A DNA stretch of 64,000 bases, from IMG/VR virus record IMGVR_UViG_3300043539_001475, positions 1 to 64,000 of that record; one strand, given 5' to 3'. The translations under genes and the position numbers were made by a program. The notes below the pieces were generated by a model. The model was not told the origin of the DNA, did not search any database, and saw nothing but the letters and a program-made list of their open reading frames with translations. Below are positions 1-64,000 of the stretch, one piece after another (position 1 is the first letter of the stretch; every line of letters starts with the position of its first letter). The stretch is from a virus.

Positions 1-180
1 TTTGGGGTTTCCAAAAGAACAATTATCTTTATATGCAAGCCTGAAACATTACAAGCTTGTTTAGAGAAAAGAAAAGAAAGAGGTGGTTGGAAACAATACT
101 ACGATAAAGAAAAACATTGTTTAAACATAAAAGAACATAGGGCTTATAAAAAAGAACTTTTTAAAAACAAATTAATATGA
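1..180 (+). CDS. partial ORF (5' truncated), possible HTH protein
   Basis: Frame 1 is open from the window start: FGVSKRTIIFICK...NKLI*; FGVSKRTI resembles an HTH recognition helix. Confidence 0.4.
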   Translation, partial: FGVSKRTIIFICKPETLQACLEKRKERGGWKQYYDKEKHCLNIKEHRAYKKELFKNKLI

Positions 181-334
181 AAAAAAACAACAAAAAACCC
201 CCTTACGAAATAGAAAAAGAGCTATTAGAAGAAAAGAAGATTGTTAGAACATCTTTTATTAATTTTACATTGTTTGTTCTTTTGTCTTTTTTTCTTTTTT
301 TAATCTTTTTGTTTTATACTATTATTCATTCCTT

Positions 335-571
335 ATGACAAAAATATTTTTACAATCCTTTTTTCAAATAGGATTAGTTTCAATTTCAACCATACTTATT
401 ACAAAGCATTATTATCTAGGTATTTTTGTGGTCGCGTTTGCAATATCTTTATTGTGGACATATAATGTTTCTAAAATAGCAATTAGTTCTTTTAAGCAAA
501 AATTAACCTACGCATTAGGTGCTGGAAGTGGAGCAGTGTGTGGAGTATTATTAACTCAATTATTTAACTAA
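335..571 (+). CDS. small multi-TM membrane protein
   Basis: 78 aa with three hydrophobic segments. Confidence 0.6.
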   Translation: MTKIFLQSFFQIGLVSISTILITKHYYLGIFVVAFAISLLWTYNVSKIAISSFKQKLTYALGAGSGAVCGVLLTQLFN

Positions 572-705
572 AGAAAATGTATCACGAGAGTAAACACAAT
601 CAGAAATTGCTAAACATAATATGGATTATAGTTATAGCATTTGTATTTTTAATTAAATGGATATTTAGCTAATTGCTAATATAACAAAACAAAAACTTTT
701 TTAAA

Positions 706-1434
706 ATGGAAATAACAAAACCAATTATCTTTTTTGACTTAGAAACTACGGGAGTTGAAATAAACACCGCTAGGATAGTTCAAATAGCTTGTATTAAAAT
801 AAATGCAGATGGTAGTAAAGAGGAAAAAGAAATCCTAATCAACCCAACAATACCAATTCCAAAAGACGCTACCGAAGTTCATAATATTACCGATGAAATG
901 GTAAAGGATGCTCCAAAGTTTTTTAACATAGCTAAATCTTTATTTTCGTTCTTTGAAGGTTGCGATATTGCAGGATATAATTCCGATGCTTATGATGTTC
1001 CACTTTTGTGTGAAGAGTTCGGTAGATGTAATATAGAATTTCCAACATGGGAGGTAAACCTTATTGATGTGCTAAAATACGAAAGGCTATTGAATCCAAA
1101 CAACCTTGCTTCTGTTTACAAAAGATATACGGGCAAAGAATTAGATGGTGCGCATAATGCAATGAATGATGTTAGAGCAACATTTGAAATATTAATGTGC
1201 CAATTAGAAGGTAAACAAGAACAAAGTCCAGAACAAATAGATTTGTATTGTCAAGGTGAAAGAAAACGATACGACATAGGTGGTAAAACTTATATCGATA
1301 AAGAAGGTAACGTAAGATGGTCATTTGGTAAAAATATGCACAAGCTAGTATTGGATGATTTAGGCTATTATCAATGGGTGTTAAAAAACGACTTTCCAAC
1401 CGAGCTTAAAAACAAACTTAAAAAACTTAGTTAA
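706..1434 (+). CDS. DEDDh 3'-5' exonuclease (DNA Pol III epsilon-like)
   Basis: FFDLETTG (ExoI), GYNSDAYD (ExoII), AHNAMND (ExoIII); C-terminal FGK motif. Confidence 0.9.
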   Translation: MEITKPIIFFDLETTGVEINTARIVQIACIKINADGSKEEKEILINPTIPIPKDATEVHNITDEMVKDAPKFFNIAKSLFSFFEGCDIAGYNSDAYDVPLLCEEFGRCNIEFPTWEVNLIDVLKYERLLNPNNLASVYKRYTGKELDGAHNAMNDVRATFEILMCQLEGKQEQSPEQIDLYCQGERKRYDIGGKTYIDKEGNVRWSFGKNMHKLVLDDLGYYQWVLKNDFPTELKNKLKKLS

Positions 1435-1439
1435 AATAT

Positions 1440-1760
1440 ATGAAAAAGAAAGTTGTGTTTATAAAACTAGATGAATCATCGTCACTTTTTAAGGCTTTAA
1501 AGCAAAGAAATTTGATAGACTATAGAGGTTTTTTATCTTTATACTTAAATGATGTTCCGAGAATAGGAGAAAGCTTTACGCTTCCTTATGATTCTATGAC
1601 CTCTGAAAAAAACGAGATACTAAAATTATATCTTACAAAAAGACCACAAAATAAACCAATTATGAAAGTTGAAGATTTAATTATAGACCAAGTTTGCGCA
1701 GAATATAATTTGTACTACTTGAAATGTTCTTATATAAACGATACGAATAATTGGTTATAA
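1440..1760 (+). CDS. hypothetical protein; stop codon is the TAA of the first TAAC site
   Basis: ORF track; ends ttggttaTAAc. Confidence 0.55.
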   Translation: MKKKVVFIKLDESSSLFKALKQRNLIDYRGFLSLYLNDVPRIGESFTLPYDSMTSEKNEILKLYLTKRPQNKPIMKVEDLIIDQVCAEYNLYYLKCSYINDTNNWL

Positions 1761-1850
1761 CGTATGGTGCTATGAGCAGGTTTGCCTTGCAGAAATATTC
1801 AAATTTAGCACAAATGTTATTGGCAAACTTGCTTATAGCACGTGTTAGCA
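1755..1850. repeat. attC-like hairpin site 1
   Basis: TAAC 1758-1761; arms gtgctatgagcaggtttgcc (1767-1786) / ggcaaacttgcttatagcac (1822-1841); GTTA 1844. Confidence 0.8.
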
Positions 1851-1942
1851 GTAGTACGGTAATTAACCACAAATGCTCATTCGGAGAACCGAACCTTTTT
1901 CTTTTCTTTTTTGAGCGAGGGCAAAAATATTAAAATAAAATT

Positions 1943-2851
1943 ATGACAATAGATTTAAGATACGGAGATGCAATAGAACAAATGAAATTGATAGCAGATG
2001 AAAGTGTTGATGCTATAATTTCAGATATTCCTTATGGGATTTCATTTAGTGATTGGGATGTTAAACATTCTAATACCAATACTGCATTATTAGGGAGTTC
2101 CCCTGCACAACAAAATAGTAAAATATTTAAAAGTAGAGGTAAGCCTAAAAATGGATGGAGCGATAAAGACAAGCAAATAAGCATTGAATTTCAAATATTT
2201 TGCGAAAGTTTTTTAAAAGAGTGTTATCGAATTATGAAACCTGCATCTCCAATATTATGTTTTACAGGAAGGCAATATCAACATAGGTTTACGGTTGCAG
2301 GAGAAAATAGCGGTCTAATATTAAAAGATGTACTTAGTTGGAATAAGAAAAAAGCACCATTTAAAGCACAAAGGATAGGTCAAGTAATAGGTAAAAGAAA
2401 TTCAGATTATAGCGATAATAGAAGATTGGGTAATTTAGCACCAATAGTAGAACCAATTGTGTATATGTTTAAGCCATATAAGATTGGTGGAACTATTACA
2501 GATTGTTATTTGAAGTATGGTACAGGTACTTTTTCTTCTGAAATTTACAAAACAAATTTAATTGAAGAAAGTTCGCATATTTCAGACAAGTTACACGAAA
2601 CCCAAAAGCCGTTAAAACTAATGGAAAACTTAATAAAAACTTTCACAAAAGAACATCAAACTATTTTAGATATGTTTGGTGGCTCAATGACAACAGGAAT
2701 TGCCTGTATAAACACAAATAGAAACTTTATCGGAATTGAGAATAATATGGATTATTTTAATATTTCTTTAAAGAGGGTGGAAGAAAAAAGAAAAGAAAAA
2801 GATTTAAAAAAATTGTGCGATGGTAAAAAAAGAATTTACAACAGAAATTAG
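1943..2851 (+). CDS. DNA N6A/N4C methyltransferase, beta class
   Basis: SDIPY motif IV near the N-terminus, HETQKP, LDMFGGS SAM-binding motif near the C-terminus. Confidence 0.92.
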   Translation: MTIDLRYGDAIEQMKLIADESVDAIISDIPYGISFSDWDVKHSNTNTALLGSSPAQQNSKIFKSRGKPKNGWSDKDKQISIEFQIFCESFLKECYRIMKPASPILCFTGRQYQHRFTVAGENSGLILKDVLSWNKKKAPFKAQRIGQVIGKRNSDYSDNRRLGNLAPIVEPIVYMFKPYKIGGTITDCYLKYGTGTFSSEIYKTNLIEESSHISDKLHETQKPLKLMENLIKTFTKEHQTILDMFGGSMTTGIACINTNRNFIGIENNMDYFNISLKRVEEKRKEKDLKKLCDGKKRIYNRN

Positions 2852-3023
2852 CAATGAACTAATGAACATTTATTTGTTGCTTGGAATTGACAAACCGACT
2901 AATCACGAAGATATTATTCAGTTTGTTTCAGAAGATGTGGAAGCATCAACAAATGCAGAAACATATACAAGTGAGGACATAAAAATTGCATTTAGAAGAT
3001 TAATTGAAACTTATGAATACTAA
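2820..3023 (+). CDS. hypothetical phage protein
   Basis: 67 aa ORF overlapping both neighbours. Confidence 0.5.
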   Translation: MVKKEFTTEISNELMNIYLLLGIDKPTNHEDIIQFVSEDVEASTNAETYTSEDIKIAFRRLIETYEY

Positions 3024-3855
3024 CTTAATATTTGGAGATTGCCAAGAATATTTACCAAAACTTGAAAGTGAAAGTTTTGATTTAATCCTTTGCGATTTAC
3101 CATACGGAACAACAAGGCTGAAATGGGATTGTCCGATTGATTTAGAATTTTTGTTTGGTGAATATGAAAGATTAATTAAACCAAAAGGTGCGATTGTACT
3201 ATTCGGAAACCAACCATTTACAAGTAAATTGATAATGACAAGACCTTCCTTGTACAAATATAGTTGGATATGGGTAAAGCCATTTCCTACGGGGTTTTTA
3301 AATGCAAATTACAGACCGATGCTTTCTTTCGAGGATATACTTGTATTTAGTAAAAGTGGTGCAGGTGCAGGAAGTAAAGACAATAATATGAATTACTATC
3401 CACAAGGATTGATAGAGATAAATAAGAAGAAGAAAAACAAGAAAGGTACGAGAGGTCAACACATACACGATACTGTTAATTGCGGAATACAAAATGTTTT
3501 GAATAGTGAAAAAGAGTATCAGCAAAAATTTACAGGTTATCCGAATAATATTTTAGAATGTGATAGAGATGAACCGCAATTGCACCCAACTCAAAAACCG
3601 TTATTATTGATTGAATACTTGATTAAAACATACTCAAAAGAAGGAGGTAATGTTTTGGATAATACTATGGGAAGCGGAACGGTTGGTGTTGGTTGCAAAA
3701 ATTTAAAAAGAAACTTTGTAGGGATGGAAAACAAAAAGGAATATTTTGACATAGCAAACGAAAGAATACTAACGGCTGTGATAACAGACGAAAAAGAAGG
3801 GGAAAATTTTTTAAAATCTTTTTCTCCACAAACTTTATTCGGAGATGAAAAGTAG
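3004..3855 (+). CDS. DNA N6A/N4C methyltransferase, beta class (start probably ATG 3013)
   Basis: CDLPYG, HPTQKP, LDNTMGSG. Confidence 0.93.
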   Translation: MKLMNTNLIFGDCQEYLPKLESESFDLILCDLPYGTTRLKWDCPIDLEFLFGEYERLIKPKGAIVLFGNQPFTSKLIMTRPSLYKYSWIWVKPFPTGFLNANYRPMLSFEDILVFSKSGAGAGSKDNNMNYYPQGLIEINKKKKNKKGTRGQHIHDTVNCGIQNVLNSEKEYQQKFTGYPNNILECDRDEPQLHPTQKPLLLIEYLIKTYSKEGGNVLDNTMGSGTVGVGCKNLKRNFVGMENKKEYFDIANERILTAVITDEKEGENFLKSFSPQTLFGDEK

Positions 3856-3861
3856 TATTGT

Positions 3862-3954
3862 TGGTAACGTTATCGGGCTTGGCGAAGGTGGGCTTGTAGG
3901 ATGCTCAATTTTAGCAGAATGTTTCTGCCCACTTTTGCCAAACCCGTGTTACCT
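3862..3954. repeat. attC-like hairpin site 2
   Basis: TAAC 3865; arms cgggcttggcgaaggtgggc (3874-3893) / gcccacttttgccaaacccg (3927-3946); GTTA 3948. Confidence 0.82.
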
Positions 3955-4020
3955 GCTGGTGCGGTTAATTCAGGATAAACTTGATACGAAGAACGAAACA
4001 AAAATTTTAAATAAAAAAGC

Positions 4021-4830
4021 GTGGGAAATTTTAACTTAGATACAGACGAACAAAAAGAATGGTATGGTATAAGCACTAACCGAAGTAGTGAACACTTAGG
4101 GGATTGCTTAGAATTGATGCCATTGATAGCAGATGAAAGTATTGATTTGATACTTTGCGACTTGCCATACGGCACTACTCAAAACAAATGGGATAGCGTT
4201 ATTCCACTTGATAAACTTTGGAAAGAGTATGAAAGAATTATAAAGCCTAATGGTGCTATTATTTTAACAAGTGCTGAACCATTTACAAGTGCTTTAGTAA
4301 TGAGCAATCCAAAACTATTTAGGTATGATATAATTTGGGAAAAGCAGAAAGGAAGTGACCCATTAAATGCCAATAGAAAACCATTACGAAGCCACGAAAA
4401 TATACTTGTATTCTACAAGAAACAACCAACATACAACCCACAATTTGAACAAGGCGAACCATATATTAGAAAAGGTGATTGTAGGGTTAAATCAAGCAAT
4501 TTCAACGAAGCAAAAACTATAAACGATAGAGGTAGTGAAGATGGCAAACGATACCCCAAAACCGTTGTAAAGTTTAGTGGCGAAGGAATGAACTCAAACA
4601 ACTTGCACCCTACACAAAAGCCACAAAATTTAATGGAGTATTTGATTAAACAATATAGCAACGAAAACGAAATAATACTTGACAATACGGCAGGAGTATT
4701 TACAACTGCAATAGCTTGTTTAGAAACGAATAGAAAGTATATTGTAATGGAGCAAGAAAAGGAATACTACAGCAAAGGATTAAAACGAATACTTGAATGG
4801 GAACGAGAACAAAAAACAAAATTGTTTTGA
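4021..4830 (+). CDS. DNA N6A/N4C methyltransferase, beta class
   Basis: CDLPYG, HPTQKP, LDNTAGVF. Confidence 0.92.
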   Translation: MGNFNLDTDEQKEWYGISTNRSSEHLGDCLELMPLIADESIDLILCDLPYGTTQNKWDSVIPLDKLWKEYERIIKPNGAIILTSAEPFTSALVMSNPKLFRYDIIWEKQKGSDPLNANRKPLRSHENILVFYKKQPTYNPQFEQGEPYIRKGDCRVKSSNFNEAKTINDRGSEDGKRYPKTVVKFSGEGMNSNNLHPTQKPQNLMEYLIKQYSNENEIILDNTAGVFTTAIACLETNRKYIVMEQEKEYYSKGLKRILEWEREQKTKLF

Positions 4831-4908
4831 AAAAACAAAAGTGCGATGGCTTTTTATTTAAAATTTTCTTTCACAAATGTTCAATAGTAGCAGTATCGTA
4901 GCACTTGC

Positions 4909-5038
4909 AGGTAACGGTCGGGTATTGCCGAAGGTGGGGCATAGTACCACAAATGTTGATTAAACCACTAAAGTTAAATAGATGCAGAATGTTGAAAATA
5001 TAGATGTCAGCCCCACTTTTGGCAATACAGTGTTACCT
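4909..5038. repeat. attC-like hairpin site 3
   Basis: TAAC 4912; arms gtattgccgaaggtggggc (4922-4940) / gccccacttttggcaatac (5010-5028); GTTA 5032. Confidence 0.82.
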
Positions 5039-5641
5039 GCCGTTGTGGGTTCTCAAACGAAATACCGAACAATAGTAGCAGACCCACCTTGGAAGTATGG
5101 TAAATGGGGTAAAGCATCTGACAGCCCTTTAGCAAGAAAGAAGTTCCCAAATGGACAATGGGAAAAAGATTTTGATATACCATACCAAACGATGGGTATT
5201 GAAGAAATTAAGGCTTTAAATGTAGCAAATTTAGCAGATGATAATTGCGAGTTGTATTTATGGACTACCCAAAAATATTTACCTGATGCTTTTGAAGTAT
5301 TGAAGGCTTGGGGTTTCAAGTATTGCCAAACATTGACTTGGTGTAAAACACCACGAGGAACTGGACAAGGTGGAGTATATTGCCCTACAACCGAATTTTT
5401 AATACTTGGGAGAAAAGGTAAAGCACCAAAAGTAAAACGAATAGATACAACTTGGTGGAATGTAAAAAGAACAAGTAATCATTCTAAAAAGCCTGAATTT
5501 TTTCAAGACTTAATCGAAACGGTTTCAGATGCTCCACGATTAGAAATGTTTGCAAGGCGTGAACGTGTCGGATGGGATATTTGGGGCAATGAATTAGAGA
5601 ATGATGTCGAATTGGAAACGTCTGCTAACAATGGCAGGTAA
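4982..5641 (+). CDS. MT-A70 family N6-adenine methyltransferase
   Basis: VADPPW, LYLWTT, WGFKY, HSKKP, LEMFAR, GWDIWGNE. Confidence 0.93.
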   Translation: MQNVENIDVSPTFGNTVLPAVVGSQTKYRTIVADPPWKYGKWGKASDSPLARKKFPNGQWEKDFDIPYQTMGIEEIKALNVANLADDNCELYLWTTQKYLPDAFEVLKAWGFKYCQTLTWCKTPRGTGQGGVYCPTTEFLILGRKGKAPKVKRIDTTWWNVKRTSNHSKKPEFFQDLIETVSDAPRLEMFARRERVGWDIWGNELENDVELETSANNGR

Positions 5642-5768
5642 CGGCAAAGTATAACTGTCAGGTGGGGGATTAAATGCACCGAACCTTCACATTGACACTA
5701 AACTAAATTAGGAGCAGATAGCTTCGGGTGGTTAATCAGCCCCCACTTGCAGTTATACAATGTTATGG
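5636..5768. repeat. attC-like hairpin site 4
   Basis: TAAC 5639; arms gtataactgtcaggtggggg (5649-5668) / cccccacttgcagttatac (5740-5758); GTTA 5762. Confidence 0.8.
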
Positions 5769-5791
5769 GCTGGTGTTTAATACTTATTTTT

Positions 5792-5923
5792 ATGACAGCA
5801 ACAGATGAAAAGTATGTTGAAATTCTAAAAGCCGTTTTACAATCTGAAAAAGTTTGGGAACGAAACGATTTACTATCGGCTTTCAAGAAAGCATTAGCCA
5901 AAAAGAAAACGGCTAAAAAGTAA
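5792..5923 (+). CDS. 43-aa basic microprotein in a mini-cassette
   Basis: MTATDEKYVEILKAVLQSEKVWERNDLLSAFKKALAKKKTAKK*, translated by hand; it fills the cassette 5762-5964. Confidence 0.5.
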   Translation: MTATDEKYVEILKAVLQSEKVWERNDLLSAFKKALAKKKTAKK

Positions 5924-5957
5924 CTGTTATAGGGTGGGTGTGCTTCGGTACACTTGC

Positions 5958-6087
5958 CCATAACGTTTGGTATAAGACCAGTAGCGGAATAGAAATTACA
6001 AACTTTCAAAATTAAACGAATGAATATAGAAACCACAAACTCCCCGAATACCACCGAAACCGCTATTGGTTTTATACCGTGTTATGC
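5958..6087. repeat. attC-like hairpin site 5
   Basis: TAAC 5961; arms ggtataagaccagtagcgg (5969-5987) / ccgctattggttttatacc (6060-6078); GTTA 6081. Confidence 0.82.
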
Positions 6088-6844
6088 ACAGGTTTTTTTA
6101 GGTGATTGCTTGGAACTATACAAGAATATAGAACCGAAAAGTATTGATTTAATTTTAACCGATTTGCCTTATGGTACAACCGCCTGTAAATGGGATACAA
6201 TAATCCCATTTGACAAACTTTGGGAAATGGTTAATTACTTACTTAAACCAAACGGAGCATTTATTACAACTGCTTCGCAACCATTTACAAGTGCTTTGGT
6301 AATGAGTAACCCAAAGATGTTTAAGTATGAATGGATTTGGGATAAAGTACAACCAACTGGAGCATTTAACGCAATTAAGCAACCAATGAAACTACATGAA
6401 AATATTTTAGTATTTTACAATGAACAGCCAATTTATAATAGACAAATGACTGATAGACCGCTAAAAGATTTAAGACCAAACCAAATTAAAACTACTAAAA
6501 AACTGGATAAAATAGAATATGAATATTTGGGCGGACAAAAGAAACAATACTCTGAAAATTGGGATTATACCAAAGTAAACCCAAAAACTATTATTCAATT
6601 TCAAAAATCTGCTGAAAGATTTAAGGAATTTAAACACCCTACACAAAAACCAATAGCGTTATTTGAATACTTACTAAAAACATACAGCAATGAAGGAATG
6701 ACAATATTCGACCCTTGTATGGGTTCAGGAACTACTGGAATAGCTTGTAAAATCACCAACCGAAACTTTATTGGAATAGAGAAAGACGAAGCATATTTCA
6801 AAATCGCAGAACAGCGAATAAATGCACGAACGTTGTTTCCTTAA
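6020..6844 (+). CDS. DNA N6A/N4C methyltransferase, beta class
   Basis: TDLPYG, HPTQKP, FDPCMGSG. Confidence 0.93.
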   Translation: MNIETTNSPNTTETAIGFIPCYAQVFLGDCLELYKNIEPKSIDLILTDLPYGTTACKWDTIIPFDKLWEMVNYLLKPNGAFITTASQPFTSALVMSNPKMFKYEWIWDKVQPTGAFNAIKQPMKLHENILVFYNEQPIYNRQMTDRPLKDLRPNQIKTTKKLDKIEYEYLGGQKKQYSENWDYTKVNPKTIIQFQKSAERFKEFKHPTQKPIALFEYLLKTYSNEGMTIFDPCMGSGTTGIACKITNRNFIGIEKDEAYFKIAEQRINARTLFP

Positions 6845-6853
6845 ACTTGTGCA

Positions 6854-6890
6854 TAACTAATTGCTAACCGCATAAAATGTATTACAAAAT
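6854..6890. repeat. array-terminal site, copy 1 (attI-like?)
   Basis: TAACtaattgcTAACcgcataaaatgtattacaaaat, nearly identical to 7908-7944. Confidence 0.6.
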
Positions 6891-7074
6891 GGCAAAAATA
6901 CTAACAAAAACAAAGGTCATAAGGATTACAGGAACACAACATAAAACACTTCAAAAAATGAAGTCTTACAATGTTGATATAGGTAAGTTTATAAGAGATT
7001 CGATAAGTGAAAAAATTAAAAGAGAATATCAAGATTTAATACCCAAACCAAATAAAATTATTATACCTTTCTAA
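6877..7074 (+). CDS. small ribbon-helix-helix-like DNA-binding protein
   Basis: KTKVIRIT strand followed by two helices (QHKTLQKM; IGKFIRDSISEKI). Confidence 0.5.
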   Translation: MYYKMAKILTKTKVIRITGTQHKTLQKMKSYNVDIGKFIRDSISEKIKREYQDLIPKPNKIIIPF

Positions 7075-7127
7075 CAATTATAAATAAATAAAAATAATTT
7101 TAAACCAAACTTAAAAATTAAAAACAA

Positions 7128-7910
7128 ATGATTGATAGAATTACTGAACAGCCATTTTGCCAAACCCGTGTTAGTGGCAGTACTTTTGTAAACGCTGATT
7201 GCTTTGATGTTTTTCCTTTTATTGAGGATAAATCAATAGATGCTATTATTTGCGATTTACCTTATGGAACAACCGCTTGTAAATGGGACAGTATTTTACC
7301 TTTAGACAAACTTTGGAATGAGTATAAAAGGATAATAAAAGATAATTGCCCGATTGTTTTATTTGCTCAAATACCATTTGATAAAGTACTTGGTTGCTCT
7401 AATTTAGAATGGTTAAAATACGAATGGATTTGGGAAAAATCAAAAGCAAGTAATTTTTTACAAGCTAAATATATGCCGATGCGAGTACACGAAAATATTT
7501 TGATATTTTGCAATGGTAAGGCTAATTATTTCCCACAAAAAACAGAAGGTAAAGCATATAGAACAAGAAAAATAAATGAGAAACACGGCAACCCTGATGC
7601 GTACAACAATATTCCTAATTATATGAATAGAGAGCCAATTGAGATGAATGGAAGACTACCAAGAACTGTTCAATATTTTAAAACGGCACATACAGAAGGG
7701 AAGCTACACCCAACATTAAAACCTTTAGAACTTATGGAATACCTTGTAAAAACCTACACAAACGAAGGAGATATGGTTTTAGATAATACAATGGGTTCGG
7801 GAACAACAAACTTGGCTTGTATAAAATTAAATCGCAAATCAATAGGGATAGAAAAGGAAAAAAAATATTACGATGTCGCTGTTCGGAGGGCTTCGGAGTA
7901 TTGCCACTAA
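7128..7910 (+). CDS. DNA N6A/N4C methyltransferase, beta class
   Basis: CDLPYG, HPTLKP, LDNTMGSG; stop codon is the TAA of TAAC. Confidence 0.93.
   Translation: MIDRITEQPFCQTRVSGSTFVNADCFDVFPFIEDKSIDAIICDLPYGTTACKWDSILPLDKLWNEYKRIIKDNCPIVLFAQIPFDKVLGCSNLEWLKYEWIWEKSKASNFLQAKYMPMRVHENILIFCNGKANYFPQKTEGKAYRTRKINEKHGNPDAYNNIPNYMNREPIEMNGRLPRTVQYFKTAHTEGKLHPTLKPLELMEYLVKTYTNEGDMVLDNTMGSGTTNLACIKLNRKSIGIEKEKKYYDVAVRRASEYCH
7155..7176. repeat. attC-like half site (right arm only)
   Basis: ttttgccaaacccgtgtta is identical to 3933-3951 of site 2. Confidence 0.75.
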
Positions 7911-7944
7911 CTACCTGCTAACTGCATAAAATGTATTATAAAAT
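7908..7944. repeat. array-terminal site, copy 2 (attI-like?)
   Basis: TAACtacctgcTAACtgcataaaatgtattataaaat. Confidence 0.6.
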
Positions 7945-7978
7945 CATAAAAAAACAAACTTAAAAAACTTAATTAAAA

Positions 7979-8848
7979 ATGAACCAAGAACTAAACAGAA
8001 TTATCGACAATTCTTTAATTGAAAAATCAAAGTCAGATTACATTAAAGAAAAATTTGAATCGTTTACAGAAACGGCTTTAGAGTGGAATAAGAAAGCCAA
8101 TGAGATATTAGTAACCGATGAAACTCAAACAGACCTTATGGCTTTAGCTAAAGAAGGTAGATTGATACTAAAATCAAAACGCATAGAGATTGAGAAAACA
8201 AGGAAATCGTTGAAGGAGCAGTCTTTAAATGAAGGTAGGTTAATAGATGGTATTGCAAAGCACTTGATGTCTATTGTAGAACCAGCAGAAAAGCATTTAG
8301 AAACTCAAGAGAGATTTTTAGAAATACAAGAGCAAAAAAGAAAAGCTGAACTAAAAGCAGAGCGTTACAAGCTTATGTTGCCTTATGCAGAAGTATTAGA
8401 CCCTGAAACTTTGCAATTAGATATAATTACCGATGAAGCTTTTGCAGGTATTCTTAATTATGCTAAAACAACATTGGAAGCAAAGATTGAATCCGATAGA
8501 ATAGCCAAAGAGGAAAAAGAAGCTAAAGATAAAGCTGAAGCTCAAGAGATGGAAAATATACGATTGGAGAACATAAAGCTTCGAGAAGACGCTTTGTTTA
8601 AACAAAAAGAAGCTGATGACTTAAAAGCTAAAACAGATGCCGACCTAAAGGCTATTGCACAAGAGATGAAAAAGCAATCTGCGACTTTAAAGACCATCAT
8701 AAAAAAAGAGCAAGTAATTGTTGAGAATGTGGAAACGCTGAAAGAAAAACTGAATAGTGCAAAGACGACTATGCAAATTTGCTTAAACTATATTATCCAT
8801 GATGACATGAGGAGGATGATTGAGCAAACTCTAAAAGAGATAAATTAG
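7979..8848 (+). CDS. coiled-coil phage protein
   Basis: 289 aa, E/K/A-rich and helical. Confidence 0.7.
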   Translation: MNQELNRIIDNSLIEKSKSDYIKEKFESFTETALEWNKKANEILVTDETQTDLMALAKEGRLILKSKRIEIEKTRKSLKEQSLNEGRLIDGIAKHLMSIVEPAEKHLETQERFLEIQEQKRKAELKAERYKLMLPYAEVLDPETLQLDIITDEAFAGILNYAKTTLEAKIESDRIAKEEKEAKDKAEAQEMENIRLENIKLREDALFKQKEADDLKAKTDADLKAIAQEMKKQSATLKTIIKKEQVIVENVETLKEKLNSAKTTMQICLNYIIHDDMRRMIEQTLKEIN

Positions 8849-8876
8849 AAATAATATGAAATATTTTATATAATAT

Positions 8877-8906
8877 TTTGTATTACTAAAATATTTTATA
8901 TATTTG
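8877..8906 (+). promoter_or_regulatory. Bacteroidota housekeeping-sigma promoter
   Basis: TTTG 8877-8880, N18, TATATTTG 8899-8906. Confidence 0.6.
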
Positions 8907-8937
8907 TAAAACAAAACTCAAACTTAATAACAACAAA

Positions 8938-9459
8938 ATGAAAAAAACAATTACCTCTGCTTTAGTATTATTATCAATTAGTACTTATTCTCAAATTAAA
9001 AAACCTTTTATTATTGAACACTGTAAAGACAAAATGACAGACAAGGAATATTACTTTTCTAGTAAAAAATTAATTTGCTCTAATCCAGAAAAAACAAAAG
9101 GATTTACAATTACTCCTAACTTTAAAAAAGTCGATAACGATATGGCAGAAAACGGATTAATTTTATCAAATGTTAATATTGGAAATTGTGATGAAAAAGA
9201 CCAATTAATATTTTTATTTGATGATGATTCTAAAATAACTTTAACTTCGTGGAATAAATTTAATTGCGAAGGAAATGCTTACTTTGATATGTCTGACGAA
9301 CAATTTAACATTATAAGTTCTAAACTAATAAAAACAATTAGATTTGTCAATGGATATAAATACGAAACATTTACTTATAGTTTGGAAATTAGTCAAAAAG
9401 ATTATTTTGTAAACGCATATTCTAATTATGAAATAAAAGAAGTAAATTGCAATAACTAG
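8938..9459 (+). CDS. secreted protein with signal peptide
   Basis: MKKTITSALVLLSISTYS/Q, the Bacteroidota-type signal peptide ending before Gln. Confidence 0.75.
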   Translation: MKKTITSALVLLSISTYSQIKKPFIIEHCKDKMTDKEYYFSSKKLICSNPEKTKGFTITPNFKKVDNDMAENGLILSNVNIGNCDEKDQLIFLFDDDSKITLTSWNKFNCEGNAYFDMSDEQFNIISSKLIKTIRFVNGYKYETFTYSLEISQKDYFVNAYSNYEIKEVNCNN

Positions 9460-9625
9460 TTAATAATTTAAAAATAATGAACAGCTTATCTGATTATTTT
9501 TTTAAAAAATATTTTCAATGCAAAAAGCATGATAAGACCTATTGGTTTAATATGTATCTAAAAGCATACTTTAAAGAACAAAAATTAAAATAAACAATAA
9601 ACACTAACAACAAAAATTAAAAATT

Positions 9626-9895
9626 ATGGGAATTTTAGACTGCTTAAAATCAAAAAAAGAAACGGTAACCACTCCGACAAAAAAAACTACGAAACGTCAA
9701 CAAGTGCTTAGTCATTTGAGAAAACATGGAAGTATTGATAGTTGGACTGCTATTGAACTTTACGGAGCAACACGACTATCTGCTATTATTTTTAACCTTC
9801 GTGCAAAAGGGCTTAAAATTGATTCTATTGGCTGTTCAGCCTTAGATAGAAATTCTAATGTGTGTAACTATACAACCTACAAACTTATATCCTAA
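9626..9895 (+). CDS. winged helix-turn-helix protein (HTH_39-like)
   Basis: QVLSHLRKHGSIDSWTAIELYGATRLSAIIFNLR. Confidence 0.75.
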   Translation: MGILDCLKSKKETVTTPTKKTTKRQQVLSHLRKHGSIDSWTAIELYGATRLSAIIFNLRAKGLKIDSIGCSALDRNSNVCNYTTYKLIS

Positions 9896-10095
9896 TGGAA
9901 TTTAAGATGCGAGCTAATCCAAAATGCAATCATACTGGTCAAGGTCTTTATATAATCGTTCATAACTATTCAAATTTAAACGAAGTTGGTAATTATTATT
10001 ATTCAGATAAAATATATACCGACAAGCACCACTATACTGAAACTTTAAACATGAACGCTATTGGTCGTTGGCTTCCTAAAACTATAAAAAATTAA
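9895..10095 (+). CDS. hypothetical protein
   Basis: Translationally coupled ORF. Confidence 0.5.
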   Translation: MEFKMRANPKCNHTGQGLYIIVHNYSNLNEVGNYYYSDKIYTDKHHYTETLNMNAIGRWLPKTIKN

Positions 10096-10101
10096 AAAAA
10101 A

Positions 10102-10314
10102 ATGAACACAATTAAAACTCCTTCTTTTGAGGCTATTGACAATTTTTCTGAAATGTTATCCAAAAAAACAAACAAAACTTCTTATGAAGACATAAAGAGA
10201 AAAGTGTCTAATTATTTAGTAAATAATGGCTCTTCTAAGTTTGTAAGTCTTTATAATGAATTGGTATCTAATAAAGATTACTCAAAAGCTCATGAAGCTT
10301 TAAAAATAGAATAA
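10102..10314 (+). CDS. hypothetical protein
   Basis: A-rich leader; in operon. Confidence 0.55.
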   Translation: MNTIKTPSFEAIDNFSEMLSKKTNKTSYEDIKRKVSNYLVNNGSSKFVSLYNELVSNKDYSKAHEALKIE

Positions 10315-10428
10315 TGCAATGTTGTTTGCACGAACAAGACAAAGTAGCTGAAGTGCTATTCAACAAGTTTGGTAAAAAAACAGCAGTATTAATTTGCTGT
10401 TTAAAATGTTGTTCACAAAAAAAAATAC

Positions 10429-10659
10429 ATGGAAAAAATAGAAATAGAGGTTACGAAATTATCTCAAATAATTTCATTGAGGGGAATGACCCAAAAAGAT
10501 TTACAAAATCTAATTAAGAAAACTAACTATGGTAAATGTCCTGCTATGTATATTCTTAACTCCATTATTAATGGCAGAAAAACTAATTACAATATAGATA
10601 CATTAAGACCCATAAAAAAAGCACTAAACGTATCGTATGACGATTTAATTGACGACTAA
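10429..10659 (+). CDS. XRE/Cro-type HTH regulator
   Basis: RGMTQKDL...LNSIINGRKTN.NIDTLRPIKKALNVSYDDL. Confidence 0.8.
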   Translation: MEKIEIEVTKLSQIISLRGMTQKDLQNLIKKTNYGKCPAMYILNSIINGRKTNYNIDTLRPIKKALNVSYDDLIDD

Positions 10660-11302
10660 AATGGATGCTATACTTTTTATTCAAGACCTAAACAAAAAAG
10701 GTAAGATTTATAAAGATGTTTGGCTTCACTTACTTTTGAAGTATGAAGAGAACAAGCCAATTTCATTTAACGTAAATGTTAAATTTAATGGGGTTTCTTC
10801 TAGTACCTATTATCGTATTGTAGATTATGGAATTTCTATATTTCCTAATTTCTTTAAGAATTGTAAAATAGAAAAATTAAGAGGGGAATTGGTTATAAGC
10901 AAAATTGACAACACAGTAGTTCAAATGCCTATACAACTAAAACCTAAAAGAGTTGTCAAACCCAAAATCGAAGTAGAAAAGCCATACGGTGCTTATGAGG
11001 AAATTATTAATTATTTGAATTTATGTACTGGTCAAAAATACAGAACAGATTCAAAAGTAACTATTTCTTTTATTGAACTTAGAATGAAAGACGGGTATAA
11101 TGTAGATGATTTTAAGCAAGTAATTTTGAATAAGTCAAAAGCATGGCTGAATACAAATATGCAAACATATTTAAAGCCACAAACTCTCTTTGGTAATAAA
11201 TTCGAAGGATACCTTAATGAAGTTTCATTTGTAGAAAAAAATAAACAAGAACAAAACTATGACGCAGTTAGCCAAGCAACAGAACTCGGTTGGAATAATT
11301 AA
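10649..11302 (+). CDS. phage replication initiator with conserved phage C-terminal (Phg_2220_C-like) domain
   Basis: EIINYLN...GYNVDDFKQVI..K...W.....YLKPQTLFGNKFEGYLN. Confidence 0.8.
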   Translation: MTTKMDAILFIQDLNKKGKIYKDVWLHLLLKYEENKPISFNVNVKFNGVSSSTYYRIVDYGISIFPNFFKNCKIEKLRGELVISKIDNTVVQMPIQLKPKRVVKPKIEVEKPYGAYEEIINYLNLCTGQKYRTDSKVTISFIELRMKDGYNVDDFKQVILNKSKAWLNTNMQTYLKPQTLFGNKFEGYLNEVSFVEKNKQEQNYDAVSQATELGWNN

Positions 11303-12074
11303 ATCCTTACCCAATACGACTTCTAAAGAAATATCTTTATACAACGCATACCAAACCCACAAAAAGATAAAAGACTTCAATACAAAAGACGAATTGCTAT
11401 TGATGAGTAGCTTAATATTACGTTGGGCTAGTTATGTTGGTATTAAGAAGCCAGAGCCTTCTGAAATAAATACCATTGCGAACTACATAAGAGAAAACTT
11501 TCCTAATTTTAATGCTTATGATATTAATGAGTGCATTACTTTGTTAGTTAATGGCTCCCTAGATACCGATGCAGAACACTATGGTTCCTTGTCTGTAATA
11601 TATTGTTCTAAAGTGATGAAGTCTTACCAATCTTATAGGGGTGAGATTATTTTTAAAGTTAGAGATAAGTTGCAAAAAATTGAGCAGGAAAAGGTTGTTG
11701 TTCCAACCGATGCAGAAAGGTTAAGAAACTTTAAGGAGCTGTTGATTTTTGCAAAGGAAAAGGTTTCAAAAAAAGAGGTGTATGATGACTTTGGAGATGT
11801 GCTATATTACTTCTTCTGGAAGAACAATCTAGTTGAAAAACCAATGCCAGAAAGTTTGATTAAAGATGCCATTTCTTATGGGGAAGAAAAGTTTAGAACT
11901 AAAGCTCAAAACGGTGCTTTGAAAAGCGTTATTAACGGTGTTGGATTTACCAAGTTAGTAAGGGAAGATATTGTTAAAAAAAGCGCACGGGAGTACACTA
12001 TTAACTTATGGTTAACAAATGCTGATATAAACACTATTTTGAAAAAAATATCGATAGAAATGATTAAGTATTAA
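11259..12074 (+). CDS. putative replication accessory / helicase-loader-like protein
   Basis: Sits directly after the initiator; helical; function inferred from gene order only. Confidence 0.45.
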   Translation: MTQLAKQQNSVGIIKSLPNTTSKEISLYNAYQTHKKIKDFNTKDELLLMSSLILRWASYVGIKKPEPSEINTIANYIRENFPNFNAYDINECITLLVNGSLDTDAEHYGSLSVIYCSKVMKSYQSYRGEIIFKVRDKLQKIEQEKVVVPTDAERLRNFKELLIFAKEKVSKKEVYDDFGDVLYYFFWKNNLVEKPMPESLIKDAISYGEEKFRTKAQNGALKSVINGVGFTKLVREDIVKKSAREYTINLWLTNADINTILKKISIEMIKY

Positions 12075-12112
12075 AAATAATATTTAACTTTACATTTAAT
12101 ATTTTTTAATAA

Positions 12113-12418
12113 ATGGTTGTAAATGGCAAGATAATGAGTATAGTCAACGTAACAGATAATGTTACGCAGATTGTTATTCGTATGAAAAAAGACGATATTC
12201 ATTTGCCAGTAGCCTTTGTTTGCTTCAATGATATAAAAGCTTTGATTACACAGATAAGAATTGAAAAGGGAGATTTTGTAAAAATAACCTACTATCTTAA
12301 ATCCAAAAAAATACAAGAGCATTATAGCACAAGTGCGGTAATCGAAAAGATAAGCATAACTCAAAAAGGAACCAAGCAATATTCAGTTAATATGTTCACT
12401 GGAGAGATTTATGAATAA
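12113..12418 (+). CDS. possible OB-fold ssDNA-binding protein
   Basis: Beta-rich: VNGKI...VAFVCF...IEKGDFVKITYYLKS. Confidence 0.45.
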   Translation: MVVNGKIMSIVNVTDNVTQIVIRMKKDDIHLPVAFVCFNDIKALITQIRIEKGDFVKITYYLKSKKIQEHYSTSAVIEKISITQKGTKQYSVNMFTGEIYE

Positions 12419-12449
12419 ATAAAAATTAACAACGATTAAAACCAAGAAA

Positions 12450-12911
12450 ATGAAATCTAAAAAACAAATCCAAAAAGAAATTCAAGAAATTGAAAAAAAA
12501 GTGTCTGCTGTTTGTGGAGATGAAAAAAAAAGAGTTCAAGTAAAAATCAGTGATAATGGACAAATTGTAAATGCTGAAACTGGCGAGAAACATTTTCCAG
12601 AATTAGGGGAAGAAATAAAAAAACCTGCTAAAAAAATAAGAACGGTTGAAATTATGCTAAGCTACGGTGAGGATAATAAATCATTAAAAAAACAGCTTAA
12701 AAAACAAGGGCTTAAATTCAACAAAGATGTGATTTATGGTGCTGAACTTACTAGAAAAATTATTTTATCTTTTCTAAATAATAATCTTATATCTAATAAG
12801 CAAGCTAAAAAAGCGTTTGAGAAACTACATGACCAAATAAGCCAAGGTATAGCTGATTATAATTGCATTGATGGAGAAAAGGCTGTAAAAAGTAGTGTAG
12901 AATTTAAGTAA
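12450..12911 (+). CDS. hypothetical protein
   Basis: 153 aa, lysine-rich. Confidence 0.6.
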   Translation: MKSKKQIQKEIQEIEKKVSAVCGDEKKRVQVKISDNGQIVNAETGEKHFPELGEEIKKPAKKIRTVEIMLSYGEDNKSLKKQLKKQGLKFNKDVIYGAELTRKIILSFLNNNLISNKQAKKAFEKLHDQISQGIADYNCIDGEKAVKSSVEFK

Positions 12912-13062
12912 CCTATTTGCTATGGAAAATTACGATAACTACAAACTACAAACACCACCTGAAGAATTAGAAAATGAATGTCTTTATTGTGGAGAACCTT
13001 GCGACAAAACCTATTGCGACAAAAATTGTAAAAAAGCATACGAACAAGATAATTAAAAAACA

Positions 13063-13707
13063 ATGCAAATAAATCAAGAAATAAAACTAATATTAGCTAT
13101 ACCCACACTAAACAGAGCAGACCTACTAAACGAAGCTTTAGAACAATATTTTGAAGACTTTAAAGATACCGATATTGCAATATGCGATAATGGAAAACAA
13201 GATATTATTACAAGGGAAGAAAACTTTATGATTTACAGACCAGAAGCTAATCTTGGGGTTGCTAGTAGTTGGAATATGCTAATGGATTATGCTGATAAAA
13301 TTAAAGCTACTCATGTATTAATGCTAAACGATGATGTTATTCTAGGTAAAGCTGAACATGAAATAAAATTATTGATTAATAGCAATCCGAATGTTGATTT
13401 TATAAACTCTATGCAGAATTGGTGTAGCTATATTTTAAAAGTAGATATGTGGAAGAAAGCAGGTAAGTTTGATGAAGAGTTTTTTCCAGCCTATTTCGAA
13501 GACAATAGTTTTGATTACAAAATGAGTTTGAATAACGCTAGTAAAGTATGGACATCTTTTTTAAATCCTAAAGTGTATCGTAATTCAATGACTATCGCCA
13601 AAAATCCCTTGTTAAATAATGGATTTGCAAAGAATAGAGCCTTATATGTGCAAATGTGGGGAGGATTGCCAACAGAAGAAGTTTATAAAACCAAATTTAA
13701 TAAATAA
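13063..13707 (+). CDS. glycosyltransferase family 2-like
   Basis: AIPTLNR, CDNG, NLGVASSWN, LNDD, FDEEFFPAYFED. Confidence 0.88.
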   Translation: MQINQEIKLILAIPTLNRADLLNEALEQYFEDFKDTDIAICDNGKQDIITREENFMIYRPEANLGVASSWNMLMDYADKIKATHVLMLNDDVILGKAEHEIKLLINSNPNVDFINSMQNWCSYILKVDMWKKAGKFDEEFFPAYFEDNSFDYKMSLNNASKVWTSFLNPKVYRNSMTIAKNPLLNNGFAKNRALYVQMWGGLPTEEVYKTKFNK

Positions 13708-13710
13708 ATC

Positions 13711-14388
13711 ATGGACGACTTAACCCCTTTTCAAAGCCAAAATACCACTAATGAAGAAATGAATTTTGTTTTTAATAATGGTATTACAAACTACATACAT
13801 CCAACTGCCGTAATAGGCGAAAATGTTAAGCTAGGAGAGAATAATTACATTGGAGCTTTCTGCTACATTACTGGAGACACTGTAATTGGAAATAACAATA
13901 GATTTGAAGCTTTTTGTTCAGTTGGAACTGAACCAGAGCATAAGGCTTATTTTGGCAAACCAAACAAAGGGGTTATCATCGGTAACGGTAATGTTTTTAG
14001 GGAGTACGTTACTATTAATGCAGGTTGTGAAACACCTACAAAAATTAACGATGACGTGCTTATGCTTAAAGGAAGTCATATAGGGCATGATTCAACTATA
14101 ATGAGTAATTCTACTTTAGCTTGTAATGTTTTAATAGCAGGACATTCCCTTATCGGAAGGTATGTAAACATGGGGCTTGGAAGCGTGTGCCATCAATATT
14201 CAAGAATAGGTAGCGGAAGCATGATTGGAATGGGAACTGTAATTACCAAAAAAGTAAACCCTAAATGCTTTGGGTTATACGTTGGAACACCGCCACGTTG
14301 CTTAAAGATGAACGAACATTTGATGAAGCAATTTACCGAAGAACAGATAAAGTGGATGTGCGATGAGTTTGACGATTTAAAATTCTAA
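13711..14388 (+). CDS. LpxA-like left-handed beta-helix acyltransferase
   Basis: IHPTAVIG hexapeptide repeats, FREYVTINAG, SHIGHD, VCHQY (LpxA-like motifs). Confidence 0.85.
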   Translation: MDDLTPFQSQNTTNEEMNFVFNNGITNYIHPTAVIGENVKLGENNYIGAFCYITGDTVIGNNNRFEAFCSVGTEPEHKAYFGKPNKGVIIGNGNVFREYVTINAGCETPTKINDDVLMLKGSHIGHDSTIMSNSTLACNVLIAGHSLIGRYVNMGLGSVCHQYSRIGSGSMIGMGTVITKKVNPKCFGLYVGTPPRCLKMNEHLMKQFTEEQIKWMCDEFDDLKF

Positions 14389-14610
14389 AAATTATGAAAA
14401 TAGAAAATAAAGTTCCATACTATAAATGGTCTTACGGAAAGTTTATTTTAGTAGGGTATGTTGAAAAAGATTGAAATTTAAAATTATGACACCAAAAGAA
14501 AAATACATAGGAGCTTTTTTAGACGGATATTTTATAGATAAAAAGTTTGCTCAATATAATTTTGAATACATAAGAGCATTAGAAGATGGAGAGAAAAAAG
14601 CCAAAAAGAA

Positions 14611-14817
14611 ATGGAAGCAATACAAAAAACAGAAACTATAACCATAGAACAACAAGCTAGAAACTTAGTAAATGAAATGGCTGTTCATCATTGGAATAAT
14701 GGTCTTTGTAATTATGAGGGGGCTAAACAGTGTGCATTGATAGCGATTAGACTACTTATCCTTCAAAATGGAAGTAAGAATTGCTACGATTTAAAAAAAG
14801 AAATAGAGAAACTATGA
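14611..14817 (+). CDS. hypothetical phage protein
   Basis: AKQCALIA...KKEIEKL pattern. Confidence 0.55.
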   Translation: MEAIQKTETITIEQQARNLVNEMAVHHWNNGLCNYEGAKQCALIAIRLLILQNGSKNCYDLKKEIEKL

Positions 14818-15086
14818 AACTAAAAGACAAATTTAAAATAATAAATTGTAAAGATTGTGATATGCCATATTGTGATATTAAATGTACAATATTAGCACCA
14901 AGTGAATTAATCAAGTTAGAAAAAGTAGCAGATGATTTTGCTATTGGATTTGCAGAGTGGTGTGCTGATAACTATTTTCGAATGGGCAATACATCATTTT
15001 GGGCAGAATCATTAGATTGGGATGCTGAAGATAAACTAACTACAAAAGAACTATTAGAAATCTATAAAAAAGAAAAAGGACTATGA
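14814..15086 (+). CDS. hypothetical phage protein
   Basis: DDFAIGFAEW...TTKELLEIYKKEKGL; probable start MKLKDK inside ORF 14781. Confidence 0.55.
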   Translation: MKLKDKFKIINCKDCDMPYCDIKCTILAPSELIKLEKVADDFAIGFAEWCADNYFRMGNTSFWAESLDWDAEDKLTTKELLEIYKKEKGL

Positions 15087-15216
15087 GTGAGCAATTTATA
15101 GAGGGTCTATGTGAATGGCTGAAAGAAAATAAAGGAATTACTAAAATAAATCTTGACGACTTAGTTAGTTATATTCCAGAATATGAAAAATATTTAGAGC
15201 GTAAATAAAAAGGATT

Positions 15217-15420
15217 ATGAGTACAATATTATTTGAATGTGATGCTACGGAATATGAGGTAATTCCACCCAAAGAGAATATTACCAATTGTTTTGCTTTG
15301 AATGACCAAGCAGTTATAATTAATTTATTGGATAAAAACGAAAAAGTAATTACACAAACAGAAATTGACAAATCCGATGCTATTGAGTTAGCTAGGTTAA
15401 TTTTATTAAAATACACATAA
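15217..15420 (+). CDS. hypothetical protein
   Basis: ORF track. Confidence 0.5.
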   Translation: MSTILFECDATEYEVIPPKENITNCFALNDQAVIINLLDKNEKVITQTEIDKSDAIELARLILLKYT

Positions 15421-15421
15421 C

Positions 15422-16048
15422 ATGAGATTAACATTATCAATGCCTTGCTATGGCAGACCTGAAAGAACTATAAGGTCAATAAATTGTATTGCAAACCAAA
15501 ACATAAATGGATGGGAAGCTCTTGTAATAGGAGATGGTTGCCCAATAATGCAAGATTTTATAGATAGCAATTACTTTTCGGATATTCAGAAGGATTGCGA
15601 AGCAAGAGGAAACGATTTTTACATATCGAATAACCTCATCAACAAAGGAGGTCACGGTTACGATATTACCAATATAAACATTCAGTTAGCAATGGGTAAG
15701 TACTTTGTTTTCTATGCTAATGACGATATAATCCTACCTAATCACTTTGAGAATTATTTGTCGCAAATAGAAGGTACTGATTTGGACTTTGTTTATTTTG
15801 ACAGCTTTGTCGCACCAAGAAACGCTACGAGAGTTGCTGAGTTGCAATACGGAAGAATAGGTCATAGCGAATTAATTGTTAGAACTGATTTTTTAAGACA
15901 AATGCCACCGCATAACGAACACTACGGACACGATTGGGCATTAATACAAAGTATGATGCAAAATGGAAAAAATAAGAAAGCTTTAAATTGCCCACAAACT
16001 TATAGGGTAATGAGTTTATCTGATAATAGAGAAAAAGGAATAGATTAA
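15422..16048 (+). CDS. glycosyltransferase family 2
   Basis: SMPCYGRP, VIGDG, ANDD, GHDW. Confidence 0.88.
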   Translation: MRLTLSMPCYGRPERTIRSINCIANQNINGWEALVIGDGCPIMQDFIDSNYFSDIQKDCEARGNDFYISNNLINKGGHGYDITNINIQLAMGKYFVFYANDDIILPNHFENYLSQIEGTDLDFVYFDSFVAPRNATRVAELQYGRIGHSELIVRTDFLRQMPPHNEHYGHDWALIQSMMQNGKNKKALNCPQTYRVMSLSDNREKGID

Positions 16049-16081
16049 CCAAGTAAAAATTAACGACTAAAAATAAAAAAA

Positions 16082-17302
16082 ATGGCAAGACCAAAGATTT
16101 CAACAGAAAAAGTATTATCAATTTTAATTGATGCTAAAAATGAAATGGAGTTAGGTACATTCAACTCAGTTTTATTTACTAACAATAACAGTGCTTGGAG
16201 TATTTTAAGACCTATATTGATGCAAAAAGGAATAATAAAAAAAGTTAACAATAAATATAAATGGATTAGCATCAATCCTAATGTTTATATGGCTAAAGAA
16301 TTATATACAGCTTTTATACAAAAAAGAAATTTATACCCATCATCAATTATTAAACGAGAAGTTTCAATTTTAAAACGTAATAATATAAATTCTAAAGAAA
16401 AAAAACCTCTTACTCCAGAAAAAATATTAGACATATTGATTTTAGCTAAAGAACAAATGGATTTAGGAATAATGAATAGAGCTGTTTTTTACGCAAATCA
16501 TCCTCAGTGGGCGAGTATAAATTCAATATTAATTCGTCATGGAGTTATAAGAAAGGAATATGATAAATATAGATGGTTAGCATCCGCACCAGATTTAAAA
16601 ATGGCAAAAGGAGTTATAACTAACATAAAATACAAGTCGAATGAATCTCGTCTTAAAAAGAAAAATTATTCTAGGGAAACGATTGATAAAGTTTTGAAAA
16701 AATATAATATTTCACTTTTTGATTCAGTAGAACATGAATTAGATGAATTAAAAAAAGAATCTACTAAATCTAATTATGATGTAAATGATATGGAATTATT
16801 TTTTGATGATAAATCAAAAAAAGGATATATAGCTACGGATAGCTTTTCTGATAAGATTTACACACTATATGACAAACCAAATAATCCTCAACCTGAAGTC
16901 AGTATTAATCCTTCAGAAGAGTGTTATAGATTAGCAAAAATTATTTCCGAGAATGAAGAGCTAATAAATATTCAAAAAGAAACAATAGCAAAGCAAACTG
17001 AAAAACTGTCTGAACAAGAAAAATATATTACTGAAACAAATAAAGTAATGCGTAGTTATTTAGACGATATTGATATTTTAGAAAAAGAGTTTGTTGAATT
17101 GAAAAGAAGCATAGGGGCTTATAGAGAAGAGAGAGATGAATTATATGGAATAATGGAAAATGATAAACAAAATATAGATACCTTAGAAAAAGATATTATT
17201 GACCTTAAAGAAAACATCAAAAATCAAAACAATCTTTACATCAAGCCAAATTCTAAAAAAATAAAATTCTTTGGAATACCAGTTTATTCAGTAGAATATT
17301 AA
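16082..17302 (+). CDS. protein with duplicated N-terminal wHTH-like domain and C-terminal coiled coil
   Basis: Repeats KVLSILIDAKNEMELG...GIIKK...KYKW and KILDILILAKEQMDLG...GVIRK...KYRW. Confidence 0.65.
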   Translation: MARPKISTEKVLSILIDAKNEMELGTFNSVLFTNNNSAWSILRPILMQKGIIKKVNNKYKWISINPNVYMAKELYTAFIQKRNLYPSSIIKREVSILKRNNINSKEKKPLTPEKILDILILAKEQMDLGIMNRAVFYANHPQWASINSILIRHGVIRKEYDKYRWLASAPDLKMAKGVITNIKYKSNESRLKKKNYSRETIDKVLKKYNISLFDSVEHELDELKKESTKSNYDVNDMELFFDDKSKKGYIATDSFSDKIYTLYDKPNNPQPEVSINPSEECYRLAKIISENEELINIQKETIAKQTEKLSEQEKYITETNKVMRSYLDDIDILEKEFVELKRSIGAYREERDELYGIMENDKQNIDTLEKDIIDLKENIKNQNNLYIKPNSKKIKFFGIPVYSVEY

Positions 17303-17342
17303 TAGATTTGTAGAAAATATGTTTACGGGCATATTTTTTCAT

Positions 17343-17413
17343 TGGCTTATGGTGTAACGGTAACACAACTGTTTTTGGTGCAGTCTTTCTAGGTTCGAAT
17401 CCTTGTAAGCCAA
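17343..17413 (+). tRNA. tRNA-Gln (UUG)
   Basis: Acceptor stem TGGCTTA/TAAGCCA, anticodon arm ACTGT-TT TTG GT-GCAGT, T loop GGTTCGAATCC; no encoded CCA. Confidence 0.92.
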
Positions 17414-17437
17414 CTAAATTAAACTTAAACAACAAAT

Positions 17438-18721
17438 ATGGAAAAATCTAAATTAAAAGCAGTCAAAGGGAAAAGTAATGTTCAAAAATCACTATTGCTT
17501 TACGCTGACTTTGGATGTACTACTGGCTTTGCAAATGTAGCTAAGTCACTTGTTGACGAATGGAAGAAAGATAAAAACCTAAGCATTGTTATCTTTGCAA
17601 TAAACGATAAAAGCCCTAAGATTTATGATTACGCACCTAATGTAAAAGTAATACCTTCTCTTATAATTGGAAATGGAAGCACTGATGTATATAGGAGAAT
17701 TGAACTTCTTAATTTGATTTATCAAAACGACTTTGATGTAATATTTATGCTTAACGATGTTGAGGTAATCAATGCTATGCACCCAAACTTAAAGGAAGTA
17801 AAAAATAAAAAGAGAGAGGAAAATAGACCTAACTTTAAATCAATTATTTATTTTCCAATAGATAGTGAGCCAAGAATGGCAGACTTAAAAGTACTTGACT
17901 TTTTTGACGAGGTAATTACTTATACAGAATACGCCAAGTCAGTAATGAAACCATTGCTTTCAGATACCCAATTCAAAAAGATTAAGGTAATACCACATGG
18001 TACGAATACAGACGATTTCTACCCTTACAAGCAAAAAGCAAAGCTTGACGCTAAAGTAGAAATTTTCGGAAGCGAAGATGTTTTTGTCTTTGGTAGCGTT
18101 AACAGAAATCAGGTAAGAAAGGATATGGGGGCTTTAATTATCGGATTCGCTATGTTCAAGCATACAAGTCAAGCAAATGCCGTGCTTTACCTGCACTGTA
18201 ACCCAATCGACCCTATGGGTATTAACATTCCTAGACTATGCGATAGGGTTGGTCTTGAAATAGGTAAAGATGTTATAATTCCTAAAGATTTTTCAGAAAA
18301 CAACGGAACTAGCATTGAAGAGTTAAATAAGATATACAACTCTTTTGACTGCTTTATAACCACTACAACATCCGAAGGTTGGGGATTGACTATAACAGAA
18401 GCTATGGCTACTAAAACGCTTGTGGTTTGCCCAAAACACACTTCTATTACAGAAATAACCAATAATGGCGAAAATAGCTTAAACTTTATGTTTAGTCAAC
18501 AAGCGGTGTTTGTAAACGACTTTGAGAAAATAAGGTTTGTAACTAATCCAATGGAAGTTAAAACGATACTAGAGGTTGTATTGAATCTTAAAAATGAAGA
18601 ACCAGATGTGCAGTTAATAGTGAAGAAAAAAATAGAAGATGCTTACGAAAAAGTTTCAGCAATGAAATGGGATGGAATAGCAAAAAGATTTAAAACAATT
18701 ATCGATAAATTAGCGAAATAA
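17438..18721 (+). CDS. glycosyltransferase family 4 (GT-B)
   Basis: TGFANV, IPHG, VNRNQVRK, SEGWGLTITEAMA. Confidence 0.9.
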   Translation: MEKSKLKAVKGKSNVQKSLLLYADFGCTTGFANVAKSLVDEWKKDKNLSIVIFAINDKSPKIYDYAPNVKVIPSLIIGNGSTDVYRRIELLNLIYQNDFDVIFMLNDVEVINAMHPNLKEVKNKKREENRPNFKSIIYFPIDSEPRMADLKVLDFFDEVITYTEYAKSVMKPLLSDTQFKKIKVIPHGTNTDDFYPYKQKAKLDAKVEIFGSEDVFVFGSVNRNQVRKDMGALIIGFAMFKHTSQANAVLYLHCNPIDPMGINIPRLCDRVGLEIGKDVIIPKDFSENNGTSIEELNKIYNSFDCFITTTTSEGWGLTITEAMATKTLVVCPKHTSITEITNNGENSLNFMFSQQAVFVNDFEKIRFVTNPMEVKTILEVVLNLKNEEPDVQLIVKKKIEDAYEKVSAMKWDGIAKRFKTIIDKLAK

Positions 18722-18788
18722 AAAAAACTGCGTTAATGGCAAGTAGTGTGTTTTTTAGGAGGATTGAATTAGTTTTTAGCATTAGCGC

Positions 18789-18824
18789 AAAAAAAAAGCC
18801 ACTCTAATCGGGTGGCTATTTTTT
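18789..18824. terminator. bidirectional intrinsic terminator
   Basis: A-run, agccac...gtggct stem, T-run; lies between convergent genes. Confidence 0.75.
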
Positions 18825-18845
18825 CTCCTTTCTTTAAGATTACAA

Positions 18846-18959
18846 TTATTTACTGTAAGCTTTCCAAACTAAATAGGCAATACCAGCCAAAGCTAATGTA
18901 TTGTGGACATTTACGCCACCTAGATATTTCGGAGATTTGATGTTTAATAAATCACCCAT
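18846..18959 (-). CDS. 37-aa single-TM microprotein (only convincing minus-strand gene)
   Basis: MGDLLNIKSPKYLGGVNVHNTLALAGIAYLVWKAYSK*; A-rich leader; TATATTTG on the minus strand at 18994-19001; terminator downstream. Confidence 0.65.
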   Translation of the reverse strand: MGDLLNIKSPKYLGGVNVHNTLALAGIAYLVWKAYSK

Positions 18960-19115
18960 TTTTTTTTTAATTTTAAATTAATATTAATTCAAGCAAATAT
19001 ATAAAAAAAATAAAAGGTATTACATTTAATGTAAAAATTAAATGAAATCTACAAAAAAATAAAGTTACACTTTAATCGCAAAGAAACTTAAAATAATTAT
19101 TATAAATAATATATT

Positions 19116-19146
19116 TTTGTAGTGTCATTTGAATTATTTATATTTG
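19116..19146 (+). promoter_or_regulatory. Bacteroidota housekeeping-sigma promoter for the giant-protein operon
   Basis: TTTG 19116-19119, N19, TATATTTG 19139-19146; implies the true start is ATG 19167. Confidence 0.65.
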
Positions 19147-19166
19147 CTACTTATGTTAAAAAAACT

Positions 19167-22100
19167 ATGAATAAAGAGAAATTAACTGAAAATAAAGCCG
19201 AAGCAACTCCAAGCGGAGGTGTGCTTATAGGCAAGAGGGAAGGTCAAACCATGATTCACAGCAAAGGCTCCTTATCTGGATATTTGGTTGGTAGAACTCA
19301 TGCGGAAGGCGGAATAAAGGCTATCAATAAATCTACTGGACAGCCATTGGAAATGCAGGGAGGCGAGGTGGTTATAACAGCACCAGCCGTTAGCGATACT
19401 ACAAAAAGGGAATTTGAAGGTAGGATGATGACAAATAGGGAAATTTTGTCTGAAATAAATGAAAACGGAGGTGGTGTTTCATTTGCCTATGGCGGTAATA
19501 TACCTACTGAAATGCACTTTAGCGGTAATTCCTATAAGTATGGAGGTAAAACTGTTTCAGACCATGATATAGCTTATGAAATAAGTATTTGTGGTTGTGA
19601 GCATGATATTTTAGGCGATGGTGGTAAAATAGGAGATATGCCTACTTCTATCAAAAAGAAAGTCTTTACCCCAGACGGTGAGAGAAAAATTACTCCAGTT
19701 GCAATTTCTATATTGACAAACTATGTGAACTCTTTACCTCAAACAAAGGAACTTAATACCGATTCAAAAGGCAACTACACAAAAGAAAGACAAGAGCTTC
19801 ATAAAAAAATAATCAATGAATTTAAGGATGAATTAGTTTGTATTCAAAAAGAAGAGCCTATTGCTATTTTAATGGGTGGTTCACCTGCAAGTGGTAAAAG
19901 CACATTTTTAAGAAAATATGCGCCTTATTTACTTGAAGAAGAAATATTAAAAGTAGATGCTGATGAAATTAGAGCTATGTTGCCAGAATACAAAGGCTAC
20001 AACGCTACTCAAACTCATCTTGAAACAAAAGATATTGTCAATACGCTACTAAGCGACAAAACTATTGGTATTCCTTGTAAATACGATATAATTTATGATG
20101 GAACAATGAATAGTACCAAAAGCTACTTGCCTTTGATTGCTTTGCTAAAATCTTTGGGCTATAAGATTTTTATAGTTTACATAGATAATGTGCCAGAAGA
20201 GGTTGTAAAGAAAAGAGCCTTGGAAAGATATAAAAAAAGCGGAAGGTTTGTTCCAATGGAAGTTATTGACGATTTTTATGGAAAAGGAAAAGTCGCACTA
20301 GAAGAATTAAAATTAAAATCCGATGGGTACATGATAATCGATGGCTCAAGTGGAGATTATAACATTTTAGAAAAAAAGGGTCTTAGGCTACCAAAAAAGA
20401 GGTTGTATTCAAAGCTAGGAGAGCCTATATCTAAACTAGAGCAGTTGGTTCATGGTGGTCATTTGTCAAAAGGTATGTCTTTAAAACAAATTGCTAAAAT
20501 GCACGGGGTATCTTTTCTCAAATTGAATAGACAAGTAAAGATGGGATTAAATGCCGAGAGTGAGCATACTCCTAAAGTTACAGAACAAATGAAGATTGTA
20601 AAAGACCACTTGTACGAAAATCCTAATTATTATACGTTACTTAAAGAAGCAGGTTTAGAAAAAGGAGGAAGTTTAAACGGTATTTCCGATTTGAGTCAAA
20701 AAGATTTACAATTATATGACAGAGCTTCTAATGTTAGACCGAGAGATGTAAATCAAAACAATCGGTATCATAGTTATTTAGGATTAAGTGTTTACACTAC
20801 TTCTGAAAATAGAAATAATATTTTTATAGAAAATGTAGATAAAGTTTTTCATAACGTAGATGATGCTGAAAAATATATCGAAGGTAACGACATGGAAGAA
20901 TCTAAAATTCCTTTTTGGATAGGTACAGAAAAAAGATATTATGAATTATATCCAGAAAAAAAAGGTCTTTATAAAAAAGGTGGTGAAGTTGATTATGTAA
21001 CTTATAAAGATAAATACAACAAAAAATATAATTACGATAAAAACACTTCTCACGATTTAGATGAAATTTCGAAAGATACTGGAGTTTCGCTAAAAGGTTT
21101 ACAGCAAATTTACAATAAGGGAATAGGTGCATATAAAACTAATCCTTCAAGCGTAAGACCTAATGTAAAGTCAAAAGAGCAATGGGCAATGGCTAGGGTG
21201 TATAGTGCAGTAATGGGTGGTAAAGCATCAGAAGTAGATTCTAATGAATTAAAAATGAACTATGGTGGAAGATTTCGTAAAGACAACCTTGTAAAAGATG
21301 CCGAAAATGGAAACACACCAGCAAGAGACTTTAATAACTATAACGATGTTATGGATATTCACGCAGATGGAGCTGTTGGTGGGGATAGTGGTATTTTTGC
21401 AAACGGAGGTGCTTTAGGAACTTCGGGATTGCCTTTGGTTGATTATATTGAAATAACATCTTCTGGAAGTAGCCTTGTTAATATTGTTGGAGTTCAGGCT
21501 GATAACTTTGAAAGTTTTAAAAATATTGTTTTTGGAGAGTATAAATTGACACAAAAACCTAGAAGTTTTGTAAATATTCAAGCGTATGACTCGGAAGGTA
21601 ATAAATTGACAAGTGCTAGTTCAGAAATTTCAGACCAAAAAAATACCGTAAAGAACTTTAATCCTTACACTGGCAAGCCTTCGGATTTAGCAAAGTCATT
21701 CGCTAAATCAAGACCAATCAACTTCAAAAAATACGATTGGAGTGAGTGGTTTTCAGGCAAGAAATCAATGCCTAGTAAACAAGCTTCTGCAACTTCTAAT
21801 TTAGTTACTGGTATTTATATTTCATACACTAACCCAACAAATAATAGTCTTAGCTCCTTTACCGTTGACAATGCTAGTGAGTTCTTATACACTTTGCTAA
21901 ACTTGTATAGAAATTCAATTACAAAAATAGATTATAGAATTATTGTAAATGGTAATATTTTAGAAGAAACTATTTCTGATTTAAAGTTAAATGATGACGT
22001 AACTGATAATTGGAGATTGAACTCTAACACAATAAATCCTAAAGTAGCTACTCTTGATGATGTTGCATATAGGTTAGAAAAAGAAAATTCTTTTTTTGAT

Positions 22101-24923
22101 TTTACAAATTTTATGAAAAGTGGTGGTCTTAATGCAATTGGTCAACCTACTAACACATCAACGGTTTTAAGCGAGGTACAAAAAAATATTTCAAGAGATA
22201 ACAAAATAACAGAAATTGTTTTATATAATTCTGTAAGTAAAAGAAATAGCACATATTCTAATTTGCGAAGTCTTTATATGGAAATTAGAGATATTGCTAG
22301 TTTAGTCAACGGGGCTACATTAGACGACTTTATTTCATTTAATTTTATTAATGGGGATGGGTATAAAATAAGTGAAACTAGGAGTATTTTTCATGGAAAT
22401 TCCTATGACGCTCTATTTGTAAACGATGTGATTACTCAAAATGAATTTTTTAGAGCGATTTTTAAAAACTTTCCAGAATTAGAGTTCCGTAAGACACTTA
22501 CTGAAGATTCGGAAAGAGAGGTTTATGAAGATTTCAAAAAAACTGCTCAATCTACTATTTCTACTGGAGCAAATACTGCCACATCAACATCGGGTTTGAT
22601 TGAAATACCAGATTCAAAAAATAATTTTGACGGAAAAGTTTTAAGTCTACCTAGTCCAATATTAGAATTGCTTTCTGTTAGGATAAGAGAACAAAATTTA
22701 GGTAATATATCTAAAATTTTTGACATGCCTATTGAGGAAATAAAAGATGATAATAAAAAGATTTTTAGTTTTGAAAATTCCGTTGATGGATTTAGTTTTT
22801 GGTCTAATATATCTCAAGGGGATTTTACTGAATTTAAGCAAAAATATGGTAAGTACGGTGAGAAAGTAAAAGATATTATCACAACGGCTCAACCTATTGC
22901 AAGTAGCAAGTTTACTTCTGCCGAAATTAAATTGTTTGAGGCAATTGATGATATTGTATTAGAAAATAGTTTAAAAAATGTAGAAATACCAATTTTTGAA
23001 TGGAACTCTACTGGTGCAAAAGATTATGATTTAGTAAACGAAGATACTGGTGAAGTTTTTAAACTTCGTTCTTTTGGAGCAGTATTAGGACTTCAAAATG
23101 GAGATATAAATTTAACAAAATCATTAGCTTTATTGAAAGATTATTTAGATTGGAAAAAAGGAGGTAGTTCAACTGCAACTACAAGTGTATCTAAAACACT
23201 GTCTAAAGAAGATTTAGAAGATATAAAAATTAAAATTAATTCCGACTTTGATTTAGCATTAAAAATAGTTCAAAAATTAGAACAAGTTGGTTTTACCAAT
23301 ACTAGTGGAATAAAAAGAAAAATAGAAAATAAGGAACAATTCCATTCAATTTGGCGTGGTACTGGTAATTATGTAGGATGGTTTATAGATGAAGATAATT
23401 TTAATGATTCTGACAAAAAAGAAATATTTCCTTCCGACATAGGAATAGGTAGTAGTACTGCAACGGCTCAACCTAGTTCAAGTAAATATCCTACTATTAA
23501 TTATCCAACCCAATTAGAACAGACTAAAATTTGGATTGGCGATAATCCTGAACTTTCAAAAAGAGTTCAAGAGAGAGCAATGGAACTTGGATGGGATTGG
23601 TGGAGTGGAGATAAAAAGCCTCAAAATTTAGATTTCTCATGTTTATTTTTTGATGTTGGACAAAAAATAACTGGTAGTGAGACTAGGGTAGGTTTTGATT
23701 CATTTCAAGATTATAAAGAAATATTTGAATCTGATTTATTTGGTAGCGTAACAACGGCTACACAAAATCAACCTACTGCACCTTTAACGGAGGAGCAAAA
23801 AATAGCTAGTGAGTTTGTAGCTGATGATTCTGTATTGCGCAGAAACGATATATTAGGTAGTGCAAGTCTTCGACAAGAAAGAAATGATTTAGATGCCTTA
23901 GCTAAACTATTGCCATCGTTTCAACAATCAAAGTTTTCAGTTGAAAAAGCTAGTATTTTAAAAGAAATGGCTAGGATTCAAAAGAAGTTAGACTATAAAG
24001 GGTTTATTGCTTCTAACGAGGAAGTTTCTAAAGGTAAAGACTTATTTACGCCACAAGGATTGCTAAATTATTACTTTACTCAAGCAACTCAAAATCCTAC
24101 TGCTGAATTACAGCCACCGTGTGAATTACCAACTCCTAATGGAGGTAAAAGTAAATTGCCTTTGGTAGCGTATTTGAATGTAAGAAGTACACAATTTAAA
24201 AAATGGTTCGGTGATTGGGAAAAAGCCTATGAAACCGATAACTATGTTAATTGTTCAAAAATGATTGACGAGGAAACTAAAGAGCCAAAGATATTTTATC
24301 ATGGTGTTAGGAAGTATATTCCTAGCTTTGGTCAAATGAGTAATATGGGTGTTGGTGTAGTTAGACCTTATGGTTCTTTTGAGCCACCAAACTTCCCTGC
24401 TTCTTACTTTGCCGACAATGAAAGCTATGCTAATTTCTATGGCGGTATTGCAGAAAATATGCCGAAACCATCTGAAGGGTATAAGCCTTTCATTTATAAA
24501 GTATTTTTGTGCATTAAAAATCCAATTTCATTACTACCTTTAGATTTTGAAATTAGTTATAAGGATTTGATTGATTATGTTTTAGTTGCTTATGGTATAA
24601 GGCTAAATGTGAATAGCGTTCTATTGAAACAATTAGGTGAAGACATGGATAAAAAACATCCTATATGGATATATGTCCGTAGAGACATAGGATTAATAGA
24701 AACTTTAAAAGATTACGGTTATGATGCTTTAATTCAACAAGGCGATATACCCGTTTTCGACAAAAATGGAGAGGTAGTTTCAGATAGAAGTAAATTTATA
24801 AAAGATACGGAATATTTGTCTTTCTATCCTAATCAGGTTAAGAGTGCAACAGTTAAAAAGAGTTTCTATTTTAACTTTTTCAATGATATAAGATTTAAAA
24901 AAGGCGGTTATGTTCGTATATAA
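19167..24923 (+). CDS. giant polyvalent protein / putative polyprotein (zeta-toxin-like kinase, DUF5661-like, DUF5824-like and ART-PolyVal-like modules)
   Basis: GGSPASGKST...DADEIR...IYDGT (zeta); EHT...KDHLYENPNYY; QIYNKGIGAY...EQWAMARVYS; FKKWFGDW...EPKIFYHG...YFA...EY (ART-PolyVal). Confidence 0.8.
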   Translation: MNKEKLTENKAEATPSGGVLIGKREGQTMIHSKGSLSGYLVGRTHAEGGIKAINKSTGQPLEMQGGEVVITAPAVSDTTKREFEGRMMTNREILSEINENGGGVSFAYGGNIPTEMHFSGNSYKYGGKTVSDHDIAYEISICGCEHDILGDGGKIGDMPTSIKKKVFTPDGERKITPVAISILTNYVNSLPQTKELNTDSKGNYTKERQELHKKIINEFKDELVCIQKEEPIAILMGGSPASGKSTFLRKYAPYLLEEEILKVDADEIRAMLPEYKGYNATQTHLETKDIVNTLLSDKTIGIPCKYDIIYDGTMNSTKSYLPLIALLKSLGYKIFIVYIDNVPEEVVKKRALERYKKSGRFVPMEVIDDFYGKGKVALEELKLKSDGYMIIDGSSGDYNILEKKGLRLPKKRLYSKLGEPISKLEQLVHGGHLSKGMSLKQIAKMHGVSFLKLNRQVKMGLNAESEHTPKVTEQMKIVKDHLYENPNYYTLLKEAGLEKGGSLNGISDLSQKDLQLYDRASNVRPRDVNQNNRYHSYLGLSVYTTSENRNNIFIENVDKVFHNVDDAEKYIEGNDMEESKIPFWIGTEKRYYELYPEKKGLYKKGGEVDYVTYKDKYNKKYNYDKNTSHDLDEISKDTGVSLKGLQQIYNKGIGAYKTNPSSVRPNVKSKEQWAMARVYSAVMGGKASEVDSNELKMNYGGRFRKDNLVKDAENGNTPARDFNNYNDVMDIHADGAVGGDSGIFANGGALGTSGLPLVDYIEITSSGSSLVNIVGVQADNFESFKNIVFGEYKLTQKPRSFVNIQAYDSEGNKLTSASSEISDQKNTVKNFNPYTGKPSDLAKSFAKSRPINFKKYDWSEWFSGKKSMPSKQASATSNLVTGIYISYTNPTNNSLSSFTVDNASEFLYTLLNLYRNSITKIDYRIIVNGNILEETISDLKLNDDVTDNWRLNSNTINPKVATLDDVAYRLEKENSFFDFTNFMKSGGLNAIGQPTNTSTVLSEVQKNISRDNKITEIVLYNSVSKRNSTYSNLRSLYMEIRDIASLVNGATLDDFISFNFINGDGYKISETRSIFHGNSYDALFVNDVITQNEFFRAIFKNFPELEFRKTLTEDSEREVYEDFKKTAQSTISTGANTATSTSGLIEIPDSKNNFDGKVLSLPSPILELLSVRIREQNLGNISKIFDMPIEEIKDDNKKIFSFENSVDGFSFWSNISQGDFTEFKQKYGKYGEKVKDIITTAQPIASSKFTSAEIKLFEAIDDIVLENSLKNVEIPIFEWNSTGAKDYDLVNEDTGEVFKLRSFGAVLGLQNGDINLTKSLALLKDYLDWKKGGSSTATTSVSKTLSKEDLEDIKIKINSDFDLALKIVQKLEQVGFTNTSGIKRKIENKEQFHSIWRGTGNYVGWFIDEDNFNDSDKKEIFPSDIGIGSSTATAQPSSSKYPTINYPTQLEQTKIWIGDNPELSKRVQERAMELGWDWWSGDKKPQNLDFSCLFFDVGQKITGSETRVGFDSFQDYKEIFESDLFGSVTTATQNQPTAPLTEEQKIASEFVADDSVLRRNDILGSASLRQERNDLDALAKLLPSFQQSKFSVEKASILKEMARIQKKLDYKGFIASNEEVSKGKDLFTPQGLLNYYFTQATQNPTAELQPPCELPTPNGGKSKLPLVAYLNVRSTQFKKWFGDWEKAYETDNYVNCSKMIDEETKEPKIFYHGVRKYIPSFGQMSNMGVGVVRPYGSFEPPNFPASYFADNESYANFYGGIAENMPKPSEGYKPFIYKVFLCIKNPISLLPLDFEISYKDLIDYVLVAYGIRLNVNSVLLKQLGEDMDKKHPIWIYVRRDIGLIETLKDYGYDALIQQGDIPVFDKNGEVVSDRSKFIKDTEYLSFYPNQVKSATVKKSFYFNFFNDIRFKKGGYVRI

Positions 24924-26160
24924 TAGTGGTAAATTAGTTGAAAATCCTACACCCATTTCTAGTACAGAGTTTATCTACAGATTAACTCACACTACTAGTG
25001 GAATGAATATAGAGGTTTATGTAAATACAGAAATTGAGAACAGCGACAAGCCTTATAAGGTTTATCGTGAGGAGAATGGTGTGTACACTGTTTACGAAGA
25101 GTTCTACCGAAAAGGCAAAACAACAAAAGAAAATTTCGAGGATGCTATTCTCTACTTTGAAGACAATATCTACAAAGCAATGAAAGAAGTTGCCCCAACT
25201 GAAGAAAGCATAAGACCTGATGATGAAGCTGTGAAACCAGAAACATTTAAAGAGGTTCCTATTGTTGGAGATATAATTCAAGTAGGTAAAAACTACGGTA
25301 TTGTGATAGATGTTAAAGATAATGAAGTGAGTGTTAAAAACTTGACAAAGGAAGAGGCTATGCGAATTTTGAAAAATCAACAAAATGCACAAATAGCAAC
25401 TTCTATTGAGGATGTAGAATTAGCTTTTGGTGGGGATTTAAAGCTTGAAGATGGAGGAACATTTTCTAAATTTTACGCTGATAAAGACAACATAATAATT
25501 TTGAGGGTTAGCCCTCCAAAACCACAAGGAGGTACACCACCACCACAAGAGGGTGAGGAAGAGCCACCACAGCCACCAACGCCACAAGAGCCAATTCCAG
25601 AAAACGTGAAAAACCCTTTTGATGAAGCTCCTGAACAAGAAGAAGGGGGTAATCCTCCGCCACAAGAAGGTAATCCACCACCACAAGGAGGAGAGCAAGA
25701 GCCACCGCAAGAAGGCGAAGGAGAAGGCGAAGGAGAAGGCGAAGGAGAAGGCGAAGGAGAAGGCGAAGGAGAAGGCGAAGGAGAAGGCGAAGGAGAAGGC
25801 GAAGGAGAAGGCGAAGGAGAAGGCGATGGAGAAGGCGATGGAGAAGGCGATGGAGAAGAGCCAAAAGGCGGAAACGCAGAGGGCGATGATTTTGGAGATG
25901 AAAATGGTGAGCCTACAAAAACCTTAGAGGAACTAATGAGAGATATTCAAGAATCATTCGAAAAAGGACAAAGTGCTGATGATATTCAGTTGAAAAGCGA
26001 TGTTGAAACTTTAGAAAGAGCTTTGGCTACTCCAAAAGATAGAATAAAAGAAACATTTAAAACCTTAGCTGTTGCCAAGTCAGCAATTGGAAGAACAAAC
26101 ATATTTGGCACAGACAACGAGAACAGATTAAATCAAACATTAAACGAAATATTCAAATAA
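24910..26160 (+). CDS. acidic protein with Pro/Gln-rich and (GE)n linker
   Basis: 416 aa; KOW-like VGDIIQVGKNYGIV; LAFGG and LEDGG motifs. Confidence 0.75.
   Translation: MFVYNSGKLVENPTPISSTEFIYRLTHTTSGMNIEVYVNTEIENSDKPYKVYREENGVYTVYEEFYRKGKTTKENFEDAILYFEDNIYKAMKEVAPTEESIRPDDEAVKPETFKEVPIVGDIIQVGKNYGIVIDVKDNEVSVKNLTKEEAMRILKNQQNAQIATSIEDVELAFGGDLKLEDGGTFSKFYADKDNIIILRVSPPKPQGGTPPPQEGEEEPPQPPTPQEPIPENVKNPFDEAPEQEEGGNPPPQEGNPPPQGGEQEPPQEGEGEGEGEGEGEGEGEGEGEGEGEGEGEGEGEGEGEGDGEGDGEGDGEEPKGGNAEGDDFGDENGEPTKTLEELMRDIQESFEKGQSADDIQLKSDVETLERALATPKDRIKETFKTLAVAKSAIGRTNIFGTDNENRLNQTLNEIFK
25711..25857 (+). repeat. 12-bp coding tandem repeat gaaggcgaagga (EGEG)
   Basis: Visible directly, about 12 units. 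Confidence 0.95.
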
Positions 26161-26161
26161 A

Positions 26162-27511
26162 ATGGAAGGAATTACAAAAGACGAATTATTAAATTTTGCC
26201 GAAAATAGCAATAACACGCTTATACAAACTTTAGCTAAACAGAAAATGCAAGATGAATTTGCTGGCGATATAGTCGCTCAAAAAATGATTCAGCTTTCAC
26301 AATTATTAGGTCAATCTAGTGGAGGTTCAAGCCTTGACGAAGAAGAAGTCAAAAGAATAGTTAGAGAGGAAATCGAAACTGATAAAATTACTTTTGAGGA
26401 TTTAGATGACACCGTAAAAAAACTATTGTCTAATCAAACCGCTAATGTAACTTTAAATGTTACAAAAGGGGGTGTTGTAACTGTTGTTAAATTAGCTTTA
26501 GACCCTGAGTTCAAAAGACCTTTAATACAAAAGATGCTTAGTGATGTTTTAGCAAGAAACAATGTGTATTTGTATGGTGGTGCAGGAACGGGTAAATCTT
26601 ATTCTGCCAATATTCTAAAGAAAATATTAGGTTGGGATGTAATAGAAATTAGTTGTAGTCAATTTACTTCTGCATTAGAAATTATAGGAGGTCAAACTAT
26701 CGATGGTTATCAAGAAGGAAAAGTTGTTAGAGCTTTTGGAAATTTAGATAAAAACGGTAATCCTACTGGTAGGGGATGTATTTTACTGTTAGATGAGTTA
26801 CCTAAAATCGACCCAAATACAGCAGGTATGTTAAATTCCGTGTTAGCTAGAGTTGGTGAATATAAAGATGGCATAGCATCGACTATACAAAATGCAAGAG
26901 GAGATGTTATAGAACGTGGAGAATGTTTTATTATGGCTACTGGAAATGCGTTGTTAAACACAAAAGACCCAGATTACGAAGCTAACTTTAAGCAGGATTT
27001 ATCGTTACAAGACCGTTTTGCTGGTTCTACTTACAAAGTGGTGGTAGACATTGAAGGTGAATGGGAAGGCATATTGAATAAAAAATGGGCTTTCATTTTT
27101 ATTTATTTGAATAAACTAAGAAAGGCAATACAACAAGAAGGCTTTTTATCTAAAGCTTTTGTTTCTATTCGTTTAATCATGTCTGTTCAAAAAACTTACA
27201 ATGTATTTAGACAAGTTAAAGAAAATGCAGGAAATGTTAAGTCTTTTAAACAAGATGAAGAGGTGTCTTACACTCCAGTAATTAATGAAAGAGGATTAGG
27301 GATAATAGAAGCTAGTCAAGTTAAAACGGTTAAAGACTCTATGGACGAATTTTTCAGCTTATTCACAACAGAACAATCTGATATTTTGAAAAGCAAAACG
27401 GATTATGAGGGATGGTTGCGTATTGTGAATGAAAAGAACAAAATTCCAATGGACAAATTAAATACTCCATCTGAATTAGAAGAAGTAAAAGAAATTATAA
27501 AAAATAAATAA
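26162..27511 (+). CDS. MoxR/CbbQ-type AAA+ ATPase
   Basis: Walker A GGAGTGKS, Walker B LLLDE, ATGN sensor 1, SLQDRF arginine finger. Confidence 0.88.
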   Translation: MEGITKDELLNFAENSNNTLIQTLAKQKMQDEFAGDIVAQKMIQLSQLLGQSSGGSSLDEEEVKRIVREEIETDKITFEDLDDTVKKLLSNQTANVTLNVTKGGVVTVVKLALDPEFKRPLIQKMLSDVLARNNVYLYGGAGTGKSYSANILKKILGWDVIEISCSQFTSALEIIGGQTIDGYQEGKVVRAFGNLDKNGNPTGRGCILLLDELPKIDPNTAGMLNSVLARVGEYKDGIASTIQNARGDVIERGECFIMATGNALLNTKDPDYEANFKQDLSLQDRFAGSTYKVVVDIEGEWEGILNKKWAFIFIYLNKLRKAIQQEGFLSKAFVSIRLIMSVQKTYNVFRQVKENAGNVKSFKQDEEVSYTPVINERGLGIIEASQVKTVKDSMDEFFSLFTTEQSDILKSKTDYEGWLRIVNEKNKIPMDKLNTPSELEEVKEIIKNK

Positions 27512-29184
27512 TGCAATTAGACAACTTATTTGAGGTAATTAAACAAGTAGGGCAAAAGCCCTTTGCTTCTTTTGTAAGTAGTTCAACTTCGGCTTCTGTT
27601 CAAGGCTCTTCATCATTTGATAATATGAGTACAAATGGCTTTATTTTTCAGCAATTTAAAACACTAGAGGATGCTTTTAATAAGAAAAGCGAAATAGAGG
27701 CTAAAATAAAGAAAAAAAGGTATGAAACAATAGCATTATCGTATGTGTCAGAAGTAAGGTTTAATGATTATAAATCTTTTACAGATTACATAAATCAACC
27801 AAAACGTGATTTTGAAAAAACAAAGGAACTAAGTGCTTCTTTTATTGAAAACATAAAAACCTTAATAAATTTAGGAGGGCTTTTCAAAAATGACAAAATT
27901 ATAGTTACCGAAGATACTAGAGGTGTTTTTGACTTTGGACTAGCTAGTTTGGGATTATTCAGACCGATTGAATTTTATTCACAAGATTTAGCTGATGATA
28001 TAAAAGCAGGAATAGTTAATAATCCTTTCCCTAGTTATGAAAATGGAATTGTTGATGGCGATAATATAAAAAAACAAGTTATAGGCGAACTAAGTATTTT
28101 TACATACGTTCTTGACGGTAAAAAATACGATTGCGAAAGAAGACAAAGAGGAGCCACTAAAGTTTTTAAAACCTTTTTTGAAGAGTGCTTTTTGAAACCA
28201 GATAAAGATGGACTTTTGATAACCTACTACCTTGAAAATAAAGAAAAGGTTTTTAATGGTAGAGGTGATGTTAGATTGAAATACGCTTCTAGCAACAAAA
28301 AGTCTTACTTGATTTACAATAAGAAAGATGATTCTGTAAAGAATGTAGATATTTTTATGCCCATAAATCTTATGGGAGTTCAAGACGGTGCTAGAGCTTT
28401 GGCTTTATTGCCTGCTTATCTAATATCTGCATCATTAGAAAACTTTGGTATTCAGTCAAGAATTAGCGCATTGAGGTTAGGCTCTGATGAAGAAACTTCA
28501 ATAACTATTTCAATACCAGTTAAGGATTACGAAGAATCCACGAATGAAGCTTTTAATAAAGCATTTACCTTACTTTCTTTAGAAAGTGCTGGAGGAAGTT
28601 TTTTTGCTTTTCATAAGGTTATTGCTGGAAATGAAGGTATTCAAGCAAATCCAACTAAGGTTACTAAAGCAGGATTTGATAGTGTTTATTATTGGTCGCA
28701 AAGGTATATTGACGATATGATGCAACGATACAAAAATTGGGCTAATGTAAACAAGGATAAGGATTTTGTTAATACAAAGGTTATAAATCAAAATTTTCAA
28801 TTTGGTTTAACAACTCCAGATAATTCTCCAGTTGGTAGGGTATTAGGTTATGCTGATATTTTAGAAGGACTGCACCAAGTGTTTTATCTTTTCTATTTCT
28901 ATATGGATTATTTATCTATTGAAATGTTGGATATGAAGGATTTTATTAAGAGCGTTTACACTAGATTTACAGAAGATGTTACTTTTAGAAAAATATATCA
29001 AATGCCGAGTGCAAAAGACGAAATTAAAGCCCTATTAAGGTCTTATGTTTTGACAATGTTAGTTCAAAAATATAAGTTAGTTTCGGGTGGTGCTTATTCA
29101 GATACGGCAGAGCAAAAGCAAAACAAAGAGGAAACTTTTCAGAAGAAAGTAATTTCGTTGAACGAACAAATAAATAATATATAA
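27511..29184 (+). CDS. AAA+ partner protein, possibly divergent vWA/CobT-like
   Basis: Coupled to the MoxR gene; no clear DxSxS MIDAS motif, so the call rests on gene order. Confidence 0.45.
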   Translation: MQLDNLFEVIKQVGQKPFASFVSSSTSASVQGSSSFDNMSTNGFIFQQFKTLEDAFNKKSEIEAKIKKKRYETIALSYVSEVRFNDYKSFTDYINQPKRDFEKTKELSASFIENIKTLINLGGLFKNDKIIVTEDTRGVFDFGLASLGLFRPIEFYSQDLADDIKAGIVNNPFPSYENGIVDGDNIKKQVIGELSIFTYVLDGKKYDCERRQRGATKVFKTFFEECFLKPDKDGLLITYYLENKEKVFNGRGDVRLKYASSNKKSYLIYNKKDDSVKNVDIFMPINLMGVQDGARALALLPAYLISASLENFGIQSRISALRLGSDEETSITISIPVKDYEESTNEAFNKAFTLLSLESAGGSFFAFHKVIAGNEGIQANPTKVTKAGFDSVYYWSQRYIDDMMQRYKNWANVNKDKDFVNTKVINQNFQFGLTTPDNSPVGRVLGYADILEGLHQVFYLFYFYMDYLSIEMLDMKDFIKSVYTRFTEDVTFRKIYQMPSAKDEIKALLRSYVLTMLVQKYKLVSGGAYSDTAEQKQNKEETFQKKVISLNEQINNI

Positions 29185-29507
29185 TGAGAAATACTGTAAA
29201 AATAACCCAAGAGCAAATTAAAGGTATGTACGAACATTTACAAAAGCTACCTGCTAACTCGCATAAAAAAGATTTAAAGATTTTTTACAATCCATTAATG
29301 CCAAAAAACGTATATATTAGATATACTAGTTTTTTTCTTGAACCCGATAATAGCATTAGTTCTAATGTGACATTGAGTTGTATTAAGCCTGACGGTTCAA
29401 AAGGAAATTGCGCAGACGATTTTGATAATTTAAAACAAAGATTAGAATTTGAATCACAATTTTTACCAATCGATTTAGATGCTAATAGAAACATAGTTTT
29501 TTTATGA
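29184..29507 (+). CDS. hypothetical protein
   Basis: Coupled ORF. Confidence 0.6.
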   Translation: MRNTVKITQEQIKGMYEHLQKLPANSHKKDLKIFYNPLMPKNVYIRYTSFFLEPDNSISSNVTLSCIKPDGSKGNCADDFDNLKQRLEFESQFLPIDLDANRNIVFL

Positions 29508-29872
29508 GGAATTTTAAAAACATATCTGGAGACCTTTTAGCTATTGCATATTTACCTAAAGAGGATAGAAATTCTGCTTTGGAAGACTTGAACATAATTA
29601 TAGGCGCATATCCTGATAGCGATATATCAAGAGAGCAAAAGCAATTAATACAAGAAATTATTGAGGATTTAATTAAAGAAAATACTCTTATAGAAGGGGT
29701 TTCTCAAAAGCCAAAAGCGAAGACAAGAGCGACTAAAAAGAGTATTGAGCAAGTAGAGGTAGTCCAACCTGAAATCGTTGAAGAAGAAGTTGTACAAGAG
29801 CAACCTAAAGCAATAGTAGAGCAAGAAGTAGAAACCATAACATCAATAGAAGATATTGATGACGCATTTTAA
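29504..29872 (+). CDS. hypothetical acidic protein
   Basis: Coupled ORF. Confidence 0.6.
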   Translation: MRNFKNISGDLLAIAYLPKEDRNSALEDLNIIIGAYPDSDISREQKQLIQEIIEDLIKENTLIEGVSQKPKAKTRATKKSIEQVEVVQPEIVEEEVVQEQPKAIVEQEVETITSIEDIDDAF

Positions 29873-29891
29873 ACAATAAAACAAAAGAGAA

Positions 29892-32800
29892 ATGACTATT
29901 AAACAAAAATTCGAAAGGATAGACCAAAGCAAACTTGAGCCAAATCAAGTAAATGCCTTAAAAATTGTGGTAGATTTTACTGAAAATTTTAAAACAAAGG
30001 ACAAGGAAAAAATTAAGATTACTAACGACAAGCTAGATACTATTATTGGTAAGTTGCAGGAAAAAAATCCTGATGCTTTGAAGCCAATTCCTACTGCTAA
30101 AAAATCAGTAGGTGCTAAAAAAACTACTAGTGTTAAAACGCCAAAAAGAAATGTTTTTTCGGTTGCCAAAGAAATTAAGAAAGCAGGAGAAACTTTTGAG
30201 CAAGCAAAGGTTAGAGCTTCTAAAATGATGAAGCAAGAAAAGGAAGAGGCTAATAAAATAGTCAAAACTGAAATGCAAAAGCTACAAGAGTACATTAAAG
30301 AGCATAAAGAGCTTCAAGGTATTTCTGGAACTGATTTAGGTAGAGATGCGGTTAGAGTTGCTAAAGTTGGTGGTGTAAGAACTGTAACTCGTTCAGGCTC
30401 TACAACAAATCAATATGGTACTTTTGACAATAAGCTAGGTAGAAGATATAGCGAAAATAGAGAAAACCGTAAAGATAGACTTGCGCCAAACTATCCTAAA
30501 TATGCTCCTTTGTTGGAGAATGGTGGAGTGGTTAGAACTTTTGATGATGTTTTTGGAAAGACTAAAATTTTTAAAGAAGAAAAGGTAGGTAAATTTACAA
30601 TCGGAATAAGTAGTGGCTTTAGAGATAATAGACACGTTTATATTTACGAGGGAGGATTAGGAGAGTACAATGGAAAATCATTGCCAAAAAACTTCAGACA
30701 ATCTCCACAACTATCAATTTCTGAAGCAAACGACTATTATTCTCATTTAAAGAAAAAAAATGAGAAAATGGAATTAGGCGGTACTTTCGCTCCAAATGTT
30801 TCAAACGGAACTCAATTCATGGGTAGTGTTTATGCAAAAGGCGGAGACCTTAAAGGTTTTAGCGATAATCAACTTATGATAATGAATCAAAATAATCAGC
30901 TAGAATATTACCAAGAAGAATTGGAGGATATTTTAGAAGATAAGACCGAAGTCCCTGCTTGGGTAGTTGCCGAGATGGCTACTGCCACTCAAAACATTTC
31001 TGATGTCACACATTATTTAGATGGAGAAAAAGAAATTTTAGAAGAAGAGCAAGAAAATTTAATGGAGCAAGAGGATGAAGACGAAGTAATTGTAAATAAC
31101 ATTCCTCTTCCTTCGGCTAAAAAAACTGAACTAACCAAAAAGTTTACTGAAGATGCTTTAGTTAATTTGAAAGGGTTCTTAAAAGGCAAAGAAGGAGTAG
31201 AGTTAGAAGACGATTATACTTTTATTTACAACGGAGAAAAATATGAAATTGAACCAATAATTGATAGTGATGATGATGGTGTTTTAAATGCCTTGTTTAC
31301 AGTTTACAATAAAGATGATGAGGAAGTTGGAGAAATAACCTATATGCGTGGAAGTGGAAAACAAAAGTTTAATGCTAAATCAAATTTCTTCAAGTGGAGT
31401 AATACAAAATTTGCAGATGGTGGTGCTATAAAAAATCAATATGAGAGCAGGACAATCGAAAATATTTGGAATAATTGGACACTATCACAAAAACTACATT
31501 TTTTAAGTGACCATTCTGAAGAGGTTTATGGAAGTCCATCGGTAAAAGGTCAAGTTAATAATAAAATAAATGAGTTTTTCGGTAAACTAATTTATCAAAA
31601 ATATGACGATTTGCCTTTAAATACAAAAGTTGCTTTGATTATGCACACAACTCGTGGTCAATATGCTTATGGTGGAGGAATGGAAGGAAATAACATTGAT
31701 GCTGAATTAGAAGACTTTGATATAGATGAATTAGACGATTTTGAAACTATGCAGTACAATCAGTTTTTACCAAGTTCAGGTAAAGTTGGTGCATTGCAGA
31801 TTCTTATAAATAATGTTGAGGGAGATTATTCTCAATTAAGCGAAGAATTGGCTGAATTGGCTGAAAAGCAAATGTCAAGCGAAGAATATGACGAAGCGAC
31901 AAGGGATATGAGATTTGAAAGAGATGGGTACGCCAACGGCGGAATGATGGCTAAAGGCGGTGCTTTTAAACCTTACGGAAAAACAAAAGGAAGATATACA
32001 ATAAATTACATAGCAGATTCTAAAAAGCAGTCAGAAATTTGGGAAACAAAAGAAATGGCTGTAACTAATGCAAAAAGATATACTAAAATTGATGAATATT
32101 CAGATGTAATGGTTTTTGATGATAAAGGCACAAAAATAGATTTTCTATACGGAGGGTCTTATGCTGACGGGGGAGAATTAAAAGGCAAATTTTTAGCAGA
32201 AATTGGAGTTCCTTACAATTACGAAAAAGTTGTTGAAGATAAATTCGGATTTACTGAATTTTTATCAAAAACACTTACAAAAAAATGGTTTGGTAATGGT
32301 GTTTGGCGTGTTACAATGGTAAAGCCATTATTTGAAAAAAACTACGGGCAAAAAATAGTTGTTGAAATTGACATACCTTTAGGGGTAACTCAAGGAGGCG
32401 GGTTAGATAAGTTTGACGTTTTAGAATTTATGTCAAAAACATTAACTAAAAAATGGTTTGGTAACGGTGTCTGGAGTGTTGAAGTAGTTAACAGTTACGC
32501 TGACGGTGGAGAGTTAAATGGACAAGAAACTATAAATTTAAAATCTTATAATATTCACGGTCAACTTTTAGATAGTGGTAAAATCGTTGTAGATTACGAT
32601 GATAGCACAATTCAGTTCCCATCGGGAAAAACACTTAAAGTTGTTCCCGACAGGGAGTTTACTTATAGGTTTCAAAAAACACAAATCAAAGCATCACAAG
32701 GAATAAGAGGTTTGGTTGAGTTCTTAAAAGAAATAAACAATGAAAAAAGTCCTTTTAATCCGTCAGTAACAAGTTTATTTATTGATTTTGGCAAAGATGG

Positions 32801-35800
32801 TAAATACGCTAACGGAGGCTCACTTCCATTTATGACAGACCCTACTTTTGGAAACTTTCAAAATCAAGTTTATGCTAAAGGCGGTATTATTGTTACTAAA
32901 ATTAAAGATATACCTAACTTGAAAGACAAGGTAGAAAAAGGACAAGTAACTTATAGAGGTTTGGGCTTAGGAAAATTGGCTGATGACTTTTATAAATTAG
33001 CAGGTCAAAACGGAACTAGAATTAAAGTTGATGGGCAAGAGTATTTTATAACCGATGATGATTTTAAGGAATTGGATTGGGATTTTAAAAATGAAAAATG
33101 GATGAACAAAGTTAGATTTAGTGCATCTGCTAGAAAATATGATATAGGCGGAGTTGTGGTTGAGGATTTAGCTGGTCATACTGGCGGTTCTTTTAGCACA
33201 AATACTCCAACTTTATTAAGTGGAGTTAGCGACACTAATTATGGTGGTCTTACAGGTGAAACTGGCGCTATGTCTGCTGGTGAAATGTTTGCAACAGGAG
33301 GTTCCCTTGAAGAATTTAGCGATAATCAACTTATGATAATGAATCAAAATGTTGAACTAGAACATCACCAAGAGGAATTGGAGGATATTTTAGAGGATAA
33401 GACTGAAATACCTGCTTGGGTAGTCGCTAAAATGGCTACTGCTACTCAAAGCATTTCTGATGTTACGAATTATTTAGACGGAGAAAAAGAAATTTTAGAA
33501 GAAGATGACGAAATCGTAAATGAAACTACTCTTACTTTGGCAAAAAAAAATGAACTAACAAATAAGTTTACAGAAGACGCTTTGGTTAATTTCAAAGGGT
33601 TCTTAAAAGGTATGGAAGATATTGATTTGAGAGATGATTATAGTTTTGACTATAGAGGACAAAGATTTGAAATATACCCAATTGTAAACGCTGACGAAAA
33701 TGGTGTTTTTGATGCCATGTTTAGTATTTTTAATGTGGATGGAGAAAAAGTGGGAGATGTTTCTTATAGTATCTACGGTGGAAAACAAAAGTTTACAGCC
33801 AACTCTGAATTTTTCGGTTGGAATAATACGAAGTTTGCATACGGTGGAAAGACTAAAATAGGGCAATCAATGAAAGAACTTTACATTGGACAAATTGCCT
33901 CATTAACAGGCACAAGAACAGTTGGTATTGAAAAGTTTTTAGATGATAATAAATTAACTGAATCTGAATTATCAAATTTGATGACAGGTATTGGTAGAGG
34001 TATGGTAAAAAGAAACGATTTTGTTACTGCTTTAGTAGGAGAAAAAGGAAACCCTATTCAAAAAGAAATAATTGCCTTTGCAAAATCTGATAAAGCATAT
34101 AAAATGGCTTATGGCGGAGTTGTGGTTGAGGATTTAGCTGGTCATACTGGCGGTTCTTTTAGCACAAATACTCCAACTTTATTAAGTGGAGTTAGCGACA
34201 CTAATTATGGTGGTCTTACAGGTGAAACGGGCGCTATGTCTGCTGGCGAAATGTTTGAAATGGGCGGAGGACTTCCATCTGGTGCAGAACAAAGGTATGT
34301 AGATTATTATTTAAACCCTTCTCCAATTTTAGCAGAAGGAGGTAAAGTAGATTCGTTCATCCCTAATGTTGGTACTATAGACAATTATATGTTAAAATCA
34401 TTGTTGATTAGGAATCCTAAAGTAAAATTGGCTTTGGGTGACAAAGAATTTGAATTTTTAAAAAATAAAAATACTGATTGTATTGGAGTAAGTAGTAAAC
34501 CGTATAACGTAATTGTTACAGATGGTAAAGAAGAGTTTGAGTTAGATATGAAAAAATGGTCGCTTACAAAACCTCTTACAGAAGCAAGAACTAAAATAAA
34601 ATCTCATTATTCTGCAAATTACGCAGAAGGAGGTTCACTAGAAGCCCACGGTATAGAAGAAGGAGATACTTTTATTAAAACAATAGCAGGTAGTATTCAA
34701 AAAGTAAAAGATGTAGACGGAAAAATTGTTTTCATTAACCTATCTACGGGCGAAAGAGATTCTCAACCACCTTTGCCGTTTAAAAAAGGAGGCAATGTTG
34801 ATGGCAAGTGGGTAAACCATAGTCAAGACTACGAGGTTAGATATGCAAAAGGTAAAAACCGACATGGTTACGGTCATATTAAATATTTAGGAGGCGGTGT
34901 AGTTGATGGGGCTTTAAACAAAAAAGTTTATGATTTAGCGAGTAAAAGCGGTTTTTTAATTAGTGATTGGAGTACTTCTGAATATAACTTAATTTTAGCT
35001 CAAGCATTAGTTGAATCTTTAACGGATGCTAATTTCCACAGTGAAGCTAAAGAGGTTGTTGCTAAATTAGAAAAGAAACCGTGGTCTGATGAAATGTATG
35101 AAACAGTTTATTATGACCCTGATAAAGATGTTGTTGAATTTTCTATCACAGTAGCTAGAATTTGTGATTATGGTGGAGATGATATTGTAAACGCATATTA
35201 CTATTTGGCTAAAATGCAAGGCTCAAGCGTTGGTAATTTGATTGACGACTTATTTTTAAGTAAATCTAAAACAACTGGCTATAAAATAAAACCAAGTACT
35301 GTTAGCTTTTCTATATTTGAAAAAATAATTAATGAAAGTAAATCTGAAGAAGATGCTTTTAACAAAGCAAGAGAAGTAAAAGGTATTCCTCTTGAAGTAT
35401 CTAAATCTTTTATGAATAAATACGACCCAAATAGAGAATTAACACCTAGACAATCTTTTTCTAAATTTTATAAAGAAGTAAAAGCAAATGCTTCAAAACC
35501 AAGCACTGTTAGCTTCAAACCAACTGTTGAATTTAACGTAGGTGATGTGGTTTGGAATAAAGAAGATAAAAGATACGGAGTTGTAATGGATAACTACGAC
35601 AATAAGACAGACGGAAATAGAGGTGAAATAAGGCTTGATTCTACTGGCAATACTTATATTTTTGAATACGACAAAAAATCTAATAGAAACGGCTACAATC
35701 TTGTTAAGTTTGGCTCTAGCGAAGATGATGGAGACGGAGATGTTCAAGATATAAAAGACAGTGCCAATAGATTGATAAAATCTCAAATTGAATATAAAGA

Positions 35801-37619
35801 CAAAAAAAAGGAAAAGTATTATAGAGAAATTTTCAAAAGAGTTTTAGGGGGTGAGTTTGATAAAAAAACAAAATCAAACTTAAATCGACATGGATTTAAT
35901 GTAAAAATCGAAGAGGTTTCTGCAACCGAAAACGGAAAAAACAAATTGCTATATGGAGCAAATATCTTTTTTAAAGACGATTTAGTAAGGTTTTTTCCAG
36001 CAGTTAGTGGTGATAGAAAAAAAATAGAAGATAGCATAGAATCTTGGTTTAAAAGTTTAAAATCTTGGGAAAAAAATAATCCTCAATCAAGAAAAAGCGG
36101 AGACTTTGTTGTTTTTTACAATCAGAGAGGTGATGAGGCTAAAATGACTTTTGACAACAAAAAAGATGCCTATGATTTTTACGATGCTTTGAAAAAGGTA
36201 GAAGCTGATAACATTATTGTTTCAGAAGCACCTATTGCAAAAATGATTCCTAATCTTAAAAAATATTACGTTTCTCACGACAATATTGAGAGCGTTACAT
36301 TAAAAAAAGGAGGTAAAGAGGTAACTTACGATGCAAAAGATGTTTTGAACGGTGCTAATATGCTTGAAAAAGGAGGTCGAGTAGAAAAGATAGCAAACTA
36401 TATTTCTAAAAACAATGTAGTTCATGTTGAATTAAAAGACGGAACACACATTAAGCCTTCTAATGGATATTGGATTAAGAAAGGGGCTACTCCAATTAAT
36501 AAAATGGATGAAGGCGGAAACTTAGATAAAGTTAAATGGCAAGATGCAGAAATAGGAGATAGCGCAAGGGTTAAAGATGTGAATAGAATGGGGCTTATAA
36601 TTAAAAATTATGGTAGAAAATTTCATTTAATGTTTCCTAACGGAACAGAAAAAACTTTTGACGCTTCTGATTTAGAGTTTTTCAAATTAGAAAAAGATGA
36701 ATATGAAATGGACGATGATTATAATTACAAAAAAGGCGGAAAAGTAGAAGAAGCAACTATCAATAAAGATGGTATTCGAGTACGTTCTGTTTCACAACCT
36801 AAAAAGAAGCTTACAGAAGCTGAATGGTTGGCTAAATATAGCGAATCTAAAGAAGCTAGAAGCTACAAGTCAGGTGGTGATTTAAGCAAGTACAGCGAGT
36901 TTATACAAGACGAGTTTGCTTCATCAAAAAGATTGGCTAATAAGTTTGCTAAAAAATACAATTTACCGTTCTTAGTTTTGGTTGAAAAAGATAATGATGA
37001 TGAAATTTATGTAAAAGAAGCAAACGGATTTTACGCATTTCCAAAATCATATATCGATGCTCACGATGTGCTTTATGTAACTGCGGATAAAATGGCTGAA
37101 GGTGGAGTAACCTTTGATGAAAAATCAAGCTCAATAGCCAAGAAATTTGTAGGCAAAGCTGTCGAACCTAAATACCAAAAAGAATACGGAAAAGTTTACT
37201 CTAAAGAGGAGGCTAATGAAGTAGGAGACAAGATTGCAGGTAGTATGGTAGCAAAAGAGAAAATGAAAAAAGGTGGTGATTTTCCAGATTACGGAGAAAC
37301 AGTAGATGCAAAAGACATTGATTACGATATGAAAAGTTATTTTAATAGGACTAATAAAAAATTAGTGATAACTACTAAAGATAACAAGAAATCGAATGGT
37401 TCAGTTACCAAATTCTACAATGATTTAATATTTGTGACAAAAGAAAAACACGATATTCCATTAAAAGATATTCGAAATGTAAAAATTTTGGAAGAAAAAA
37501 TGGCTAAAGGTGGTGTGACTAATAGAGGTGGTATTATGCTATTAGCTAAACAGATACGAAAAGAAAACGAAAGTTGGAAAGACGCATTAAAGAGAGCTGG
37601 AGAGCAATTGAGAAAGTAG
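29892..37619 (+). CDS. 2575-aa putative virion core polyprotein with about 28 [FYML]xxGG motifs
   Basis: Repeated YAKGG/FADGG/YANGG/MAKGG etc.; internal duplicated modules; basic termini. Confidence 0.75.
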   Translation: MTIKQKFERIDQSKLEPNQVNALKIVVDFTENFKTKDKEKIKITNDKLDTIIGKLQEKNPDALKPIPTAKKSVGAKKTTSVKTPKRNVFSVAKEIKKAGETFEQAKVRASKMMKQEKEEANKIVKTEMQKLQEYIKEHKELQGISGTDLGRDAVRVAKVGGVRTVTRSGSTTNQYGTFDNKLGRRYSENRENRKDRLAPNYPKYAPLLENGGVVRTFDDVFGKTKIFKEEKVGKFTIGISSGFRDNRHVYIYEGGLGEYNGKSLPKNFRQSPQLSISEANDYYSHLKKKNEKMELGGTFAPNVSNGTQFMGSVYAKGGDLKGFSDNQLMIMNQNNQLEYYQEELEDILEDKTEVPAWVVAEMATATQNISDVTHYLDGEKEILEEEQENLMEQEDEDEVIVNNIPLPSAKKTELTKKFTEDALVNLKGFLKGKEGVELEDDYTFIYNGEKYEIEPIIDSDDDGVLNALFTVYNKDDEEVGEITYMRGSGKQKFNAKSNFFKWSNTKFADGGAIKNQYESRTIENIWNNWTLSQKLHFLSDHSEEVYGSPSVKGQVNNKINEFFGKLIYQKYDDLPLNTKVALIMHTTRGQYAYGGGMEGNNIDAELEDFDIDELDDFETMQYNQFLPSSGKVGALQILINNVEGDYSQLSEELAELAEKQMSSEEYDEATRDMRFERDGYANGGMMAKGGAFKPYGKTKGRYTINYIADSKKQSEIWETKEMAVTNAKRYTKIDEYSDVMVFDDKGTKIDFLYGGSYADGGELKGKFLAEIGVPYNYEKVVEDKFGFTEFLSKTLTKKWFGNGVWRVTMVKPLFEKNYGQKIVVEIDIPLGVTQGGGLDKFDVLEFMSKTLTKKWFGNGVWSVEVVNSYADGGELNGQETINLKSYNIHGQLLDSGKIVVDYDDSTIQFPSGKTLKVVPDREFTYRFQKTQIKASQGIRGLVEFLKEINNEKSPFNPSVTSLFIDFGKDGKYANGGSLPFMTDPTFGNFQNQVYAKGGIIVTKIKDIPNLKDKVEKGQVTYRGLGLGKLADDFYKLAGQNGTRIKVDGQEYFITDDDFKELDWDFKNEKWMNKVRFSASARKYDIGGVVVEDLAGHTGGSFSTNTPTLLSGVSDTNYGGLTGETGAMSAGEMFATGGSLEEFSDNQLMIMNQNVELEHHQEELEDILEDKTEIPAWVVAKMATATQSISDVTNYLDGEKEILEEDDEIVNETTLTLAKKNELTNKFTEDALVNFKGFLKGMEDIDLRDDYSFDYRGQRFEIYPIVNADENGVFDAMFSIFNVDGEKVGDVSYSIYGGKQKFTANSEFFGWNNTKFAYGGKTKIGQSMKELYIGQIASLTGTRTVGIEKFLDDNKLTESELSNLMTGIGRGMVKRNDFVTALVGEKGNPIQKEIIAFAKSDKAYKMAYGGVVVEDLAGHTGGSFSTNTPTLLSGVSDTNYGGLTGETGAMSAGEMFEMGGGLPSGAEQRYVDYYLNPSPILAEGGKVDSFIPNVGTIDNYMLKSLLIRNPKVKLALGDKEFEFLKNKNTDCIGVSSKPYNVIVTDGKEEFELDMKKWSLTKPLTEARTKIKSHYSANYAEGGSLEAHGIEEGDTFIKTIAGSIQKVKDVDGKIVFINLSTGERDSQPPLPFKKGGNVDGKWVNHSQDYEVRYAKGKNRHGYGHIKYLGGGVVDGALNKKVYDLASKSGFLISDWSTSEYNLILAQALVESLTDANFHSEAKEVVAKLEKKPWSDEMYETVYYDPDKDVVEFSITVARICDYGGDDIVNAYYYLAKMQGSSVGNLIDDLFLSKSKTTGYKIKPSTVSFSIFEKIINESKSEEDAFNKAREVKGIPLEVSKSFMNKYDPNRELTPRQSFSKFYKEVKANASKPSTVSFKPTVEFNVGDVVWNKEDKRYGVVMDNYDNKTDGNRGEIRLDSTGNTYIFEYDKKSNRNGYNLVKFGSSEDDGDGDVQDIKDSANRLIKSQIEYKDKKKEKYYREIFKRVLGGEFDKKTKSNLNRHGFNVKIEEVSATENGKNKLLYGANIFFKDDLVRFFPAVSGDRKKIEDSIESWFKSLKSWEKNNPQSRKSGDFVVFYNQRGDEAKMTFDNKKDAYDFYDALKKVEADNIIVSEAPIAKMIPNLKKYYVSHDNIESVTLKKGGKEVTYDAKDVLNGANMLEKGGRVEKIANYISKNNVVHVELKDGTHIKPSNGYWIKKGATPINKMDEGGNLDKVKWQDAEIGDSARVKDVNRMGLIIKNYGRKFHLMFPNGTEKTFDASDLEFFKLEKDEYEMDDDYNYKKGGKVEEATINKDGIRVRSVSQPKKKLTEAEWLAKYSESKEARSYKSGGDLSKYSEFIQDEFASSKRLANKFAKKYNLPFLVLVEKDNDDEIYVKEANGFYAFPKSYIDAHDVLYVTADKMAEGGVTFDEKSSSIAKKFVGKAVEPKYQKEYGKVYSKEEANEVGDKIAGSMVAKEKMKKGGDFPDYGETVDAKDIDYDMKSYFNRTNKKLVITTKDNKKSNGSVTKFYNDLIFVTKEKHDIPLKDIRNVKILEEKMAKGGVTNRGGIMLLAKQIRKENESWKDALKRAGEQLRK

Positions 37620-37640
37620 TTTTCACGATGTAATCTCAAT

Positions 37641-37676
37641 AAAAAAAGGGCGGTATTAATTTACCACCCTTTTTTT
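37641..37676. terminator. intrinsic terminator
   Basis: aaaaaaagggcggta...taccacccttttttt. Confidence 0.8.
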
Positions 37677-37776
37677 ATACATATAAAATAAAATAATAAA
37701 AACCTAATCTAAATGCCTTGATATTTAATAAATTATTATATTTGCTAATTATATAAACTTTAAAAATAAAATTACT

Positions 37777-38301
37777 ATGGAAAAAATTAATGAATTACTA
37801 GGAAAATTAGAAAACAGAGTTACTCCTGCAATTGCAAAAAGATTGAAAGGATATGAGGGGTTGAATCAAAAGGTTGCTTTAGCCGAAGCAGAACATTTAG
37901 AAAATCCAACTGACGAGTCAGAGGAATCATTAAACGATATTAAAGAATACGTTTCTGAAGTGTTAGATGATTTGATTGAAGATTTGGAAAATTTAGTAGA
38001 GGTTAAAAATAAAAAATCAGAGGAAAAAGCTGAACAACAAAAAGCTGAACAACAAAAAGCTGAACAACAAAAAGCTGAACAACAAAAAGCTGAAGCAGAA
38101 AAAGCTGAAGCAGAAAAAGCTAAAGAGGAAAAAGCTCCCGTATCAGTAGAGCCGATAAAAGTAGTAGAAAAAGCAGAAGAGACCAAAACAGAAATTGTTA
38201 AGGAAAAGAAAAGTGGTCTTGGCGTGGTTGGACTAGTAATAGGTGTCGCTTTACTTATTGGTTCTGTCGGAGCATTTAATATAATGAAAACTAATAGATA
38301 G
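37777..38301 (+). CDS. tail-anchored membrane protein with (KAEQQ)n repeat
   Basis: 15-bp repeats 38026-38120; C-terminal TM GLGVVGLVIGVALLIG; TATATTTG at 37737. Confidence 0.75.
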   Translation: MEKINELLGKLENRVTPAIAKRLKGYEGLNQKVALAEAEHLENPTDESEESLNDIKEYVSEVLDDLIEDLENLVEVKNKKSEEKAEQQKAEQQKAEQQKAEQQKAEAEKAEAEKAKEEKAPVSVEPIKVVEKAEETKTEIVKEKKSGLGVVGLVIGVALLIGSVGAFNIMKTNR

Positions 38302-38468
38302 TGGATACTAAAAAGAAAATAATTTTAGGTGTTGTTTTTGTCGTAGTCGCAATAGGCGGATTTGCGCTTACTAAATACCTTACAAGGAATACAAAGCGTT
38401 ATAAATATAATACAATAATACTACCAAAGGAAGACATTAAACCAATGTCATCCGAAGATGTACAATAA
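38301..38468 (+). CDS. small N-terminal TM protein
   Basis: GTG start, (M)DTKKKIILGVVFVVVAIGGFALTKY..., translated by hand. Confidence 0.55.
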   Translation: MDTKKKIILGVVFVVVAIGGFALTKYLTRNTKRYKYNTIILPKEDIKPMSSEDVQ

Positions 38469-38473
38469 AAAAT

Positions 38474-39187
38474 ATGGAAAAATTTACAAAATTAGACGAT
38501 TTTAATATTTCTGATTTACCGTATAGATTTGTATTTGGTAAAGAAGACTACTCTTTACCTAATGTTAAACAAGCTAACGTAAAAACTCTTATTGATATAA
38601 AGACTAATTATGGAAAATCCATAGAAAAGTGGTCTAATGTATTTGAGTTAGGTATTCCGATGTTATCTTCTTTTATAGCAGTGGAAAGCTCTGGTAAAAT
38701 GGTAGGCAAAAATCAAGCAGGTGCAATAGGATTAACACAAGTTACTTCGGTATTAATTAGGGAATCTATTTCTAAATTTAAAATAATTACAAACGTAAAT
38801 CTACCTCAGATAGCGGAGTCGTCAATAAAACTAAAAGCACCTTTTTTATTATCCCTTACCCCAAATAACCAAAGTCTGTCTGCCTCAGAAACTTCTAAAT
38901 TAGAGGCTCTATTAAAATCAGATAGTGATTTTAATATTCTCATGGGTGCGTTAGGTTTAAGATGGGGGTTAGAAATTACAAAAGCATTAGGGAAGACTTA
39001 TTTGCAAAAAGGAATAATTGCTTATAACCAAAGCGCTTATGGTGATATTTCTAGGTATAAAAATAAATATGTAAAAACAATAACCTTGTTTAAAGATAGA
39101 GGAATACCTAAAGAAACTAGAAATTATCTAGTTAAAATTTTAGGCATAGACGGATTCTTAGAGCTATATGCAAAGGAAAATATATAA
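38474..39187 (+). CDS. lytic transglycosylase (SLT family)
   Basis: IAVESSG (catalytic E), GAIGLTQV, IAYNQ, KETRNYL. Confidence 0.82.
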   Translation: MEKFTKLDDFNISDLPYRFVFGKEDYSLPNVKQANVKTLIDIKTNYGKSIEKWSNVFELGIPMLSSFIAVESSGKMVGKNQAGAIGLTQVTSVLIRESISKFKIITNVNLPQIAESSIKLKAPFLLSLTPNNQSLSASETSKLEALLKSDSDFNILMGALGLRWGLEITKALGKTYLQKGIIAYNQSAYGDISRYKNKYVKTITLFKDRGIPKETRNYLVKILGIDGFLELYAKENI

Positions 39188-39193
39188 AAAAAA

Positions 39194-41533
39194 ATGGTTC
39201 AATTTCTGATTGTAAGTGGAAGCTTAAAAATAATTGACGGTACTAAAACTGTTGTTTTTATCGCCAAAAAGGATGTGTTTGCTATTAGCCAATCTCTTTA
39301 TCAAGAAGTTCCAATTGCTGAAATTTACAACTTAAATATAGGCTATTTAGGATTAGTTTTCACTAGAAAGCTATCTGAATGTTTAGACCCAAATGGAGAT
39401 GTTTTTACGGTAGATTCTTTTATAGTATTCGTAGAGACTTATCTGGGTTTTAATTCGGGCGGAATCCCTCAAACTATAAATCTTCAAGAAGTAACGGATA
39501 ACGGTAATACTACTACTAATTCAATAGAAGCAAACTCATTTATAAAAACTGGCGGTACTTCTTCTGAGATATTAATGGCAGACGGCTCTATTGTTACTGC
39601 TGGTGCAAATATTAGTATAAGTGGAGGTTTAATATCATCAAGTGGTGGAGGAGGTGCAGGAGGTAGTTCAGTTAATTTTTACTTGAACGGAAGTGTACCA
39701 AGTAGCGTAGCTACTTATTACCAAATAAGCACAACTCCAATTTTGGGAGCAGGAACAAATTTCACTAAAACGGGTAATGGGCTAATTGCCCAATTTTTAA
39801 CGGATATTGGGAGTCCAAATAGATTAGATATTCCATCAGGAGCTTGGAACTTTGAAATGTTTTTCAATATGTCATCAAATGGAGGTACTCCTAAATTTTA
39901 TATAGATTTGTTGACGTATGACGGAAGTACATTTACAACAATATCTAGTGGTATTTTAAATCCAGAATTTATAAGTGGAGGAACGACAGTTGATTTATAT
40001 TTAACTTCATTAGCAGTGCCACAAACAACTATATCAGCAACCGATAGATTTGCAGTTAGGGTATATATAGTTAATAATTCAGGCGAAAGAACAGCTACAC
40101 TGCATACTGAGAACGGCAATCTTTGTGAAATCATTACTACTTTATCTTATGGGATAACTTCTTTAAATGGTCTAACTGTCAATTCGCAGAATTTTGTCAC
40201 TAGTACAAGCGGAACTGATTTTAATATAGTTTCAAGTGGAAATACGCATAAATTTGATATGCCTAGTGCAAGCACATCAGCAAGAGGACTTGTTACGGTA
40301 AATAACCAATCATTTTCAGGACTAAAAACCTTTACGGATAATATTATAGTAAATACAATTAGAGTATGGAGAGGTGATAATAATTCTGCCACTAATATAG
40401 GAATTGGTTTAGATACATTAATTGGTAGTACGGGAAATCAAAATACAGCTATTGGTTATCAAGCATCATCTTCTTTACTATCAGCTAGTAGTTTTGCTAC
40501 AGCACTTGGCTATCAAGCCCTAAAAAACATTTTAGGAAATAACAATACTGGAATTGGACATAGCGCAGGCTCATTAATTACTAATGGTTTTCAGAATACA
40601 TTTATTGGGGCGCTATCAGGCGCTGTTATTGGGCAATTAATATCTGCTCAAAATAGTACTGCCATAGGTTATAATGCGTTTACAACTAAAAATAATCAAG
40701 TTGTTTTAGGTAATGCACTTGTCACTGAAACTGTATTGCGTGGAAAAATTGATTTAGATAGTGTACCAACAACAAGTGCAGGAACGTATGATATTTTAAC
40801 AAGAAATATATCTACTGGAATTATTGAAAAAATACTGTCAAGTAGTTTACAAATAACATTATCTGCTATTGGTTCAAATCCTAATGAAAATGGGTCTACA
40901 ATAACTGGTACGGTATTAAATTTACAACCCGCAAATGCTTCATTTGGAGGTGTAATCACAACGGGTACACAAACTATTGCAGGAGCAAAAACATTATCTA
41001 CTGCACCGAAGCTAAGTTCATTGACTGCTTCTGAAATATTGGCTTTGGACGCTAGTAATAACATTCAATCTTTGGCAGTAGCTACATATCCAAATTTAAC
41101 TGAATTAAGTTATGTGAAAGGAGTTACAAGTGCTGTTCAGACACAAATTGATGGGAAATTAACATCTCCAACTTTCATAGATTATTCTGCAACATCTACA
41201 GTAGTAGGTTGGACAACATTCACACAAAAAACAATAAGATATTCGGTAATTGGAAAATTATTGATTGTAGAATACTTTATTAGTGGTATATCTAATGCTA
41301 CAACAACATCTTTCACATTACCACTAGCTTCTGCTACTGTAAGTGGTATGATTTGGGCAAATAACAATCAAACACAAAATAATGCAGTCAGTTATATGGG
41401 TTATTCAAATGTTCTTTCAAATAGTTCAACTGCTACATTTGGTTATTATCCAACTGGCTCAACTATTACTGCAACTTGGACTGCAGGTGGAACAAAGACT
41501 ATAAGGGGCTTATTAACAATAGAAATAGCATAA
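39194..41533 (+). CDS. fibre/spike-like receptor-binding protein
   Basis: 779 aa S/T/G-rich; LQEVTDNGNTTTN, NTAIGYQA repeats, TQTIAGAKT motifs typical of fibres. Confidence 0.7.
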   Translation: MVQFLIVSGSLKIIDGTKTVVFIAKKDVFAISQSLYQEVPIAEIYNLNIGYLGLVFTRKLSECLDPNGDVFTVDSFIVFVETYLGFNSGGIPQTINLQEVTDNGNTTTNSIEANSFIKTGGTSSEILMADGSIVTAGANISISGGLISSSGGGGAGGSSVNFYLNGSVPSSVATYYQISTTPILGAGTNFTKTGNGLIAQFLTDIGSPNRLDIPSGAWNFEMFFNMSSNGGTPKFYIDLLTYDGSTFTTISSGILNPEFISGGTTVDLYLTSLAVPQTTISATDRFAVRVYIVNNSGERTATLHTENGNLCEIITTLSYGITSLNGLTVNSQNFVTSTSGTDFNIVSSGNTHKFDMPSASTSARGLVTVNNQSFSGLKTFTDNIIVNTIRVWRGDNNSATNIGIGLDTLIGSTGNQNTAIGYQASSSLLSASSFATALGYQALKNILGNNNTGIGHSAGSLITNGFQNTFIGALSGAVIGQLISAQNSTAIGYNAFTTKNNQVVLGNALVTETVLRGKIDLDSVPTTSAGTYDILTRNISTGIIEKILSSSLQITLSAIGSNPNENGSTITGTVLNLQPANASFGGVITTGTQTIAGAKTLSTAPKLSSLTASEILALDASNNIQSLAVATYPNLTELSYVKGVTSAVQTQIDGKLTSPTFIDYSATSTVVGWTTFTQKTIRYSVIGKLLIVEYFISGISNATTTSFTLPLASATVSGMIWANNNQTQNNAVSYMGYSNVLSNSSTATFGYYPTGSTITATWTAGGTKTIRGLLTIEIA

Positions 41534-41535
41534 TT

Positions 41536-41856
41536 ATGAACTACTATAGATATAACGAAAATTTTGAATATATAGGGGTAACAGAAACGGAACCTACTGA
41601 TTCTTTATGGACTAATACCGACTATATTGATTCATTTATTAAACCAATGTTTATTAACGGTTCTTGGATTGAAGGGGCTTCTATTGAAGAGTTAGCAGAA
41701 GCAAAAATCGAAGAAAACAAACAAAAGGATTTTGCTTGTTACAATGAACTTTTGAAAACTGATTGGTATTTTATTAGGAAGCAAGATATTGGGGCAGAAA
41801 TTCCTCAATACATAATTGACGAGCGAAATGCAATAAGACAAAAATACGCATACTAA
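41536..41856 (+). CDS. fibre assembly chaperone-like protein
   Basis: LLKTDWYFIR...EIPQYIIDERNAIR, directly after the fibre gene; start probably MNYYRY. Confidence 0.6.
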   Translation: MNYYRYNENFEYIGVTETEPTDSLWTNTDYIDSFIKPMFINGSWIEGASIEELAEAKIEENKQKDFACYNELLKTDWYFIRKQDIGAEIPQYIIDERNAIRQKYAY

Positions 41857-41909
41857 TTTAGATAAAATAAATAATAAACAGGTATAATACCTTAATGGCA
41901 GAATAAAAA

Positions 41910-42203
41910 ATGGCTTATAAAATATTACCATATTCCTTTCTACAAGCAATAAAGCTTAATGTAACAATTAAGCCTTCAACTAATATTTTTAAAAAAATTG
42001 ATGTTTTCAAGAAGGGTAATAAAGTCGCTAGTATAGGTGCAAGGGGAATGAATGATTACCCTACTTACATGGAAAAAGAAAAAAAAGGATACTACGAAAA
42101 GGGGTATGCAAGTAAAAGACGAAAATTGTATAAAGAAAGACACGAGAAAGACCGACACGTTATTGGAAGTGCTGGATATTATGCAGATAAAATATTATGG
42201 TAA
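41910..42203 (+). CDS. small basic protein, DUF5754-like
   Basis: KPST..KKIDVF...IGARGMNDYPTY...RRKLYKERH.KD...SAGYYADKILW. Confidence 0.6.
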   Translation: MAYKILPYSFLQAIKLNVTIKPSTNIFKKIDVFKKGNKVASIGARGMNDYPTYMEKEKKGYYEKGYASKRRKLYKERHEKDRHVIGSAGYYADKILW

Positions 42204-42869
42204 ATGGCAGATTATAAAAACATCGTTAGCTTTATAAAAGCAAGAGAGGGCGGTTTAAGTTCCGCCACAACAGATACGGCAAGTAGAAATTCTTCTAACT
42301 GTGGAAATGGCAGTAATATGAAACCTTATCATACAAACAAAGGAGTTACTTGGACAACTTTTACTTCTTTAGCAAGCAAATTAGGTTACAGTGCAACTTG
42401 CTCTAATTTCATGGCAATGCCAGATAGTATATGGTTGAAAATTTATAGAAGCTCTTATTGGAATCCAATGATGGGAGATAAAATTAAAAATCAGGCTGTT
42501 GCAAATGTTTTTGTGGAAATGGCATGGGGTTCTGGAGTGGGCGGTGCGACAAATGCTTTAAAGAAATTTTTCATTTCTAATTACAATAAAAGCTTTGTGG
42601 ATGTTAGTGAAATGGTTAAGTATGTAAATGAGTTAGATTCAGAAGGCAAAAGCTCTGATTTATTTGAAAAATTAAATACTTATAGAAAATCTTTTTATAA
42701 AAGTCTTGGTCAGCCAGCAAATCTTACGGGATGGATAAATAGGTTAAACGCTTTCTATATTGTTAATAAACCTTATGCAATTAGCAAAAAAGAAAAAAAA
42801 ATCGGAATTTTGGCAATATTATTAGTTATTATAGGAGGGTTATATTTATATAAAAAATTAAAGAAATAG
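42204..42869 (+). CDS. GH108-like lysozyme with C-terminal TM anchor
   Basis: REGG...TNKGVT, IYRSSYW, GWINR; tail IGILAILLVIIGGLYLYKK. Confidence 0.78.
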   Translation: MADYKNIVSFIKAREGGLSSATTDTASRNSSNCGNGSNMKPYHTNKGVTWTTFTSLASKLGYSATCSNFMAMPDSIWLKIYRSSYWNPMMGDKIKNQAVANVFVEMAWGSGVGGATNALKKFFISNYNKSFVDVSEMVKYVNELDSEGKSSDLFEKLNTYRKSFYKSLGQPANLTGWINRLNAFYIVNKPYAISKKEKKIGILAILLVIIGGLYLYKKLKK

Positions 42870-42871
42870 TT

Positions 42872-43039
42872 ATGTTAGAAAAAAAACAACAACAGGAAAA
42901 TATCAAAATAGAAGTAGAGTCACAGCTACATAAACATTTATCAACTATATTTGTAGTTGTAGGCATTATGTCATTTAGTTTAGGAATCATTGTTAATTGG
43001 TACACAATAAAGAGATTAAAATCAGGAGGTCAATCGTGA
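42872..43039 (+). CDS. small single-TM protein
   Basis: MLEKKQQQ...LSTIFVVVGIMSFSLGIIVNWYTIKRLKSGGQS*, translated by hand. Confidence 0.55.
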   Translation: MLEKKQQQENIKIEVESQLHKHLSTIFVVVGIMSFSLGIIVNWYTIKRLKSGGQS

Positions 43040-43443
43040 AAATAGATGGCAAAATAATTGATTCTAAAGGCGAAGCATTAGCATTAGCTAGCGTTACTAT
43101 TCAAGATGGTACTCGTGCTAAAAAACTAGGAGTTTCAGCAGACTTGGACGGTAATTTCACTCTAGAAAATGAAATCATAGAGCCAGATTCTGTCTTTATG
43201 ATTAGCTATATAGGGTATGAACCAAAGTTGCTTAAAGCAAGCGAGTTAAATGGTAAAACTGTAAAGTTATTAGAATCATTAGAGGAATTACCAGAATTAA
43301 CAATAATTGGCAGACCTAAACCAAATATACCAATAGTGGAAAAAGTAGATTTTAAAAAAAAATCAGTAAAAAACAATCAAGTTTACGCAGGATTAGGTGT
43401 GTTAGCAGGAATATTGTTAATTATAAAATCAGTAAAAAAATAA
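43036..43443 (+). CDS. carboxypeptidase-regulatory-like (SusC N-terminal type) domain with C-terminal TM
   Basis: IDGKIIDSKGEAL..ASV....GVSADLDGNFTL...ISYIGY; GTGA overlap suggests a GTG start at 43036. Confidence 0.75.
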   Translation: MKIDGKIIDSKGEALALASVTIQDGTRAKKLGVSADLDGNFTLENEIIEPDSVFMISYIGYEPKLLKASELNGKTVKLLESLEELPELTIIGRPKPNIPIVEKVDFKKKSVKNNQVYAGLGVLAGILLIIKSVKK

Positions 43444-43452
43444 ATAAATAAA

Positions 43453-43803
43453 ATGGAAGGACAAGCACCAGATTTAATGGTAGAAACAATAGTTGCACCA
43501 TCACCAATAGCATTAGCTACAACAGTAGCACCAGTAGCACAAGTGACGACACAAGCCCCACAAAATTATGAGGATGGCGGAGTGTTTGAGGGAAGGACAA
43601 AATCAAAGTGGAAAATGGTTGATATTTTTATTATGTCGCTTTGGATTATAGCACCTATTTACATTATTATGTACAATAGAAAAGCAATCAAAAAATTAGA
43701 CGAACAGCCAACTGTCGAAGAGTTTGAAACAATGGTTGGAGATATAGAAGAAGTGAGATATAATCTCAAAAAAGAACTTGGCGATAAATATAAAAATATA
43801 TAA
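43453..43803 (+). CDS. membrane protein
   Basis: Central TM preceded by a YEDGG motif. Confidence 0.6.
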   Translation: MEGQAPDLMVETIVAPSPIALATTVAPVAQVTTQAPQNYEDGGVFEGRTKSKWKMVDIFIMSLWIIAPIYIIMYNRKAIKKLDEQPTVEEFETMVGDIEEVRYNLKKELGDKYKNI

Positions 43804-43806
43804 ATT

Positions 43807-44412
43807 GTGAGTAAAATAGCAGTAGATAACGAAAGCATATTTAGTGGAGGTATTGGCGTTCAACTGAATAAAATATTATTAGATTATAATAAAATTACAG
43901 AACAAGATTTAATACAGTTAGAAAAAATTAAAAAACAAAAAATTATTTTAACAAAGGATTTTGTAAATTATAAAGTAGGAGATATTTTGGAAGTTAAATT
44001 CTTTCCTAATTTATTAAGGAGCGAACCGCCAAGTTTTTTAGTGATAGATGAAAAATTAGGTTCTCCTAAATATGGATTTGGAGGTAGAGGTTCTACTCCT
44101 TTTTATGAGATTTATAAAGAAAAAGAAAAAGAAAAAATAGCAGATGTAAATTCAAGTCCACAACCAAAGGTGATGCCACAACCAAAGGTGATACCACTGA
44201 TGTGGCTACCAGCACCAATAACTGAAGCAGTAAAGCAACAAAATTTAAAAATGCGAGATACTTTAACCGCAGAAGATAAGTTTTACGAAAAATTAGGTAT
44301 AAAATACCATAATACGCACATGTTTGGTCGCCCTTCAAGAAGAAAAGGCAGACTTTTGGTAGCACTAGCTTTAGTAGCAGGATATTTCGCATACAAAAAA
44401 TTTAAAAAATAA
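43807..44412 (+). CDS. tail-anchored membrane protein
   Basis: C-terminal LLVALALVAGYFAYKKFKK. Confidence 0.65.
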   Translation: MSKIAVDNESIFSGGIGVQLNKILLDYNKITEQDLIQLEKIKKQKIILTKDFVNYKVGDILEVKFFPNLLRSEPPSFLVIDEKLGSPKYGFGGRGSTPFYEIYKEKEKEKIADVNSSPQPKVMPQPKVIPLMWLPAPITEAVKQQNLKMRDTLTAEDKFYEKLGIKYHNTHMFGRPSRRKGRLLVALALVAGYFAYKKFKK

Positions 44413-44434
44413 AAAAAATTTAAAAATTAAGATT

Positions 44435-44911
44435 ATGAAAATACAATTTATAAAAGATTATACATTAACGGTTGATAATCCGTCTTGCAAAAATGGAATG
44501 ATAGGTTGTCAACCAAGTACAACGACAAACTTTAAATTAGGTCAAATTGTTTCGGGTGGAATTAGAGGAGGAAGTTTAGATAGTAAAAATTTCTATATTG
44601 ATTATGGTAATTATACTAATGCAATTCCTCTTGAGTATCTCAAAGTATTAAATGATGACGGAACTCCTTACGGGAATCCAAATAACATGGGCAATAACCA
44701 AACAAACCAAGTTGCACCAAAAAAATTATTTCCTACTACACAAAATACAATTAAAACAATTCAACCAATATCTGTAATAGACCCTAAACTTGCCCAACAA
44801 ATTAGCGAACAAATGGATAAAGAGGATAAAAAACGAAGACAAATAAAATTTGGAATTGTGTTATTAGCAATAGCATTAGGCTATTTCGCATACAAAAAAT
44901 TTAAAAATTAA
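44435..44911 (+). CDS. tail-anchored membrane protein (paralogous anchor)
   Basis: C-terminal IVLLAIALGYFAYKKFKN. Confidence 0.65.
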   Translation: MKIQFIKDYTLTVDNPSCKNGMIGCQPSTTTNFKLGQIVSGGIRGGSLDSKNFYIDYGNYTNAIPLEYLKVLNDDGTPYGNPNNMGNNQTNQVAPKKLFPTTQNTIKTIQPISVIDPKLAQQISEQMDKEDKKRRQIKFGIVLLAIALGYFAYKKFKN

Positions 44912-44915
44912 CATT

Positions 44916-45053
44916 ATGGCAAAAGAAATAAATGGGTATTTCAAAGCAATGTTGGAAGCCAAAAAGGAAAAATCATCATCGTTTACTTATAATGGTAAAA
45001 CTTATGTAGCTTCAAAAACAAAAACTGGAATGACAGTATATAAGGCTAAATAA
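44916..45053 (+). CDS. 45-aa basic microprotein
   Basis: MAKEINGYFKAMLEAKKEKSSSFTYNGKTYVASKTKTGMTVYKAK*. Confidence 0.55.
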   Translation: MAKEINGYFKAMLEAKKEKSSSFTYNGKTYVASKTKTGMTVYKAK

Positions 45054-45065
45054 ATTATTTATTAG

Positions 45066-45662
45066 ATGGCAACTTTAACAAAATCAGATTACGATAAGAT
45101 GACTAATGAACAATTAGTTGCTTATTTAGATAAAGTAGATAAAAGCACATTTAATGGCTATGTAGATGCTGATACAAAAGTGAGATATTTTGTAGATAAG
45201 TATGGAGAGGCTTTTATTAATGCAATAAAGGGTACTGGATTATTTTTAAGTGGAATTATGGCACAATCAATTCTTGAGAGTGGTTATGGAAGGAATTTAC
45301 CCACTGATAAAAAAACGGGTGCTTTAAGCAATAATTTTGCAGGAATAAAATACAATCCTAATGTTCACGATGCTTTTGTTGTAATTGACACAAACGAATT
45401 TGTAAATGGGAAAAAAGTCCTTTTTAAAGATGTTAAATTTGCTAAATTTACAAATGCAACAGAGGGTATAAAACAGCATTTTAAAGTTTTACTTGCTGAT
45501 AGGTATAAAAAAGCTAGGACTAATGCTAAAAGCCCAGAAGAGCAAGTTAAAATGATAATTGAGGCAGGGTATGCAACAGCAAATCCTACCACATACGTCA
45601 ATCTTTTAAAAGGCAATATTGCAAGGATTAGAAAATTACTGCCTTTTGGTAAAATCGAATAA
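45066..45662 (+). CDS. GH73 glucosaminidase (FlgJ-like)
   Basis: AQSILESGYG, NNFAGIK, AGYAT. Confidence 0.88.
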   Translation: MATLTKSDYDKMTNEQLVAYLDKVDKSTFNGYVDADTKVRYFVDKYGEAFINAIKGTGLFLSGIMAQSILESGYGRNLPTDKKTGALSNNFAGIKYNPNVHDAFVVIDTNEFVNGKKVLFKDVKFAKFTNATEGIKQHFKVLLADRYKKARTNAKSPEEQVKMIIEAGYATANPTTYVNLLKGNIARIRKLLPFGKIE

Positions 45663-45672
45663 TAATTACAAA

Positions 45673-45828
45673 ATGAAAAAAGCATTATCCTATACATTGT
45701 TAGCACTTGGGCTAGGTTTAGTTTCATATTCTACATTCCTAATTATTAAAAAACTTAGTGATGCAAGAATAGACTCTAGAACTGTTACAGTTGAAGAAGC
45801 AATGGAAGAATTAAAAAAATCAAGATAA
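45673..45828 (+). CDS. small N-terminal TM protein
   Basis: MKKALSYTLLALGLGLVSY... Confidence 0.55.
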   Translation: MKKALSYTLLALGLGLVSYSTFLIIKKLSDARIDSRTVTVEEAMEELKKSR

Positions 45829-45850
45829 AAAAACCAAAAAAACTAACAAC

Positions 45851-46114
45851 ATGAAAAACGGAGGATTAAGAGCAATTTGCATACCTAAAAAAGATATTTC
45901 TAAAATGGGCTTTGACCCAAAGTATTTTAGCTATTATGTAAATATTACTTATACAGAAAAAAATGAGGTGATAACGCTTAAAAATTGCAAAGCAGTTGAA
46001 GACTTAGAAGACGAAGAAGAAACTCTTTATTTTTCAGAAGGGAATAACACCATATTGCTAATTAGAGCTTCTGATAACCCAAAGGCTATAATTAAAAAAG
46101 TATTTTTAAATTAA
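45851..46114 (+). CDS. hypothetical protein
   Basis: ORF track. Confidence 0.55.
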   Translation: MKNGGLRAICIPKKDISKMGFDPKYFSYYVNITYTEKNEVITLKNCKAVEDLEDEEETLYFSEGNNTILLIRASDNPKAIIKKVFLN

Positions 46115-46126
46115 AAAAATCTAAAT

Positions 46127-46771
46127 ATGGAACTTAACAATGTAACCTATGGAAATCCAACAATCGAACAAAAGCAATCAATAGAAGCAAAATGTTTGGT
46201 TGATGACTTATTTGAAAAAATAAAAGAAAATATTTGTCCTTTCAATGATTCTGAAATGGTCAAAGACGAGCTTAACGAAATAGTCGATTCTCTTAAATCT
46301 ATGGAAGATGAAGAAAATACTATTTATTTAAAAAGGTATAGAGCTTATGATAGGAATTTATTACAAGTAATAATTACCTTATTTAAGCAAAAATCAATAG
46401 ATGTAGAAGCTCTTTCTAAAGAAATAGTAGAAGATATAGAAAACCTTATTTTTAAGCTGAAATACCACTACAATAGACCTAGACCAAATCAATTGGCTAA
46501 CTATTATAAGCTAAGGCTATTTCCATACAAAAGCTTCTCTGATGATACACCATCATTCCCATCAGGACATACAGTTCAGGCGTATGTTATTCTAAATGTA
46601 ATTGCTAACAAATATCCAATCCATTATACTTACTGTAAAGAAATTATTGATGACATAGCTTACAGTAGAATATACATGGGATTACACTATCCTTCAGATA
46701 ATGATTTTGGAAAATTAGTCGGAAAAGAAATTTTAAAACATAAAGCGTTTACCGAAAAATACGAGATATAA
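46127..46771 (+). CDS. PAP2/haloperoxidase-superfamily phosphatase
   Basis: KYHYNRPRP, PSFPSGH, SRIYMGLHYPSD. Confidence 0.88.
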   Translation: MELNNVTYGNPTIEQKQSIEAKCLVDDLFEKIKENICPFNDSEMVKDELNEIVDSLKSMEDEENTIYLKRYRAYDRNLLQVIITLFKQKSIDVEALSKEIVEDIENLIFKLKYHYNRPRPNQLANYYKLRLFPYKSFSDDTPSFPSGHTVQAYVILNVIANKYPIHYTYCKEIIDDIAYSRIYMGLHYPSDNDFGKLVGKEILKHKAFTEKYEI

Positions 46772-47157
46772 TGAAACATCAAGAATTTGAGTTGCAAGTA
46801 GCGATTTCAAGATACTTGTCGTACCAATATCCAGAAGTTCTTTTTATTTCGGATACAATTGCAAATATGAAATTAACGCCAATGCAATCTGTTAGAAATA
46901 AAAAAATTCAAAAATCTGACTTTAAGACACCTGATTTACTTATCTTAGAGCCGAAAAATGGATTTAGTGGATTATTTATTGAATTAAAGATAGAAACTCC
47001 TTTTAAAAAGGACGGGAATATAAAAGCTAGTGCAAATGACCACCTTAAAGGACAAATGGAATCTTTATGTGAGTTGAGTAAGAAGGGTTATAAGGCTTGC
47101 TTTAGTTGGTCTTTTGAAATGACAAAAAATATAATAGATGAGTACTTAAAAAAATAA
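46771..47157 (+). CDS. VRR-NUC (PD-D/ExK) nuclease / resolvase
   Basis: EFELQ, PDLLIL, GLFIELK, Q...L...GY. Confidence 0.8.
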   Translation: MKHQEFELQVAISRYLSYQYPEVLFISDTIANMKLTPMQSVRNKKIQKSDFKTPDLLILEPKNGFSGLFIELKIETPFKKDGNIKASANDHLKGQMESLCELSKKGYKACFSWSFEMTKNIIDEYLKK

Positions 47158-47162
47158 CGATA

Positions 47163-47615
47163 ATGAACCAAGAAAAAACAAACATTACAGATACATCCCG
47201 TATATTACAGCAGGTAGGCAAAACGCTAAATGTAATAGGTACGGAAAAATTACTTGAAATTTTAATCTATTCAAGAAAAAACAATAATCAAATTACCGAA
47301 GAACAAATTAAGTTTTCCGAACAGATAATTCAGATTACTTGCGATGAGTTTGGCATTAGCTTATTAGAATTTTACTCTTATAAAAGAAAAAATAATAGGC
47401 GAAATGCAATAGGCGTTTGCGCTCTTTTTTTACAAGATAATTTAGGGCTAGATAATTCCAACATATCGTATATCCTAAAAAAACCACAGAATCTTACTTG
47501 CATTTACAAAAATGAAATTGTATCTTTAAATCCTAGTCATAAGATGGATATAATAATATTAGACAAAATAAAAAATATTAAAAACAAACTAAATACATTA
47601 AAAAATGAACAATAA
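47163..47615 (+). CDS. DnaA C-terminal-like HTH protein
   Basis: IIQITCDEFGISLLEFYSYKRK..RR...LGLDNSNISYIL. Confidence 0.5.
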   Translation: MNQEKTNITDTSRILQQVGKTLNVIGTEKLLEILIYSRKNNNQITEEQIKFSEQIIQITCDEFGISLLEFYSYKRKNNRRNAIGVCALFLQDNLGLDNSNISYILKKPQNLTCIYKNEIVSLNPSHKMDIIILDKIKNIKNKLNTLKNEQ

Positions 47616-48783
47616 CCAAGAAACAGAAGAAATTTACGCAGAAGTAGTGGAAACAATTGACAACGACTTTTCTCCACTAGACGCACCAGTTAAACAGCGT
47701 AGCTACACACAACATAAGATGGATGCGCACCAAGTTATGCCAGAACTTGAAGAGCCTACTTTTCAAGCGCCTAGCTATACTGATTTTGACGAACCTACTG
47801 AAAAAGAAAAAGAGCCAGAGAGACCTTTCAATGAAGCTTATTCTGAATTAGACGGAAAAGAAAAGACTATGGGTGCAGAAATGATGGCAGAAATGACATT
47901 AGACATATATGAAAAAGGTTGTGGGTTATTAGGTAAAATACCAGAAATAAGCGAGGATAAATTAGACAAGCTAATTTCAGAAGGCGAAATCGATGCTGAT
48001 TCTAAACTTCCAACTGAAAATGGTGAAATCCCAATTAAAGAATTTGCAGTAGATTATAACGAAAGTATTAAGGAAGCGTTCCAAGTTAGTGACGAATTTA
48101 AGGAAAAGGTAAAACCGCCATTAATTCGTGTTTTCAAAAAACGTGGAGTAGGAATGACAGATGAGCAGTTATTGGCTTACTACTTTGTAACAGATTTAGG
48201 AACAAAAGGAGTGCAGGCTTTTATGCTTAAAAAGACTGCTAACAGCATTTTGGACAGCTTGAAGGAAAATACAATTGCAATTAGAGAGGGCAATGCACAA
48301 AGAGAAAGAGCAGAAAGAGCAGAACGAACAGAAAGAACAGAAAGAGCAGAAAGGGCAGAAAGAGCAGAAAGAGCAGAAAGGGCGGAAAGAGCAGAAAGAG
48401 CAGAAAGAGCATCTTCTACAACGCAAAAAACAAATTCAAAACCAATAAAAGTAAATACTACCGATACAGAGCAAACAGACAATGATGATTATGTTGAGGT
48501 TACAGTTATAGACAAACCAAAGACAAAGAGAAAGAATATGACCGACATGCAAAAACAAGTTATGAATTTTTCTGAACCCGAAGAAGAAGGAGTTTATTCT
48601 ATTTTAACTGATAGAGGTGGATTTTCAGATGAAATTGTAATGCCAAATAATATGCCTGTTTTTGGAGATAAAAAGATATTGTCCGAGTTAGAGAGATTGA
48701 GCCAAGAACCAGTTAAGCCAGTTCGTAAAACAAGAGCCAATTCTGTAGATAAAAAAACAACTACTCGAAAATCTAAAAAATAG
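47605..48783 (+). CDS. acidic protein with (ERA)n repeat upstream of the ATPase
   Basis: 9-bp repeats at about 48298-48410; basic C-terminus. Confidence 0.7.
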   Translation: MNNNQETEEIYAEVVETIDNDFSPLDAPVKQRSYTQHKMDAHQVMPELEEPTFQAPSYTDFDEPTEKEKEPERPFNEAYSELDGKEKTMGAEMMAEMTLDIYEKGCGLLGKIPEISEDKLDKLISEGEIDADSKLPTENGEIPIKEFAVDYNESIKEAFQVSDEFKEKVKPPLIRVFKKRGVGMTDEQLLAYYFVTDLGTKGVQAFMLKKTANSILDSLKENTIAIREGNAQRERAERAERTERTERAERAERAERAERAERAERAERASSTTQKTNSKPIKVNTTDTEQTDNDDYVEVTVIDKPKTKRKNMTDMQKQVMNFSEPEEEGVYSILTDRGGFSDEIVMPNNMPVFGDKKILSELERLSQEPVKPVRKTRANSVDKKTTTRKSKK

Positions 48784-49602
48784 ATGGAAGAAAGAGAACC
48801 AAGATTAGGAGTAGCAGTTGGCAGAAAGGGTTGTGGCAAAACTTATACTACCAAACAAATGATACAAAAATATGTACAAGGAAACCCCTCGAAAGGGGTT
48901 ATTCCTCGTAGGGTATTAGTATTAGATGTTAACGATGAGTTTGAGGACATAAGGGCTATTAGGGTTAGTGATGTTATGCGTTTTTCCGCACACCCAAAAG
49001 TAGAAGCTAGAAGGATAAGACCATTGCATGAAAACGGAGTTAGAATGACACTTACTGAAATTCAAGAGGTGCTATTCAAAATCTTAAACGATTATAGAGG
49101 TGGGCTTTTATTGATTGAGGATATTAACAGATACATTTCTGATTATTTGCCTAATGACCTTGTGGGGGCTATATGCACCAACAGACATACGGATACAGAT
49201 ATTATTTTGCATTTTCAATCGGTAGGAAGGATTTCACCTAAAATATGGCAGAACTTGAATTGGATTAGGTTTCACAAAAATACCGATTCAGTAGATAAAC
49301 ACCGTACAAAGTTTGAGGACAAATACGAATTATTGAAATTAGTAGAGAACTATGTTAATGCCGAGTATCATGCAGGAGACCAAAGAATTTATATTTATGT
49401 AGATATAGATGATGAAAAAATAAAGGGAGTTGACCGTAAAAAGTTCGATGCTGTTTTAGACCAATATTTATCTGAAAATTACAGAAAGCTAATTTCCCCA
49501 ATGTTACAATCAAAGGATTTAGGTAAGGGCGCAAAGAAATATACACCTCAAGAAGCGGTGGCAATTCAAAAAGAACGAATAACCAAATATTATTTAACAT
49601 AA
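48784..49602 (+). CDS. A32-like / FtsK-HerA superfamily P-loop ATPase, candidate genome-packaging ATPase
   Basis: Walker A GRKGCGKT, VLVLDVNDEF, Walker B LLLIED, NRH arginine finger, IILHFQ sensor; single domain of 272 aa with no nuclease domain. Confidence 0.75.
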   Translation: MEEREPRLGVAVGRKGCGKTYTTKQMIQKYVQGNPSKGVIPRRVLVLDVNDEFEDIRAIRVSDVMRFSAHPKVEARRIRPLHENGVRMTLTEIQEVLFKILNDYRGGLLLIEDINRYISDYLPNDLVGAICTNRHTDTDIILHFQSVGRISPKIWQNLNWIRFHKNTDSVDKHRTKFEDKYELLKLVENYVNAEYHAGDQRIYIYVDIDDEKIKGVDRKKFDAVLDQYLSENYRKLISPMLQSKDLGKGAKKYTPQEAVAIQKERITKYYLT

Positions 49603-49720
49603 AAAAAATGAGTTAGTAGCTCATTATTTATATTTCGGCTTCCACTCCGACAACACAAATATAAAAAAAAATATTATCTTTACCATAAATAATCAATTTT
49701 TTAATTAAAAAAAAGAAAAA

Positions 49721-49984
49721 ATGGAAAAAAAATTAGAAGAAAAAAAAAGAGGGTTTATTGCAAAATTATTTTGTGAAAAAAACGAACCAAGTTCAAAAAG
49801 ATTTGTTGGCATTATAGGGTCAATAACATTATTTAGTACTTTATTTGCAAACAGCTTTACGCATATAAGCCAAGCACCAAGCGAAGCATTGGTAAACGCA
49901 GTAGCATTATTGTCTTTTGGTGCATTAGGTATCACTGGGGCAGAAAGAATATTTGGTAAAAAAGAAAATAATAACGAACAATAA
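49721..49984 (+). CDS. holin-like 2-TM protein
   Basis: SSKRFVG and two TMs; precedes the endolysin. Confidence 0.6.
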   Translation: MEKKLEEKKRGFIAKLFCEKNEPSSKRFVGIIGSITLFSTLFANSFTHISQAPSEALVNAVALLSFGALGITGAERIFGKKENNNEQ

Positions 49985-49996
49985 AAATTAAAAATT

Positions 49997-50464
49997 ATGA
50001 AATTATCAGAGCATTTGGATTTATCAGAAGTAACAAGAAGTGAAACTGCAAAAAGAAAAGGTATTAGCAACATGCCGACACCAGAGCATTTGGAAAATTT
50101 TAAAAAATTGGCTGAAAATATTTTTGAACCGATTAGAAAACATTTTGGAGTGCCAATTCACATTTCAAGTGGATATAGAAGCAAGGCTTTAAATACTGCT
50201 ATTGGCGGAAGTTTAACAAGTCAACATTGCCAAGGTGAGGCTATTGATATTGATATGGATGGTAGTTCTAATGGGGTTACTAACAAAATGGTATTTGACT
50301 ACATAAAAGCTAATCTAAATTTTGACCAATTAATTTTTGAGTTTGGAACAAAAGATGCACCTGATTGGGTACACGTTTCATTTGAATCAACTGGAAAACA
50401 ACGTAAGCAAATTTTAAGAGCAATTAAAAGTGGTGGTAAAACTGCATACCAACCTTATGCGTAA
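49997..50464 (+). CDS. peptidase M15 endolysin
   Basis: ISSGYRS, SQHCQGEAID, WVHVS. Confidence 0.9.
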   Translation: MKLSEHLDLSEVTRSETAKRKGISNMPTPEHLENFKKLAENIFEPIRKHFGVPIHISSGYRSKALNTAIGGSLTSQHCQGEAIDIDMDGSSNGVTNKMVFDYIKANLNFDQLIFEFGTKDAPDWVHVSFESTGKQRKQILRAIKSGGKTAYQPYA

Positions 50465-50488
50465 CATTTAACAGTTTAAATAGATTTA

Positions 50489-51604
50489 ATGAAAAACCTA
50501 TCAAAAGAAGAGTTATTGAGCAGATTGGAAGCAATCAATAGGAGCAATGCTATTATTTACTTTGACCTGCATGGTACTATATTAGGTGTCAATGACATTT
50601 TTTTAGAAGTAATGGGTTATGGAATAGGTAATCACGAAGAACTTATTGGAAAACACCATAGCACTTTTGTGTGTCAAGAATACGCAAAATCTCTTGAATA
50701 TGAGAAGTTTTGGGACATATTAAGAAGCGGTAAATATTATCAAGGAGAATTTGAACGAAGAAAAAAAGATGGAAGTCTTATCAATCTTCAAGCAACTTAT
50801 AATCCTATTTTTGATGATAGTGGCAAGATTACTAAAATAATGAAAATTGCTACTGATGTTAGTGCTATCGTTAGTAGTAAAAAACAGATAGATGCTATCA
50901 ATAGAAGTACAGCTCTTATTACTTTTAATGTTGAAGGAATCATAACAGATGTTAATTCTATATTTTTAGAAGCTATGGGATATAAATCTAATGAAAAAAC
51001 TAAAATAATTGGAAAGCATCATAGTATTTTTGTAACTTATCAGTATTCACAGTCTGATGAATATAACAATTTTTGGGAAAATTTAAGAAAAGGTAAGTTT
51101 TTTGATGGAATTTTTGAAAGGGTAAAAGTAGATGGTTCTACAATTTATTTACAAGCATCTTATAATCCTATCCTTGATAGTAAAGGCAACATTACAGATG
51201 TGGTTAAAATTGCAACTGATATTACGGAATCTATAAATAGTAAGAAAAAAATAGAGGAACTAACAAATAATTTGAAATTTGAATTGGAAAACTCACAAAA
51301 ACTTAAAGATTCAATAGAAGTCGAAAAAAATATGGCTTTGAATGATTTAGATGTAATGATAAAAAAAAGTCAAAGTGAACTGATAAAAATAATCGTTAAA
51401 TGTGCTTTAGCAGTAATAATTGGTGTTGGAATTGTAACTACTATATTATATTGGGTAGCGATTGTAACAAACAAAGAAACTCAAATAATTGGCTCAACTT
51501 GGAGTAATATGTTTAGTGTTTTATTGACAAACGCATTTTCAATAGTTGGTACAATTATGGGCATTAAATATGCCACTCAAGAAAATAATAATAAAAATAA
51601 TTAA
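50489..51604 (+). CDS. tandem PAS-PAC protein with coiled coil and two C-terminal TMs
   Basis: Two repeats AINRS.A.I.F...G.I..VN..FL..MGY...IGKHHS.FV...FW..LR.G...K.DGS.I.LQA.YNPI...K.ATD, resembling BdlA-type PAS domains. Confidence 0.88.
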   Translation: MKNLSKEELLSRLEAINRSNAIIYFDLHGTILGVNDIFLEVMGYGIGNHEELIGKHHSTFVCQEYAKSLEYEKFWDILRSGKYYQGEFERRKKDGSLINLQATYNPIFDDSGKITKIMKIATDVSAIVSSKKQIDAINRSTALITFNVEGIITDVNSIFLEAMGYKSNEKTKIIGKHHSIFVTYQYSQSDEYNNFWENLRKGKFFDGIFERVKVDGSTIYLQASYNPILDSKGNITDVVKIATDITESINSKKKIEELTNNLKFELENSQKLKDSIEVEKNMALNDLDVMIKKSQSELIKIIVKCALAVIIGVGIVTTILYWVAIVTNKETQIIGSTWSNMFSVLLTNAFSIVGTIMGIKYATQENNNKNN

Positions 51605-51609
51605 AAATT

Positions 51610-52260
51610 ATGATTACAACAATTAACAAAAATAGGATATTTACATGGGTATTACTAATATCTTGCTTGGTACTAGTTTCACAACTATTTCAAAAATGCG
51701 AAAGTGAGAAATTACAATTAGCTAACGTGGAAGCTCTAAATAGTCAATCTAAAGTTTATAAGCTTAAAAATGGACAATTAGTAACTAGCGTTGAAACTTT
51801 ATCTTATAGCAATAGTCAGTTAAAAAACTCTATTGTAATGAAAGATAAAAAAGTTAAAGAGCTAACTAATAAATTTTCTAAAGTTCAATCTCTTACAAAG
51901 TATGTTACAAACACAAAATTTGATACAATAGAGCTTCGATACAAAGATACCGTACCTTGCGTATTTGAAAGAAAAGATAGTTTATTAAAGGAATGGTATC
52001 ATATAGCTTATAAGTCAAATCAAAAGGGAATTGAAATAACCGAACTATCAATACCAGACAGTGTGATTGTAGTTACTGGAATTAAGAGAAAATGGTTTTT
52101 AGGTAAGCAAACACAAACCACAGATATAACTCATGCAAACCCATTTGTTCAGACTAACAATGTTCAACACATTGAAGTAGTAACTCAAAAAAAATGGTAC
52201 GATACTTTCCTATTTAAAGTCGGATTAGGATTTATAGGCGGAGTTTTAATAACTAAGTAA
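51610..52260 (+). CDS. spanin-like protein
   Basis: N-terminal TM, coiled coil, C-terminal hydrophobic end; last gene of the lysis cassette. Confidence 0.5.
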   Translation: MITTINKNRIFTWVLLISCLVLVSQLFQKCESEKLQLANVEALNSQSKVYKLKNGQLVTSVETLSYSNSQLKNSIVMKDKKVKELTNKFSKVQSLTKYVTNTKFDTIELRYKDTVPCVFERKDSLLKEWYHIAYKSNQKGIEITELSIPDSVIVVTGIKRKWFLGKQTQTTDITHANPFVQTNNVQHIEVVTQKKWYDTFLFKVGLGFIGGVLITK

Positions 52261-52289
52261 GTTACCAAAAAAATAATTAACTACTAAAC

Positions 52290-52315
52290 AGCTATCGGAA
52301 ACGGTGGCTTTTTTT
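52290..52315 (+). terminator. intrinsic terminator
   Basis: agctatcg-gaaa-cggtggct followed by a T-run. Confidence 0.7.
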
Positions 52316-52494
52316 GTGCTTTGTAAATTAAAAAAAATCTTTTCAAAAAAATTATTTCAGTTTATTTTTAAATAAATGCCTAGATACTTCTTTCATTTAA
52401 CATAATTTTGGATTGTAATTATATCTGAATATAATTATCATTTAAAATAAGTTTAGTTACAATCATTCTGAAATGAGAAACGAGATTAAAAAGG

Positions 52495-52555
52495 TTACAA
52501 AGATTACAAAGATTACAAAGATTACAAAGATTACAAAGATTACAAAGATTACAAA
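52495..52555 (+). repeat. 9-bp tandem repeat ttacaaaga (6 perfect units + 1 partial)
   Basis: Visible directly. Confidence 0.95.
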
Positions 52556-52693
52556 AACATTAGCCATCGTAATAGATGGAGTTTTAATAGCTAATTAAAT
52601 AGATAGAAAATTTTTATCTTCAAGGATTAGTTTGCCGAACAAAATTTAAGAGTAAAAAAACACAAAACACAAAACAAATAAAAACATAAAAAA

Positions 52694-53395
52694 ATGTCAG
52701 TAAGAAATTATTTAGCAAGAGCGCAAAGAAGCGCAATGGAGAATTTTTCTAATGCAGATGGATTTATAGATGATGATTTATCATTCTCTGGTGAAGACTT
52801 CTTCAATGCACAAGGAAATTCAATGATAGGGCAACAAGCGGCTCAAACGTCTCAACCATATATTATAGATATTACATCTACTTCTGGTTCAGCAGTATCA
52901 AATTTTGAAGTATTAGGGTCTTACCAATACATCAATAACGCAGGTTTTACACCAAACGGAGAATTGACTATTGGGTCAATTACAGTTAGTTCTGGAATTT
53001 CAGACATCTCTTATAGAGAGATGCTATATCAATTTATGAACAATCCTTATTCTGTTGGTTTGACTTATATTCAATCAGCTACGGCTAACCAAGTATTAGA
53101 AACTCTTTCAGTTAACACTAAAGATGCAAATGGTAACTTGGCTCAAAAGACTTTAGTTCCGACTATTGACCCTTACCAACAACAAACTACAATCATTGCA
53201 ATGAAATATGCTTATCGTATTGATGGTTTCACAAAAATCATCATCCGTCAAATTCTTGCAAATGCAACTGTAAAACTTTACTTCTACCCAGCAGACAACA
53301 TAAACCTTGCTCGTGCTTTAGGAGGACAGTCAGTTAGTAAACAATTTGGTTCTCCAAAAGTTGCTAGTGGACAAACTATTAAGATTGCGCAATAA
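52694..53395 (+). CDS. candidate major capsid protein (small, beta-rich, possibly jelly-roll) with N-terminal leader
   Basis: Alternating beta-strand pattern, no TM, codons suggestive of high expression (CGT, ATC, TTC), own strong terminator, heads the membrane-protein module near the ATPase. Confidence 0.5.
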   Translation: MSVRNYLARAQRSAMENFSNADGFIDDDLSFSGEDFFNAQGNSMIGQQAAQTSQPYIIDITSTSGSAVSNFEVLGSYQYINNAGFTPNGELTIGSITVSSGISDISYREMLYQFMNNPYSVGLTYIQSATANQVLETLSVNTKDANGNLAQKTLVPTIDPYQQQTTIIAMKYAYRIDGFTKIIIRQILANATVKLYFYPADNINLARALGGQSVSKQFGSPKVASGQTIKIAQ

Positions 53396-53431
53396 TTTAT
53401 GTTATTGAGGTAATCAAATTAATGTATAATT

Positions 53432-53471
53432 AAAGAGAGCAAGTCTGATTTAGTCAACTTGCTCTCTTTTT
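53432..53471 (+). terminator. strong intrinsic terminator
   Basis: aaagagagcaagt...acttgctctcttttt. Confidence 0.85.
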
Positions 53472-53487
53472 ATTTAAAATAAAAAAT

Positions 53488-53970
53488 ATGTCAGATTATA
53501 ACGATATTGCATTAAGAAATCCACAAGGAGCTGTAAGCGTTATATCCTCTTTCGGATATGAAATACTAGACCGAAGTAATTTAGGTCAAAGCTTAAACGA
53601 GTTAATAGCTCAAGAAGGTGAGCCAGCTTTAAGAAAAGTTATGGAAATACACCCAGACAAAGATGTTATTTTAGAATTATTTTCTAATAAAACTACAGAA
53701 CCAGAAAAAAACGGGTGTGGCTGTTCGTCTTGTAATGAAAAAAAATCCGATAAAATATTTGAGCGTAACTCTGAAGGAAATTTTGAAAGATATGAAAACT
53801 TCATTAACTTCAACGGAATACTAGAAGAAGCAAAAAAAACTGCTAGCACAACTGCTAACACAAATGCTAACACAACTTCTAATACTAATATTTTAGCACA
53901 TCAAACAAACAATATATTAATAGTCGCAAGTTTATTTATAGCGACTGTTTTAATTCTAAAAATTAAATAA
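53488..53970 (+). CDS. tail-anchored virion protein with CGCSSC motif
   Basis: HPDKDVIL, CGCSSC, ENFINFNG, C-terminal TM. Confidence 0.65.
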   Translation: MSDYNDIALRNPQGAVSVISSFGYEILDRSNLGQSLNELIAQEGEPALRKVMEIHPDKDVILELFSNKTTEPEKNGCGCSSCNEKKSDKIFERNSEGNFERYENFINFNGILEEAKKTASTTANTNANTTSNTNILAHQTNNILIVASLFIATVLILKIK

Positions 53971-53971
53971 A

Positions 53972-54739
53972 ATGAACGAACTATCAAATTTAGGGGCAGA
54001 TGTAATTGTAAACAGCGTTATAGAAAATAGAGGCGATGTTGTAGACTTACTTTTTAAAAACGGAGCAATAGTGCCTGACGACTTAACTAATTTAGAGTTG
54101 TCTCAAATAGTCACAGAGCTTTTAAAAAATTCAAGTAATTTCCAAAATGAATATTTGGATTTTATAACTAATCTTATAATTTCAAAAAATCAGATTGTAA
54201 CGAGTAATTATAGTAACTTAGATGGTGATTTTTACAATGAAGATGAGATGGGTAATTATAATAACGTAGAAGGAACTTTTTACGATGTAGATGAAATGAG
54301 TGATTATAATAACTTAGAAGGAACTTTTTACGATGAAGATGAAATGAGTGATTACAGTAATGCTGTAGGTAGCTTTTCAGATACTTTTAGCGTAGCTCCA
54401 AGTCCTTTTACTCCAAAAAATACAGCTCAGACTAGTCCAAGTACAGGTTCAACAAATACAACAACTACAACGCCAAGAACTGGATTTACGTTAGATAAAG
54501 GCTTAGATATTATAACCAAAGGTTTAAATGCTTTTTTAACTTTAGATACTAACAAAACAAATAGAGCTTTGGCAGATGCTTCTGTAAAAACTACTCAATC
54601 TTCAACGATTATTAGTACGCCAGATACATATACAAAAACTAAAAAATCAAATACTACAACGTATGTTATTTTAGCATTAGTGGGTGTTTTAGTAGTTGGT
54701 GGTGGAATTATGTATGCAGTTAAACGTAAAAATTCTTAA
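53972..54739 (+). CDS. tail-anchored protein with acidic 16-aa repeats
   Basis: YxNxxGxFYxxDEM repeated; C-terminal TM. Confidence 0.7.
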   Translation: MNELSNLGADVIVNSVIENRGDVVDLLFKNGAIVPDDLTNLELSQIVTELLKNSSNFQNEYLDFITNLIISKNQIVTSNYSNLDGDFYNEDEMGNYNNVEGTFYDVDEMSDYNNLEGTFYDEDEMSDYSNAVGSFSDTFSVAPSPFTPKNTAQTSPSTGSTNTTTTTPRTGFTLDKGLDIITKGLNAFLTLDTNKTNRALADASVKTTQSSTIISTPDTYTKTKKSNTTTYVILALVGVLVVGGGIMYAVKRKNS

Positions 54740-54741
54740 TT

Positions 54742-55053
54742 ATGTCTTTTTTTACAACAGACGCAGGACGAAACACTATAGGTGCAGGTATAAACAGTTT
54801 ATTGAGCTTAGGAGTAACAGCAGTAGGTGCTAATCAAGACAGAAAATTATTAGCAGGTCAAGCAAATATTTCGGCTCAACAAAATCAAACCGCAATAGAA
54901 GTCGAGAGAGAAAGAACAAGACAAGCTCAATTAAACCTCGAAGCTTCAAGGGCTAAAGCTCCAGAATCTGGAAGTAAGGCTCTTTACATTGGATTAGCAA
55001 TAGGAGGAGTAGTTATTTTAGGAGGTATTATTTTTGCGGTAACTAGAAAATAG
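54742..55053 (+). CDS. tail-anchored membrane protein
   Basis: Q/A-rich coiled coil, C-terminal TM. Confidence 0.65.
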   Translation: MSFFTTDAGRNTIGAGINSLLSLGVTAVGANQDRKLLAGQANISAQQNQTAIEVERERTRQAQLNLEASRAKAPESGSKALYIGLAIGGVVILGGIIFAVTRK

Positions 55054-55059
55054 AAAAAA

Positions 55060-55284
55060 ATGGGAGCAGTAAAAGGTTACATGGCAGATGTAAAAAGCAT
55101 TGTGAGTAAGGACAAAAGAGATATTCTATTGCATACATCAAAGGCTTCGGTTAACGGAGCTGTCACTGGTCTTGTGCTAGGACTAATGATAGGATATTAC
55201 AAAAACAAAAATGTTTATGTAAGTGGTCTTATAGGAGCCGTAGTTGGCGGTGTTGCCACTGCAATTATTGTATCTAAAAAATAA
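55060..55284 (+). CDS. small 2-TM glycine-zipper membrane protein
   Basis: GAVTGLVLGLMIG and GLIGAVVGG. Confidence 0.65.
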   Translation: MGAVKGYMADVKSIVSKDKRDILLHTSKASVNGAVTGLVLGLMIGYYKNKNVYVSGLIGAVVGGVATAIIVSKK

Positions 55285-55289
55285 AAAAA

Positions 55290-55775
55290 ATGGAAAATAA
55301 AACCACAATTGGTATTGGAGTTGTATTGTTAGCAGGTGTTGGGTATTACTTATACACCAAAAACAAAAAAAATCAAACTCCTTTGGTTAATATGCCAAAT
55401 AAACCTGCTTTACCTACTTTTGATAGGGATAAAGCTTCAAGAGAGTGGGCGGAATTGCAGTTTAAAAGAGAAGCTGAGTTTAGGGCTAAAAATAACGGCG
55501 TGGTTAAGCAAGGTGTCTCTTTGGTTACTGATGCAAAAACTGGAAAAATAACTGAGGTAGCTGTGATGAATAAAATTAAATCAGAGCTTAATCTTTACTA
55601 TGACATGTTAAAAGTTTTAAATTCTATTACAGATGATTCTGATGCTGAATTTATGTTTAATCAATATAAAACAATCTTTAAATCAGGTGATGATAGGAAT
55701 TATAAACCAGACTTAAATACTCAAATTAGAACGGATTCTATTCTAAAAAAATATCCAAGCGCAAGAATCGATTAA
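55290..55775 (+). CDS. N-terminal signal-anchor protein
   Basis: IGIGVVLLAGVGYYLYTKNKK. Confidence 0.65.
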   Translation: MENKTTIGIGVVLLAGVGYYLYTKNKKNQTPLVNMPNKPALPTFDRDKASREWAELQFKREAEFRAKNNGVVKQGVSLVTDAKTGKITEVAVMNKIKSELNLYYDMLKVLNSITDDSDAEFMFNQYKTIFKSGDDRNYKPDLNTQIRTDSILKKYPSARID

Positions 55776-55794
55776 TTAAAATAAAAAACAAAAA

Positions 55795-56076
55795 ATGGAT
55801 AATAAAAAAATTATTATAGGAGTTGGTGCAGTTGTTTTATTAGGTGTAGTTTACTACATGATGACAAAAAAGAAAGCGCCATATACAATACAATGGAAAG
55901 GAGACCCTACTGGGGCTGTTTTTGTAGTTATAAATGGTAAGAAATATGGTTTTATTAGTGGAAAAGCATTTGATGCTTATGGGCGTTCGGAGCCTAAATC
56001 AGTTACAAAAGAAGAAGTAGACGCTATTCCTAGTGGGGGAAGGGTTGACGAACTTGGAAAAGTTGTTCCGAATTAA
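55795..56076 (+). CDS. N-terminal signal-anchor protein with a small beta domain
   Basis: IIIGVGAVVLLGVVYY; GAVFVVINGKKYGF. Confidence 0.65.
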   Translation: MDNKKIIIGVGAVVLLGVVYYMMTKKKAPYTIQWKGDPTGAVFVVINGKKYGFISGKAFDAYGRSEPKSVTKEEVDAIPSGGRVDELGKVVPN

Positions 56077-56127
56077 AAACTGTATATGGAAAAGGTTTGA
56101 AAAAAAGGCATCAATAAAAATAAAAAC

Positions 56128-56802
56128 ATGAAGAAATTAAATTTATTAGGTATATTAGCGATAGGAGGAATTGGTTATTACTTGTTAAAAAACAAAAAAT
56201 CAAAGCCAATTTCTTCATCGTCAGCTCCATATACTAAAGAAATAACTTCGGAAAATAAATTAGTTGAATATCCTGTCAATACCTATGCTAAAATTAATAC
56301 AGCCCCATCGCCAATTACAAATTGGAGTGGAAATAATAACATGCCAACTCCAATAAAAGTCGATGTTAGCTCCGTTAGTACAATTAAGCCGAGTACAACT
56401 ACTGTAAAAAATAATTCAAGCGTAAAAATAGAAAATGCGTTATCGCCTCTAGGAATTGCTAATCCAAAAGCATTGCCTAAACTTAGTTTAATTGACGCTG
56501 TTAGTAAAACAGTATTTGATTTATATCCTAAAGACGGAATTTGGAAAGCAGAACCATGGCAATTAAATAATCCTTTATGGGATAGGTATGGAATTGAAAA
56601 AGCAATGAATGAAAATCACAGTAATTATATTGGAATGGGAACTAAATTTTTAATTTTAAATCCTTCTAAAAGAAACAAATATACTGCTTATGTAGACCAA
56701 TTTGGAAATATAATTGATGCTGGAAGGACTGCAAATGGCACGGCTATGGCTTCTGCTCTTGCAATTTCACAATATAGAATAAAAAATAACATACCTTTTT
56801 AA
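56128..56802 (+). CDS. N-terminal signal-anchor protein with S/T/P stalk
   Basis: LLGILAIGGIGYYLLKNKK. Confidence 0.65.
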   Translation: MKKLNLLGILAIGGIGYYLLKNKKSKPISSSSAPYTKEITSENKLVEYPVNTYAKINTAPSPITNWSGNNNMPTPIKVDVSSVSTIKPSTTTVKNNSSVKIENALSPLGIANPKALPKLSLIDAVSKTVFDLYPKDGIWKAEPWQLNNPLWDRYGIEKAMNENHSNYIGMGTKFLILNPSKRNKYTAYVDQFGNIIDAGRTANGTAMASALAISQYRIKNNIPF

Positions 56803-56816
56803 AAAAATAAAATAAA

Positions 56817-56930
56817 ATGGAAAATTTATCAAAAAATACAAAAATAATAATCGTATTAGGTCTTTTAGGATTATCTTATTATCTTTGGAATCAGCAGAAA
56901 AAAAATAAAAACACTAATTTAAAAAAATAA
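56817..56930 (+). CDS. 37-aa TM microprotein
   Basis: MENLSKNTKIIIVLGLLGLSYYLWNQQKK... Confidence 0.55.
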   Translation: MENLSKNTKIIIVLGLLGLSYYLWNQQKKNKNTNLKK

Positions 56931-56935
56931 TAATT

Positions 56936-57082
56936 ATGAGTCAGATACAAAATCAAAATATGTCAAAAAATGAAAAACAAAAATCTCTTACCAAAACTTT
57001 GGTTAGTGTGGGAGCGAGTGTATTGGTGCTGTTTGCAACCGTTTGGGTTATAGGCATTGCTTGGAAAAAAAGCCAAAACTAA
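56936..57082 (+). CDS. 48-aa TM microprotein
   Basis: ...TLVSVGASVLVLFATVWVIGIAWKKSQN*. Confidence 0.55.
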   Translation: MSQIQNQNMSKNEKQKSLTKTLVSVGASVLVLFATVWVIGIAWKKSQN

Positions 57083-57094
57083 TAATTTTAGATT

Positions 57095-57223
57095 ATGGAT
57101 AAAAAAACAATCGGGAGCATTTTAGTAGTCTTAGGGATAGGTGCTTTAACTTATCTATATGTCGGCTACCTTAGACCTAAACAACAAGGAATACAAGACG
57201 CATTACGAGAAAATAAAAAATAA
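57095..57223 (+). CDS. 42-aa TM microprotein
   Basis: MDKKTIGSILVVLGIGALTYLYVGYL... Confidence 0.55.
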   Translation: MDKKTIGSILVVLGIGALTYLYVGYLRPKQQGIQDALRENKK

Positions 57224-57228
57224 CAACA

Positions 57229-57534
57229 ATGGAAGATGAATTATTGGGTAAAAGTGCAAATCAGCTATGGAAAGAAAGCGGAACTACTTTAAGTTTTAAA
57301 GATTGGATTCAAAGAGAAAAAGAAAAGGGAATGTTAATTCCTAATAAATTAATTAATGATTCCATTGCTTTAATTAAGAGTAGGGTTGGCATAAGAGATA
57401 GCGAAATTAGCAATGTTTCTTTAGAACAAGGAACTTCTAAAACAGTTTTAGGATTAAATAAATTGGCTATAATATCAAGTGTTTTAATTATTGGGGGGGC
57501 TTTGGCTTACAACTTTTATAAAAAAAGAAAGTAA
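57229..57534 (+). CDS. tail-anchored membrane protein
   Basis: C-terminal LAIISSVLIIGGALAYNFYKKRK. Confidence 0.65.
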   Translation: MEDELLGKSANQLWKESGTTLSFKDWIQREKEKGMLIPNKLINDSIALIKSRVGIRDSEISNVSLEQGTSKTVLGLNKLAIISSVLIIGGALAYNFYKKRK

Positions 57535-57536
57535 AT

Positions 57537-58322
57537 ATGAATTTTAGACTTCAGACAAGATACGATGAGATGTGTTTGGTTATCAATTTAGCCGTAAAAA
57601 CACCAACAGTTGTAAGAATAAAAATTTATGACGAAATGAAGCCTAAAATAGTCTTTACAGATAGGTATAAAACTGTTTTTTCAGAAGAAACTTTTTATGT
57701 TAGATTGCCCCTTACATCTGATAACATAGTAATTTCTATTTATGATGATAAAATAGGTAATATGCCAAAGGAACAAGAGAATAATATAATGATTAAAGTA
57801 ATTGATAAAATTCCTTTGGAAAAAAGACTTGATGTAGTTGATGTAAAAAATAGAACCGTTGCTAATTTTATAAATTTCGCTCAGAGGTTTTGTTATAATT
57901 CAGCATATTTAGAATCTAATAAAGCGTACCAATCTGATGATGGAGAGTTTTTAATAGAACTTGAACCATATATAACTGGAAAAAACGGAAATACTTTAAC
58001 AACGCCAGCAAGAATCTCTAAAGTAACTGGAAGGATTCAAGTGTCAAAAAAAGAATTTGATACCTATACAGTGCCTATGAAGTTTGCTATTTTGTGCCAT
58101 GAGTTTTCGCATTTTTATTTGAATGAAAATATGGACGATGAGAGCGAAGCAGATATAAATGGTTTGTTAATATATTTAGGATTAGGTTATCCTAGAATTG
58201 AGGGATACCAAGCTTTTTTAGAAGTTTTTAAGGACAGCCCTAACGAGCAGAATAAAAAGCGTTTCGACAGAATTGATGCTTTCATACAAAATTTTGAAAA
58301 AAATAAAATGATTTTACAATAA
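57537..58322 (+). CDS. HExxH zinc metallopeptidase
   Basis: FAILCHEFSHF...ESEAD (HExxH plus downstream E ligand). Confidence 0.78.
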   Translation: MNFRLQTRYDEMCLVINLAVKTPTVVRIKIYDEMKPKIVFTDRYKTVFSEETFYVRLPLTSDNIVISIYDDKIGNMPKEQENNIMIKVIDKIPLEKRLDVVDVKNRTVANFINFAQRFCYNSAYLESNKAYQSDDGEFLIELEPYITGKNGNTLTTPARISKVTGRIQVSKKEFDTYTVPMKFAILCHEFSHFYLNENMDDESEADINGLLIYLGLGYPRIEGYQAFLEVFKDSPNEQNKKRFDRIDAFIQNFEKNKMILQ

Positions 58323-58327
58323 AAATT

Positions 58328-58600
58328 ATGAAAACAAAAAATATATTGATTGGTGCGGGGGTTTTAGTGGTTGGTTACTTGCTTTTGAAAAAAAGTAAAA
58401 ATAATCAGCAACCTTTTAATATTCAGACAATAGTAAAAGACCAATCTAAAGCAGTTGTAGGCAGACCTATGACAGAAGATGAGTTGAAAAAGTTTAAATG
58501 CGAAATGGAATATTCTAAATTAGCAAAGCCAATGGTTATGATGCCTCCAGAATATTGGAGTAAACGGAAAGAAGAATGGATGAAAGCTAATTGTAAATAA
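58328..58600 (+). CDS. N-terminal signal-anchor protein
   Basis: KNILIGAGVLVVGYLLLKKSK. Confidence 0.65.
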   Translation: MKTKNILIGAGVLVVGYLLLKKSKNNQQPFNIQTIVKDQSKAVVGRPMTEDELKKFKCEMEYSKLAKPMVMMPPEYWSKRKEEWMKANCK

Positions 58601-58608
58601 ATAAAAAC

Positions 58609-59178
58609 ATGAAAATAGATAACAAAAAATTATTGATTGGTGCAGGTATATTAGCCGTTGGAACTGCAATATACCTATTCTTAAAAAATAAACGCAATAA
58701 AAGTCAGGTTGGAATATTAGATGACGAATCGATAGAAATTGACTATAATAACGCAAGTGGTAAACCCTCTTCTACTGCTAGTGGAATAGCAAGCGGAGTA
58801 GAAAAACCTTTGTCGGTTAACGATTATAATACTAGTATAGAAAAGGCATTAAATGATAAAAAATATCAAAATTACATAGGACAAAAAATATATACTCTAG
58901 TTGATAATGTGAATGTAAGAATGGGTGCAAATGTAAATAATGGTATATTTCATAACAAAGCTGGCACAATACCAAAGAAAAAAACATTTATAGGAAAGGT
59001 AGTTACTGCAAAATTAGGAAATGATAAAAAAATATGGTTTGCGGTAAATGAAGAAAACTCAAATATATTATATAATGTTAAAAAGCATTTTAATTGGAGC
59101 ATTTATTTAGAAAGAGACCCTTCTCTACGTTGGTTTAGGTCGGATGTAGTAATTGTTAAATTAGATAAAAATAAATAA
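58609..59178 (+). CDS. signal-anchor protein with SH3b-like domain
   Basis: KKLLIGAGILAVG; DNVNVR...IGKV...WFAV...WFRSDVV. Confidence 0.6.
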   Translation: MKIDNKKLLIGAGILAVGTAIYLFLKNKRNKSQVGILDDESIEIDYNNASGKPSSTASGIASGVEKPLSVNDYNTSIEKALNDKKYQNYIGQKIYTLVDNVNVRMGANVNNGIFHNKAGTIPKKKTFIGKVVTAKLGNDKKIWFAVNEENSNILYNVKKHFNWSIYLERDPSLRWFRSDVVIVKLDKNK

Positions 59179-59180
59179 AA

Positions 59181-59549
59181 ATGGAAATAGATAAAAAAAA
59201 ATTATTGATTGGTGCAGGGGTTTTAGTAATTGGGTACTTAGCTTATAAAAGTATGAAAAATAAGTCTACTATATCTAAAACAGTAGTTGCTCCTACTGTT
59301 GATACTATTGTTAAACCTACTGTTCGTACTGCTGTCGCTTTAACACCAGAGCAAGAAAAAATACAATTATTTGAAAGAGGTGTTTTAAGTTATGAAGGGG
59401 GCGTTGCTCCAAATAAAATGGTTTTAGACAATATTGCAAAAACAAGAAATGATGCGCTTGCTAAAATTAAGAATTTAATGCTAGATGCAGAATTTGCTAC
59501 TTGGAAAAGCAAACGTACAATAGATAAAAAAGCTCCTCCAAGACAATAA
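59181..59549 (+). CDS. N-terminal signal-anchor protein
   Basis: KKLLIGAGVLVIGYLAYK. Confidence 0.65.
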   Translation: MEIDKKKLLIGAGVLVIGYLAYKSMKNKSTISKTVVAPTVDTIVKPTVRTAVALTPEQEKIQLFERGVLSYEGGVAPNKMVLDNIAKTRNDALAKIKNLMLDAEFATWKSKRTIDKKAPPRQ

Positions 59550-59561
59550 AAAATAAAAAAT

Positions 59562-59858
59562 ATGAACTCAAAAACATTAAAATACGGACTTATTGGTGGG
59601 GCGGTTTTAGTAGCTATATACATCTTTAATAAAAAAAGTTTTAAAGGCACATCACAAGACCCTAATATAGACGAGCCTAGCGCAGTTGCAGACAAGGACA
59701 AATATTTGTCATTAGGTTCAACTGGTTTGGAAGTTATGTTGCTACAAAAAGCTCTTGGAAATCTTGCAGTAGATGGTATTTTTGGAGTTAAAACACAAGC
59801 TAGATTAAAAGAGGTAAAAGGGCTTAGTTTAATCACACTTAATCAATTAAATAAATAA
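59562..59858 (+). CDS. signal-anchor protein with peptidoglycan-binding (PG_binding_1-like) domain
   Basis: LSLGSTGLEVMLLQKAL..LAVDGIFGVKT. Confidence 0.8.
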   Translation: MNSKTLKYGLIGGAVLVAIYIFNKKSFKGTSQDPNIDEPSAVADKDKYLSLGSTGLEVMLLQKALGNLAVDGIFGVKTQARLKEVKGLSLITLNQLNK

Positions 59859-59861
59859 AAA

Positions 59862-60080
59862 ATGAATCGCAAATCATTTTATATATTAGGAGGTTCGTTA
59901 GCCGTTATTATTGCCGTTTTGTATTTCACAAAAAACAAGGCTATAATAGTTAAAAAAGAAGAGCGAGTTGTCACTGGGGGTCAATCAGCGACTATACCAC
60001 CAATGGAAGCTCCGACTTTAAGAACTCCTCCTTTAGTTGGAGATGTTTGGCTTACTCTCAAAGGAATATTTAATAAATAA
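59862..60080 (+). CDS. N-terminal signal-anchor protein
   Basis: YILGGSLAVIIAVLYF. Confidence 0.6.
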   Translation: MNRKSFYILGGSLAVIIAVLYFTKNKAIIVKKEERVVTGGQSATIPPMEAPTLRTPPLVGDVWLTLKGIFNK

Positions 60081-60097
60081 CAATTAAAACAATAAAA

Positions 60098-60361
60098 ATG
60101 GATGACAAAAAATTTAAAATAGCAGGATTGTTGATTTTAGCTGTTGGGGCTTATTTCTTATATTCAAGGGTAAAGCTTAATCAAAAAGTTGGAGATGTGG
60201 ACGCTATTATTTCTTCTGGAAATTCTTCTAACAAGCCAGTTTTACTTACGTTCCAAAAAGAATTTCTTTCTGCATGGGCTAGTGCTATAAAACAAAGTAT
60301 CCCTACGTTTGTATTTGAGAATAAAACATACAACACTAAAGGCGGAAAAGCAATTAAATAA
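60098..60361 (+). CDS. N-terminal signal-anchor protein
   Basis: IAGLLILAVGAYFLY. Confidence 0.6.
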   Translation: MDDKKFKIAGLLILAVGAYFLYSRVKLNQKVGDVDAIISSGNSSNKPVLLTFQKEFLSAWASAIKQSIPTFVFENKTYNTKGGKAIK

Positions 60362-60372
60362 AAAATATAAAA

Positions 60373-60882
60373 ATGGAATCTAAATTTATATCAAAAGCAG
60401 GTGATTTTATTGCTAATAATAAAAAGCCATTAATATATGTGGGAGGTGCTATTGCAATTGTTGTAATAGGGTATTCCATTATTAGAAAATTGCAAGGTGG
60501 TATTGGCTCATTTCTAAAAGACAAAAGTGTCGGAGCAAAAGACTTTGTGCCAGTTCAGGTAGATGTTGCAAAATCTACAATTTCAGATGCCATTGCTAAT
60601 AACTATGCAAATCAATTGTTTAACGCTATGGATGGTTTTGGAACTAATTCAAGTGCAATTTACGAGATTATAAATAAGCTACAGCAAAAGGAAGATTTTA
60701 GAAAAGTGTACAACTCTTTTGGAAGAAAAAGTTACTACATAGACGGAAGTCCTACTGCAAGCGCTTATATTTTTGGTTACAAAAACCTAGATTTAATCGA
60801 ATGGTTGGATAAAGAAGTTGGGTACTCGAATCCATTAACATACAACTTAGTTAAAAAAACAATTAAAAACGCAAATTTATAA
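60373..60882 (+). CDS. signal-anchor protein with an annexin-like repeat
   Basis: YANQLFNAMDGFGTNSSAIYEII resembles the annexin consensus A..L..AM.G.GT. Confidence 0.6.
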   Translation: MESKFISKAGDFIANNKKPLIYVGGAIAIVVIGYSIIRKLQGGIGSFLKDKSVGAKDFVPVQVDVAKSTISDAIANNYANQLFNAMDGFGTNSSAIYEIINKLQQKEDFRKVYNSFGRKSYYIDGSPTASAYIFGYKNLDLIEWLDKEVGYSNPLTYNLVKKTIKNANL

Positions 60883-60886
60883 AAAA

Positions 60887-61780
60887 ATGAGAAAAACATT
60901 AGCAAAAAAAATGCCTTCTAAAGCATCTTCACCAACTAGCGGTGTTTTATTTAAACCATCAAAAGTTTTAGGTGTAAAAGTTCCAAGACCAGAAAAAAAT
61001 AAAATTCAGCCAAGAATTTTAGGCGGAAAAATTGCACGACCATCCTCAAAATTAGTTGCGGATATTTCTTTAGGGCTAACACCTAAAAAGTCAAATGCAA
61101 ATTTACCTAGCACAAGTTTAGCATCTTTATCTGATTGCGAACAAAAAGCAAGGCAAAAAATGTCGAATATGAGATTCATATCAGCTAAAGCTATGAGTGA
61201 TTACAAAACAGACTTTATAGCTAAATGTATGGGCGTAAAAACAGTACTGCCAGTACCGCAAAGTATTCCACAAAAAGAACAAGAAAATAAATATTCGCAG
61301 ATGTTAAGTATGATACCTAATGAGTTTGTAATTAAGTCAAGTGGCTATAATACATCTTACTATAAAGGCAAATCTAATATTCATACAAAATTAAGCGCTA
61401 CAACGGTTGGGATTGGTACTGGTTCTCCAATACAAATTTCTAATGAAGAATTTATAGATGCTTACAGTCAATTTTTGAAACAACCAAAAGTAATGATGCC
61501 GATAATGCCATCAGCGCCATCAGCGCTATCAGCGCCATCAGCGCCATCAGCGCCATCAGAAATAACATCAGATTCAGAGTTAGAGCAAGAGCAAGAGTTA
61601 GAAACTATTACTCCTAGTAATTCTGCTGATACTGTTGCTCCTATTAATCCTACTAATAATGGCACATCCAACATTCAAGTTAATAGTGCGCCTAAAACAA
61701 AAAAAACTAATTACTTATTGTATTTTGTTTTGGCTATTTCTAGCGTAATAGTTTTAAAAAAATTTTTAAAAAAAAAATAA
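60887..61780 (+). CDS. tail-anchored protein with basic N-terminus and (SAP)n repeat
   Basis: 9-bp repeats at about 61507-61558; C-terminal TM. Confidence 0.65.
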   Translation: MRKTLAKKMPSKASSPTSGVLFKPSKVLGVKVPRPEKNKIQPRILGGKIARPSSKLVADISLGLTPKKSNANLPSTSLASLSDCEQKARQKMSNMRFISAKAMSDYKTDFIAKCMGVKTVLPVPQSIPQKEQENKYSQMLSMIPNEFVIKSSGYNTSYYKGKSNIHTKLSATTVGIGTGSPIQISNEEFIDAYSQFLKQPKVMMPIMPSAPSALSAPSAPSAPSEITSDSELEQEQELETITPSNSADTVAPINPTNNGTSNIQVNSAPKTKKTNYLLYFVLAISSVIVLKKFLKKK

Positions 61781-61781
61781 T

Positions 61782-61913
61782 ATGAAAAGCTCAACAATTT
61801 TATTAGTCGTTGGTGGATTAGCAATAGGTTATTTATATTTAGAAAATAAAAAACCACAATCTACCGTATCAAAAAAAGTCAAGCAAATCAATCAAAAGCT
61901 AAAACAACTTTAA
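61782..61913 (+). CDS. 43-aa signal-anchor microprotein, short paralog of the next gene
   Basis: [25 protein letters not shown]... Confidence 0.55.
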
Positions 61914-61923
61914 AAAAAATAAG

Positions 61924-63105
61924 ATGAAAAATTCAACAATTTTATTAGGCGTAGGTGGATTAGCAATAGCGTATTTTTATTTAAAAAATAAAAAACCACT
62001 ATCTACTACATCGACAACTCAAACAAATGAACCAACAGGTTCAACAGGTTCAACAGGTTCAACAGGTTCAACAGGTTCAACAGGTTCAACAGGTTCAACA
62101 GGTTCAACAAGTTCAACAGGGTCAACAGGGTCAACAGGGTCAACAGGGTCAACAGGGTCAACAGGGTCAACAGGGTCAACAGGGTCAACAGGGTCAACAG
62201 GGTCAACAGGGTCAACAGGGTCAACAGCATTAGTGGAAGAAATGGAAGAAATGGAACCAACGGTACAAACATCACCAACGGTACAAATACCTCCAACGGT
62301 ACAAATACCTCCAACGGTACAAACATCACCAACGGTACAAATACCTCCAACGGTACAAATATCTCCAACGGTACAAACATTACCAACGGTACAAACATCA
62401 CCAACGGTACAAACATTACCAACGGTACAAATACCTCCAATAATTATACCTTCTGTGGCTGATATTTCTTTAGGATTACAACCTATAACTACAACTACAA
62501 AACCTACAGTAGACACGGTTGTATCGGCATTTGCAGAAACGCAAACTGAAAACTATAAAAAAGCAAGAGAATTGTCAAGAAATATTAGCGCTCTTTTAAT
62601 TAAAGTTGATTTATACAAAACTAAGAAAACTAAAAATAAAATCAGAAACGAAATATCAGATAAAACAAAGCAAGCAAATGCTTTGGGGTACAAAATATTG
62701 CCTTACGGTGAAATTGTAGCATTGAACGCTGTTGCAGATATTTCTTTAGGATTAAAACCAACAACCGCTAACACACCAAGTTTTTTGACAAGAATTTTAG
62801 GAGGAACACTTACACCAAGTGCTTTAACTCAAGCAAGTAGTATGTCAACTCCAGCAAGTAGTGTGAAAACTCTACCAAGTTTTTTAGGAGGAGGACGAAG
62901 TATTACACCAAGTGTTTTAACTCAAGCAAGTAGTATGTCAACTCCAGCAAGTAGTGTATCAACTCCAATAAATAGTATAAAAATTTTCGGAGGAAGAGTA
63001 ATTCCAGTAAGCCCAACAAGTAGTGTAAAAACTCCGCCAATTTTTTTAGGGGGGCGAACAAGCGCAACAACAAATAGTTTTCTGTCAAAATTAAAAAGAA
63101 GATAA
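61924..63105 (+). CDS. signal-anchor mucin-like protein with (STG)n and (PTVQxx)n repeats
   Basis: 9-bp repeats 62035-62226; 18-bp repeats 62256-62438. Confidence 0.75.
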
Positions 63106-63106
63106 T

Positions 63107-64000
63107 ATGAAAAGTTCAACAATATTAGGGGTTGGGATAATATCAGTAGTTGGTGTGGGTGCGTATTTTTATTTAAAAAATAAAAAACCACTATCGACAA
63201 CATCGACAACAGGGTCAACAGGGTCAACAGGGTCAACAGGGTCAACAGGGTCAACAGGGTCAACAGGGTCAACAGGGTCAACAGCATTAGTGGAAGAAAT
63301 GGAAGAAATGGAACCAACGGTACAAACATCACCAACGGTACAAACATCGCCAACGGTACAAACATCGCCAACGGTACAAACATCGCCAACAATTACACCT
63401 TCTGTGGCTGATATTTCTTTAGGATTACAACCTATAACTACAACTACAAAACCTACAGTAGACACGGTTGTATCGGCATTTGCAGAAACGCAAACTGAAA
63501 ACTATAAAAAAGCAAGAGAATTGTCAAGAAATATTAGCGCTCTTTTAATTAAAGTTGATTTATACAAAACTAAGAAAACTAAAAATAAAATCAGAAACGA
63601 AATATCAGATAAAACAAAGCAAGCAAATGCTTTGGGGTACAAAATATTGCCTTACGGTGAAATTGTAGCATTGAACGCTGTTGCAGATATTTCTTTAGGA
63701 TTAAAACCAACAACCGCTAACACACCAAGTTTTTTGACAAAAATTCTTGGACGAACACTTACACCAAGTGTTTTAACTCAAGCAAGTAGTATGTCAACTC
63801 CAGCAAGTAGTGTGAAAACTCTACCAAGTTTTTTAGGAGGAGGACGAAGTATTACACCAAGTGTTTTAACTCAAGCAAGTAGTGTATCAACTCCAATAAA
63901 TAGTATAAAAATTTTCGGAGGAAGAGTAATTCCAGTAAGCCCAACAAGTAGTGTAAAAACTCCGCCAATTTTTTTAGGAGGACGAACAAGCGCAACAACA
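63107..64000 (+). CDS. tandem paralog of 61924-63105, runs off the window end
   Basis: ATG 63107, [28 protein letters not shown]; long near-identical blocks with fewer repeat units. Confidence 0.8.
   Translation, partial: MKSSTILGVGIISVVGVGAYFYLKNKKPLSTTSTTGSTGSTGSTGSTGSTGSTGSTGSTALVEEMEEMEPTVQTSPTVQTSPTVQTSPTVQTSPTITPSVADISLGLQPITTTTKPTVDTVVSAFAETQTENYKKARELSRNISALLIKVDLYKTKKTKNKIRNEISDKTKQANALGYKILPYGEIVALNAVADISLGLKPTTANTPSFLTKILGRTLTPSVLTQASSMSTPASSVKTLPSFLGGGRSITPSVLTQASSVSTPINSIKIFGGRVIPVSPTSSVKTPPIFLGGRTSATT

What the first reader, a model, noticed from the sequence alone, without database searches (positions are those of the whole stretch)
1755..7944. Integron-like cassette array of DNA methyltransferases in a virus
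Seen: five TAAC-[~19-bp imperfect inverted repeat + variable loop]-GTTA sites (1758, 3865, 4912, 5639, 5961) and one half site (7155). The DNA between sites begins and ends with its own ~15-bp complementary ends: gttacctgctggtgc(3948)/gcacttgcaggtaac(4901); gttacctgccgttgt(5032)/acaatggcaggtaac(5628); gttatgggctggtgt(5762)/acacttgcccataac(5950); gttatgcacaggttt(6081)/aaacttgtgcataac(6843); gttagtggcagtact(7170)/agtattgccactaac(7897). Known: this matches integron cassette logic, where a circular cassette's attC is split at G^TT so each integrated cassette's start is complementary to its own end, and stop codons often fall in the TAAC (here at 1760, 5641, 7910). The cargo is five beta-class and one MT-A70 methyltransferase, with no restriction enzyme. 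Inference: a swappable anti-restriction methylome acquired by site-specific recombination. No integrase is in the window, and the extended outer stems differ from canonical attC.
Basis: partly seen in the sequence, partly recalled or inferred. Interest (0 to 1): 0.9.

Follow-up and report, generated by a model that had tools for sequence, protein, structure and literature searches.

The report
Orphan integron-like cassette array in virus
This lake virus keeps six DNA-methylating genes as swappable units, each headed by a folded DNA hairpin; the layout is a mirror image of a bacterial integron. Related viruses have the same arrays next to a Xer-type recombinase that this virus lacks.

Summary
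Five sites of the form TAACG, ~20-bp imperfect hairpin, TGTTA lie at 1758, 3865, 4912, 5639 and 5961, with a 3' half site at 7148-7173. Each unit's first 15 nt pair with its own last 15 nt, always with a G.T at position 11.

The family is large. I found 357 distinct sites in about 160 viral loci and in cultured Flavobacterium and Polaribacter phages. The hairpin shows strong covariation, with 95% of cells paired against 64% in shuffles.

Homologous units in different contexts break at TAAC on both sides, so the mobile unit is hairpin plus downstream gene. This is the mirror of an integron cassette.

A Xer/XerA-like tyrosine recombinase that lacks the IntI-specific domain sits directly after the last unit, behind a hairpin-less junction (TAAC, a few bases, then TATATGTA). 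In 54 loci fetched by the recombinase alone, 42 had sites upstream. Overall 159 sites lay upstream and 4 downstream.

Contigs with identical recombinases carry reshuffled, 100%-identical units.

The 101-kb virus of this window has no such recombinase, so its array is an orphan that ends in two decayed junction copies.

Cargo in related arrays is mainly DNA-modification and anti-defence genes.

The literature I could search holds only one fragment: one site in Polaribacter phage P12002L, called an attC (PMC9892861). This scan has already met the same system in at least 15 other genomes.

The parts
1758..1847 (+). Site S1 (TAACG, 20-bp stem with two G.T, 35-nt loop, TGTTA); head of unit 1
   Evidence: 57.2 bits
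1844..3868 (+). Body of unit 1. It holds PF01555 methyltransferase 1943-2851, small ORF 2820-3023 and PF01555 methyltransferase 3004-3855. Ends 1844-1858 and 3854-3868 pair mostly through G.T.
   Evidence: The stretch 1825-2037 is 87% and 2690-2808 is 97% identical to a Flavobacterium phage mymlan6-1 cassette.
3865..3951 (+). Site S2; head of unit 2
   Evidence: 62.5 bits
3948..4915 (+). Body of unit 2: PF01555 methyltransferase 4021-4830. The 15-nt ends 3948-3962 and 4901-4915 are complementary.
4912..5035 (+). Site S3; head of unit 3. Its loop holds the ATG (4982) of the MT-A70 gene.
   Evidence: 75.6 bits
5032..5642 (+). Body of unit 3: MT-A70 methyltransferase (ORF 4982-5641). Ends 5032-5046 and 5628-5642 are complementary. 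The stop codon lies in TAAC.
5639..5765 (+). Site S4 (stem with a T bulge); head of unit 4
   Evidence: 64.8 bits
5762..5964 (+). Body of unit 4: 39-aa ORF 5804-5923 with no family match. Ends 5762-5776 and 5950-5964 are complementary.
5961..6084 (+). Site S5; head of unit 5. Its loop holds the ATG (6020) of the methyltransferase.
   Evidence: 86.3 bits
6081..6857 (+). Body of unit 5: PF01555 methyltransferase (ORF 6020-6844). Ends 6081-6095 and 6843-6857 are complementary.
6858..6890 (+). Decayed copy 1 of the array-end junction (a second TAAC at 6865-6868, then CGCATAAAATGTATTAC). It resembles the TAAC + ATAAAATATGTATTAC junction that precedes the recombinase in relatives.
6877..7074 (+). 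65-aa ORF (phrog_25647, unknown function) between the junction copy and the truncated unit 6
7104..7173 (+). Truncated site: only the loop, the 3' arm (7148-7166) and TGTTA are kept. It is identical to the 3' half of a complete site in phage mumin9-1. The 5' arm is lost.
7170..7911 (+). Body of unit 6: PF01555 methyltransferase (ORF 7128-7910). Ends 7170-7184 and 7897-7911 are complementary. Homology to relatives ends exactly at the C of TAAC (7911) in 19 of 37 alignments (22 within two bases).
7912..7944 (+). Decayed copy 2 of the array-end junction (TAAC at 7919-7922, then TGCATAAAATGTATTAT). No recombinase gene follows; ORF 7979-8848 has no family match.

Best explanation
The region is an orphan array of mobile gene units from an integron-like, virus-borne gene-capture system.

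Each unit runs from one TAAC to the next. It consists of TAACG, an imperfect ~20-bp hairpin, TGTTA, about 11 unit-specific bases, the gene, the complementary 11 bases, then TAA. The hairpin loop carries the A-rich leader and often the start codon of the gene.

When a unit is excised as a circle, its two ends and its hairpin would form one long imperfect hairpin: a 15-bp outer stem, an asymmetric internal loop and a ~20-bp inner stem.

A Xer/XerA-like tyrosine recombinase is encoded directly after the last unit in related viruses. It most likely recombines this folded top strand at TAAC, either with another such site or with a hairpin-less junction site (TAAC, a few bases, TATATGTA) next to its own gene. 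Units are then inserted, excised and shuffled.

This window's virus has no recombinase. Its units must have been assembled earlier or in trans, for example during co-infection.

The function of the cargo here is to methylate the viral DNA at several motifs so that it escapes host restriction.

Shown: the sites, the pairing, the covariation, the breakpoints at TAAC, the link to the recombinase and the recent shuffling. Inferred: the single-stranded folded substrate, the exact cleavage position, the circular intermediate and action in trans.
For: - Own-end complementarity with an invariant G.T at position 11. It is seen in the window, in 9 of 9 consecutive cassettes of cultured phage mymlan6-1 and in 184 metagenomic cassettes (9.3 against 5.8 pairs of 11; position 11 is G.T in 155 of 184).
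- Hairpin covariation on 104 independent sites. 95.4% of cells pair against 64.1% in shuffles, 17 of 18 inner pairs show compensatory changes, and the score is 0.738 against 0.16 shuffled and 0.09 or less when slid.
- Strand polarity. The model scores 57-86 bits on the + strand against 14 or less on the - strand. Three conserved G.T pairs would become C.A on the other strand. The top strand folds better in 301 of 357 sites.
- Homology between units in different contexts starts at the upstream TAAC in 31 of 36 cases and ends at the downstream TAAC in 33 of 37, with only 4-7 shared bases. Window unit 6 ends exactly at TAAC in 19 of 37 alignments.
- A recombinase sits right after the array on the same strand in G001, G004, L033, L036, L045 and L016.
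- Reverse test. Of 54 recombinase loci with upstream sequence, 42 have sites upstream. There are 159 sites upstream, 4 downstream and 1 on the other strand.
- Only 2 of 80 bacterial or archaeal loci with Xer-like genes carry sites.
- Nine contigs with 99.9-100% identical recombinase and junction carry different or reordered 100%-identical units, and the break is exactly at TAAC.
- The recombinase keeps the catalytic R, K, HxxR, H and Y residues.
- Reconstituted unit sites fold as one continuous hairpin at -21 to -33 kcal/mol with DNA parameters.
Against: - No recombinase is present in this virus, in Muminvirus phages or in the complete 187-kb relative G002, so activity here is unproven.
- The conserved G.T pairs and the co-orientation with genes would fit an RNA structure equally well.
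- The one family member tested by others (P12002L_attC1) did not recombine with IntI1 in E. coli (PMC9892861). This says nothing about the Xer-like enzyme.
- Two of 36 left breakpoints lie at GTTA instead of TAAC.
Confidence: 0.75

Rival explanations
1. The hairpins are RNA elements in the polycistronic mRNA, for example RNase III-type processing or stabilising stems, or translational gates around the start codon. The long-range end pairing would close each cistron as in rRNA precursors. Modular exchange would be a side effect.
For: All conserved mismatches are G.U-compatible on the coding strand. Sites are always co-oriented with the genes. Loops carry A-rich leaders and start codons.
Against: This does not explain breakpoints confined to a 4-5-nt TAAC(G). 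It does not explain the dedicated recombinase with a conserved junction at the array end, nor the same unit in unrelated viruses ending exactly at TAAC. An added RNA role for the same hairpin is not excluded. No Rfam family matches and the sites have no terminator-like T-run.
Confidence: 0.1
2. Modules are shuffled by ordinary homologous or microhomology-mediated recombination between conserved intergenic repeats, as proposed for the PeSL cassettes of T4-type phages. No dedicated site-specific enzyme would be involved.
For: Many arrays, including this one, have no recombinase. In one case the flanking repeat is 32 nt long (filifjonk against mumin).
Against: Most junctions share only TAAC(G), that is 4-7 nt. 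The hairpin arms differ in sequence between neighbouring sites, so there is little homology to use. Unit-specific end complementarity with covariation is not produced by homologous exchange. The recombinase association is strong.
Confidence: 0.08
3. These are double-stranded Xer modules like the pdif modules of Acinetobacter plasmids. Each hairpin arm plus flank would be a conventional 11-6-11 Xer site, genes would be flanked by inverted sites, and host XerC/D or the phage Xer-like enzyme would act on duplex DNA.
For: The recombinase is Xer-like. Genes are flanked by inverted repeats. Features recur about 11 bp from the central spacer on both stems.
Against: Arm sequences vary freely and only the pairing is conserved. 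The spacers are asymmetric, 4-6 nt against 1-3 nt. Only the TAAC side is used as a boundary, so loop and gene never separate. The strand-specific G.T pairs have no meaning in duplex DNA.
Confidence: 0.07

Closest known systems
Integrons (IntI integrase, attI, attC-bounded cassettes), including sedentary chromosomal integrons and CALINs
   Same: - One-gene units are separated by imperfect hairpin sites whose only invariant bases are AAC and GTT.
- There is an outer (R-like) and an inner (L-like) stem around an asymmetric unpaired spacer, and a variable loop.
- Each unit's start is complementary to its own end.
- Structure is conserved, not sequence, and the sites are strand-specific.
- A tyrosine recombinase gene lies next to a hairpin-less primary site at one end of the array and is transcribed away from it.
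- Many arrays lack the enzyme.
   Different: - The recombinase lacks the IntI-specific domain. IntI4 residues 180-247 are replaced by 25 residues, and the score on TIGR02249 is below the cut-off.
- The hairpin precedes its gene and carries its start codon.
- The crossover is at TAAC on the coding strand, so the cargo is inverted relative to site polarity.
- The stems are much longer (15 + ~20 bp).
- Three conserved G.T pairs take the place of, or add to, the extrahelical bases.
- The system is carried by viruses of Bacteroidota and holds counter-defence genes.
Phage CALINs of Qi et al. 2023 (PMC9892861), in particular P12002L_attC1 of Polaribacter phage P12002L
   Same: P12002L_attC1 is a short member of this family (TAACG...TGTTA; L002 5995-6043). 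It sits between methyltransferase genes in a flavobacterial phage.
   Different: That paper treated it as a classical attC found by HattCI. It failed their IntI1 assay. The paper describes neither the family, the unit-specific 15-bp stems, the TAAC breakpoints nor the Xer-like recombinase, and it does not mention Flavobacterium phages.
pdif (Xer) modules of Acinetobacter plasmids, and Xer-exploiting elements such as CTX phage
   Same: They depend on a Xer-family recombinase. Modules are bounded by inverted repeats. CTX phage uses a folded single-stranded hairpin as its Xer substrate (my own knowledge).
   Different: There is no conserved 28-bp dif-like sequence. The recombinase is encoded by the element itself. 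Sites are long hairpins with one used boundary per unit.
PeSL regulatory cassettes of T4-type phages (my own knowledge, not checked in the library)
   Same: Small accessory phage genes are flanked by stem-loop-containing repeats and shuffled between related phages.
   Different: PeSL exchange is thought to rely on homologous recombination between repeats. Here junctions share only TAAC(G), ends are unit-specific and a dedicated recombinase is linked.

Membership tests
Integron | IntI-type integrase with the additional domain that contacts extrahelical bases | tested here: not met
   No tyrosine recombinase is present in the window's genome. The array-linked recombinase of relatives aligns to VchIntIA (2a3v) in two pieces, with IntI residues 180-247 replaced by 25 residues. 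It aligns continuously to XerA 4a8e. It scores 155 bits on TIGR02249, below the cut-off of 265.
Integron | attC-type site: imperfect hairpin, conserved AAC/GTT triplets, R and L boxes, unpaired central spacer, variable loop, structure conserved rather than sequence | tested here: met
   The architecture and the covariation match. The dimensions differ (15-bp and ~20-bp stems). The canonical attC model (IntegronFinder or HattCI) could not be run here.
Integron | Cassette start complementary to its own end (split site) | tested here: met
Integron | attC lies 3' of its ORF, with the crossover at G|TT of R' | tested here: not met
   Homology boundaries are at the upstream and downstream TAAC (31 of 36 and 33 of 37). 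The hairpin travels with the downstream gene.
Integron | attI primary site next to the integrase gene | tested here: inconclusive
   A conserved hairpin-less junction (TAAC, 2-6 nt, TATATGTA) lies 50-200 nt before the recombinase ATG, and unit exchange occurs exactly there. Its function as a recombination site was not tested.
Integron | Recombination by an integron integrase | not testable with these tools
   Published test: P12002L_attC1 gave no verified IntI1 recombinants (PMC9892861).
CALIN (cluster of attC sites lacking an integrase) | Two or more attC sites with no integrase nearby | tested here: inconclusive
   Five sites are present and no recombinase is found in 101 kb. Whether IntegronFinder would call them attC was not tested.
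Xer/XerA-like tyrosine recombinase (relatives' enzyme) | Catalytic R-K-HxxR-H-Y residues and a full-length match to Xer models | tested here: inconclusive
   The catalytic residues are invariant in A2. PF00589 scores 148.7 bits. NF040815 XerA scores 206 bits, just under its cut-off of 220.
pdif / Xer modules | Conserved 28-bp XerC-spacer-XerD sites in alternating orientation, both boundaries used | tested here: not met
   The arms vary in sequence, the spacers are asymmetric and only the TAAC boundary is used.
Orphan DNA methyltransferases (PF01555, PF05063) | Pfam match above the gathering score, with no adjacent restriction enzyme | tested here: met
   Five PF01555 matches (100-120 bits) and one MT-A70 match (86.5 bits). 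The other ORFs in the array are small and have no nuclease match.

The most novel reading that the evidence does not exclude
Viruses of Bacteroidota carry their own gene-capture platform. It would be built independently of integrons from a Xer-like recombinase, a hairpin-less junction site and top-strand hairpin units with inverted cargo. It would serve as a shared, rapidly reshuffled pool of counter-defence genes (DNA methyltransferases, other DNA-modification enzymes, Tad3) that moves between unrelated virus lineages. Orphan arrays such as this one would be serviced in trans.
Probability: 0.55. Interest if true: 0.85.

Novelty: new variant of a known kind. Interest (0 to 1): 0.8.

Why it matters
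Integrons are the textbook way in which bacteria collect and reshuffle adaptive genes, including anti-phage defences. A mirror-image system on the virus side, stocked with anti-restriction methyltransferases and other counter-defence genes, would be the matching tool in the arms race.

It would explain how unrelated phages share the same accessory genes. It would also show that folded-hairpin cassette recombination evolved, or diversified, outside the IntI family.

The cassettes are a ready catalogue of candidate anti-defence genes; about 70% of them have no known family.

Cultured systems exist for testing: Muminvirus phages on Flavobacterium, and Polaribacter phage Leef_1 with its recombinase.

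Tried and rejected
- Rfam scan of 1-12000 at E<=1 gave no family.
- Intrinsic terminator scan: the sites are not terminator-like.
- PF00589 and PF00239 searches found nothing in the window's genome.
There is therefore no read-level evidence either way.
- PHROGs and Pfam gave nothing for ORF 7979-8848, which sits where relatives have the recombinase. It is not a detectable recombinase.
- The model gave only weak hits in Polaribacter phage P12002L (22-27 bits) and none in Cellulophaga phage Ingeline upstream of its Xer-like integrase.
- A weak model hit at 2986-3095 (15.5 bits) between the two methyltransferases of unit 1 was not accepted as a site.
- tblastx between the window's genome and mymlan6-1 gave scattered hits that I did not interpret. 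At the nucleotide level, similarity is confined to the array.
- I did not place the recombinase in a tree with labelled IntI, XerC and XerD sequences, because no such references were at hand.
Full report
**What is in the window**

The window is the first 64 kb of a 101,210-bp IMG/VR virus record that CheckV rates as complete.

Between 1758 and 7944 lie six DNA methyltransferase genes on the + strand: five PF01555 and one MT-A70. Small ORFs lie among them.

Five sites separate the genes, at 1758-1847, 3865-3951, 4912-5035, 5639-5765 and 5961-6084. Each has the form TAACG, a 4-6-nt spacer, a stem of about 20 bp, a loop of 33-85 nt, the other arm, a 1-3-nt spacer, then TGTTA.

At 7104-7173 only the loop, the 3' arm and TGTTA of a sixth site remain. 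This remnant is identical to the 3' half of a complete site in Flavobacterium phage mumin9-1.

The first 15 nt after each GTTA pair with the last 15 nt before the next TAAC. In a start-by-end matrix the cognate pair is always the best, and position 11 is always G.T.

A covariance model built from 29 sites (A1, R1) hits only these five places in the whole genome. It scores 57-86 bits on the + strand and 14 bits or less on the - strand.

**The family is large and structured**

Cultured Flavobacterium phages of the genus Muminvirus carry 10-14 such sites each. They lie between small hypothetical genes and methyltransferases. In mymlan6-1, nine consecutive cassettes show the same own-end pairing with G.T at position 11.

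Seventy-nine IMG/VR loci fetched with the unit-6 methyltransferase gave 291 model hits, nearly all on the gene strand. One 169-kb contig has about 45 sites spread over more than 36 kb.

Over 184 distinct cassettes, own ends form 9.3 of 11 pairs against 5.8 for non-cognate ends. Position 11 is G.T in 155 and Watson-Crick in 3. Pairing stops at position 15.

On 104 distinct sites from loci that were not used to build the model:
- 95.4% of cells pair, against 64.1% in shuffles.
- 17 of 18 inner-stem pairs show compensatory changes.
- Two further G.T pairs are nearly invariant: the one that closes TAACG/TGTTA, and one in the inner stem.

These three G.T pairs would be C.A on the other strand. With DNA parameters the top strand folds better in 301 of 357 sites.

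**Where the units break**

I compared near-identical Muminvirus genomes. Insertions, deletions and a transposed block have their breakpoints at TAAC, within +0 to +20. One breakpoint lies at GTTA.

Over all loci, homologous units in different contexts begin at the upstream TAAC in 31 of 36 cases, with a modal offset of 0. They end at the downstream TAAC +4 or +5 in 33 of 37 cases.

The mobile unit is therefore the hairpin plus the gene that follows it, and the crossover lies inside TAAC(G). This fits the ORFs at 4982, 6020 and 7128, which start in the loop of the upstream hairpin.

Window unit 6 is about 75% identical to a unit of Muminvirus phages and of many metagenomic viruses. The homology stops exactly at the C of TAAC (7911) in 19 of 37 alignments, and within two bases of it in 22.

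Parts of unit 1 are 87-97% identical to a mymlan6-1 unit. At the nucleotide level, similarity between the two viruses is confined to the array.

**The recombinase**

The window's genome, mymlan6-1 and two other relatives have no tyrosine or serine recombinase.

In the 169-kb contig and in a complete 73-kb virus, a 267-298-aa tyrosine recombinase lies directly after the last unit on the same strand. The two proteins are 39% identical, and four more loci have homologues in the same place.

- The best family match is XerA (NF040815, 206 bits, cut-off 220), followed by XerD and XerC.
- The integron-integrase model matches in two pieces, below its cut-off.
- Against solved structures the protein aligns continuously to XerA 4a8e. 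Against VchIntIA it aligns in two pieces, and IntI residues 180-247 (the integron-specific domain) are replaced by 25 residues.
- The catalytic residues are invariant.

I then ran the reverse test. Eighty viral loci were fetched by the recombinase alone. Of the 54 with at least 1.5 kb of upstream sequence, 42 have sites upstream on the same strand, 39 of them within 2.5 kb. In total there are 159 sites upstream, 4 downstream and 1 on the other strand.

As a control, 80 bacterial and archaeal loci with Xer-like genes (30-46% identity) gave sites in only two. One is a contig from a Saccharimonadales bin. The other is a scaffold of the isolate Taishania pollutisoli.

**The junction, and evidence of recent activity**

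In about 30 distinct loci, the sequence between the last unit and the recombinase is TAAC, 2-6 nt, then TATATGTA. It has no hairpin and lies 50-200 nt before the recombinase ATG.

Nine contigs share a 99.9-100% identical recombinase and junction. Upstream of it they carry either different units or the same 100%-identical units in another order. The break lies exactly at TAAC. These are very recent, precise exchanges at that site.

The window carries two decayed copies of this junction, at 6858-6890 and 7912-7944. They occur only there in the window.

- The first copy is followed by a 65-aa ORF and the truncated unit 6.
- The second is followed by a 289-aa ORF with no recognisable family.

The array thus looks like the end of a platform whose recombinase gene has been lost.

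**Cargo**

Ninety distinct ORFs come from recombinase-linked arrays. Thirteen are DNA methyltransferases of four families and three are PAPS-reductase-like. One each is a TET-associated glycosyltransferase, a radical SAM enzyme and the Thoeris inhibitor Tad3. Two are DUF4326, and about 70% have no Pfam match.

This fits a store of counter-defence genes. In the window the cargo is almost purely methyltransferases without restriction enzymes.

**Mechanism**

The best reading is integron-like recombination of a folded single strand.

- Seen from the strand that folds (the + strand), the layout matches an integron seen from its bottom strand. The cleaved AAC lies at the 5' base of the hairpin, and the recombinase gene lies next to the primary site and points away from the array.
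- The cargo genes, however, lie on the folded strand instead of the opposite one.
- Reconstituted unit sites (own end, own hairpin, own start) fold as one continuous hairpin at -21 to -33 kcal/mol.

The folded single-stranded substrate, the cleavage position within TAAC, the circular intermediate and action in trans on orphan arrays are all inferences.

Rivals are scored low, mainly because of three findings: the breakpoints are confined to TAAC, the arms vary freely in sequence, and the recombinase association is strong. The rivals are an RNA-only role, homologous recombination at repeats, and duplex pdif-like Xer sites. A second, RNA-level role of the same hairpins in translation is not excluded.

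**Literature and earlier notes**

Qi et al. 2023 (PMC9892861) reported clusters of attC sites in phages. One is in Polaribacter phage P12002L and holds two methyltransferases. Their P12002L_attC1 is a short member of this family. It was the one site that failed their IntI1 assay.

That paper does not mention Flavobacterium phages, the 15-bp unit-specific stems, the TAAC breakpoints or a Xer-like recombinase. The Muminvirus paper (PMC7077304) notes that methyltransferase content varies with host range, but it reports no hairpins or repeats. Further searches found no description of the system.

Cultured Polaribacter phage Leef_1 has a variant array (CAACG...TGTTG) upstream of a Xer-like 'integrase', gp38.

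After I had reached these conclusions, I found that this scan had already noted the same system in at least 15 other genomes, with the same reading. Those are AI notes, not independent evidence.

**Ecology**

The array sequence is held almost unchanged in lake-water and freshwater metagenome assemblies from 2016 to 2024.

**Verdict**

The window holds an orphan member of an integron-like, Xer-type, virus-borne cassette system that I found described only in a fragment. By membership it is not an integron; it works like a mirror image of one.

Noticed in passing
window 1848-1942: The leader of the first methyltransferase holds a small terminator-like hairpin (1880-1893). A pyrimidine-rich run and GAGCGAGGGCAAA follow it. 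A very similar leader precedes methyltransferases in Polaribacter phage P12002L (L002 about 3870-3905) and in mymlan6-1. Its function is unknown.
   Followed up: partly
window 6877-7074: A 65-aa ORF (phrog_25647, unknown function) is wedged between a decayed array-end junction and the truncated unit 6. By eye its sequence looks like a small DNA-binding protein.
   Followed up: partly
window 7979-8848: A 289-aa ORF starts about 50 nt after the second junction copy, where relatives have the recombinase gene. It has no Pfam or PHROG match.
   Followed up: partly
window 2820-3100: Unit 1 holds two methyltransferases and a 67-aa ORF with no site between them. A weak model hit (15.5 bits) at 2986-3095 may be a decayed site, meaning two units fused.
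   Followed up: no
L252 (Taishania pollutisoli strain CZZ-1, scaffold19) 5354-8432: An isolate genome of a Flavobacteriales bacterium has two sites (52 and 78 bits) upstream of a partial Xer-like recombinase at the scaffold end. This may be a prophage or a cellular copy of the system, and a possible cultured carrier.
   Followed up: no
L258 (Polaribacter phage Leef_1) 6849-9864: This cultured phage has variant sites (CAACG...TGTTG) with own-end pairing, a junction-like AAC-TCCTATGTATA at 7826 and a Xer-like integrase, gp38. It is a candidate experimental model. Three small genes lie between the junction-like motif and the integrase.
   Followed up: partly
L096 (G004) 5520-7589, - strand: A second, 416-aa tyrosine recombinase lies directly behind the Xer-like one in a complete 73-kb virus. 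It may be the lysogeny integrase. Cellulophaga phage Ingeline also has two integrases.
   Followed up: no
window 706-1434: An RNase_T-family exonuclease gene lies just upstream of the array. Muminvirus arrays also end next to an exonuclease gene (gp01). This may be coincidence.
   Followed up: no
window 1700-8000: The array sequence occurs nearly unchanged in lake and freshwater metagenome assemblies dated 2016-2024. Some runs hold only 38-86% of its words, so they may carry variant arrays.
   Followed up: no

What the first reader, a model, noticed from the sequence alone, without database searches (positions are those of the whole stretch)
4982..7176. Cassette genes take their start codon and N-terminus from the upstream recombination hairpin, in three different frames
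Seen: ORFs 4982, 6020 and 7128 start upstream of the GTTA (inside the hairpin loop for the first two) and read through the right arm (SPTFGNTVLPAV, TAIGFIPCYAQV, QPFCQTRVSGS). None has an in-frame ATG between GTTA and its catalytic DPPW/DLPY motif. The junction is read as GTG-TTA, TGT-TAT and GTT-AGT respectively, covering all three frames. Inference: the hairpin and the gene downstream of it form one expression unit. Either recombination creates translational fusions that switch a gene on or off, or the crossover is on the TAAC side so that hairpin and gene travel together.
Basis: partly seen in the sequence, partly recalled or inferred. Interest (0 to 1): 0.75.

Follow-up and report, generated by a model that had tools for sequence, protein, structure and literature searches.

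The report
Phage genes starting inside recombination hairpins
Three anti-restriction DNA methyltransferase genes of this lake-water flavobacterial phage do begin inside the folded recombination hairpin in front of them, but that hairpin belongs to the gene it starts: the array is a mirror-image integron-like cassette system, so gene and start signal move as one unit.

Summary
The ATGs at 4982 and 6020 lie in the loops of attC-like hairpins. The ATG at 7128 lies before a surviving right arm. All three ORFs read through GTTA, each in a different frame, and none has an in-frame ATG before the catalytic motif.

About 440 such hairpins in 160 viral loci show how the units are built.
- Homology between phages breaks at TAAC, the left foot of the hairpin, in 49 cases. 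It breaks at GTTA in 1 case.
- A hairpin shares ancestry with its downstream gene and never with its upstream gene.
- The five bases after GTTA are complementary to the five bases before the next TAAC in 74% of cassettes.

The long (~120 nt) hairpins carry the start codon in 115 of 166 cases. The short ones do so in 1 of 84.

Related phages and Bacteroidota chromosomes have a Xer-like tyrosine recombinase at the TAAC end of such arrays. It lacks the integron-integrase insertion, and this phage has no such gene. Bacterial arrays have the canonical gene orientation, and phage arrays are inverted.

A rarer, sharp exchange at GTTA joins hairpin heads to other gene bodies.

This scan has reported the same system on other genomes. 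In print I found only a partial report (Qi 2023).

The parts
1758..1847 (+). First hairpin of the array (short class, 82 nt between TAAC and GTTA). TAAC 1758-1761 overlaps the stop codon of backbone ORF 1440-1760. R' is GTTAGCAGT.
   Evidence: z -3.6.
1844..3868 (+). Composite cassette body holding N6_N4 methyltransferase 1943-2851, small ORF 2820-3023 and N6_N4 methyltransferase 3013-3855. Its two ends (GTTAGCAGT / TTGGTAAC) are not complementary.
   Evidence: It is partly homologous to mymlan gp007, whose ends do pair.
3865..3951 (+). Hairpin of the short class. Its gene starts downstream of GTTA.
   Evidence: z -5.5.
3948..4915 (+). Cassette body with N6_N4 methyltransferase 4021-4830, which has a GTG start. 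Its ends GTTACCTGC and GCAGGTAAC are perfectly complementary.
4912..5035 (+). Long hairpin whose loop holds the A-rich leader and ATG 4982. Its right arm encodes residues 10-17.
   Evidence: (z -3.8).
4982..5641 (+). MT-A70 family methyltransferase (first ORF of the finding). The body ends GTTACCTGCC (5032-5041) and GGCAGGTAAC (5633-5642) are complementary, and the stop codon lies inside TAAC.
5639..5765 (+). Long hairpin with a decayed head: ATA where other heads have ATG, followed by an in-frame stop.
   Evidence: z -3.4.
5762..5964 (+). Small cassette body with a 43-codon ORF (5793-5923). Its ends GTTATGGGC and GCCCATAAC are complementary.
   Evidence: repeat I15.
5961..6084 (+). Long hairpin whose loop holds ATG 6020. 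Its right arm encodes residues 14-21.
   Evidence: (z -2.5).
6020..6844 (+). N6_N4 methyltransferase (second ORF of the finding). The body ends GTTATGCAC (6081-6089) and GTGCATAAC (6849-6857) are complementary.
6854..6890 (+). Array-terminal site 1: TAAC followed by non-hairpin sequence (TAAC-TA...GCTAAC...). It is the counterpart of the site that abuts the recombinase gene in relatives.
6877..7074 (+). A 65-aa ORF with no Pfam match, at the array end. A small ORF sits at the same place in phage mymlan.
7105..7178 (+). Half-site made of leader, ATG 7128, right arm and R' GTTAGTGGC. The left arm is missing, so no hairpin forms. The last 55 nt before GTTA are 100% identical to the head of one intact hairpin (L013) and 96-98% identical to others.
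   Evidence: z -0.46.
7128..7910 (+). N6_N4 methyltransferase (third ORF of the finding). The body ends GTTAGTGGC (7170-7178) and GCCACTAAC (7903-7911) are complementary.
7908..7944 (+). Array-terminal site 2, a near-copy of site 1.

Best explanation
Positions 1758-7944 are an integron-like array of mobile gene cassettes carried by a phage of Flavobacteriia-type hosts. The cargo is mostly orphan DNA methyltransferases, presumably for anti-restriction.

Each cassette consists of three parts:
- an attC-like imperfect hairpin at its 5' end (C, a 4-6 nt spacer, left arm, loop, right arm, a 0-3 nt spacer, then GTTAxxxxx);
- the gene;
- an inverse core (xxxxxTAA) at its 3' end, which pairs with the cassette's own GTTAxxxxx once the cassette is circular.

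The usual crossover lies in TAA|C at the left foot of the hairpin, on the gene-sense strand. That strand folds better because of conserved G.T pairs, and it corresponds to the recombinogenic 'bottom' strand of classical attC sites. The hairpin therefore travels with the gene downstream of it.

In the ~120-nt class of hairpins, the loop carries an A-rich translation initiation region and the ATG, and the right arm is read as codons ~7-20. The recombination site thus doubles as the gene's start module, in whichever frame that gene needs. The hairpin-encoded peptide is probably a tolerated, unstructured extension.

The recombinase is a compact Xer/XerA-like tyrosine recombinase without the integron-integrase insertion. 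Related phages and Bacteroidota chromosomes encode it at the TAAC end of such arrays. This phage lacks it, so its array depends on an enzyme supplied in trans or is currently static.

Shown here: the anatomy, the unit boundaries, the covariation of cassette ends, and the link between arrays and the recombinase.
Inferred: the cleavage position within TAAC, the use of folded single strands, and translation from the loop ATG.
For: Unit boundaries
- mymlan and filifjonk differ by a [hairpin + gene + ..TAAC] block inserted exactly after a TAAC. The same gene is followed by different whole hairpins.
- Ends of >=95% identical segments between loci fall near TAAC in 26 (left) + 23 (right) cases and near GTTA in 1 + 0 cases.
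- Pairs of sites with a similar hairpin also have a similar downstream body in 101 cases and a similar upstream body in 0 cases.
- Arrays begin with a full hairpin and end with TAAC and no hairpin.

Pairing of cassette ends
- The match is 5 of 5 complementary bases in 74% of 187 non-redundant cassettes. It is 2.1% when compared with the TAAC of the same hairpin, and 2.6% for random pairs.
- Relatives show compensatory changes, for example GTTAGTGGC/GCCACTAAC against GTTAGCCGC/GCGGCTAAC in homologous genes.

Strand
- Mismatches of the type that form G.T wobble pairs on the gene-sense strand number 437, against 142 of the opposite-strand type (p = 7e-36).
- All five window hairpins are more stable on the + strand.

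Start in the loop
- 115 of 166 long hairpins hold an in-frame ATG, against 1 of 84 short ones.
- The gene's frame is kept open into long hairpins only.
- An A-rich leader precedes the loop ATGs.
- The internal alternatives score far worse on a start-site matrix built from backbone genes: GTG 5045 scores -17.3 and TTG 6110 scores -15.6, against -1.6, -3.7 and +4.0 for the loop ATGs.
- ORF 7128 has no alternative start.
- Homologues of ORF 6020 in unrelated phages align from residue 24-28, which is before TTG 6110.
- A model of ORF 7128 has residues 1-18 unstructured with pLDDT below 50 and its first strand at residue 19.

Recombinase
- In a 169-kb viral contig with at least 40 hairpins, the recombinase gene starts 47 nt after the last cassette.
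- Of 54 viral recombinase loci with upstream DNA, 42 have a hairpin within 1.5 kb upstream. In total there are 159 hairpins upstream and 1 downstream.
- The catalytic residues R, K, HxxR, H and Y are intact.
- Its nearest relatives with solved structures are XerA proteins. Aligned to VchIntIA, it skips IntI4 residues 181-242.
- Bacteroidota chromosomes hold the same 118-nt hairpins and recombinase, with cassette ORFs on the other strand in 15 of 18 cases. In viral arrays ORFs are hairpin-sense in 170 of 175 and 88 of 92 cases.

This phage
- It has no PF00589 match in six frames.
Against: - There is no direct evidence of translation or transcription.
- The start-site scores of ATG 4982 and ATG 6020 are only at the 6th and 1st percentile of backbone gene starts.
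- ORF 4982 could start at GTG 5045 and still keep its whole MT-A70 domain, which begins at residue 28.
- Hairpin and gene are not an absolute unit. In 218 site pairs only the hairpin is shared, and in 152 only the body.
- No recombinase is encoded in this genome, so activity here is unproven.
- The one homologous hairpin tested in the laboratory (P12002L attC1) was not recombined by the class 1 integrase IntI1 (Qi 2023, PMC9892861). That test used a foreign enzyme.
- The data do not separate folded single-strand recombination from double-strand recombination.
- The structure model is weak (mean pLDDT 61).
Confidence: 0.8

Rival explanations
1. The genes start at a non-ATG codon inside the cassette, downstream of GTTA. 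The open frame through the hairpin is then incidental.
For: ORF 4982 has an in-frame GTG at 5045, six codons before its Pfam domain starts. The neighbouring cassette gene 4021 has no ATG and must use GTG.
Against: ORF 7128 has no ATG, GTG or TTG between GTTA and DLPY. The only candidate for ORF 6020, TTG 6110, lies inside the conserved GDCLE motif. GTG 5045 and TTG 6110 score -17.3 and -15.6 on the start-site matrix. The frame is kept open into long hairpins in 86% of cases against 34% for the other frames, and into short hairpins not at all. Hairpin length class predicts where the ATG lies.
Confidence: 0.08
2. The array has canonical integron polarity. The crossover is at G|TTA, each hairpin belongs to the gene upstream of it, and every insertion creates a new translational fusion that can switch the next gene on or off.
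For: Classical attC sites lie 3' of their genes. HattCI called the P12002L hairpin in that polarity (Qi 2023). All three frames are used. Module borders at GTTA do exist.
Against: Recent breakpoints fall at GTTA in 1 case and at TAAC in 49. A hairpin never shares ancestry with its upstream gene (0 pairs). The last gene of an array has no hairpin after it, while the first gene has one before it. The recombinase sits at the TAAC end.
Confidence: 0.03
3. The hairpins are RNA-level elements, such as processing sites, terminators or translational regulators of a polycistronic early mRNA. Modularity then arises from ordinary homologous recombination at conserved repeats.
For: The wobble pairs favour the mRNA-sense strand. 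All hairpins in phage arrays are co-oriented with transcription. The start codon sits in an open, A-rich loop.
Against: Cassette-specific complementarity spans whole genes. Homology breaks within 1-5 nt of a 4-nt core, with no flanking homology. There is a tight link to a tyrosine recombinase. In bacterial arrays the same hairpins lie antisense to the genes, so the well-folding strand is not in those mRNAs. A secondary RNA role in phages is not excluded.
Confidence: 0.06

Closest known systems
Integrons: attC-bounded cassettes, attI, IntI. This includes clusters of attC sites lacking an integrase (CALINs) reported in phages, notably Polaribacter phage P12002L with two methyltransferases (Qi et al. 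2023, PMC9892861).
   Same: - The sites are imperfect hairpins with an R''-spacer-L''...L'-spacer-R' layout and conserved AAC/GTT cores.
- Each cassette's two cores pair with each other, not with those of its neighbour.
- There is one preferred crossover at one foot of the hairpin.
- A tyrosine recombinase and a non-hairpin site sit at one end of the array, and the array is variable.
- The P12002L array is the same family. Its terminal site was recombined by IntI1 at the position I call TAA|C.
   Different: - In phages the genes are inverted relative to site polarity, so the hairpin precedes its gene and new cassettes would enter at the 3' end of the gene row.
- There is no Pc-type promoter logic.
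- About half of the cassettes embed their start codon and first 14-25 codons in the hairpin.
- The recombinase lacks the IntI-specific insertion.
- Qi et al. read the P12002L sites as two divergent attC sites and did not describe this layout.
Sedentary chromosomal integrons with homogeneous ~120-nt attC sites (Vibrio VCR type) and their occasional inverted, self-expressed cassettes. This comparison rests on my own knowledge and was not tested here.
   Same: Site length is about 118-125 nt. Sites within one array are near-identical while the genes are unrelated (218 hairpin-only pairs). Arrays can be very long: at least 40 sites in one viral contig.
   Different: Here inversion is the rule (about 96% of phage cassettes), not the exception. 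The host is a virus.
Xer recombination of folded single-stranded DNA (CTX phage integration at dif) and Xer-dependent pdif modules of Acinetobacter plasmids. This comparison rests on my own knowledge.
   Same: The recombinase is closest to XerA, XerC and XerD. Gene modules are bracketed by inverted short cores.
   Different: I did not recognise a 28-bp dif-like duplex site. The sites are long hairpins with variable loops. The enzyme is encoded next to the array rather than being the host's chromosome-dimer resolvase.
PeSL 'promoter-early stem-loop' mobile regulatory cassettes of T4-type phages (Arbiol et al. 2010). This comparison rests on my own knowledge.
   Same: Stem-loops carrying expression signals flank small accessory genes in hyperplastic regions of phage genomes and mediate their shuffling.
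   Different: PeSLs are thought to act through homologous recombination between repeats. They have no dedicated recombinase, no paired cassette ends and no coding sequence in the stem.

Membership tests
Integron (complete) | An integron integrase: a tyrosine recombinase with the IntI-specific additional domain (I2 helix). | tested here: not met
   This genome has no PF00589 match. The array-linked recombinases of relatives score 155-208 bits on TIGR02249, below the 265-bit cut-off, and match in two stretches. Aligned to VchIntIA (2a3v), they skip its residues 181-242.
Integron (complete) | attC-type sites: imperfect hairpins with R''/L''/L'/R' boxes, an unpaired spacer and conserved AAC...GTT. 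| tested here: met
   All five window sites and about 440 sites in relatives have the form TAAC, 4-6 nt spacer, stem, loop, stem, 0-3 nt spacer, GTTA. The IntegronFinder covariance model could not be run here. HattCI called the homologous P12002L hairpin an attC site (Qi 2023).
Integron (complete) | The inverse core at one end of a cassette pairs with the core at its other end, as expected from a circular intermediate. | tested here: met
   The match is 5/5 in 74% of 187 cassettes, against 2-3% in controls. It is perfect over 9-10 bp for four window cassettes.
Integron (complete) | The cassette is an ORF followed by its attC. Genes point away from intI/attI and are expressed from Pc. | tested here: not met
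   In phage arrays the hairpin precedes its ORF, and ORFs point toward the recombinase end (170/175 and 88/92 cassettes). The feature is met in the Bacteroidota chromosomal arrays, in 15 of 18 cassettes.
Integron (complete) | The sites are recombined by an integron integrase. | not testable with these tools
   From the literature only: IntI1 did not recombine the P12002L hairpin (attC1), but it did recombine the array-terminal site (attC2) as its bottom strand (Qi 2023).
CALIN (cluster of attC sites lacking an integrase) | At least two attC-type sites and no integrase nearby. | tested here: met
   There are five hairpins within 4.3 kb and no tyrosine recombinase in the 101-kb record, which CheckV rates as complete.
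Xer/dif-type site-specific recombination modules | A Xer-family recombinase acting on a ~28-bp duplex site with two arms and a 6-8 bp central region. | tested here: inconclusive
   The recombinase is most similar to XerA (4a8e at 5e-58; NF040815 at 205-226 bits). I did not recognise a dif-like duplex site. The covariation of cassette ends argues for a folded substrate.

The most novel reading that the evidence does not exclude
GTTA is a second, rarer crossover point, perhaps through use of the other strand of the hairpin. Hairpin 'heads' (leader, ATG and the first 14-25 codons) would then be portable start modules that are re-attached in frame to other gene bodies. This would be a DNA-level analogue of exon shuffling. 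It could also be how start-less gene fragments become expressed, mobile cassettes, which bears on the unsolved origin of integron cassettes.
Probability: 0.35. Interest if true: 0.75.

Novelty: new variant of a known kind. Interest (0 to 1): 0.65.

Why it matters
- **One stretch of DNA, two jobs.** About 120 nt serves as a site-specific recombination substrate, constrained by stem pairing. The same stretch serves as a translation start region plus N-terminal coding sequence. This explains how promoterless cassettes can be expressed wherever they land without an integron Pc promoter.
- **An assumption about integron integrases becomes testable.** The I2 insertion of these enzymes is held to be what made hairpin (single-strand) recombination possible (abstract of PMC7790495, seen). 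Here, arrays of attC-type sites are tied to a recombinase that lacks that insertion.
- **A route for swapping anti-restriction genes.** The system gives flavobacterial phages a way to exchange methyltransferases. Nilsson et al. (PMC7077304) linked methyltransferase content to plating efficiency in Muminvirus.
- **Annotation pipelines will mis-orient these arrays.** Tools that assume attC lies 3' of its gene will get the polarity wrong and may truncate the genes.

Tried and rejected
- **Read laying.** I tried to lay reads or contigs from four lake metagenomes that hold variant copies of the array (shares 0.40-0.87), to look for excision junctions. The RNA runs found held at most 0.07 of the sampled words, so I do not count them as evidence.
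- **Rfam.** The only match in the window is a tRNA. The hairpins match no RNA family.
- **Start-site matrix.** The matrix built from backbone genes is little more than A-richness. It separates loop ATGs from internal alternatives but does not prove that the loop ATGs are used.
- **Promoter in the loops.** I saw no Bacteroidota -7 box (TAnnTTTG) in the loops of 4912-5035 or 5961-6084 by eye, so I make no claim of a cassette-borne promoter.
- **IS200/IS605-type single-strand transposition.** I considered this model (target tetranucleotide plus subterminal hairpins) and dropped it. There is one hairpin per unit, the paired ends span the gene, and the linked enzyme is a tyrosine recombinase.
- **Invertible-segment (shufflon) model.** I dropped this because inversion would not give coding sequence.
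- **Covariance model of the hairpins.** I did not build one. A purpose-written scan (TAAC/GTTA anchors plus duplex energy) was used instead, so the counts depend on its thresholds (-22 kcal/mol with RNA parameters).
- **Structure model.** The model of ORF 7128 is of low confidence (pLDDT 61) and supports only the statement that residues 1-18 are not part of the fold.


Full report
**What the window is.** It is the first 64 kb of a 101-kb viral record that CheckV rates as complete. It has low G+C and almost all genes lie on one strand. Only pieces of it match cultured phages, namely methyltransferase genes of the Flavobacterium Muminvirus phages. The array sequence is present in lake and freshwater metagenomes from 2016 to 2024.

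**The observation.** Positions 1758-7944 hold six DNA methyltransferase genes: five of the N6_N4 family and one MT-A70. They are separated by five imperfect hairpins with a common plan: TAAC, a 4-6 nt spacer, a ~19-bp stem, a loop, the other arm, a 0-3 nt spacer, then GTTA. TAAC starts at 1758, 3865, 4912, 5639 and 5961. GTTA starts at 1844, 3948, 5032, 5762 and 6081. These are the only strong hairpins of this plan in the whole genome. They fold as single-stranded DNA better than shuffled controls (z -2.5 to -5.5), and always better on the + strand.

- ATG 4982 and ATG 6020 lie in hairpin loops. ATG 7128 lies 42 nt before a GTTA whose left arm is missing.
- The junction codons are GTG-TTA, TGT-TAT and GTT-AGT.
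- No ORF has an in-frame ATG before the catalytic motif.
- Non-ATG alternatives exist only for ORF 4982 (GTG 5045) and ORF 6020. For ORF 6020 the candidate is TTG 6110, which lies inside the conserved GDCLE motif, downstream of where unrelated homologues begin to align.

**Which side is the crossover?** Each gene body is bracketed by perfect 9-10 bp inverted repeats, for example GTTACCTGCC at 5032 and GGCAGGTAAC at 5633. That fits a circular cassette with either polarity, so I turned to relatives.

Phages mymlan and filifjonk have the same kind of array.
- Filifjonk carries an extra block [hairpin + gene + ..TAAC] inserted exactly after a TAAC.
- After a shared gene, the two phages carry different whole hairpins.
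- A shared last gene brings its own upstream hairpin whatever lies before it.

I then fetched 79 viral loci with homologues of ORF 7128 and found 298 hairpins on the gene-sense strand.
- Ends of >=95% identical segments between loci lie within 15 nt of TAAC in 49 cases and near GTTA in 1 case.
- Among site pairs, hairpin and downstream body are similar together 101 times. Hairpin and upstream body are similar together 0 times.
- Arrays start with a full hairpin and end in TAAC plus non-hairpin sequence. This holds for the window (6854 and 7908), mymlan and P12002L.

**Evidence that these are recombination sites.** The five bases after GTTA are fully complementary to the five bases before the next TAAC in 74% of 187 non-redundant cassettes. 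The figure is 2.1% for the TAAC of the same hairpin and 2.6% for random pairs. Many different pentamers are used, so this is covariation. It means the two ends of a cassette meet and pair, as in an excised integron cassette.

Stem mismatches are strongly biased towards types that form G.T pairs on the gene-sense strand: 437 against 142 of the opposite-strand type (p = 7e-36, with site selection blind to strand). That strand corresponds to the 'bottom' strand of classical attC sites, the one that is bound and cleaved (abstract of PMC3458562, seen).

**The recombinase.** This phage has none. A 169-kb viral contig has an array of at least 40 hairpins, and a 289-aa tyrosine recombinase gene starts 47 nt after the last cassette's ..GCACATAAC. 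Homologues at 38-43% identity, with all catalytic residues intact, follow arrays directly in other loci.

Of 54 further viral loci seeded on this protein and having upstream DNA, 42 have a hairpin within 1.5 kb upstream. Across the 80 loci there are 159 hairpins upstream, 1 downstream and 4 of opposite polarity.

The family is closest to XerA (PDB 4a8e at 5e-58; NF040815). It falls below the integron-integrase cut-off, and it lacks the segment that corresponds to VchIntIA residues 181-242.

**Bacterial counterparts.** The same recombinase family (35-45% identity) and the same 118-nt hairpins occur in Bacteroidota chromosomes, including Chryseobacterium, Hymenobacter and Flammeovirgaceae. Their cargo is diverse. 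There the cassette ORFs lie on the opposite strand in 15 of 18 cases, which is the canonical integron layout. In viral arrays they lie on the hairpin-sense strand in 170 of 175 and 88 of 92 cases. The phage arrays are thus a mirror-image version, and that is why the hairpin lies in front of its gene.

**Do the genes start in the loop?** Hairpins fall into two length classes.
- Of the long ones (loop >= 100 nt), 115 of 166 hold an in-frame ATG 41-78 nt before GTTA.
- Of the short ones, 1 of 84 does. Their ATG lies 18-100 nt after GTTA.

The gene's frame is open for at least 14 codons upstream of GTTA in 86% of long hairpins, against 34% for the other two frames (p = 1e-13). Short hairpins show no difference.

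Loop ATGs are preceded by an A-rich leader like that of ordinary genes. In the window they outscore the internal alternatives by 12-16 bits. All three frames occur across GTTA (79, 29 and 8 cases), as expected if each head belongs to its own gene. A modest model of ORF 7128 leaves residues 1-18 unstructured ahead of the first strand. Translation from the loop ATG is therefore well supported but still inferred.

**Head swapping.** The unit is not absolute. Module borders are sharp at GTTA as well as at TAAC.
- In 60 pairs the head is the same and the body differs. The commonest first mismatch lies directly after GTTA (offset +4 in 31 pairs, +5 or +6 in 6).
- In 97 pairs the body is the same and the head differs. 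In 76 of them the last mismatch is 1-4 nt before GTTA.

For the window's own genes:
- The head of ORF 6020 recurs at 95% identity on a different body, and its body recurs at 85-92% identity behind other heads.
- The head of ORF 7128 occurs at 49 sites. It sits on the same body at 39 sites and on another methyltransferase at 7. The remaining 3 sit on three other bodies, and at least two of those frames close within a few codons after GTTA.
- The body of ORF 7128 occurs at 81 sites. At 35 of them it carries other head types (at least six), and every row printed is in frame.

Hairpin 5639-5765 looks like a decayed head, with ATA in place of ATG and then a stop. Whether it reflects occasional recombination of the other strand, gene conversion or cassette genesis is open.

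**What is known.** Qi et al. 2023 (PMC9892861) reported CALINs in phages, including two methyltransferases in Polaribacter phage P12002L. That array is the same family. Their attC1 is a true hairpin, and IntI1 did not recombine it. Their attC2 is the reverse complement of the array-terminal site, and IntI1 recombined it at what I call TAA|C. They read the two sites as divergent. They did not describe the inverted layout, the linked recombinase or the start codons in the loops.

Nilsson et al. 2020 noted variable methyltransferases in Muminvirus but no hairpins. Five literature searches found nothing closer.

Earlier notes of this scan describe the same system, and the same loop-start feature, on other genomes. 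My analysis was done independently and agrees with them.

**Verdict.** The unit reading is correct. The system is a new variant of the integron kind. This particular array lacks its recombinase and has one degraded site at 7105-7178.

Noticed in passing
window 6854-6890 and 7908-7944: Two near-identical ~37-nt non-hairpin sites (TAAC-TA..GCTAAC.GCATAAAATGTATTA.AAAAT) follow the fifth and sixth methyltransferase genes. Together they bracket the small ORF 6877-7074 and the methyltransferase at 7128. Terminal sites next to recombinase genes in relatives also begin TAAC-TA but otherwise differ.
   Followed up: partly
window 7075-7178: The cassette of ORF 7128 has lost its left arm. Similarity to intact hairpins starts about 22 nt before the ATG, inside the loop. 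The unit can no longer fold, but the coding head is intact.
   Followed up: partly
window 1844-3868: The first cassette holds two methyltransferase genes and a small ORF. Its two ends do not pair (GTTAGCAGT against TTGGTAAC). It is probably a fusion of two cassettes that has lost the internal site. Its first ~200 nt and a 119-nt stretch match mymlan gp007, whose ends do pair.
   Followed up: partly
window 4021-4830: This methyltransferase has no in-frame ATG before its conserved motif. It must start at GTG 4021, which has a good A-rich leader (score 6.7).
   Followed up: partly
window 5925-5967: A short extra hairpin lies at the end of the small cassette. Its left half repeats the cassette's own start (GTTATAGGGTGGGTGT against GTTATGGGCTGGTGT).
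   Followed up: no
L050, L006 and L087 (IMG/VR contig of 169,658 bases, about 78.9-115.7 kb): An array of at least 40 hairpin cassettes over about 37 kb ends at a Xer-like recombinase gene. Several hairpins within it are 96% identical while their genes are unrelated.
   Followed up: partly
L211 (Chryseobacterium luquanense), L207, L214, L249, L216, L229: These Bacteroidota chromosomal arrays have the same 118-nt hairpins and recombinase in canonical integron orientation. Their cargo is not methyltransferases (Cys-rich CPCC, MORN, metallophosphoesterase, DUF4919, TPR). In Hymenobacter the recombinase gene is convergent with the array end.
   Followed up: partly
L002 (LR745206, uncultured phage of 634,780 bases): A huge phage carries hairpins of the same plan. 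It also shares 65 nt (94% identity) with the end of the window's 4021 cassette, and the similarity stops just after TAACGG.
   Followed up: no
window 17343-17413: A tRNA gene, the only Rfam match in the window.
   Followed up: no

Follow-up and report, generated by a model that had tools for sequence, protein, structure and literature searches.

The virus record examined here (G000; IMG/VR, 101,210 bp, rated 100% complete by CheckV) belongs to an uncultivated bacterial virus, whose host is probably a Bacteroidota bacterium of fresh water resembling Flavobacterium. The window, that is, the 64,000 nucleotides representing positions 1 to 64,000 of this record, contains two giant open reading frames, designated A and B, both of which are interspersed with a short glycine-glycine motif. 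The features of the window to which the analysis refers are as follows.

19122..24923, + strand: giant ORF A, 1933 aa, predicted polyvalent cargo protein with 10 [FYML]xxGG junctions
19626..20459, + strand: Zeta-toxin module of A (aa 169-446), flanked by LGDGG and LVHGG
24894..24914, + strand: terminal heptad FKKGGYV of A, directly behind the ART-PolyVal module, with the stop 2 aa later
24910..26160, + strand: acidic low-complexity protein of 416 aa with tandem heptads LAFGGDL and LEDGGTF (nt 25420-25464)
26162..29184, + strand: MoxR/CobS-like AAA+ ATPase (449 aa) and a 557-aa partner, located between A and B
29892..37619, + strand: giant ORF B, 2575 aa, with 29 junction motifs that delimit about 30 segments of 6-472 aa
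29892..30512, + strand: constant N-terminal module of B (aa 1-207), common to the whole protein family
30846..31424, + strand: 193-aa module of B (aa 319-511), the paralog of which is aa 1138-1319 (nt 33303-33848)
33249..34166, + strand: segment of B modelled with AlphaFold2 (aa 1120-1425)
37515..37616, + strand: conserved 34-aa C-terminal tail of B, behind the last heptad (..LAKQIRK..SWKDALKRAGEQLRK)
43567..43587, + strand: lone heptad YEDGGVF in a 116-aa single-TM protein (43453..43803)
57537..58322, + strand: core protein of 261 aa, candidate processing protease with a zincin-like domain (HEFSH at 188-192)

Pfam analysis of A identified Zeta_toxin (aa 238-400), DUF5661 (aa 455-509), DUF5824 (aa 604-705) and ART-PolyVal (aa 1721-1912) domains which, along with many unknown modules, bear out the original prediction of strings of effector modules, and homologs of the giants carry DUF2958 and RelA_SpoT. 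The modules are typically 50-200 aa in length and mostly very small (50-110 aa); a long stretch of A (aa 1003-1924) is free of the motif, and B contains only 2 Cys residues in its 2575 aa. Judged by their domains, phage encoding and mosaicism, both giants belong to the polyvalent proteins as defined by Iyer et al. (2017). The AAA+ ATPase encoded between them matches Pfam AAA_5 and AAA, with a further weak match to bpMoxR, and the cluster that it forms with the 557-aa partner has homologs in 6 related loci, at which synteny is kept.

The motif [FYML]xxGG was originally estimated at about 28 copies in B and at least 8 in A, with two more in ORF 24910 and one in ORF 43453; 29 and 10 copies, respectively, were counted in the giants, while the figures for the two smaller proteins were exact, as were the ends given for LGDGG (19625), LVHGG (20459), LEKGG (20669), YKKGG (20984) and MNYGG (21269) and the placement of FKKGG 4 aa from the C-terminus of A. 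Shuffled sequences of B contained a mean of 3.7 copies (sd 1.8, maximum 11; z ~14) and those of A a mean of 2.0 (sd 1.4), and F, Y, M or L occupies position -3 in 66% of the GG pairs of B. The full signal was established to be a heptad, [Y/F/M]-[A]-[D/K/N]-G-G-x-[V/I/L/M/F], the logo of which (1807 instances) is sharp over 7 residues with uninformative flanks. Position 1 is Y/F/M, seldom L/I/V, and position 2 is Ala in 70%; when counted from GG|, Y/F/M is thus located at P5, Ala at P4 and a conserved hydrophobic residue at P2'. The strict heptad occurs in the cargo proteins of G000 at 5.8 per 1000 aa as compared to 0.26 in the remaining proteome (odds ratio 22, p = 1.5e-16), an enrichment that was repeated in two related complete genomes, with odds ratios of 20-160 across the three. 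In an unbiased sample of 111 proteins, picked solely by homology to the N-terminal module and with no motif criterion, we observed 988 motifs in 76,890 aa where 93 were expected (12.8 per 1000 aa), and the poorest protein still had 6.3 per 1000 aa. Approximately 20% of heptad spacings represent tandem copies 6-25 aa apart, and a genome-wide motif comparison showed no heptad in the other multidomain proteins that these genomes encode. The heptad is a specific, selected junction signal, both in the family and in this genome.

At orthologous sites the GG columns showed an identity of 0.91-0.93 as compared to 0.62-0.66 at the x positions, while all synonymous codons occur in the heptad (GGT/GGA/GGC/GGG, GCA/GCT/GCC and TAT/TAC) and the codon comparison revealed no conserved nucleotide word in its coding sites. 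As GG is kept, x is variable and all codons are used, every copy is maintained at the protein level, as would be expected if each junction must work. Selection thus acts on the protein and not on the DNA. The coincidence of module-exchange break points with the motif would also suit a DNA-level recombination signal for in-frame cassette exchange, devoid of any role in the protein; however, the conservation tracks the amino-acid pattern, and in view of the codon variety this scarcely credible explanation was dropped.

The relationship between the motif and module boundaries is evident from comparison of B with its homologs, 83 mosaic proteins which cover B in a step-like manner: 66-67% of BLAST HSP ends lie no more than 8 aa from a motif, as compared to 18% at random. 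Internal duplications in B extend exactly from motif to motif, the paralogous regions aa 319-511 and aa 1138-1319 aligning end to end between motifs at 62% identity. The proposed location of the motif at domain edges therefore stands for HSP ends, for duplications and for the Zeta_toxin and DUF5661 matches, which fall within motif-bounded segments, but does not hold for DUF5824, whose match straddles a motif, beginning 18 aa upstream of it; shuffling edges that lack a motif also exist in B, at aa 1875 and 2026. The Zeta module of A shares 72% identity with a 315-aa gene that stands alone in the relative G002 and in which heptads follow an 11-aa leader and precede the C-terminal tail. The zeta and ART modules, which A unites in one protein, are encoded separately in the relatives G001 and G002, with breaks at motifs. 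Relatives with an ART module of only 25-27% identity terminate in FETGGKV-N or FENGGKI-KN. The N-terminal module of B was detected in 211 proteins (HMMER, E <= 0.001, 1.84 billion representatives), certain small proteins are made up of this module followed by a single heptad and a short ..KHKxD tail, and the 34-aa C-terminal tail of B also closes about half of its homologs. Scanning of viral contigs for B homologs yielded 0 loci with B alone and 12 with an alignment query, and a metagenome scan yielded 6; tblastn against 50,697 phage records returned no match for B or the zincin, and for A zeta-toxin or DUF5824-like pieces only. The motif is found at the borders of modules that have been shuffled, fused and split among related viruses.

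One segment of B (aa 1120-1425) was modelled with AlphaFold2 and, from a shallow alignment and at a low overall pLDDT of 55.6, gave a confident beta domain (aa 1216-1316) and a confident helical bundle (aa 1327-1404), with the motifs at 1133, 1315 and 1405 in stretches of pLDDT <50 at domain ends; the F and A of FAYGG belong to the final beta strand of the domain that precedes them. Such a location, and the frequency of Gly-rich linkers in general, would fit a passive hinge or domain cap that requires no trans factor, where the flexible GG and the hydrophobic residues that close the modules allow a long chain to fold bead by bead or to pass unfolded through a narrow channel. We consider this improbable: the specificity is too narrow (Y/F/M, seldom L/I/V; Ala in 70%), the identical heptad borders unrelated folds, and the remaining multidomain proteins of these genomes lack it. 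The occurrence of unrelated folds on both sides of a sharp logo argues instead for a signal recognised in trans. Heptads are furthermore found 2-4 aa from C-termini and 6-15 aa from N-termini, and at such extreme termini, where it is nevertheless kept, a hinge would be pointless, there being nothing to hinge.

These terminal copies bear on what a trans-acting factor would do with the heptad. In a separate 310-aa family, 119 of 120 homologs (identities as low as 36%) end exactly with the heptad, so that just two residues follow GG (GG-x-I); cutting off a dipeptide seems pointless, and the heptad is here more like a recognition tag. The heptad may be a tag for recognition or docking that is never cleaved; the giants would then have arisen by fusion of small cargo genes, each with such a tag at its C-terminus, and would stay intact. 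Also in keeping with a tag are the heptads 1-2 aa from the C-terminus of A-type giants, the tandem copies, which suit avidity, the negative search for a Gly-Gly protease, and the AAA+ gene cluster present between the giants in all relatives (6 related loci). A capsid or membrane component, a chaperone such as the MoxR-type AAA+ encoded nearby, or a translocation channel would be possible partners of such a tag. Against docking, one tag per protein should suffice, yet about 30 copies are each maintained; the constant N-terminal module and the separate conserved terminal tails already resemble packaging signals, and heptads behind short N-terminal leaders are a misfit with a C-terminal-tag origin. 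Docking without cleavage is in our judgement the less likely reading, but a serious competitor.

Gly-Gly-adjacent cutting is a common protease specificity, shared by adenain, ASFV pS273R, coronavirus PLpro, deubiquitinases and C39 peptidases, and the original prediction was of a Ulp1/adenain-like or C39-like cysteine protease that cuts after Gly-Gly as in adenovirus and ASFV. The GG core with an upstream hydrophobic residue does resemble (M/I/L)XGG|X. In the scans, neither a terminase nor an HK97 capsid nor a prohead protease was picked up, and the sole portal signal was one weak PHROG match (E 2.9e-4); this would suit a tailless virus but does not prove one. The search for the enzyme was negative, however: a six-frame Pfam search of the record rated 100% complete identified no C48, C5, C39, Prok-JAB, S78, M48 or MPTase-PolyVal, with no match to Peptidase_C48, C5 or C39 even at E <= 10, a threshold that a very divergent member could still escape, and no cysteine protease was present in Pfam and PHROG scans of approximately 100 ORFs. 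No beta-grasp fold, JAB or C39 peptidase was found, and no protease of the families known to cut at Gly-Gly was detectable. Nor was a prohead protease PHROG found among 33 late proteins, and Peptidase_S78, the one prohead family queried individually, gave no match. The proposed likeness to the adenain site fails in addition at the upstream residues, as the hydrophobic residue is at P5 here, with Ala at P4, and at P4 in the adenain consensus. A cysteine protease of this kind is consequently very improbable.

The best, and only, candidate for the protease is the conserved putative zincin encoded at 57537..58322, which is linked to the motif by co-occurrence alone. Its gene is a core gene, shared by 4 of 4 relatives at 65-67% identity, with H188, E189, H192, E202, E204 and D206 invariant in 39 sequences, and its AlphaFold2 model (pLDDT 91) comprises an N-terminal beta-sandwich and a zincin-like domain. 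Residues 109-255 aligned in VIA-align with BepA at Z 8.4 (119 aa, rmsd 3.8), which barely exceeds the stated noise level of the tool, with 3c37 at Z 6.8 and with Ste24 at Z 6.2; Foldseek returned nothing from the PDB at E <= 0.001, and the ESM Atlas gave leads only (DUF4344 at 0.85, M48 at 0.82). The protein had no Pfam hit at all, nor did Peptidase_M48 match at E <= 10. Its neighbours are structural proteins bearing a different local motif, [FY]xN[AFLV]xG, 8 of whose 10 copies in the genome are located in the four proteins that flank the zincin gene, and these may be its real substrates. Two other conserved proteins were rejected for their proposed roles, a 214-aa Cys/His protein (46127..46771) considered as a protease, which is a PAP2 phosphatase, and a 392-aa protein considered as a capsid, which is acidic and of low complexity with ERAERA repeats. 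Three further activities at the heptad were likewise discarded: Lys-Asp/Asn isopeptide cross-links at position 3, which is too variable; modification of tyrosine, which F and M freely replace; and cleavage by signal peptidase I, whose -3/-1 rule A-x-G suits, although the giants have no membrane anchor.

The reading that we favour, and to which we would give about an even chance, is that the heptad is a linear signal read in trans, most likely a proteolytic site at which module effectors are released. Under this polyprotein model A and B would be strings of self-folding modules, exchanged between proteins, in which nearly every junction carries one heptad in a flexible linker; a trans-acting factor would read the heptad, and each giant would be cut there to yield individual small effectors, in the maturing virion or once it has been delivered. 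The N-terminal module and the tails (..KRAGEQLRK, ..SNKHKND, ..PDYLRMFLGK) would serve packaging, and the protease would be the zincin rather than a cysteine protease. The wider scenario, of bacterial viruses with a polyprotein strategy in which a metalloprotease cuts the heptad about 30 times per gene to give mini-effectors, with the heptad also acting as a terminal tag, is advanced tentatively, as one that may well not hold in full.

Polyvalent proteins are known already, and the family-wide junction code represents the addition made here, no paper describing the heptad having been found in a literature search for phage Gly-Gly polyproteins and motif strings. Whether and how polyvalent proteins are taken apart has been a question since 2017, and it is made testable by so sharp a code, which moreover provides a sequence-only way to divide thousands of giant metagenomic proteins into functional units. 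Most heptad-bounded units are unknown small modules, candidates for roles in anti-defence or host takeover. If cutting does occur, a bacterial virus would here possess a polyprotein system with densely placed Gly-Gly sites, its enzyme probably a metalloprotease, and a strategy otherwise typical of eukaryotic viruses would extend to a large group of uncultivated bacterial viruses. Two or three giant genes would then supply, along with the genome, dozens of mini-effectors (50-200 aa), probably anti-defence in function, and a large collection of unknown effector modules could be recognised from sequence data directly, by their heptads.

The polyvalent proteins of phages and conjugative elements were described by Iyer, Burroughs, Anand, de Souza and Aravind in 2017, who proposed that zincin-like peptidases process them and who described no junction motif, the word 'glycine' being absent from their paper (PMC5512222). 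A and B resemble them as virus-encoded giant mosaics of unrelated effector domains, with ART-PolyVal and Zeta toxin shared here and DUF2958 and RelA_SpoT in homologs; they differ in that MPTase, located inside the polypeptide in those proteins, is absent here as MPTase-PolyVal, and in that the modules are mostly very small and each punctuated by one heptad.

A further parallel is with T4 and phiKZ/SPN3US, in which a single viral protease cuts large virion cargo proteins at many copies of a short consensus. T4 gp21 cuts internal and ejection proteins at L/I-x-E, and phiKZ/SPN3US gp175/gp245 at S/A/G-x-E; these are serine prohead proteases of the herpes/T4 type with sites that end in Glu, whereas the site described here is built on Gly-Gly and occurs at a roughly tenfold higher density, and no prohead protease is detectable. 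A Gly-Gly core with a hydrophobic residue upstream is shared with adenain, which recognises (M/I/L)XGG|X, and with ASFV pS273R, which cuts the polyproteins pp220 and pp62 at GG|X, both sets of polyproteins maturing inside the virion. In contrast to these, no clan CE gene was found here, the residues at P5, P4 and P2' are hydrophobic, Ala and hydrophobic, respectively, and the cargo is effector-like as opposed to a core-shell protein. Ubiquitin-like precursors and double-glycine leaders are processed by enzymes whose narrow pocket accepts no residue but Gly. The motif described here is, unlike theirs, mostly internal and repeated, and C39 leader processing differs further in that no Peptidase_C39 match was obtained here and the motifs are not the ends of N-terminal leaders; the GG-x-I terminus of the 310-aa family nonetheless recalls the ubiquitin-like precursors, in which GG is likewise followed by a short C-terminal extension.

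The window has two giant ORFs with a gene trio between them:

19122..24923, + strand: giant ORF A, 1933 aa
29892..37619, + strand: giant ORF B, 2575 aa
24910-29184: gene trio between A and B, syntenic in relatives

A contains Zeta_toxin, DUF5661, DUF5824 and ART-PolyVal domains (Pfam), homologs contain DUF2958, RelA_SpoT and ART-PolyVal, and A, B and their homologs are polyvalent proteins sensu Iyer et al. 2017 (PMC5512222). Both are punctuated by the heptad [Y/F/M]-A-[D/K/N]-G-G-x-[V/I/L/M/F]. The original prediction used the looser form [FYML]xxGG, and every motif coordinate it quoted was correct on recheck; its counts (about 28 in B, at least 8 in A, two in ORF 24910 and one in ORF 43453) became 29, 10, two and one by regular expression, as compared to 3.7 ± 1.8 expected for B and 2.0 ± 1.4 for A from residue shuffles of the same proteins. 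Relative to such shuffles GG alone was approximately twofold over-represented, and F/Y/M/L stood three residues upstream in 66% of B's GG pairs. Enrichment over the rest of the proteome, listed as a check with the original prediction, was borne out, the strict heptad being 22 times denser than across the other ~27,000 proteome residues (p = 1.5e-16), with odds ratios of 21-165 in the complete related genomes G001 (102 kb) and G002 (73 kb). One member of the trio is an acidic PE/GE-repeat protein that carries two heptads; the other two are a MoxR/CobS-like AAA+ ATPase and its 557-aa partner. Together they may serve A and B as chaperone or loading machinery.

A logo of 1807 instances in 84 proteins read [Y 41%, F 36%, M 15%, L 8%]-[A 70%, E 13%]-[D 33%, K 26%, N 13%]-G-G-x-[V/I/L/M/F], with flanking sequence nearly devoid of information and motif spacing in two modes, 10-30 aa and 60-130 aa. 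All synonymous codons are in use at the motif, indicating that selection acts on the protein level; this codon variety excludes a DNA signal. In seven proteins that are broadly colinear, conservation at orthologous sites was highest in the Gly pair (0.91-0.93) and lowest at the two x positions (0.62-0.66); Y, F and M swap for one another at position 1. The reading of the heptad as a passive hinge, which we rate low, leaves unexplained both this narrow residue choice and the occurrence of heptads at protein termini.

The claim that motifs mark domain edges held for most of the evidence. B has 83 strong homologs (1400-3300 aa), each matching just 4-25% of it, and its coverage by them changes step-wise. 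HSP ends (n=532) fell within 8 aa of a motif in 66-67% of cases versus 18% for random positions, a typical HSP starting at the first motif residue and ending 0-2 aa past the next GG, and the two internal duplications of B have exact motif-to-motif extents. In an AlphaFold2 model of B aa 1120-1425 (18-row alignment; mean pLDDT just 55.6), two regions were predicted with confidence, a beta domain at aa 1216-1316 and a bundle of helices at aa 1327-1404, and all three motifs lay in stretches of pLDDT <50 at domain ends. The claim did not extend to the DUF5824 Pfam match in A, which straddles one motif, or to the shuffling edges at B aa 1875 and aa 2026, which carry no clean motif. One of the modules most widely common to homologs, with the pattern ..DLAGHTGGS..LSGVS.T.Y.GL.GETGAMS.GEMF, occurs twice in B:

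33153-33302 and 34119-34268: 50-aa Gly/Ser/Thr-rich module, two copies, 96% identity

As the first homolog search was word-seeded and could favour motif-rich proteins, an unbiased HMMER search of 1.84 billion representatives was run with the motif-free N-terminal module of B (aa 1-205). The 111 matches with at least 100 aa outside this module contained 988 [FYM]xxGG in 76,890 aa (12.8 per 1000 aa; 93 expected), and the lowest density in any of them was 6.3 per 1000 aa. Synteny is kept across related loci, and comparison with G001 and G002 revealed modules as separate genes: the zeta-toxin module of A (LGDGG to LVHGG) is a free-standing 315-aa gene in G002 (72% identity; N-terminus MKDSHIDYSDY-YENGGKV, C-terminus ..MESGG-ATESRTPDYLRMFLGK), and ART-PolyVal and DUF5824-like modules are also distributed over separate 300-760 aa genes with heptads at the joints. 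Split cargo genes of relatives have in common the C-terminal tail ..P[DE]YL[RK]MFLGK, directly after the last heptad in mid-size cargo proteins (loci L026-L035, G001/G002; e.g. G002:C1:9517-12359). B-type proteins combine the constant N-module with either of two C-termini: ..AK.IRK..ESW.DA.KRA..LKK, or a module of 100 aa that finishes in ..SNKHKND. B-type giants carry ..AKKRAFAQLKK or ..SNKHKND in place of the MFLGK tail; all three resemble alternative peptides for packaging or targeting. In minimal proteins the N-module is followed by a single heptad and a ..KHKxD tail, nothing more. The C-terminus of A-type giants is F-[EK]-x-G-G-x-[VI] with another 1-2 residues, and this holds also where the upstream ART module is only 25-27% identical. 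Methyltransferases are crowded into the first 8 kb:

1943-7910: five N6/N4 DNA methyltransferase genes and an MT-A70 gene

In the related locus L011 a methyltransferase is joined via a heptad to a ..HKND tail module, the methylase being cargo in this fusion.

A single heptad also closes an early-region protein:

genome 90929..91861, - strand (L002:9932-10861:-): 310-aa basic protein, C-terminus FEKGGKI

Of 120 homologs, at identities down to 36%, 119 finish with the seven-residue pattern [F/L]-x-x-G-G-x-[I/V/L/A/T], and the heptad thus also works as a unit at a free C-terminus. With the hinge and DNA-signal readings set aside, a signal read in trans is left. To cleavage at the heptad we give roughly an even chance, considering the upkeep of each of ~30 copies, the autonomous genes that modules form in relatives, the separate terminal tails that already resemble packaging signals, and the precedent set by the head proteases of phages and by viral proteases specific for Gly-Gly. 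The putative scissile bond could lie after GG, or alternatively behind the hydrophobic residue at +2; a cut there would leave every module with the C-terminus of the 310-aa family. That exact C-terminal heptad, the tandem copies and the failure to find a Gly-Gly protease speak for an uncleaved docking or recognition tag, a less likely but serious rival reading.

Pfam and PHROG scans of ~100 ORFs revealed no maturation protease, the sole peptidase found being an M15 endolysin, and six-frame searches for C48, C5, C39, MPTase-PolyVal, M48, S78 and Prok-JAB gave no match, at odds with the Ulp1/adenain or C39-like cysteine protease originally proposed; with 2 Cys in 2575 aa, B has no cysteine protease of its own. 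One protease candidate was recovered:

57537..58322, + strand: zincin-like protein, 261 aa, HEFSH

It is present in four of four relatives (65-67% identity) and in 1117 database clusters, almost all 261 aa long, with invariant H188, E189, H192, E202, E204 and D206. Some contigs with homologs of the 310-aa protein match zincin-bearing contigs in length. The structure model (pLDDT 91) has a CBM-like sandwich as N-terminal domain and a C-terminal domain comparable to three M48-type zincins (BepA Z 8.4, 3c37 Z 6.8, Ste24 Z 6.2); Foldseek and the ESM Atlas gave weak leads only. Its link to the heptad is co-occurrence, and it is a candidate for heptad processing on that footing; a putative cut by a zincin could also precede the aromatic residue. 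Its substrates may instead be four proteins flanking its gene (window 52694-59178), which hold 8 of the 10 proteome copies of [FY]xN[AFLV]xG (3.1 ± 1.7 copies in shuffles). One of the four is a candidate capsid protein of 233 aa, with 78-79% identity to its counterparts in relatives.

The window spans the initial 64 kb of the source record, a single IMG/VR contig of 101,210 bp (31% G+C; CheckV 100% complete). Nearly all genes lie on the + strand. A search of 50,697 phage records gave no cultured relative. Neither a terminase nor an HK97 capsid was recognised, and one weak PHROG portal match (E 2.9e-4) is unattributed to an ORF. Further regions are:

46127-49602: highly conserved core block
genome 70929-80053 and 80516-82703: three Cys-/Gly-rich fibre-like giants, then sulfotransferase-like and APS kinase-like (P-loop) ORFs

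The core block encodes a soluble PAP2-type phosphatase (KxxxxxxRP, PSGH, SRxxxxxHxxxD), an FtsK/HerA-like ATPase of 272 aa, an acidic protein of 392 aa in which ERAERA is repeated, and two smaller proteins of 150 and 128 aa. The 128-aa protein appeared PD-(D/E)xK nuclease-like by eye; one weak PHROG resolvase match is unattributed to an ORF. The fibre-like giants measure 1233 aa (61 Cys), 763 aa and 960 aa; from 69.6 kb to the genome end Pfam matched sulfotransferase, APS kinase and beta-propeller/Vgb-lyase-like families, for the scanned ORFs as a set.

A literature search found no published account of the heptad. Zincin-like peptidases were proposed as processors of polyvalent proteins by Iyer et al. 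2017 (PMC5512222); a junction motif is absent from that paper.
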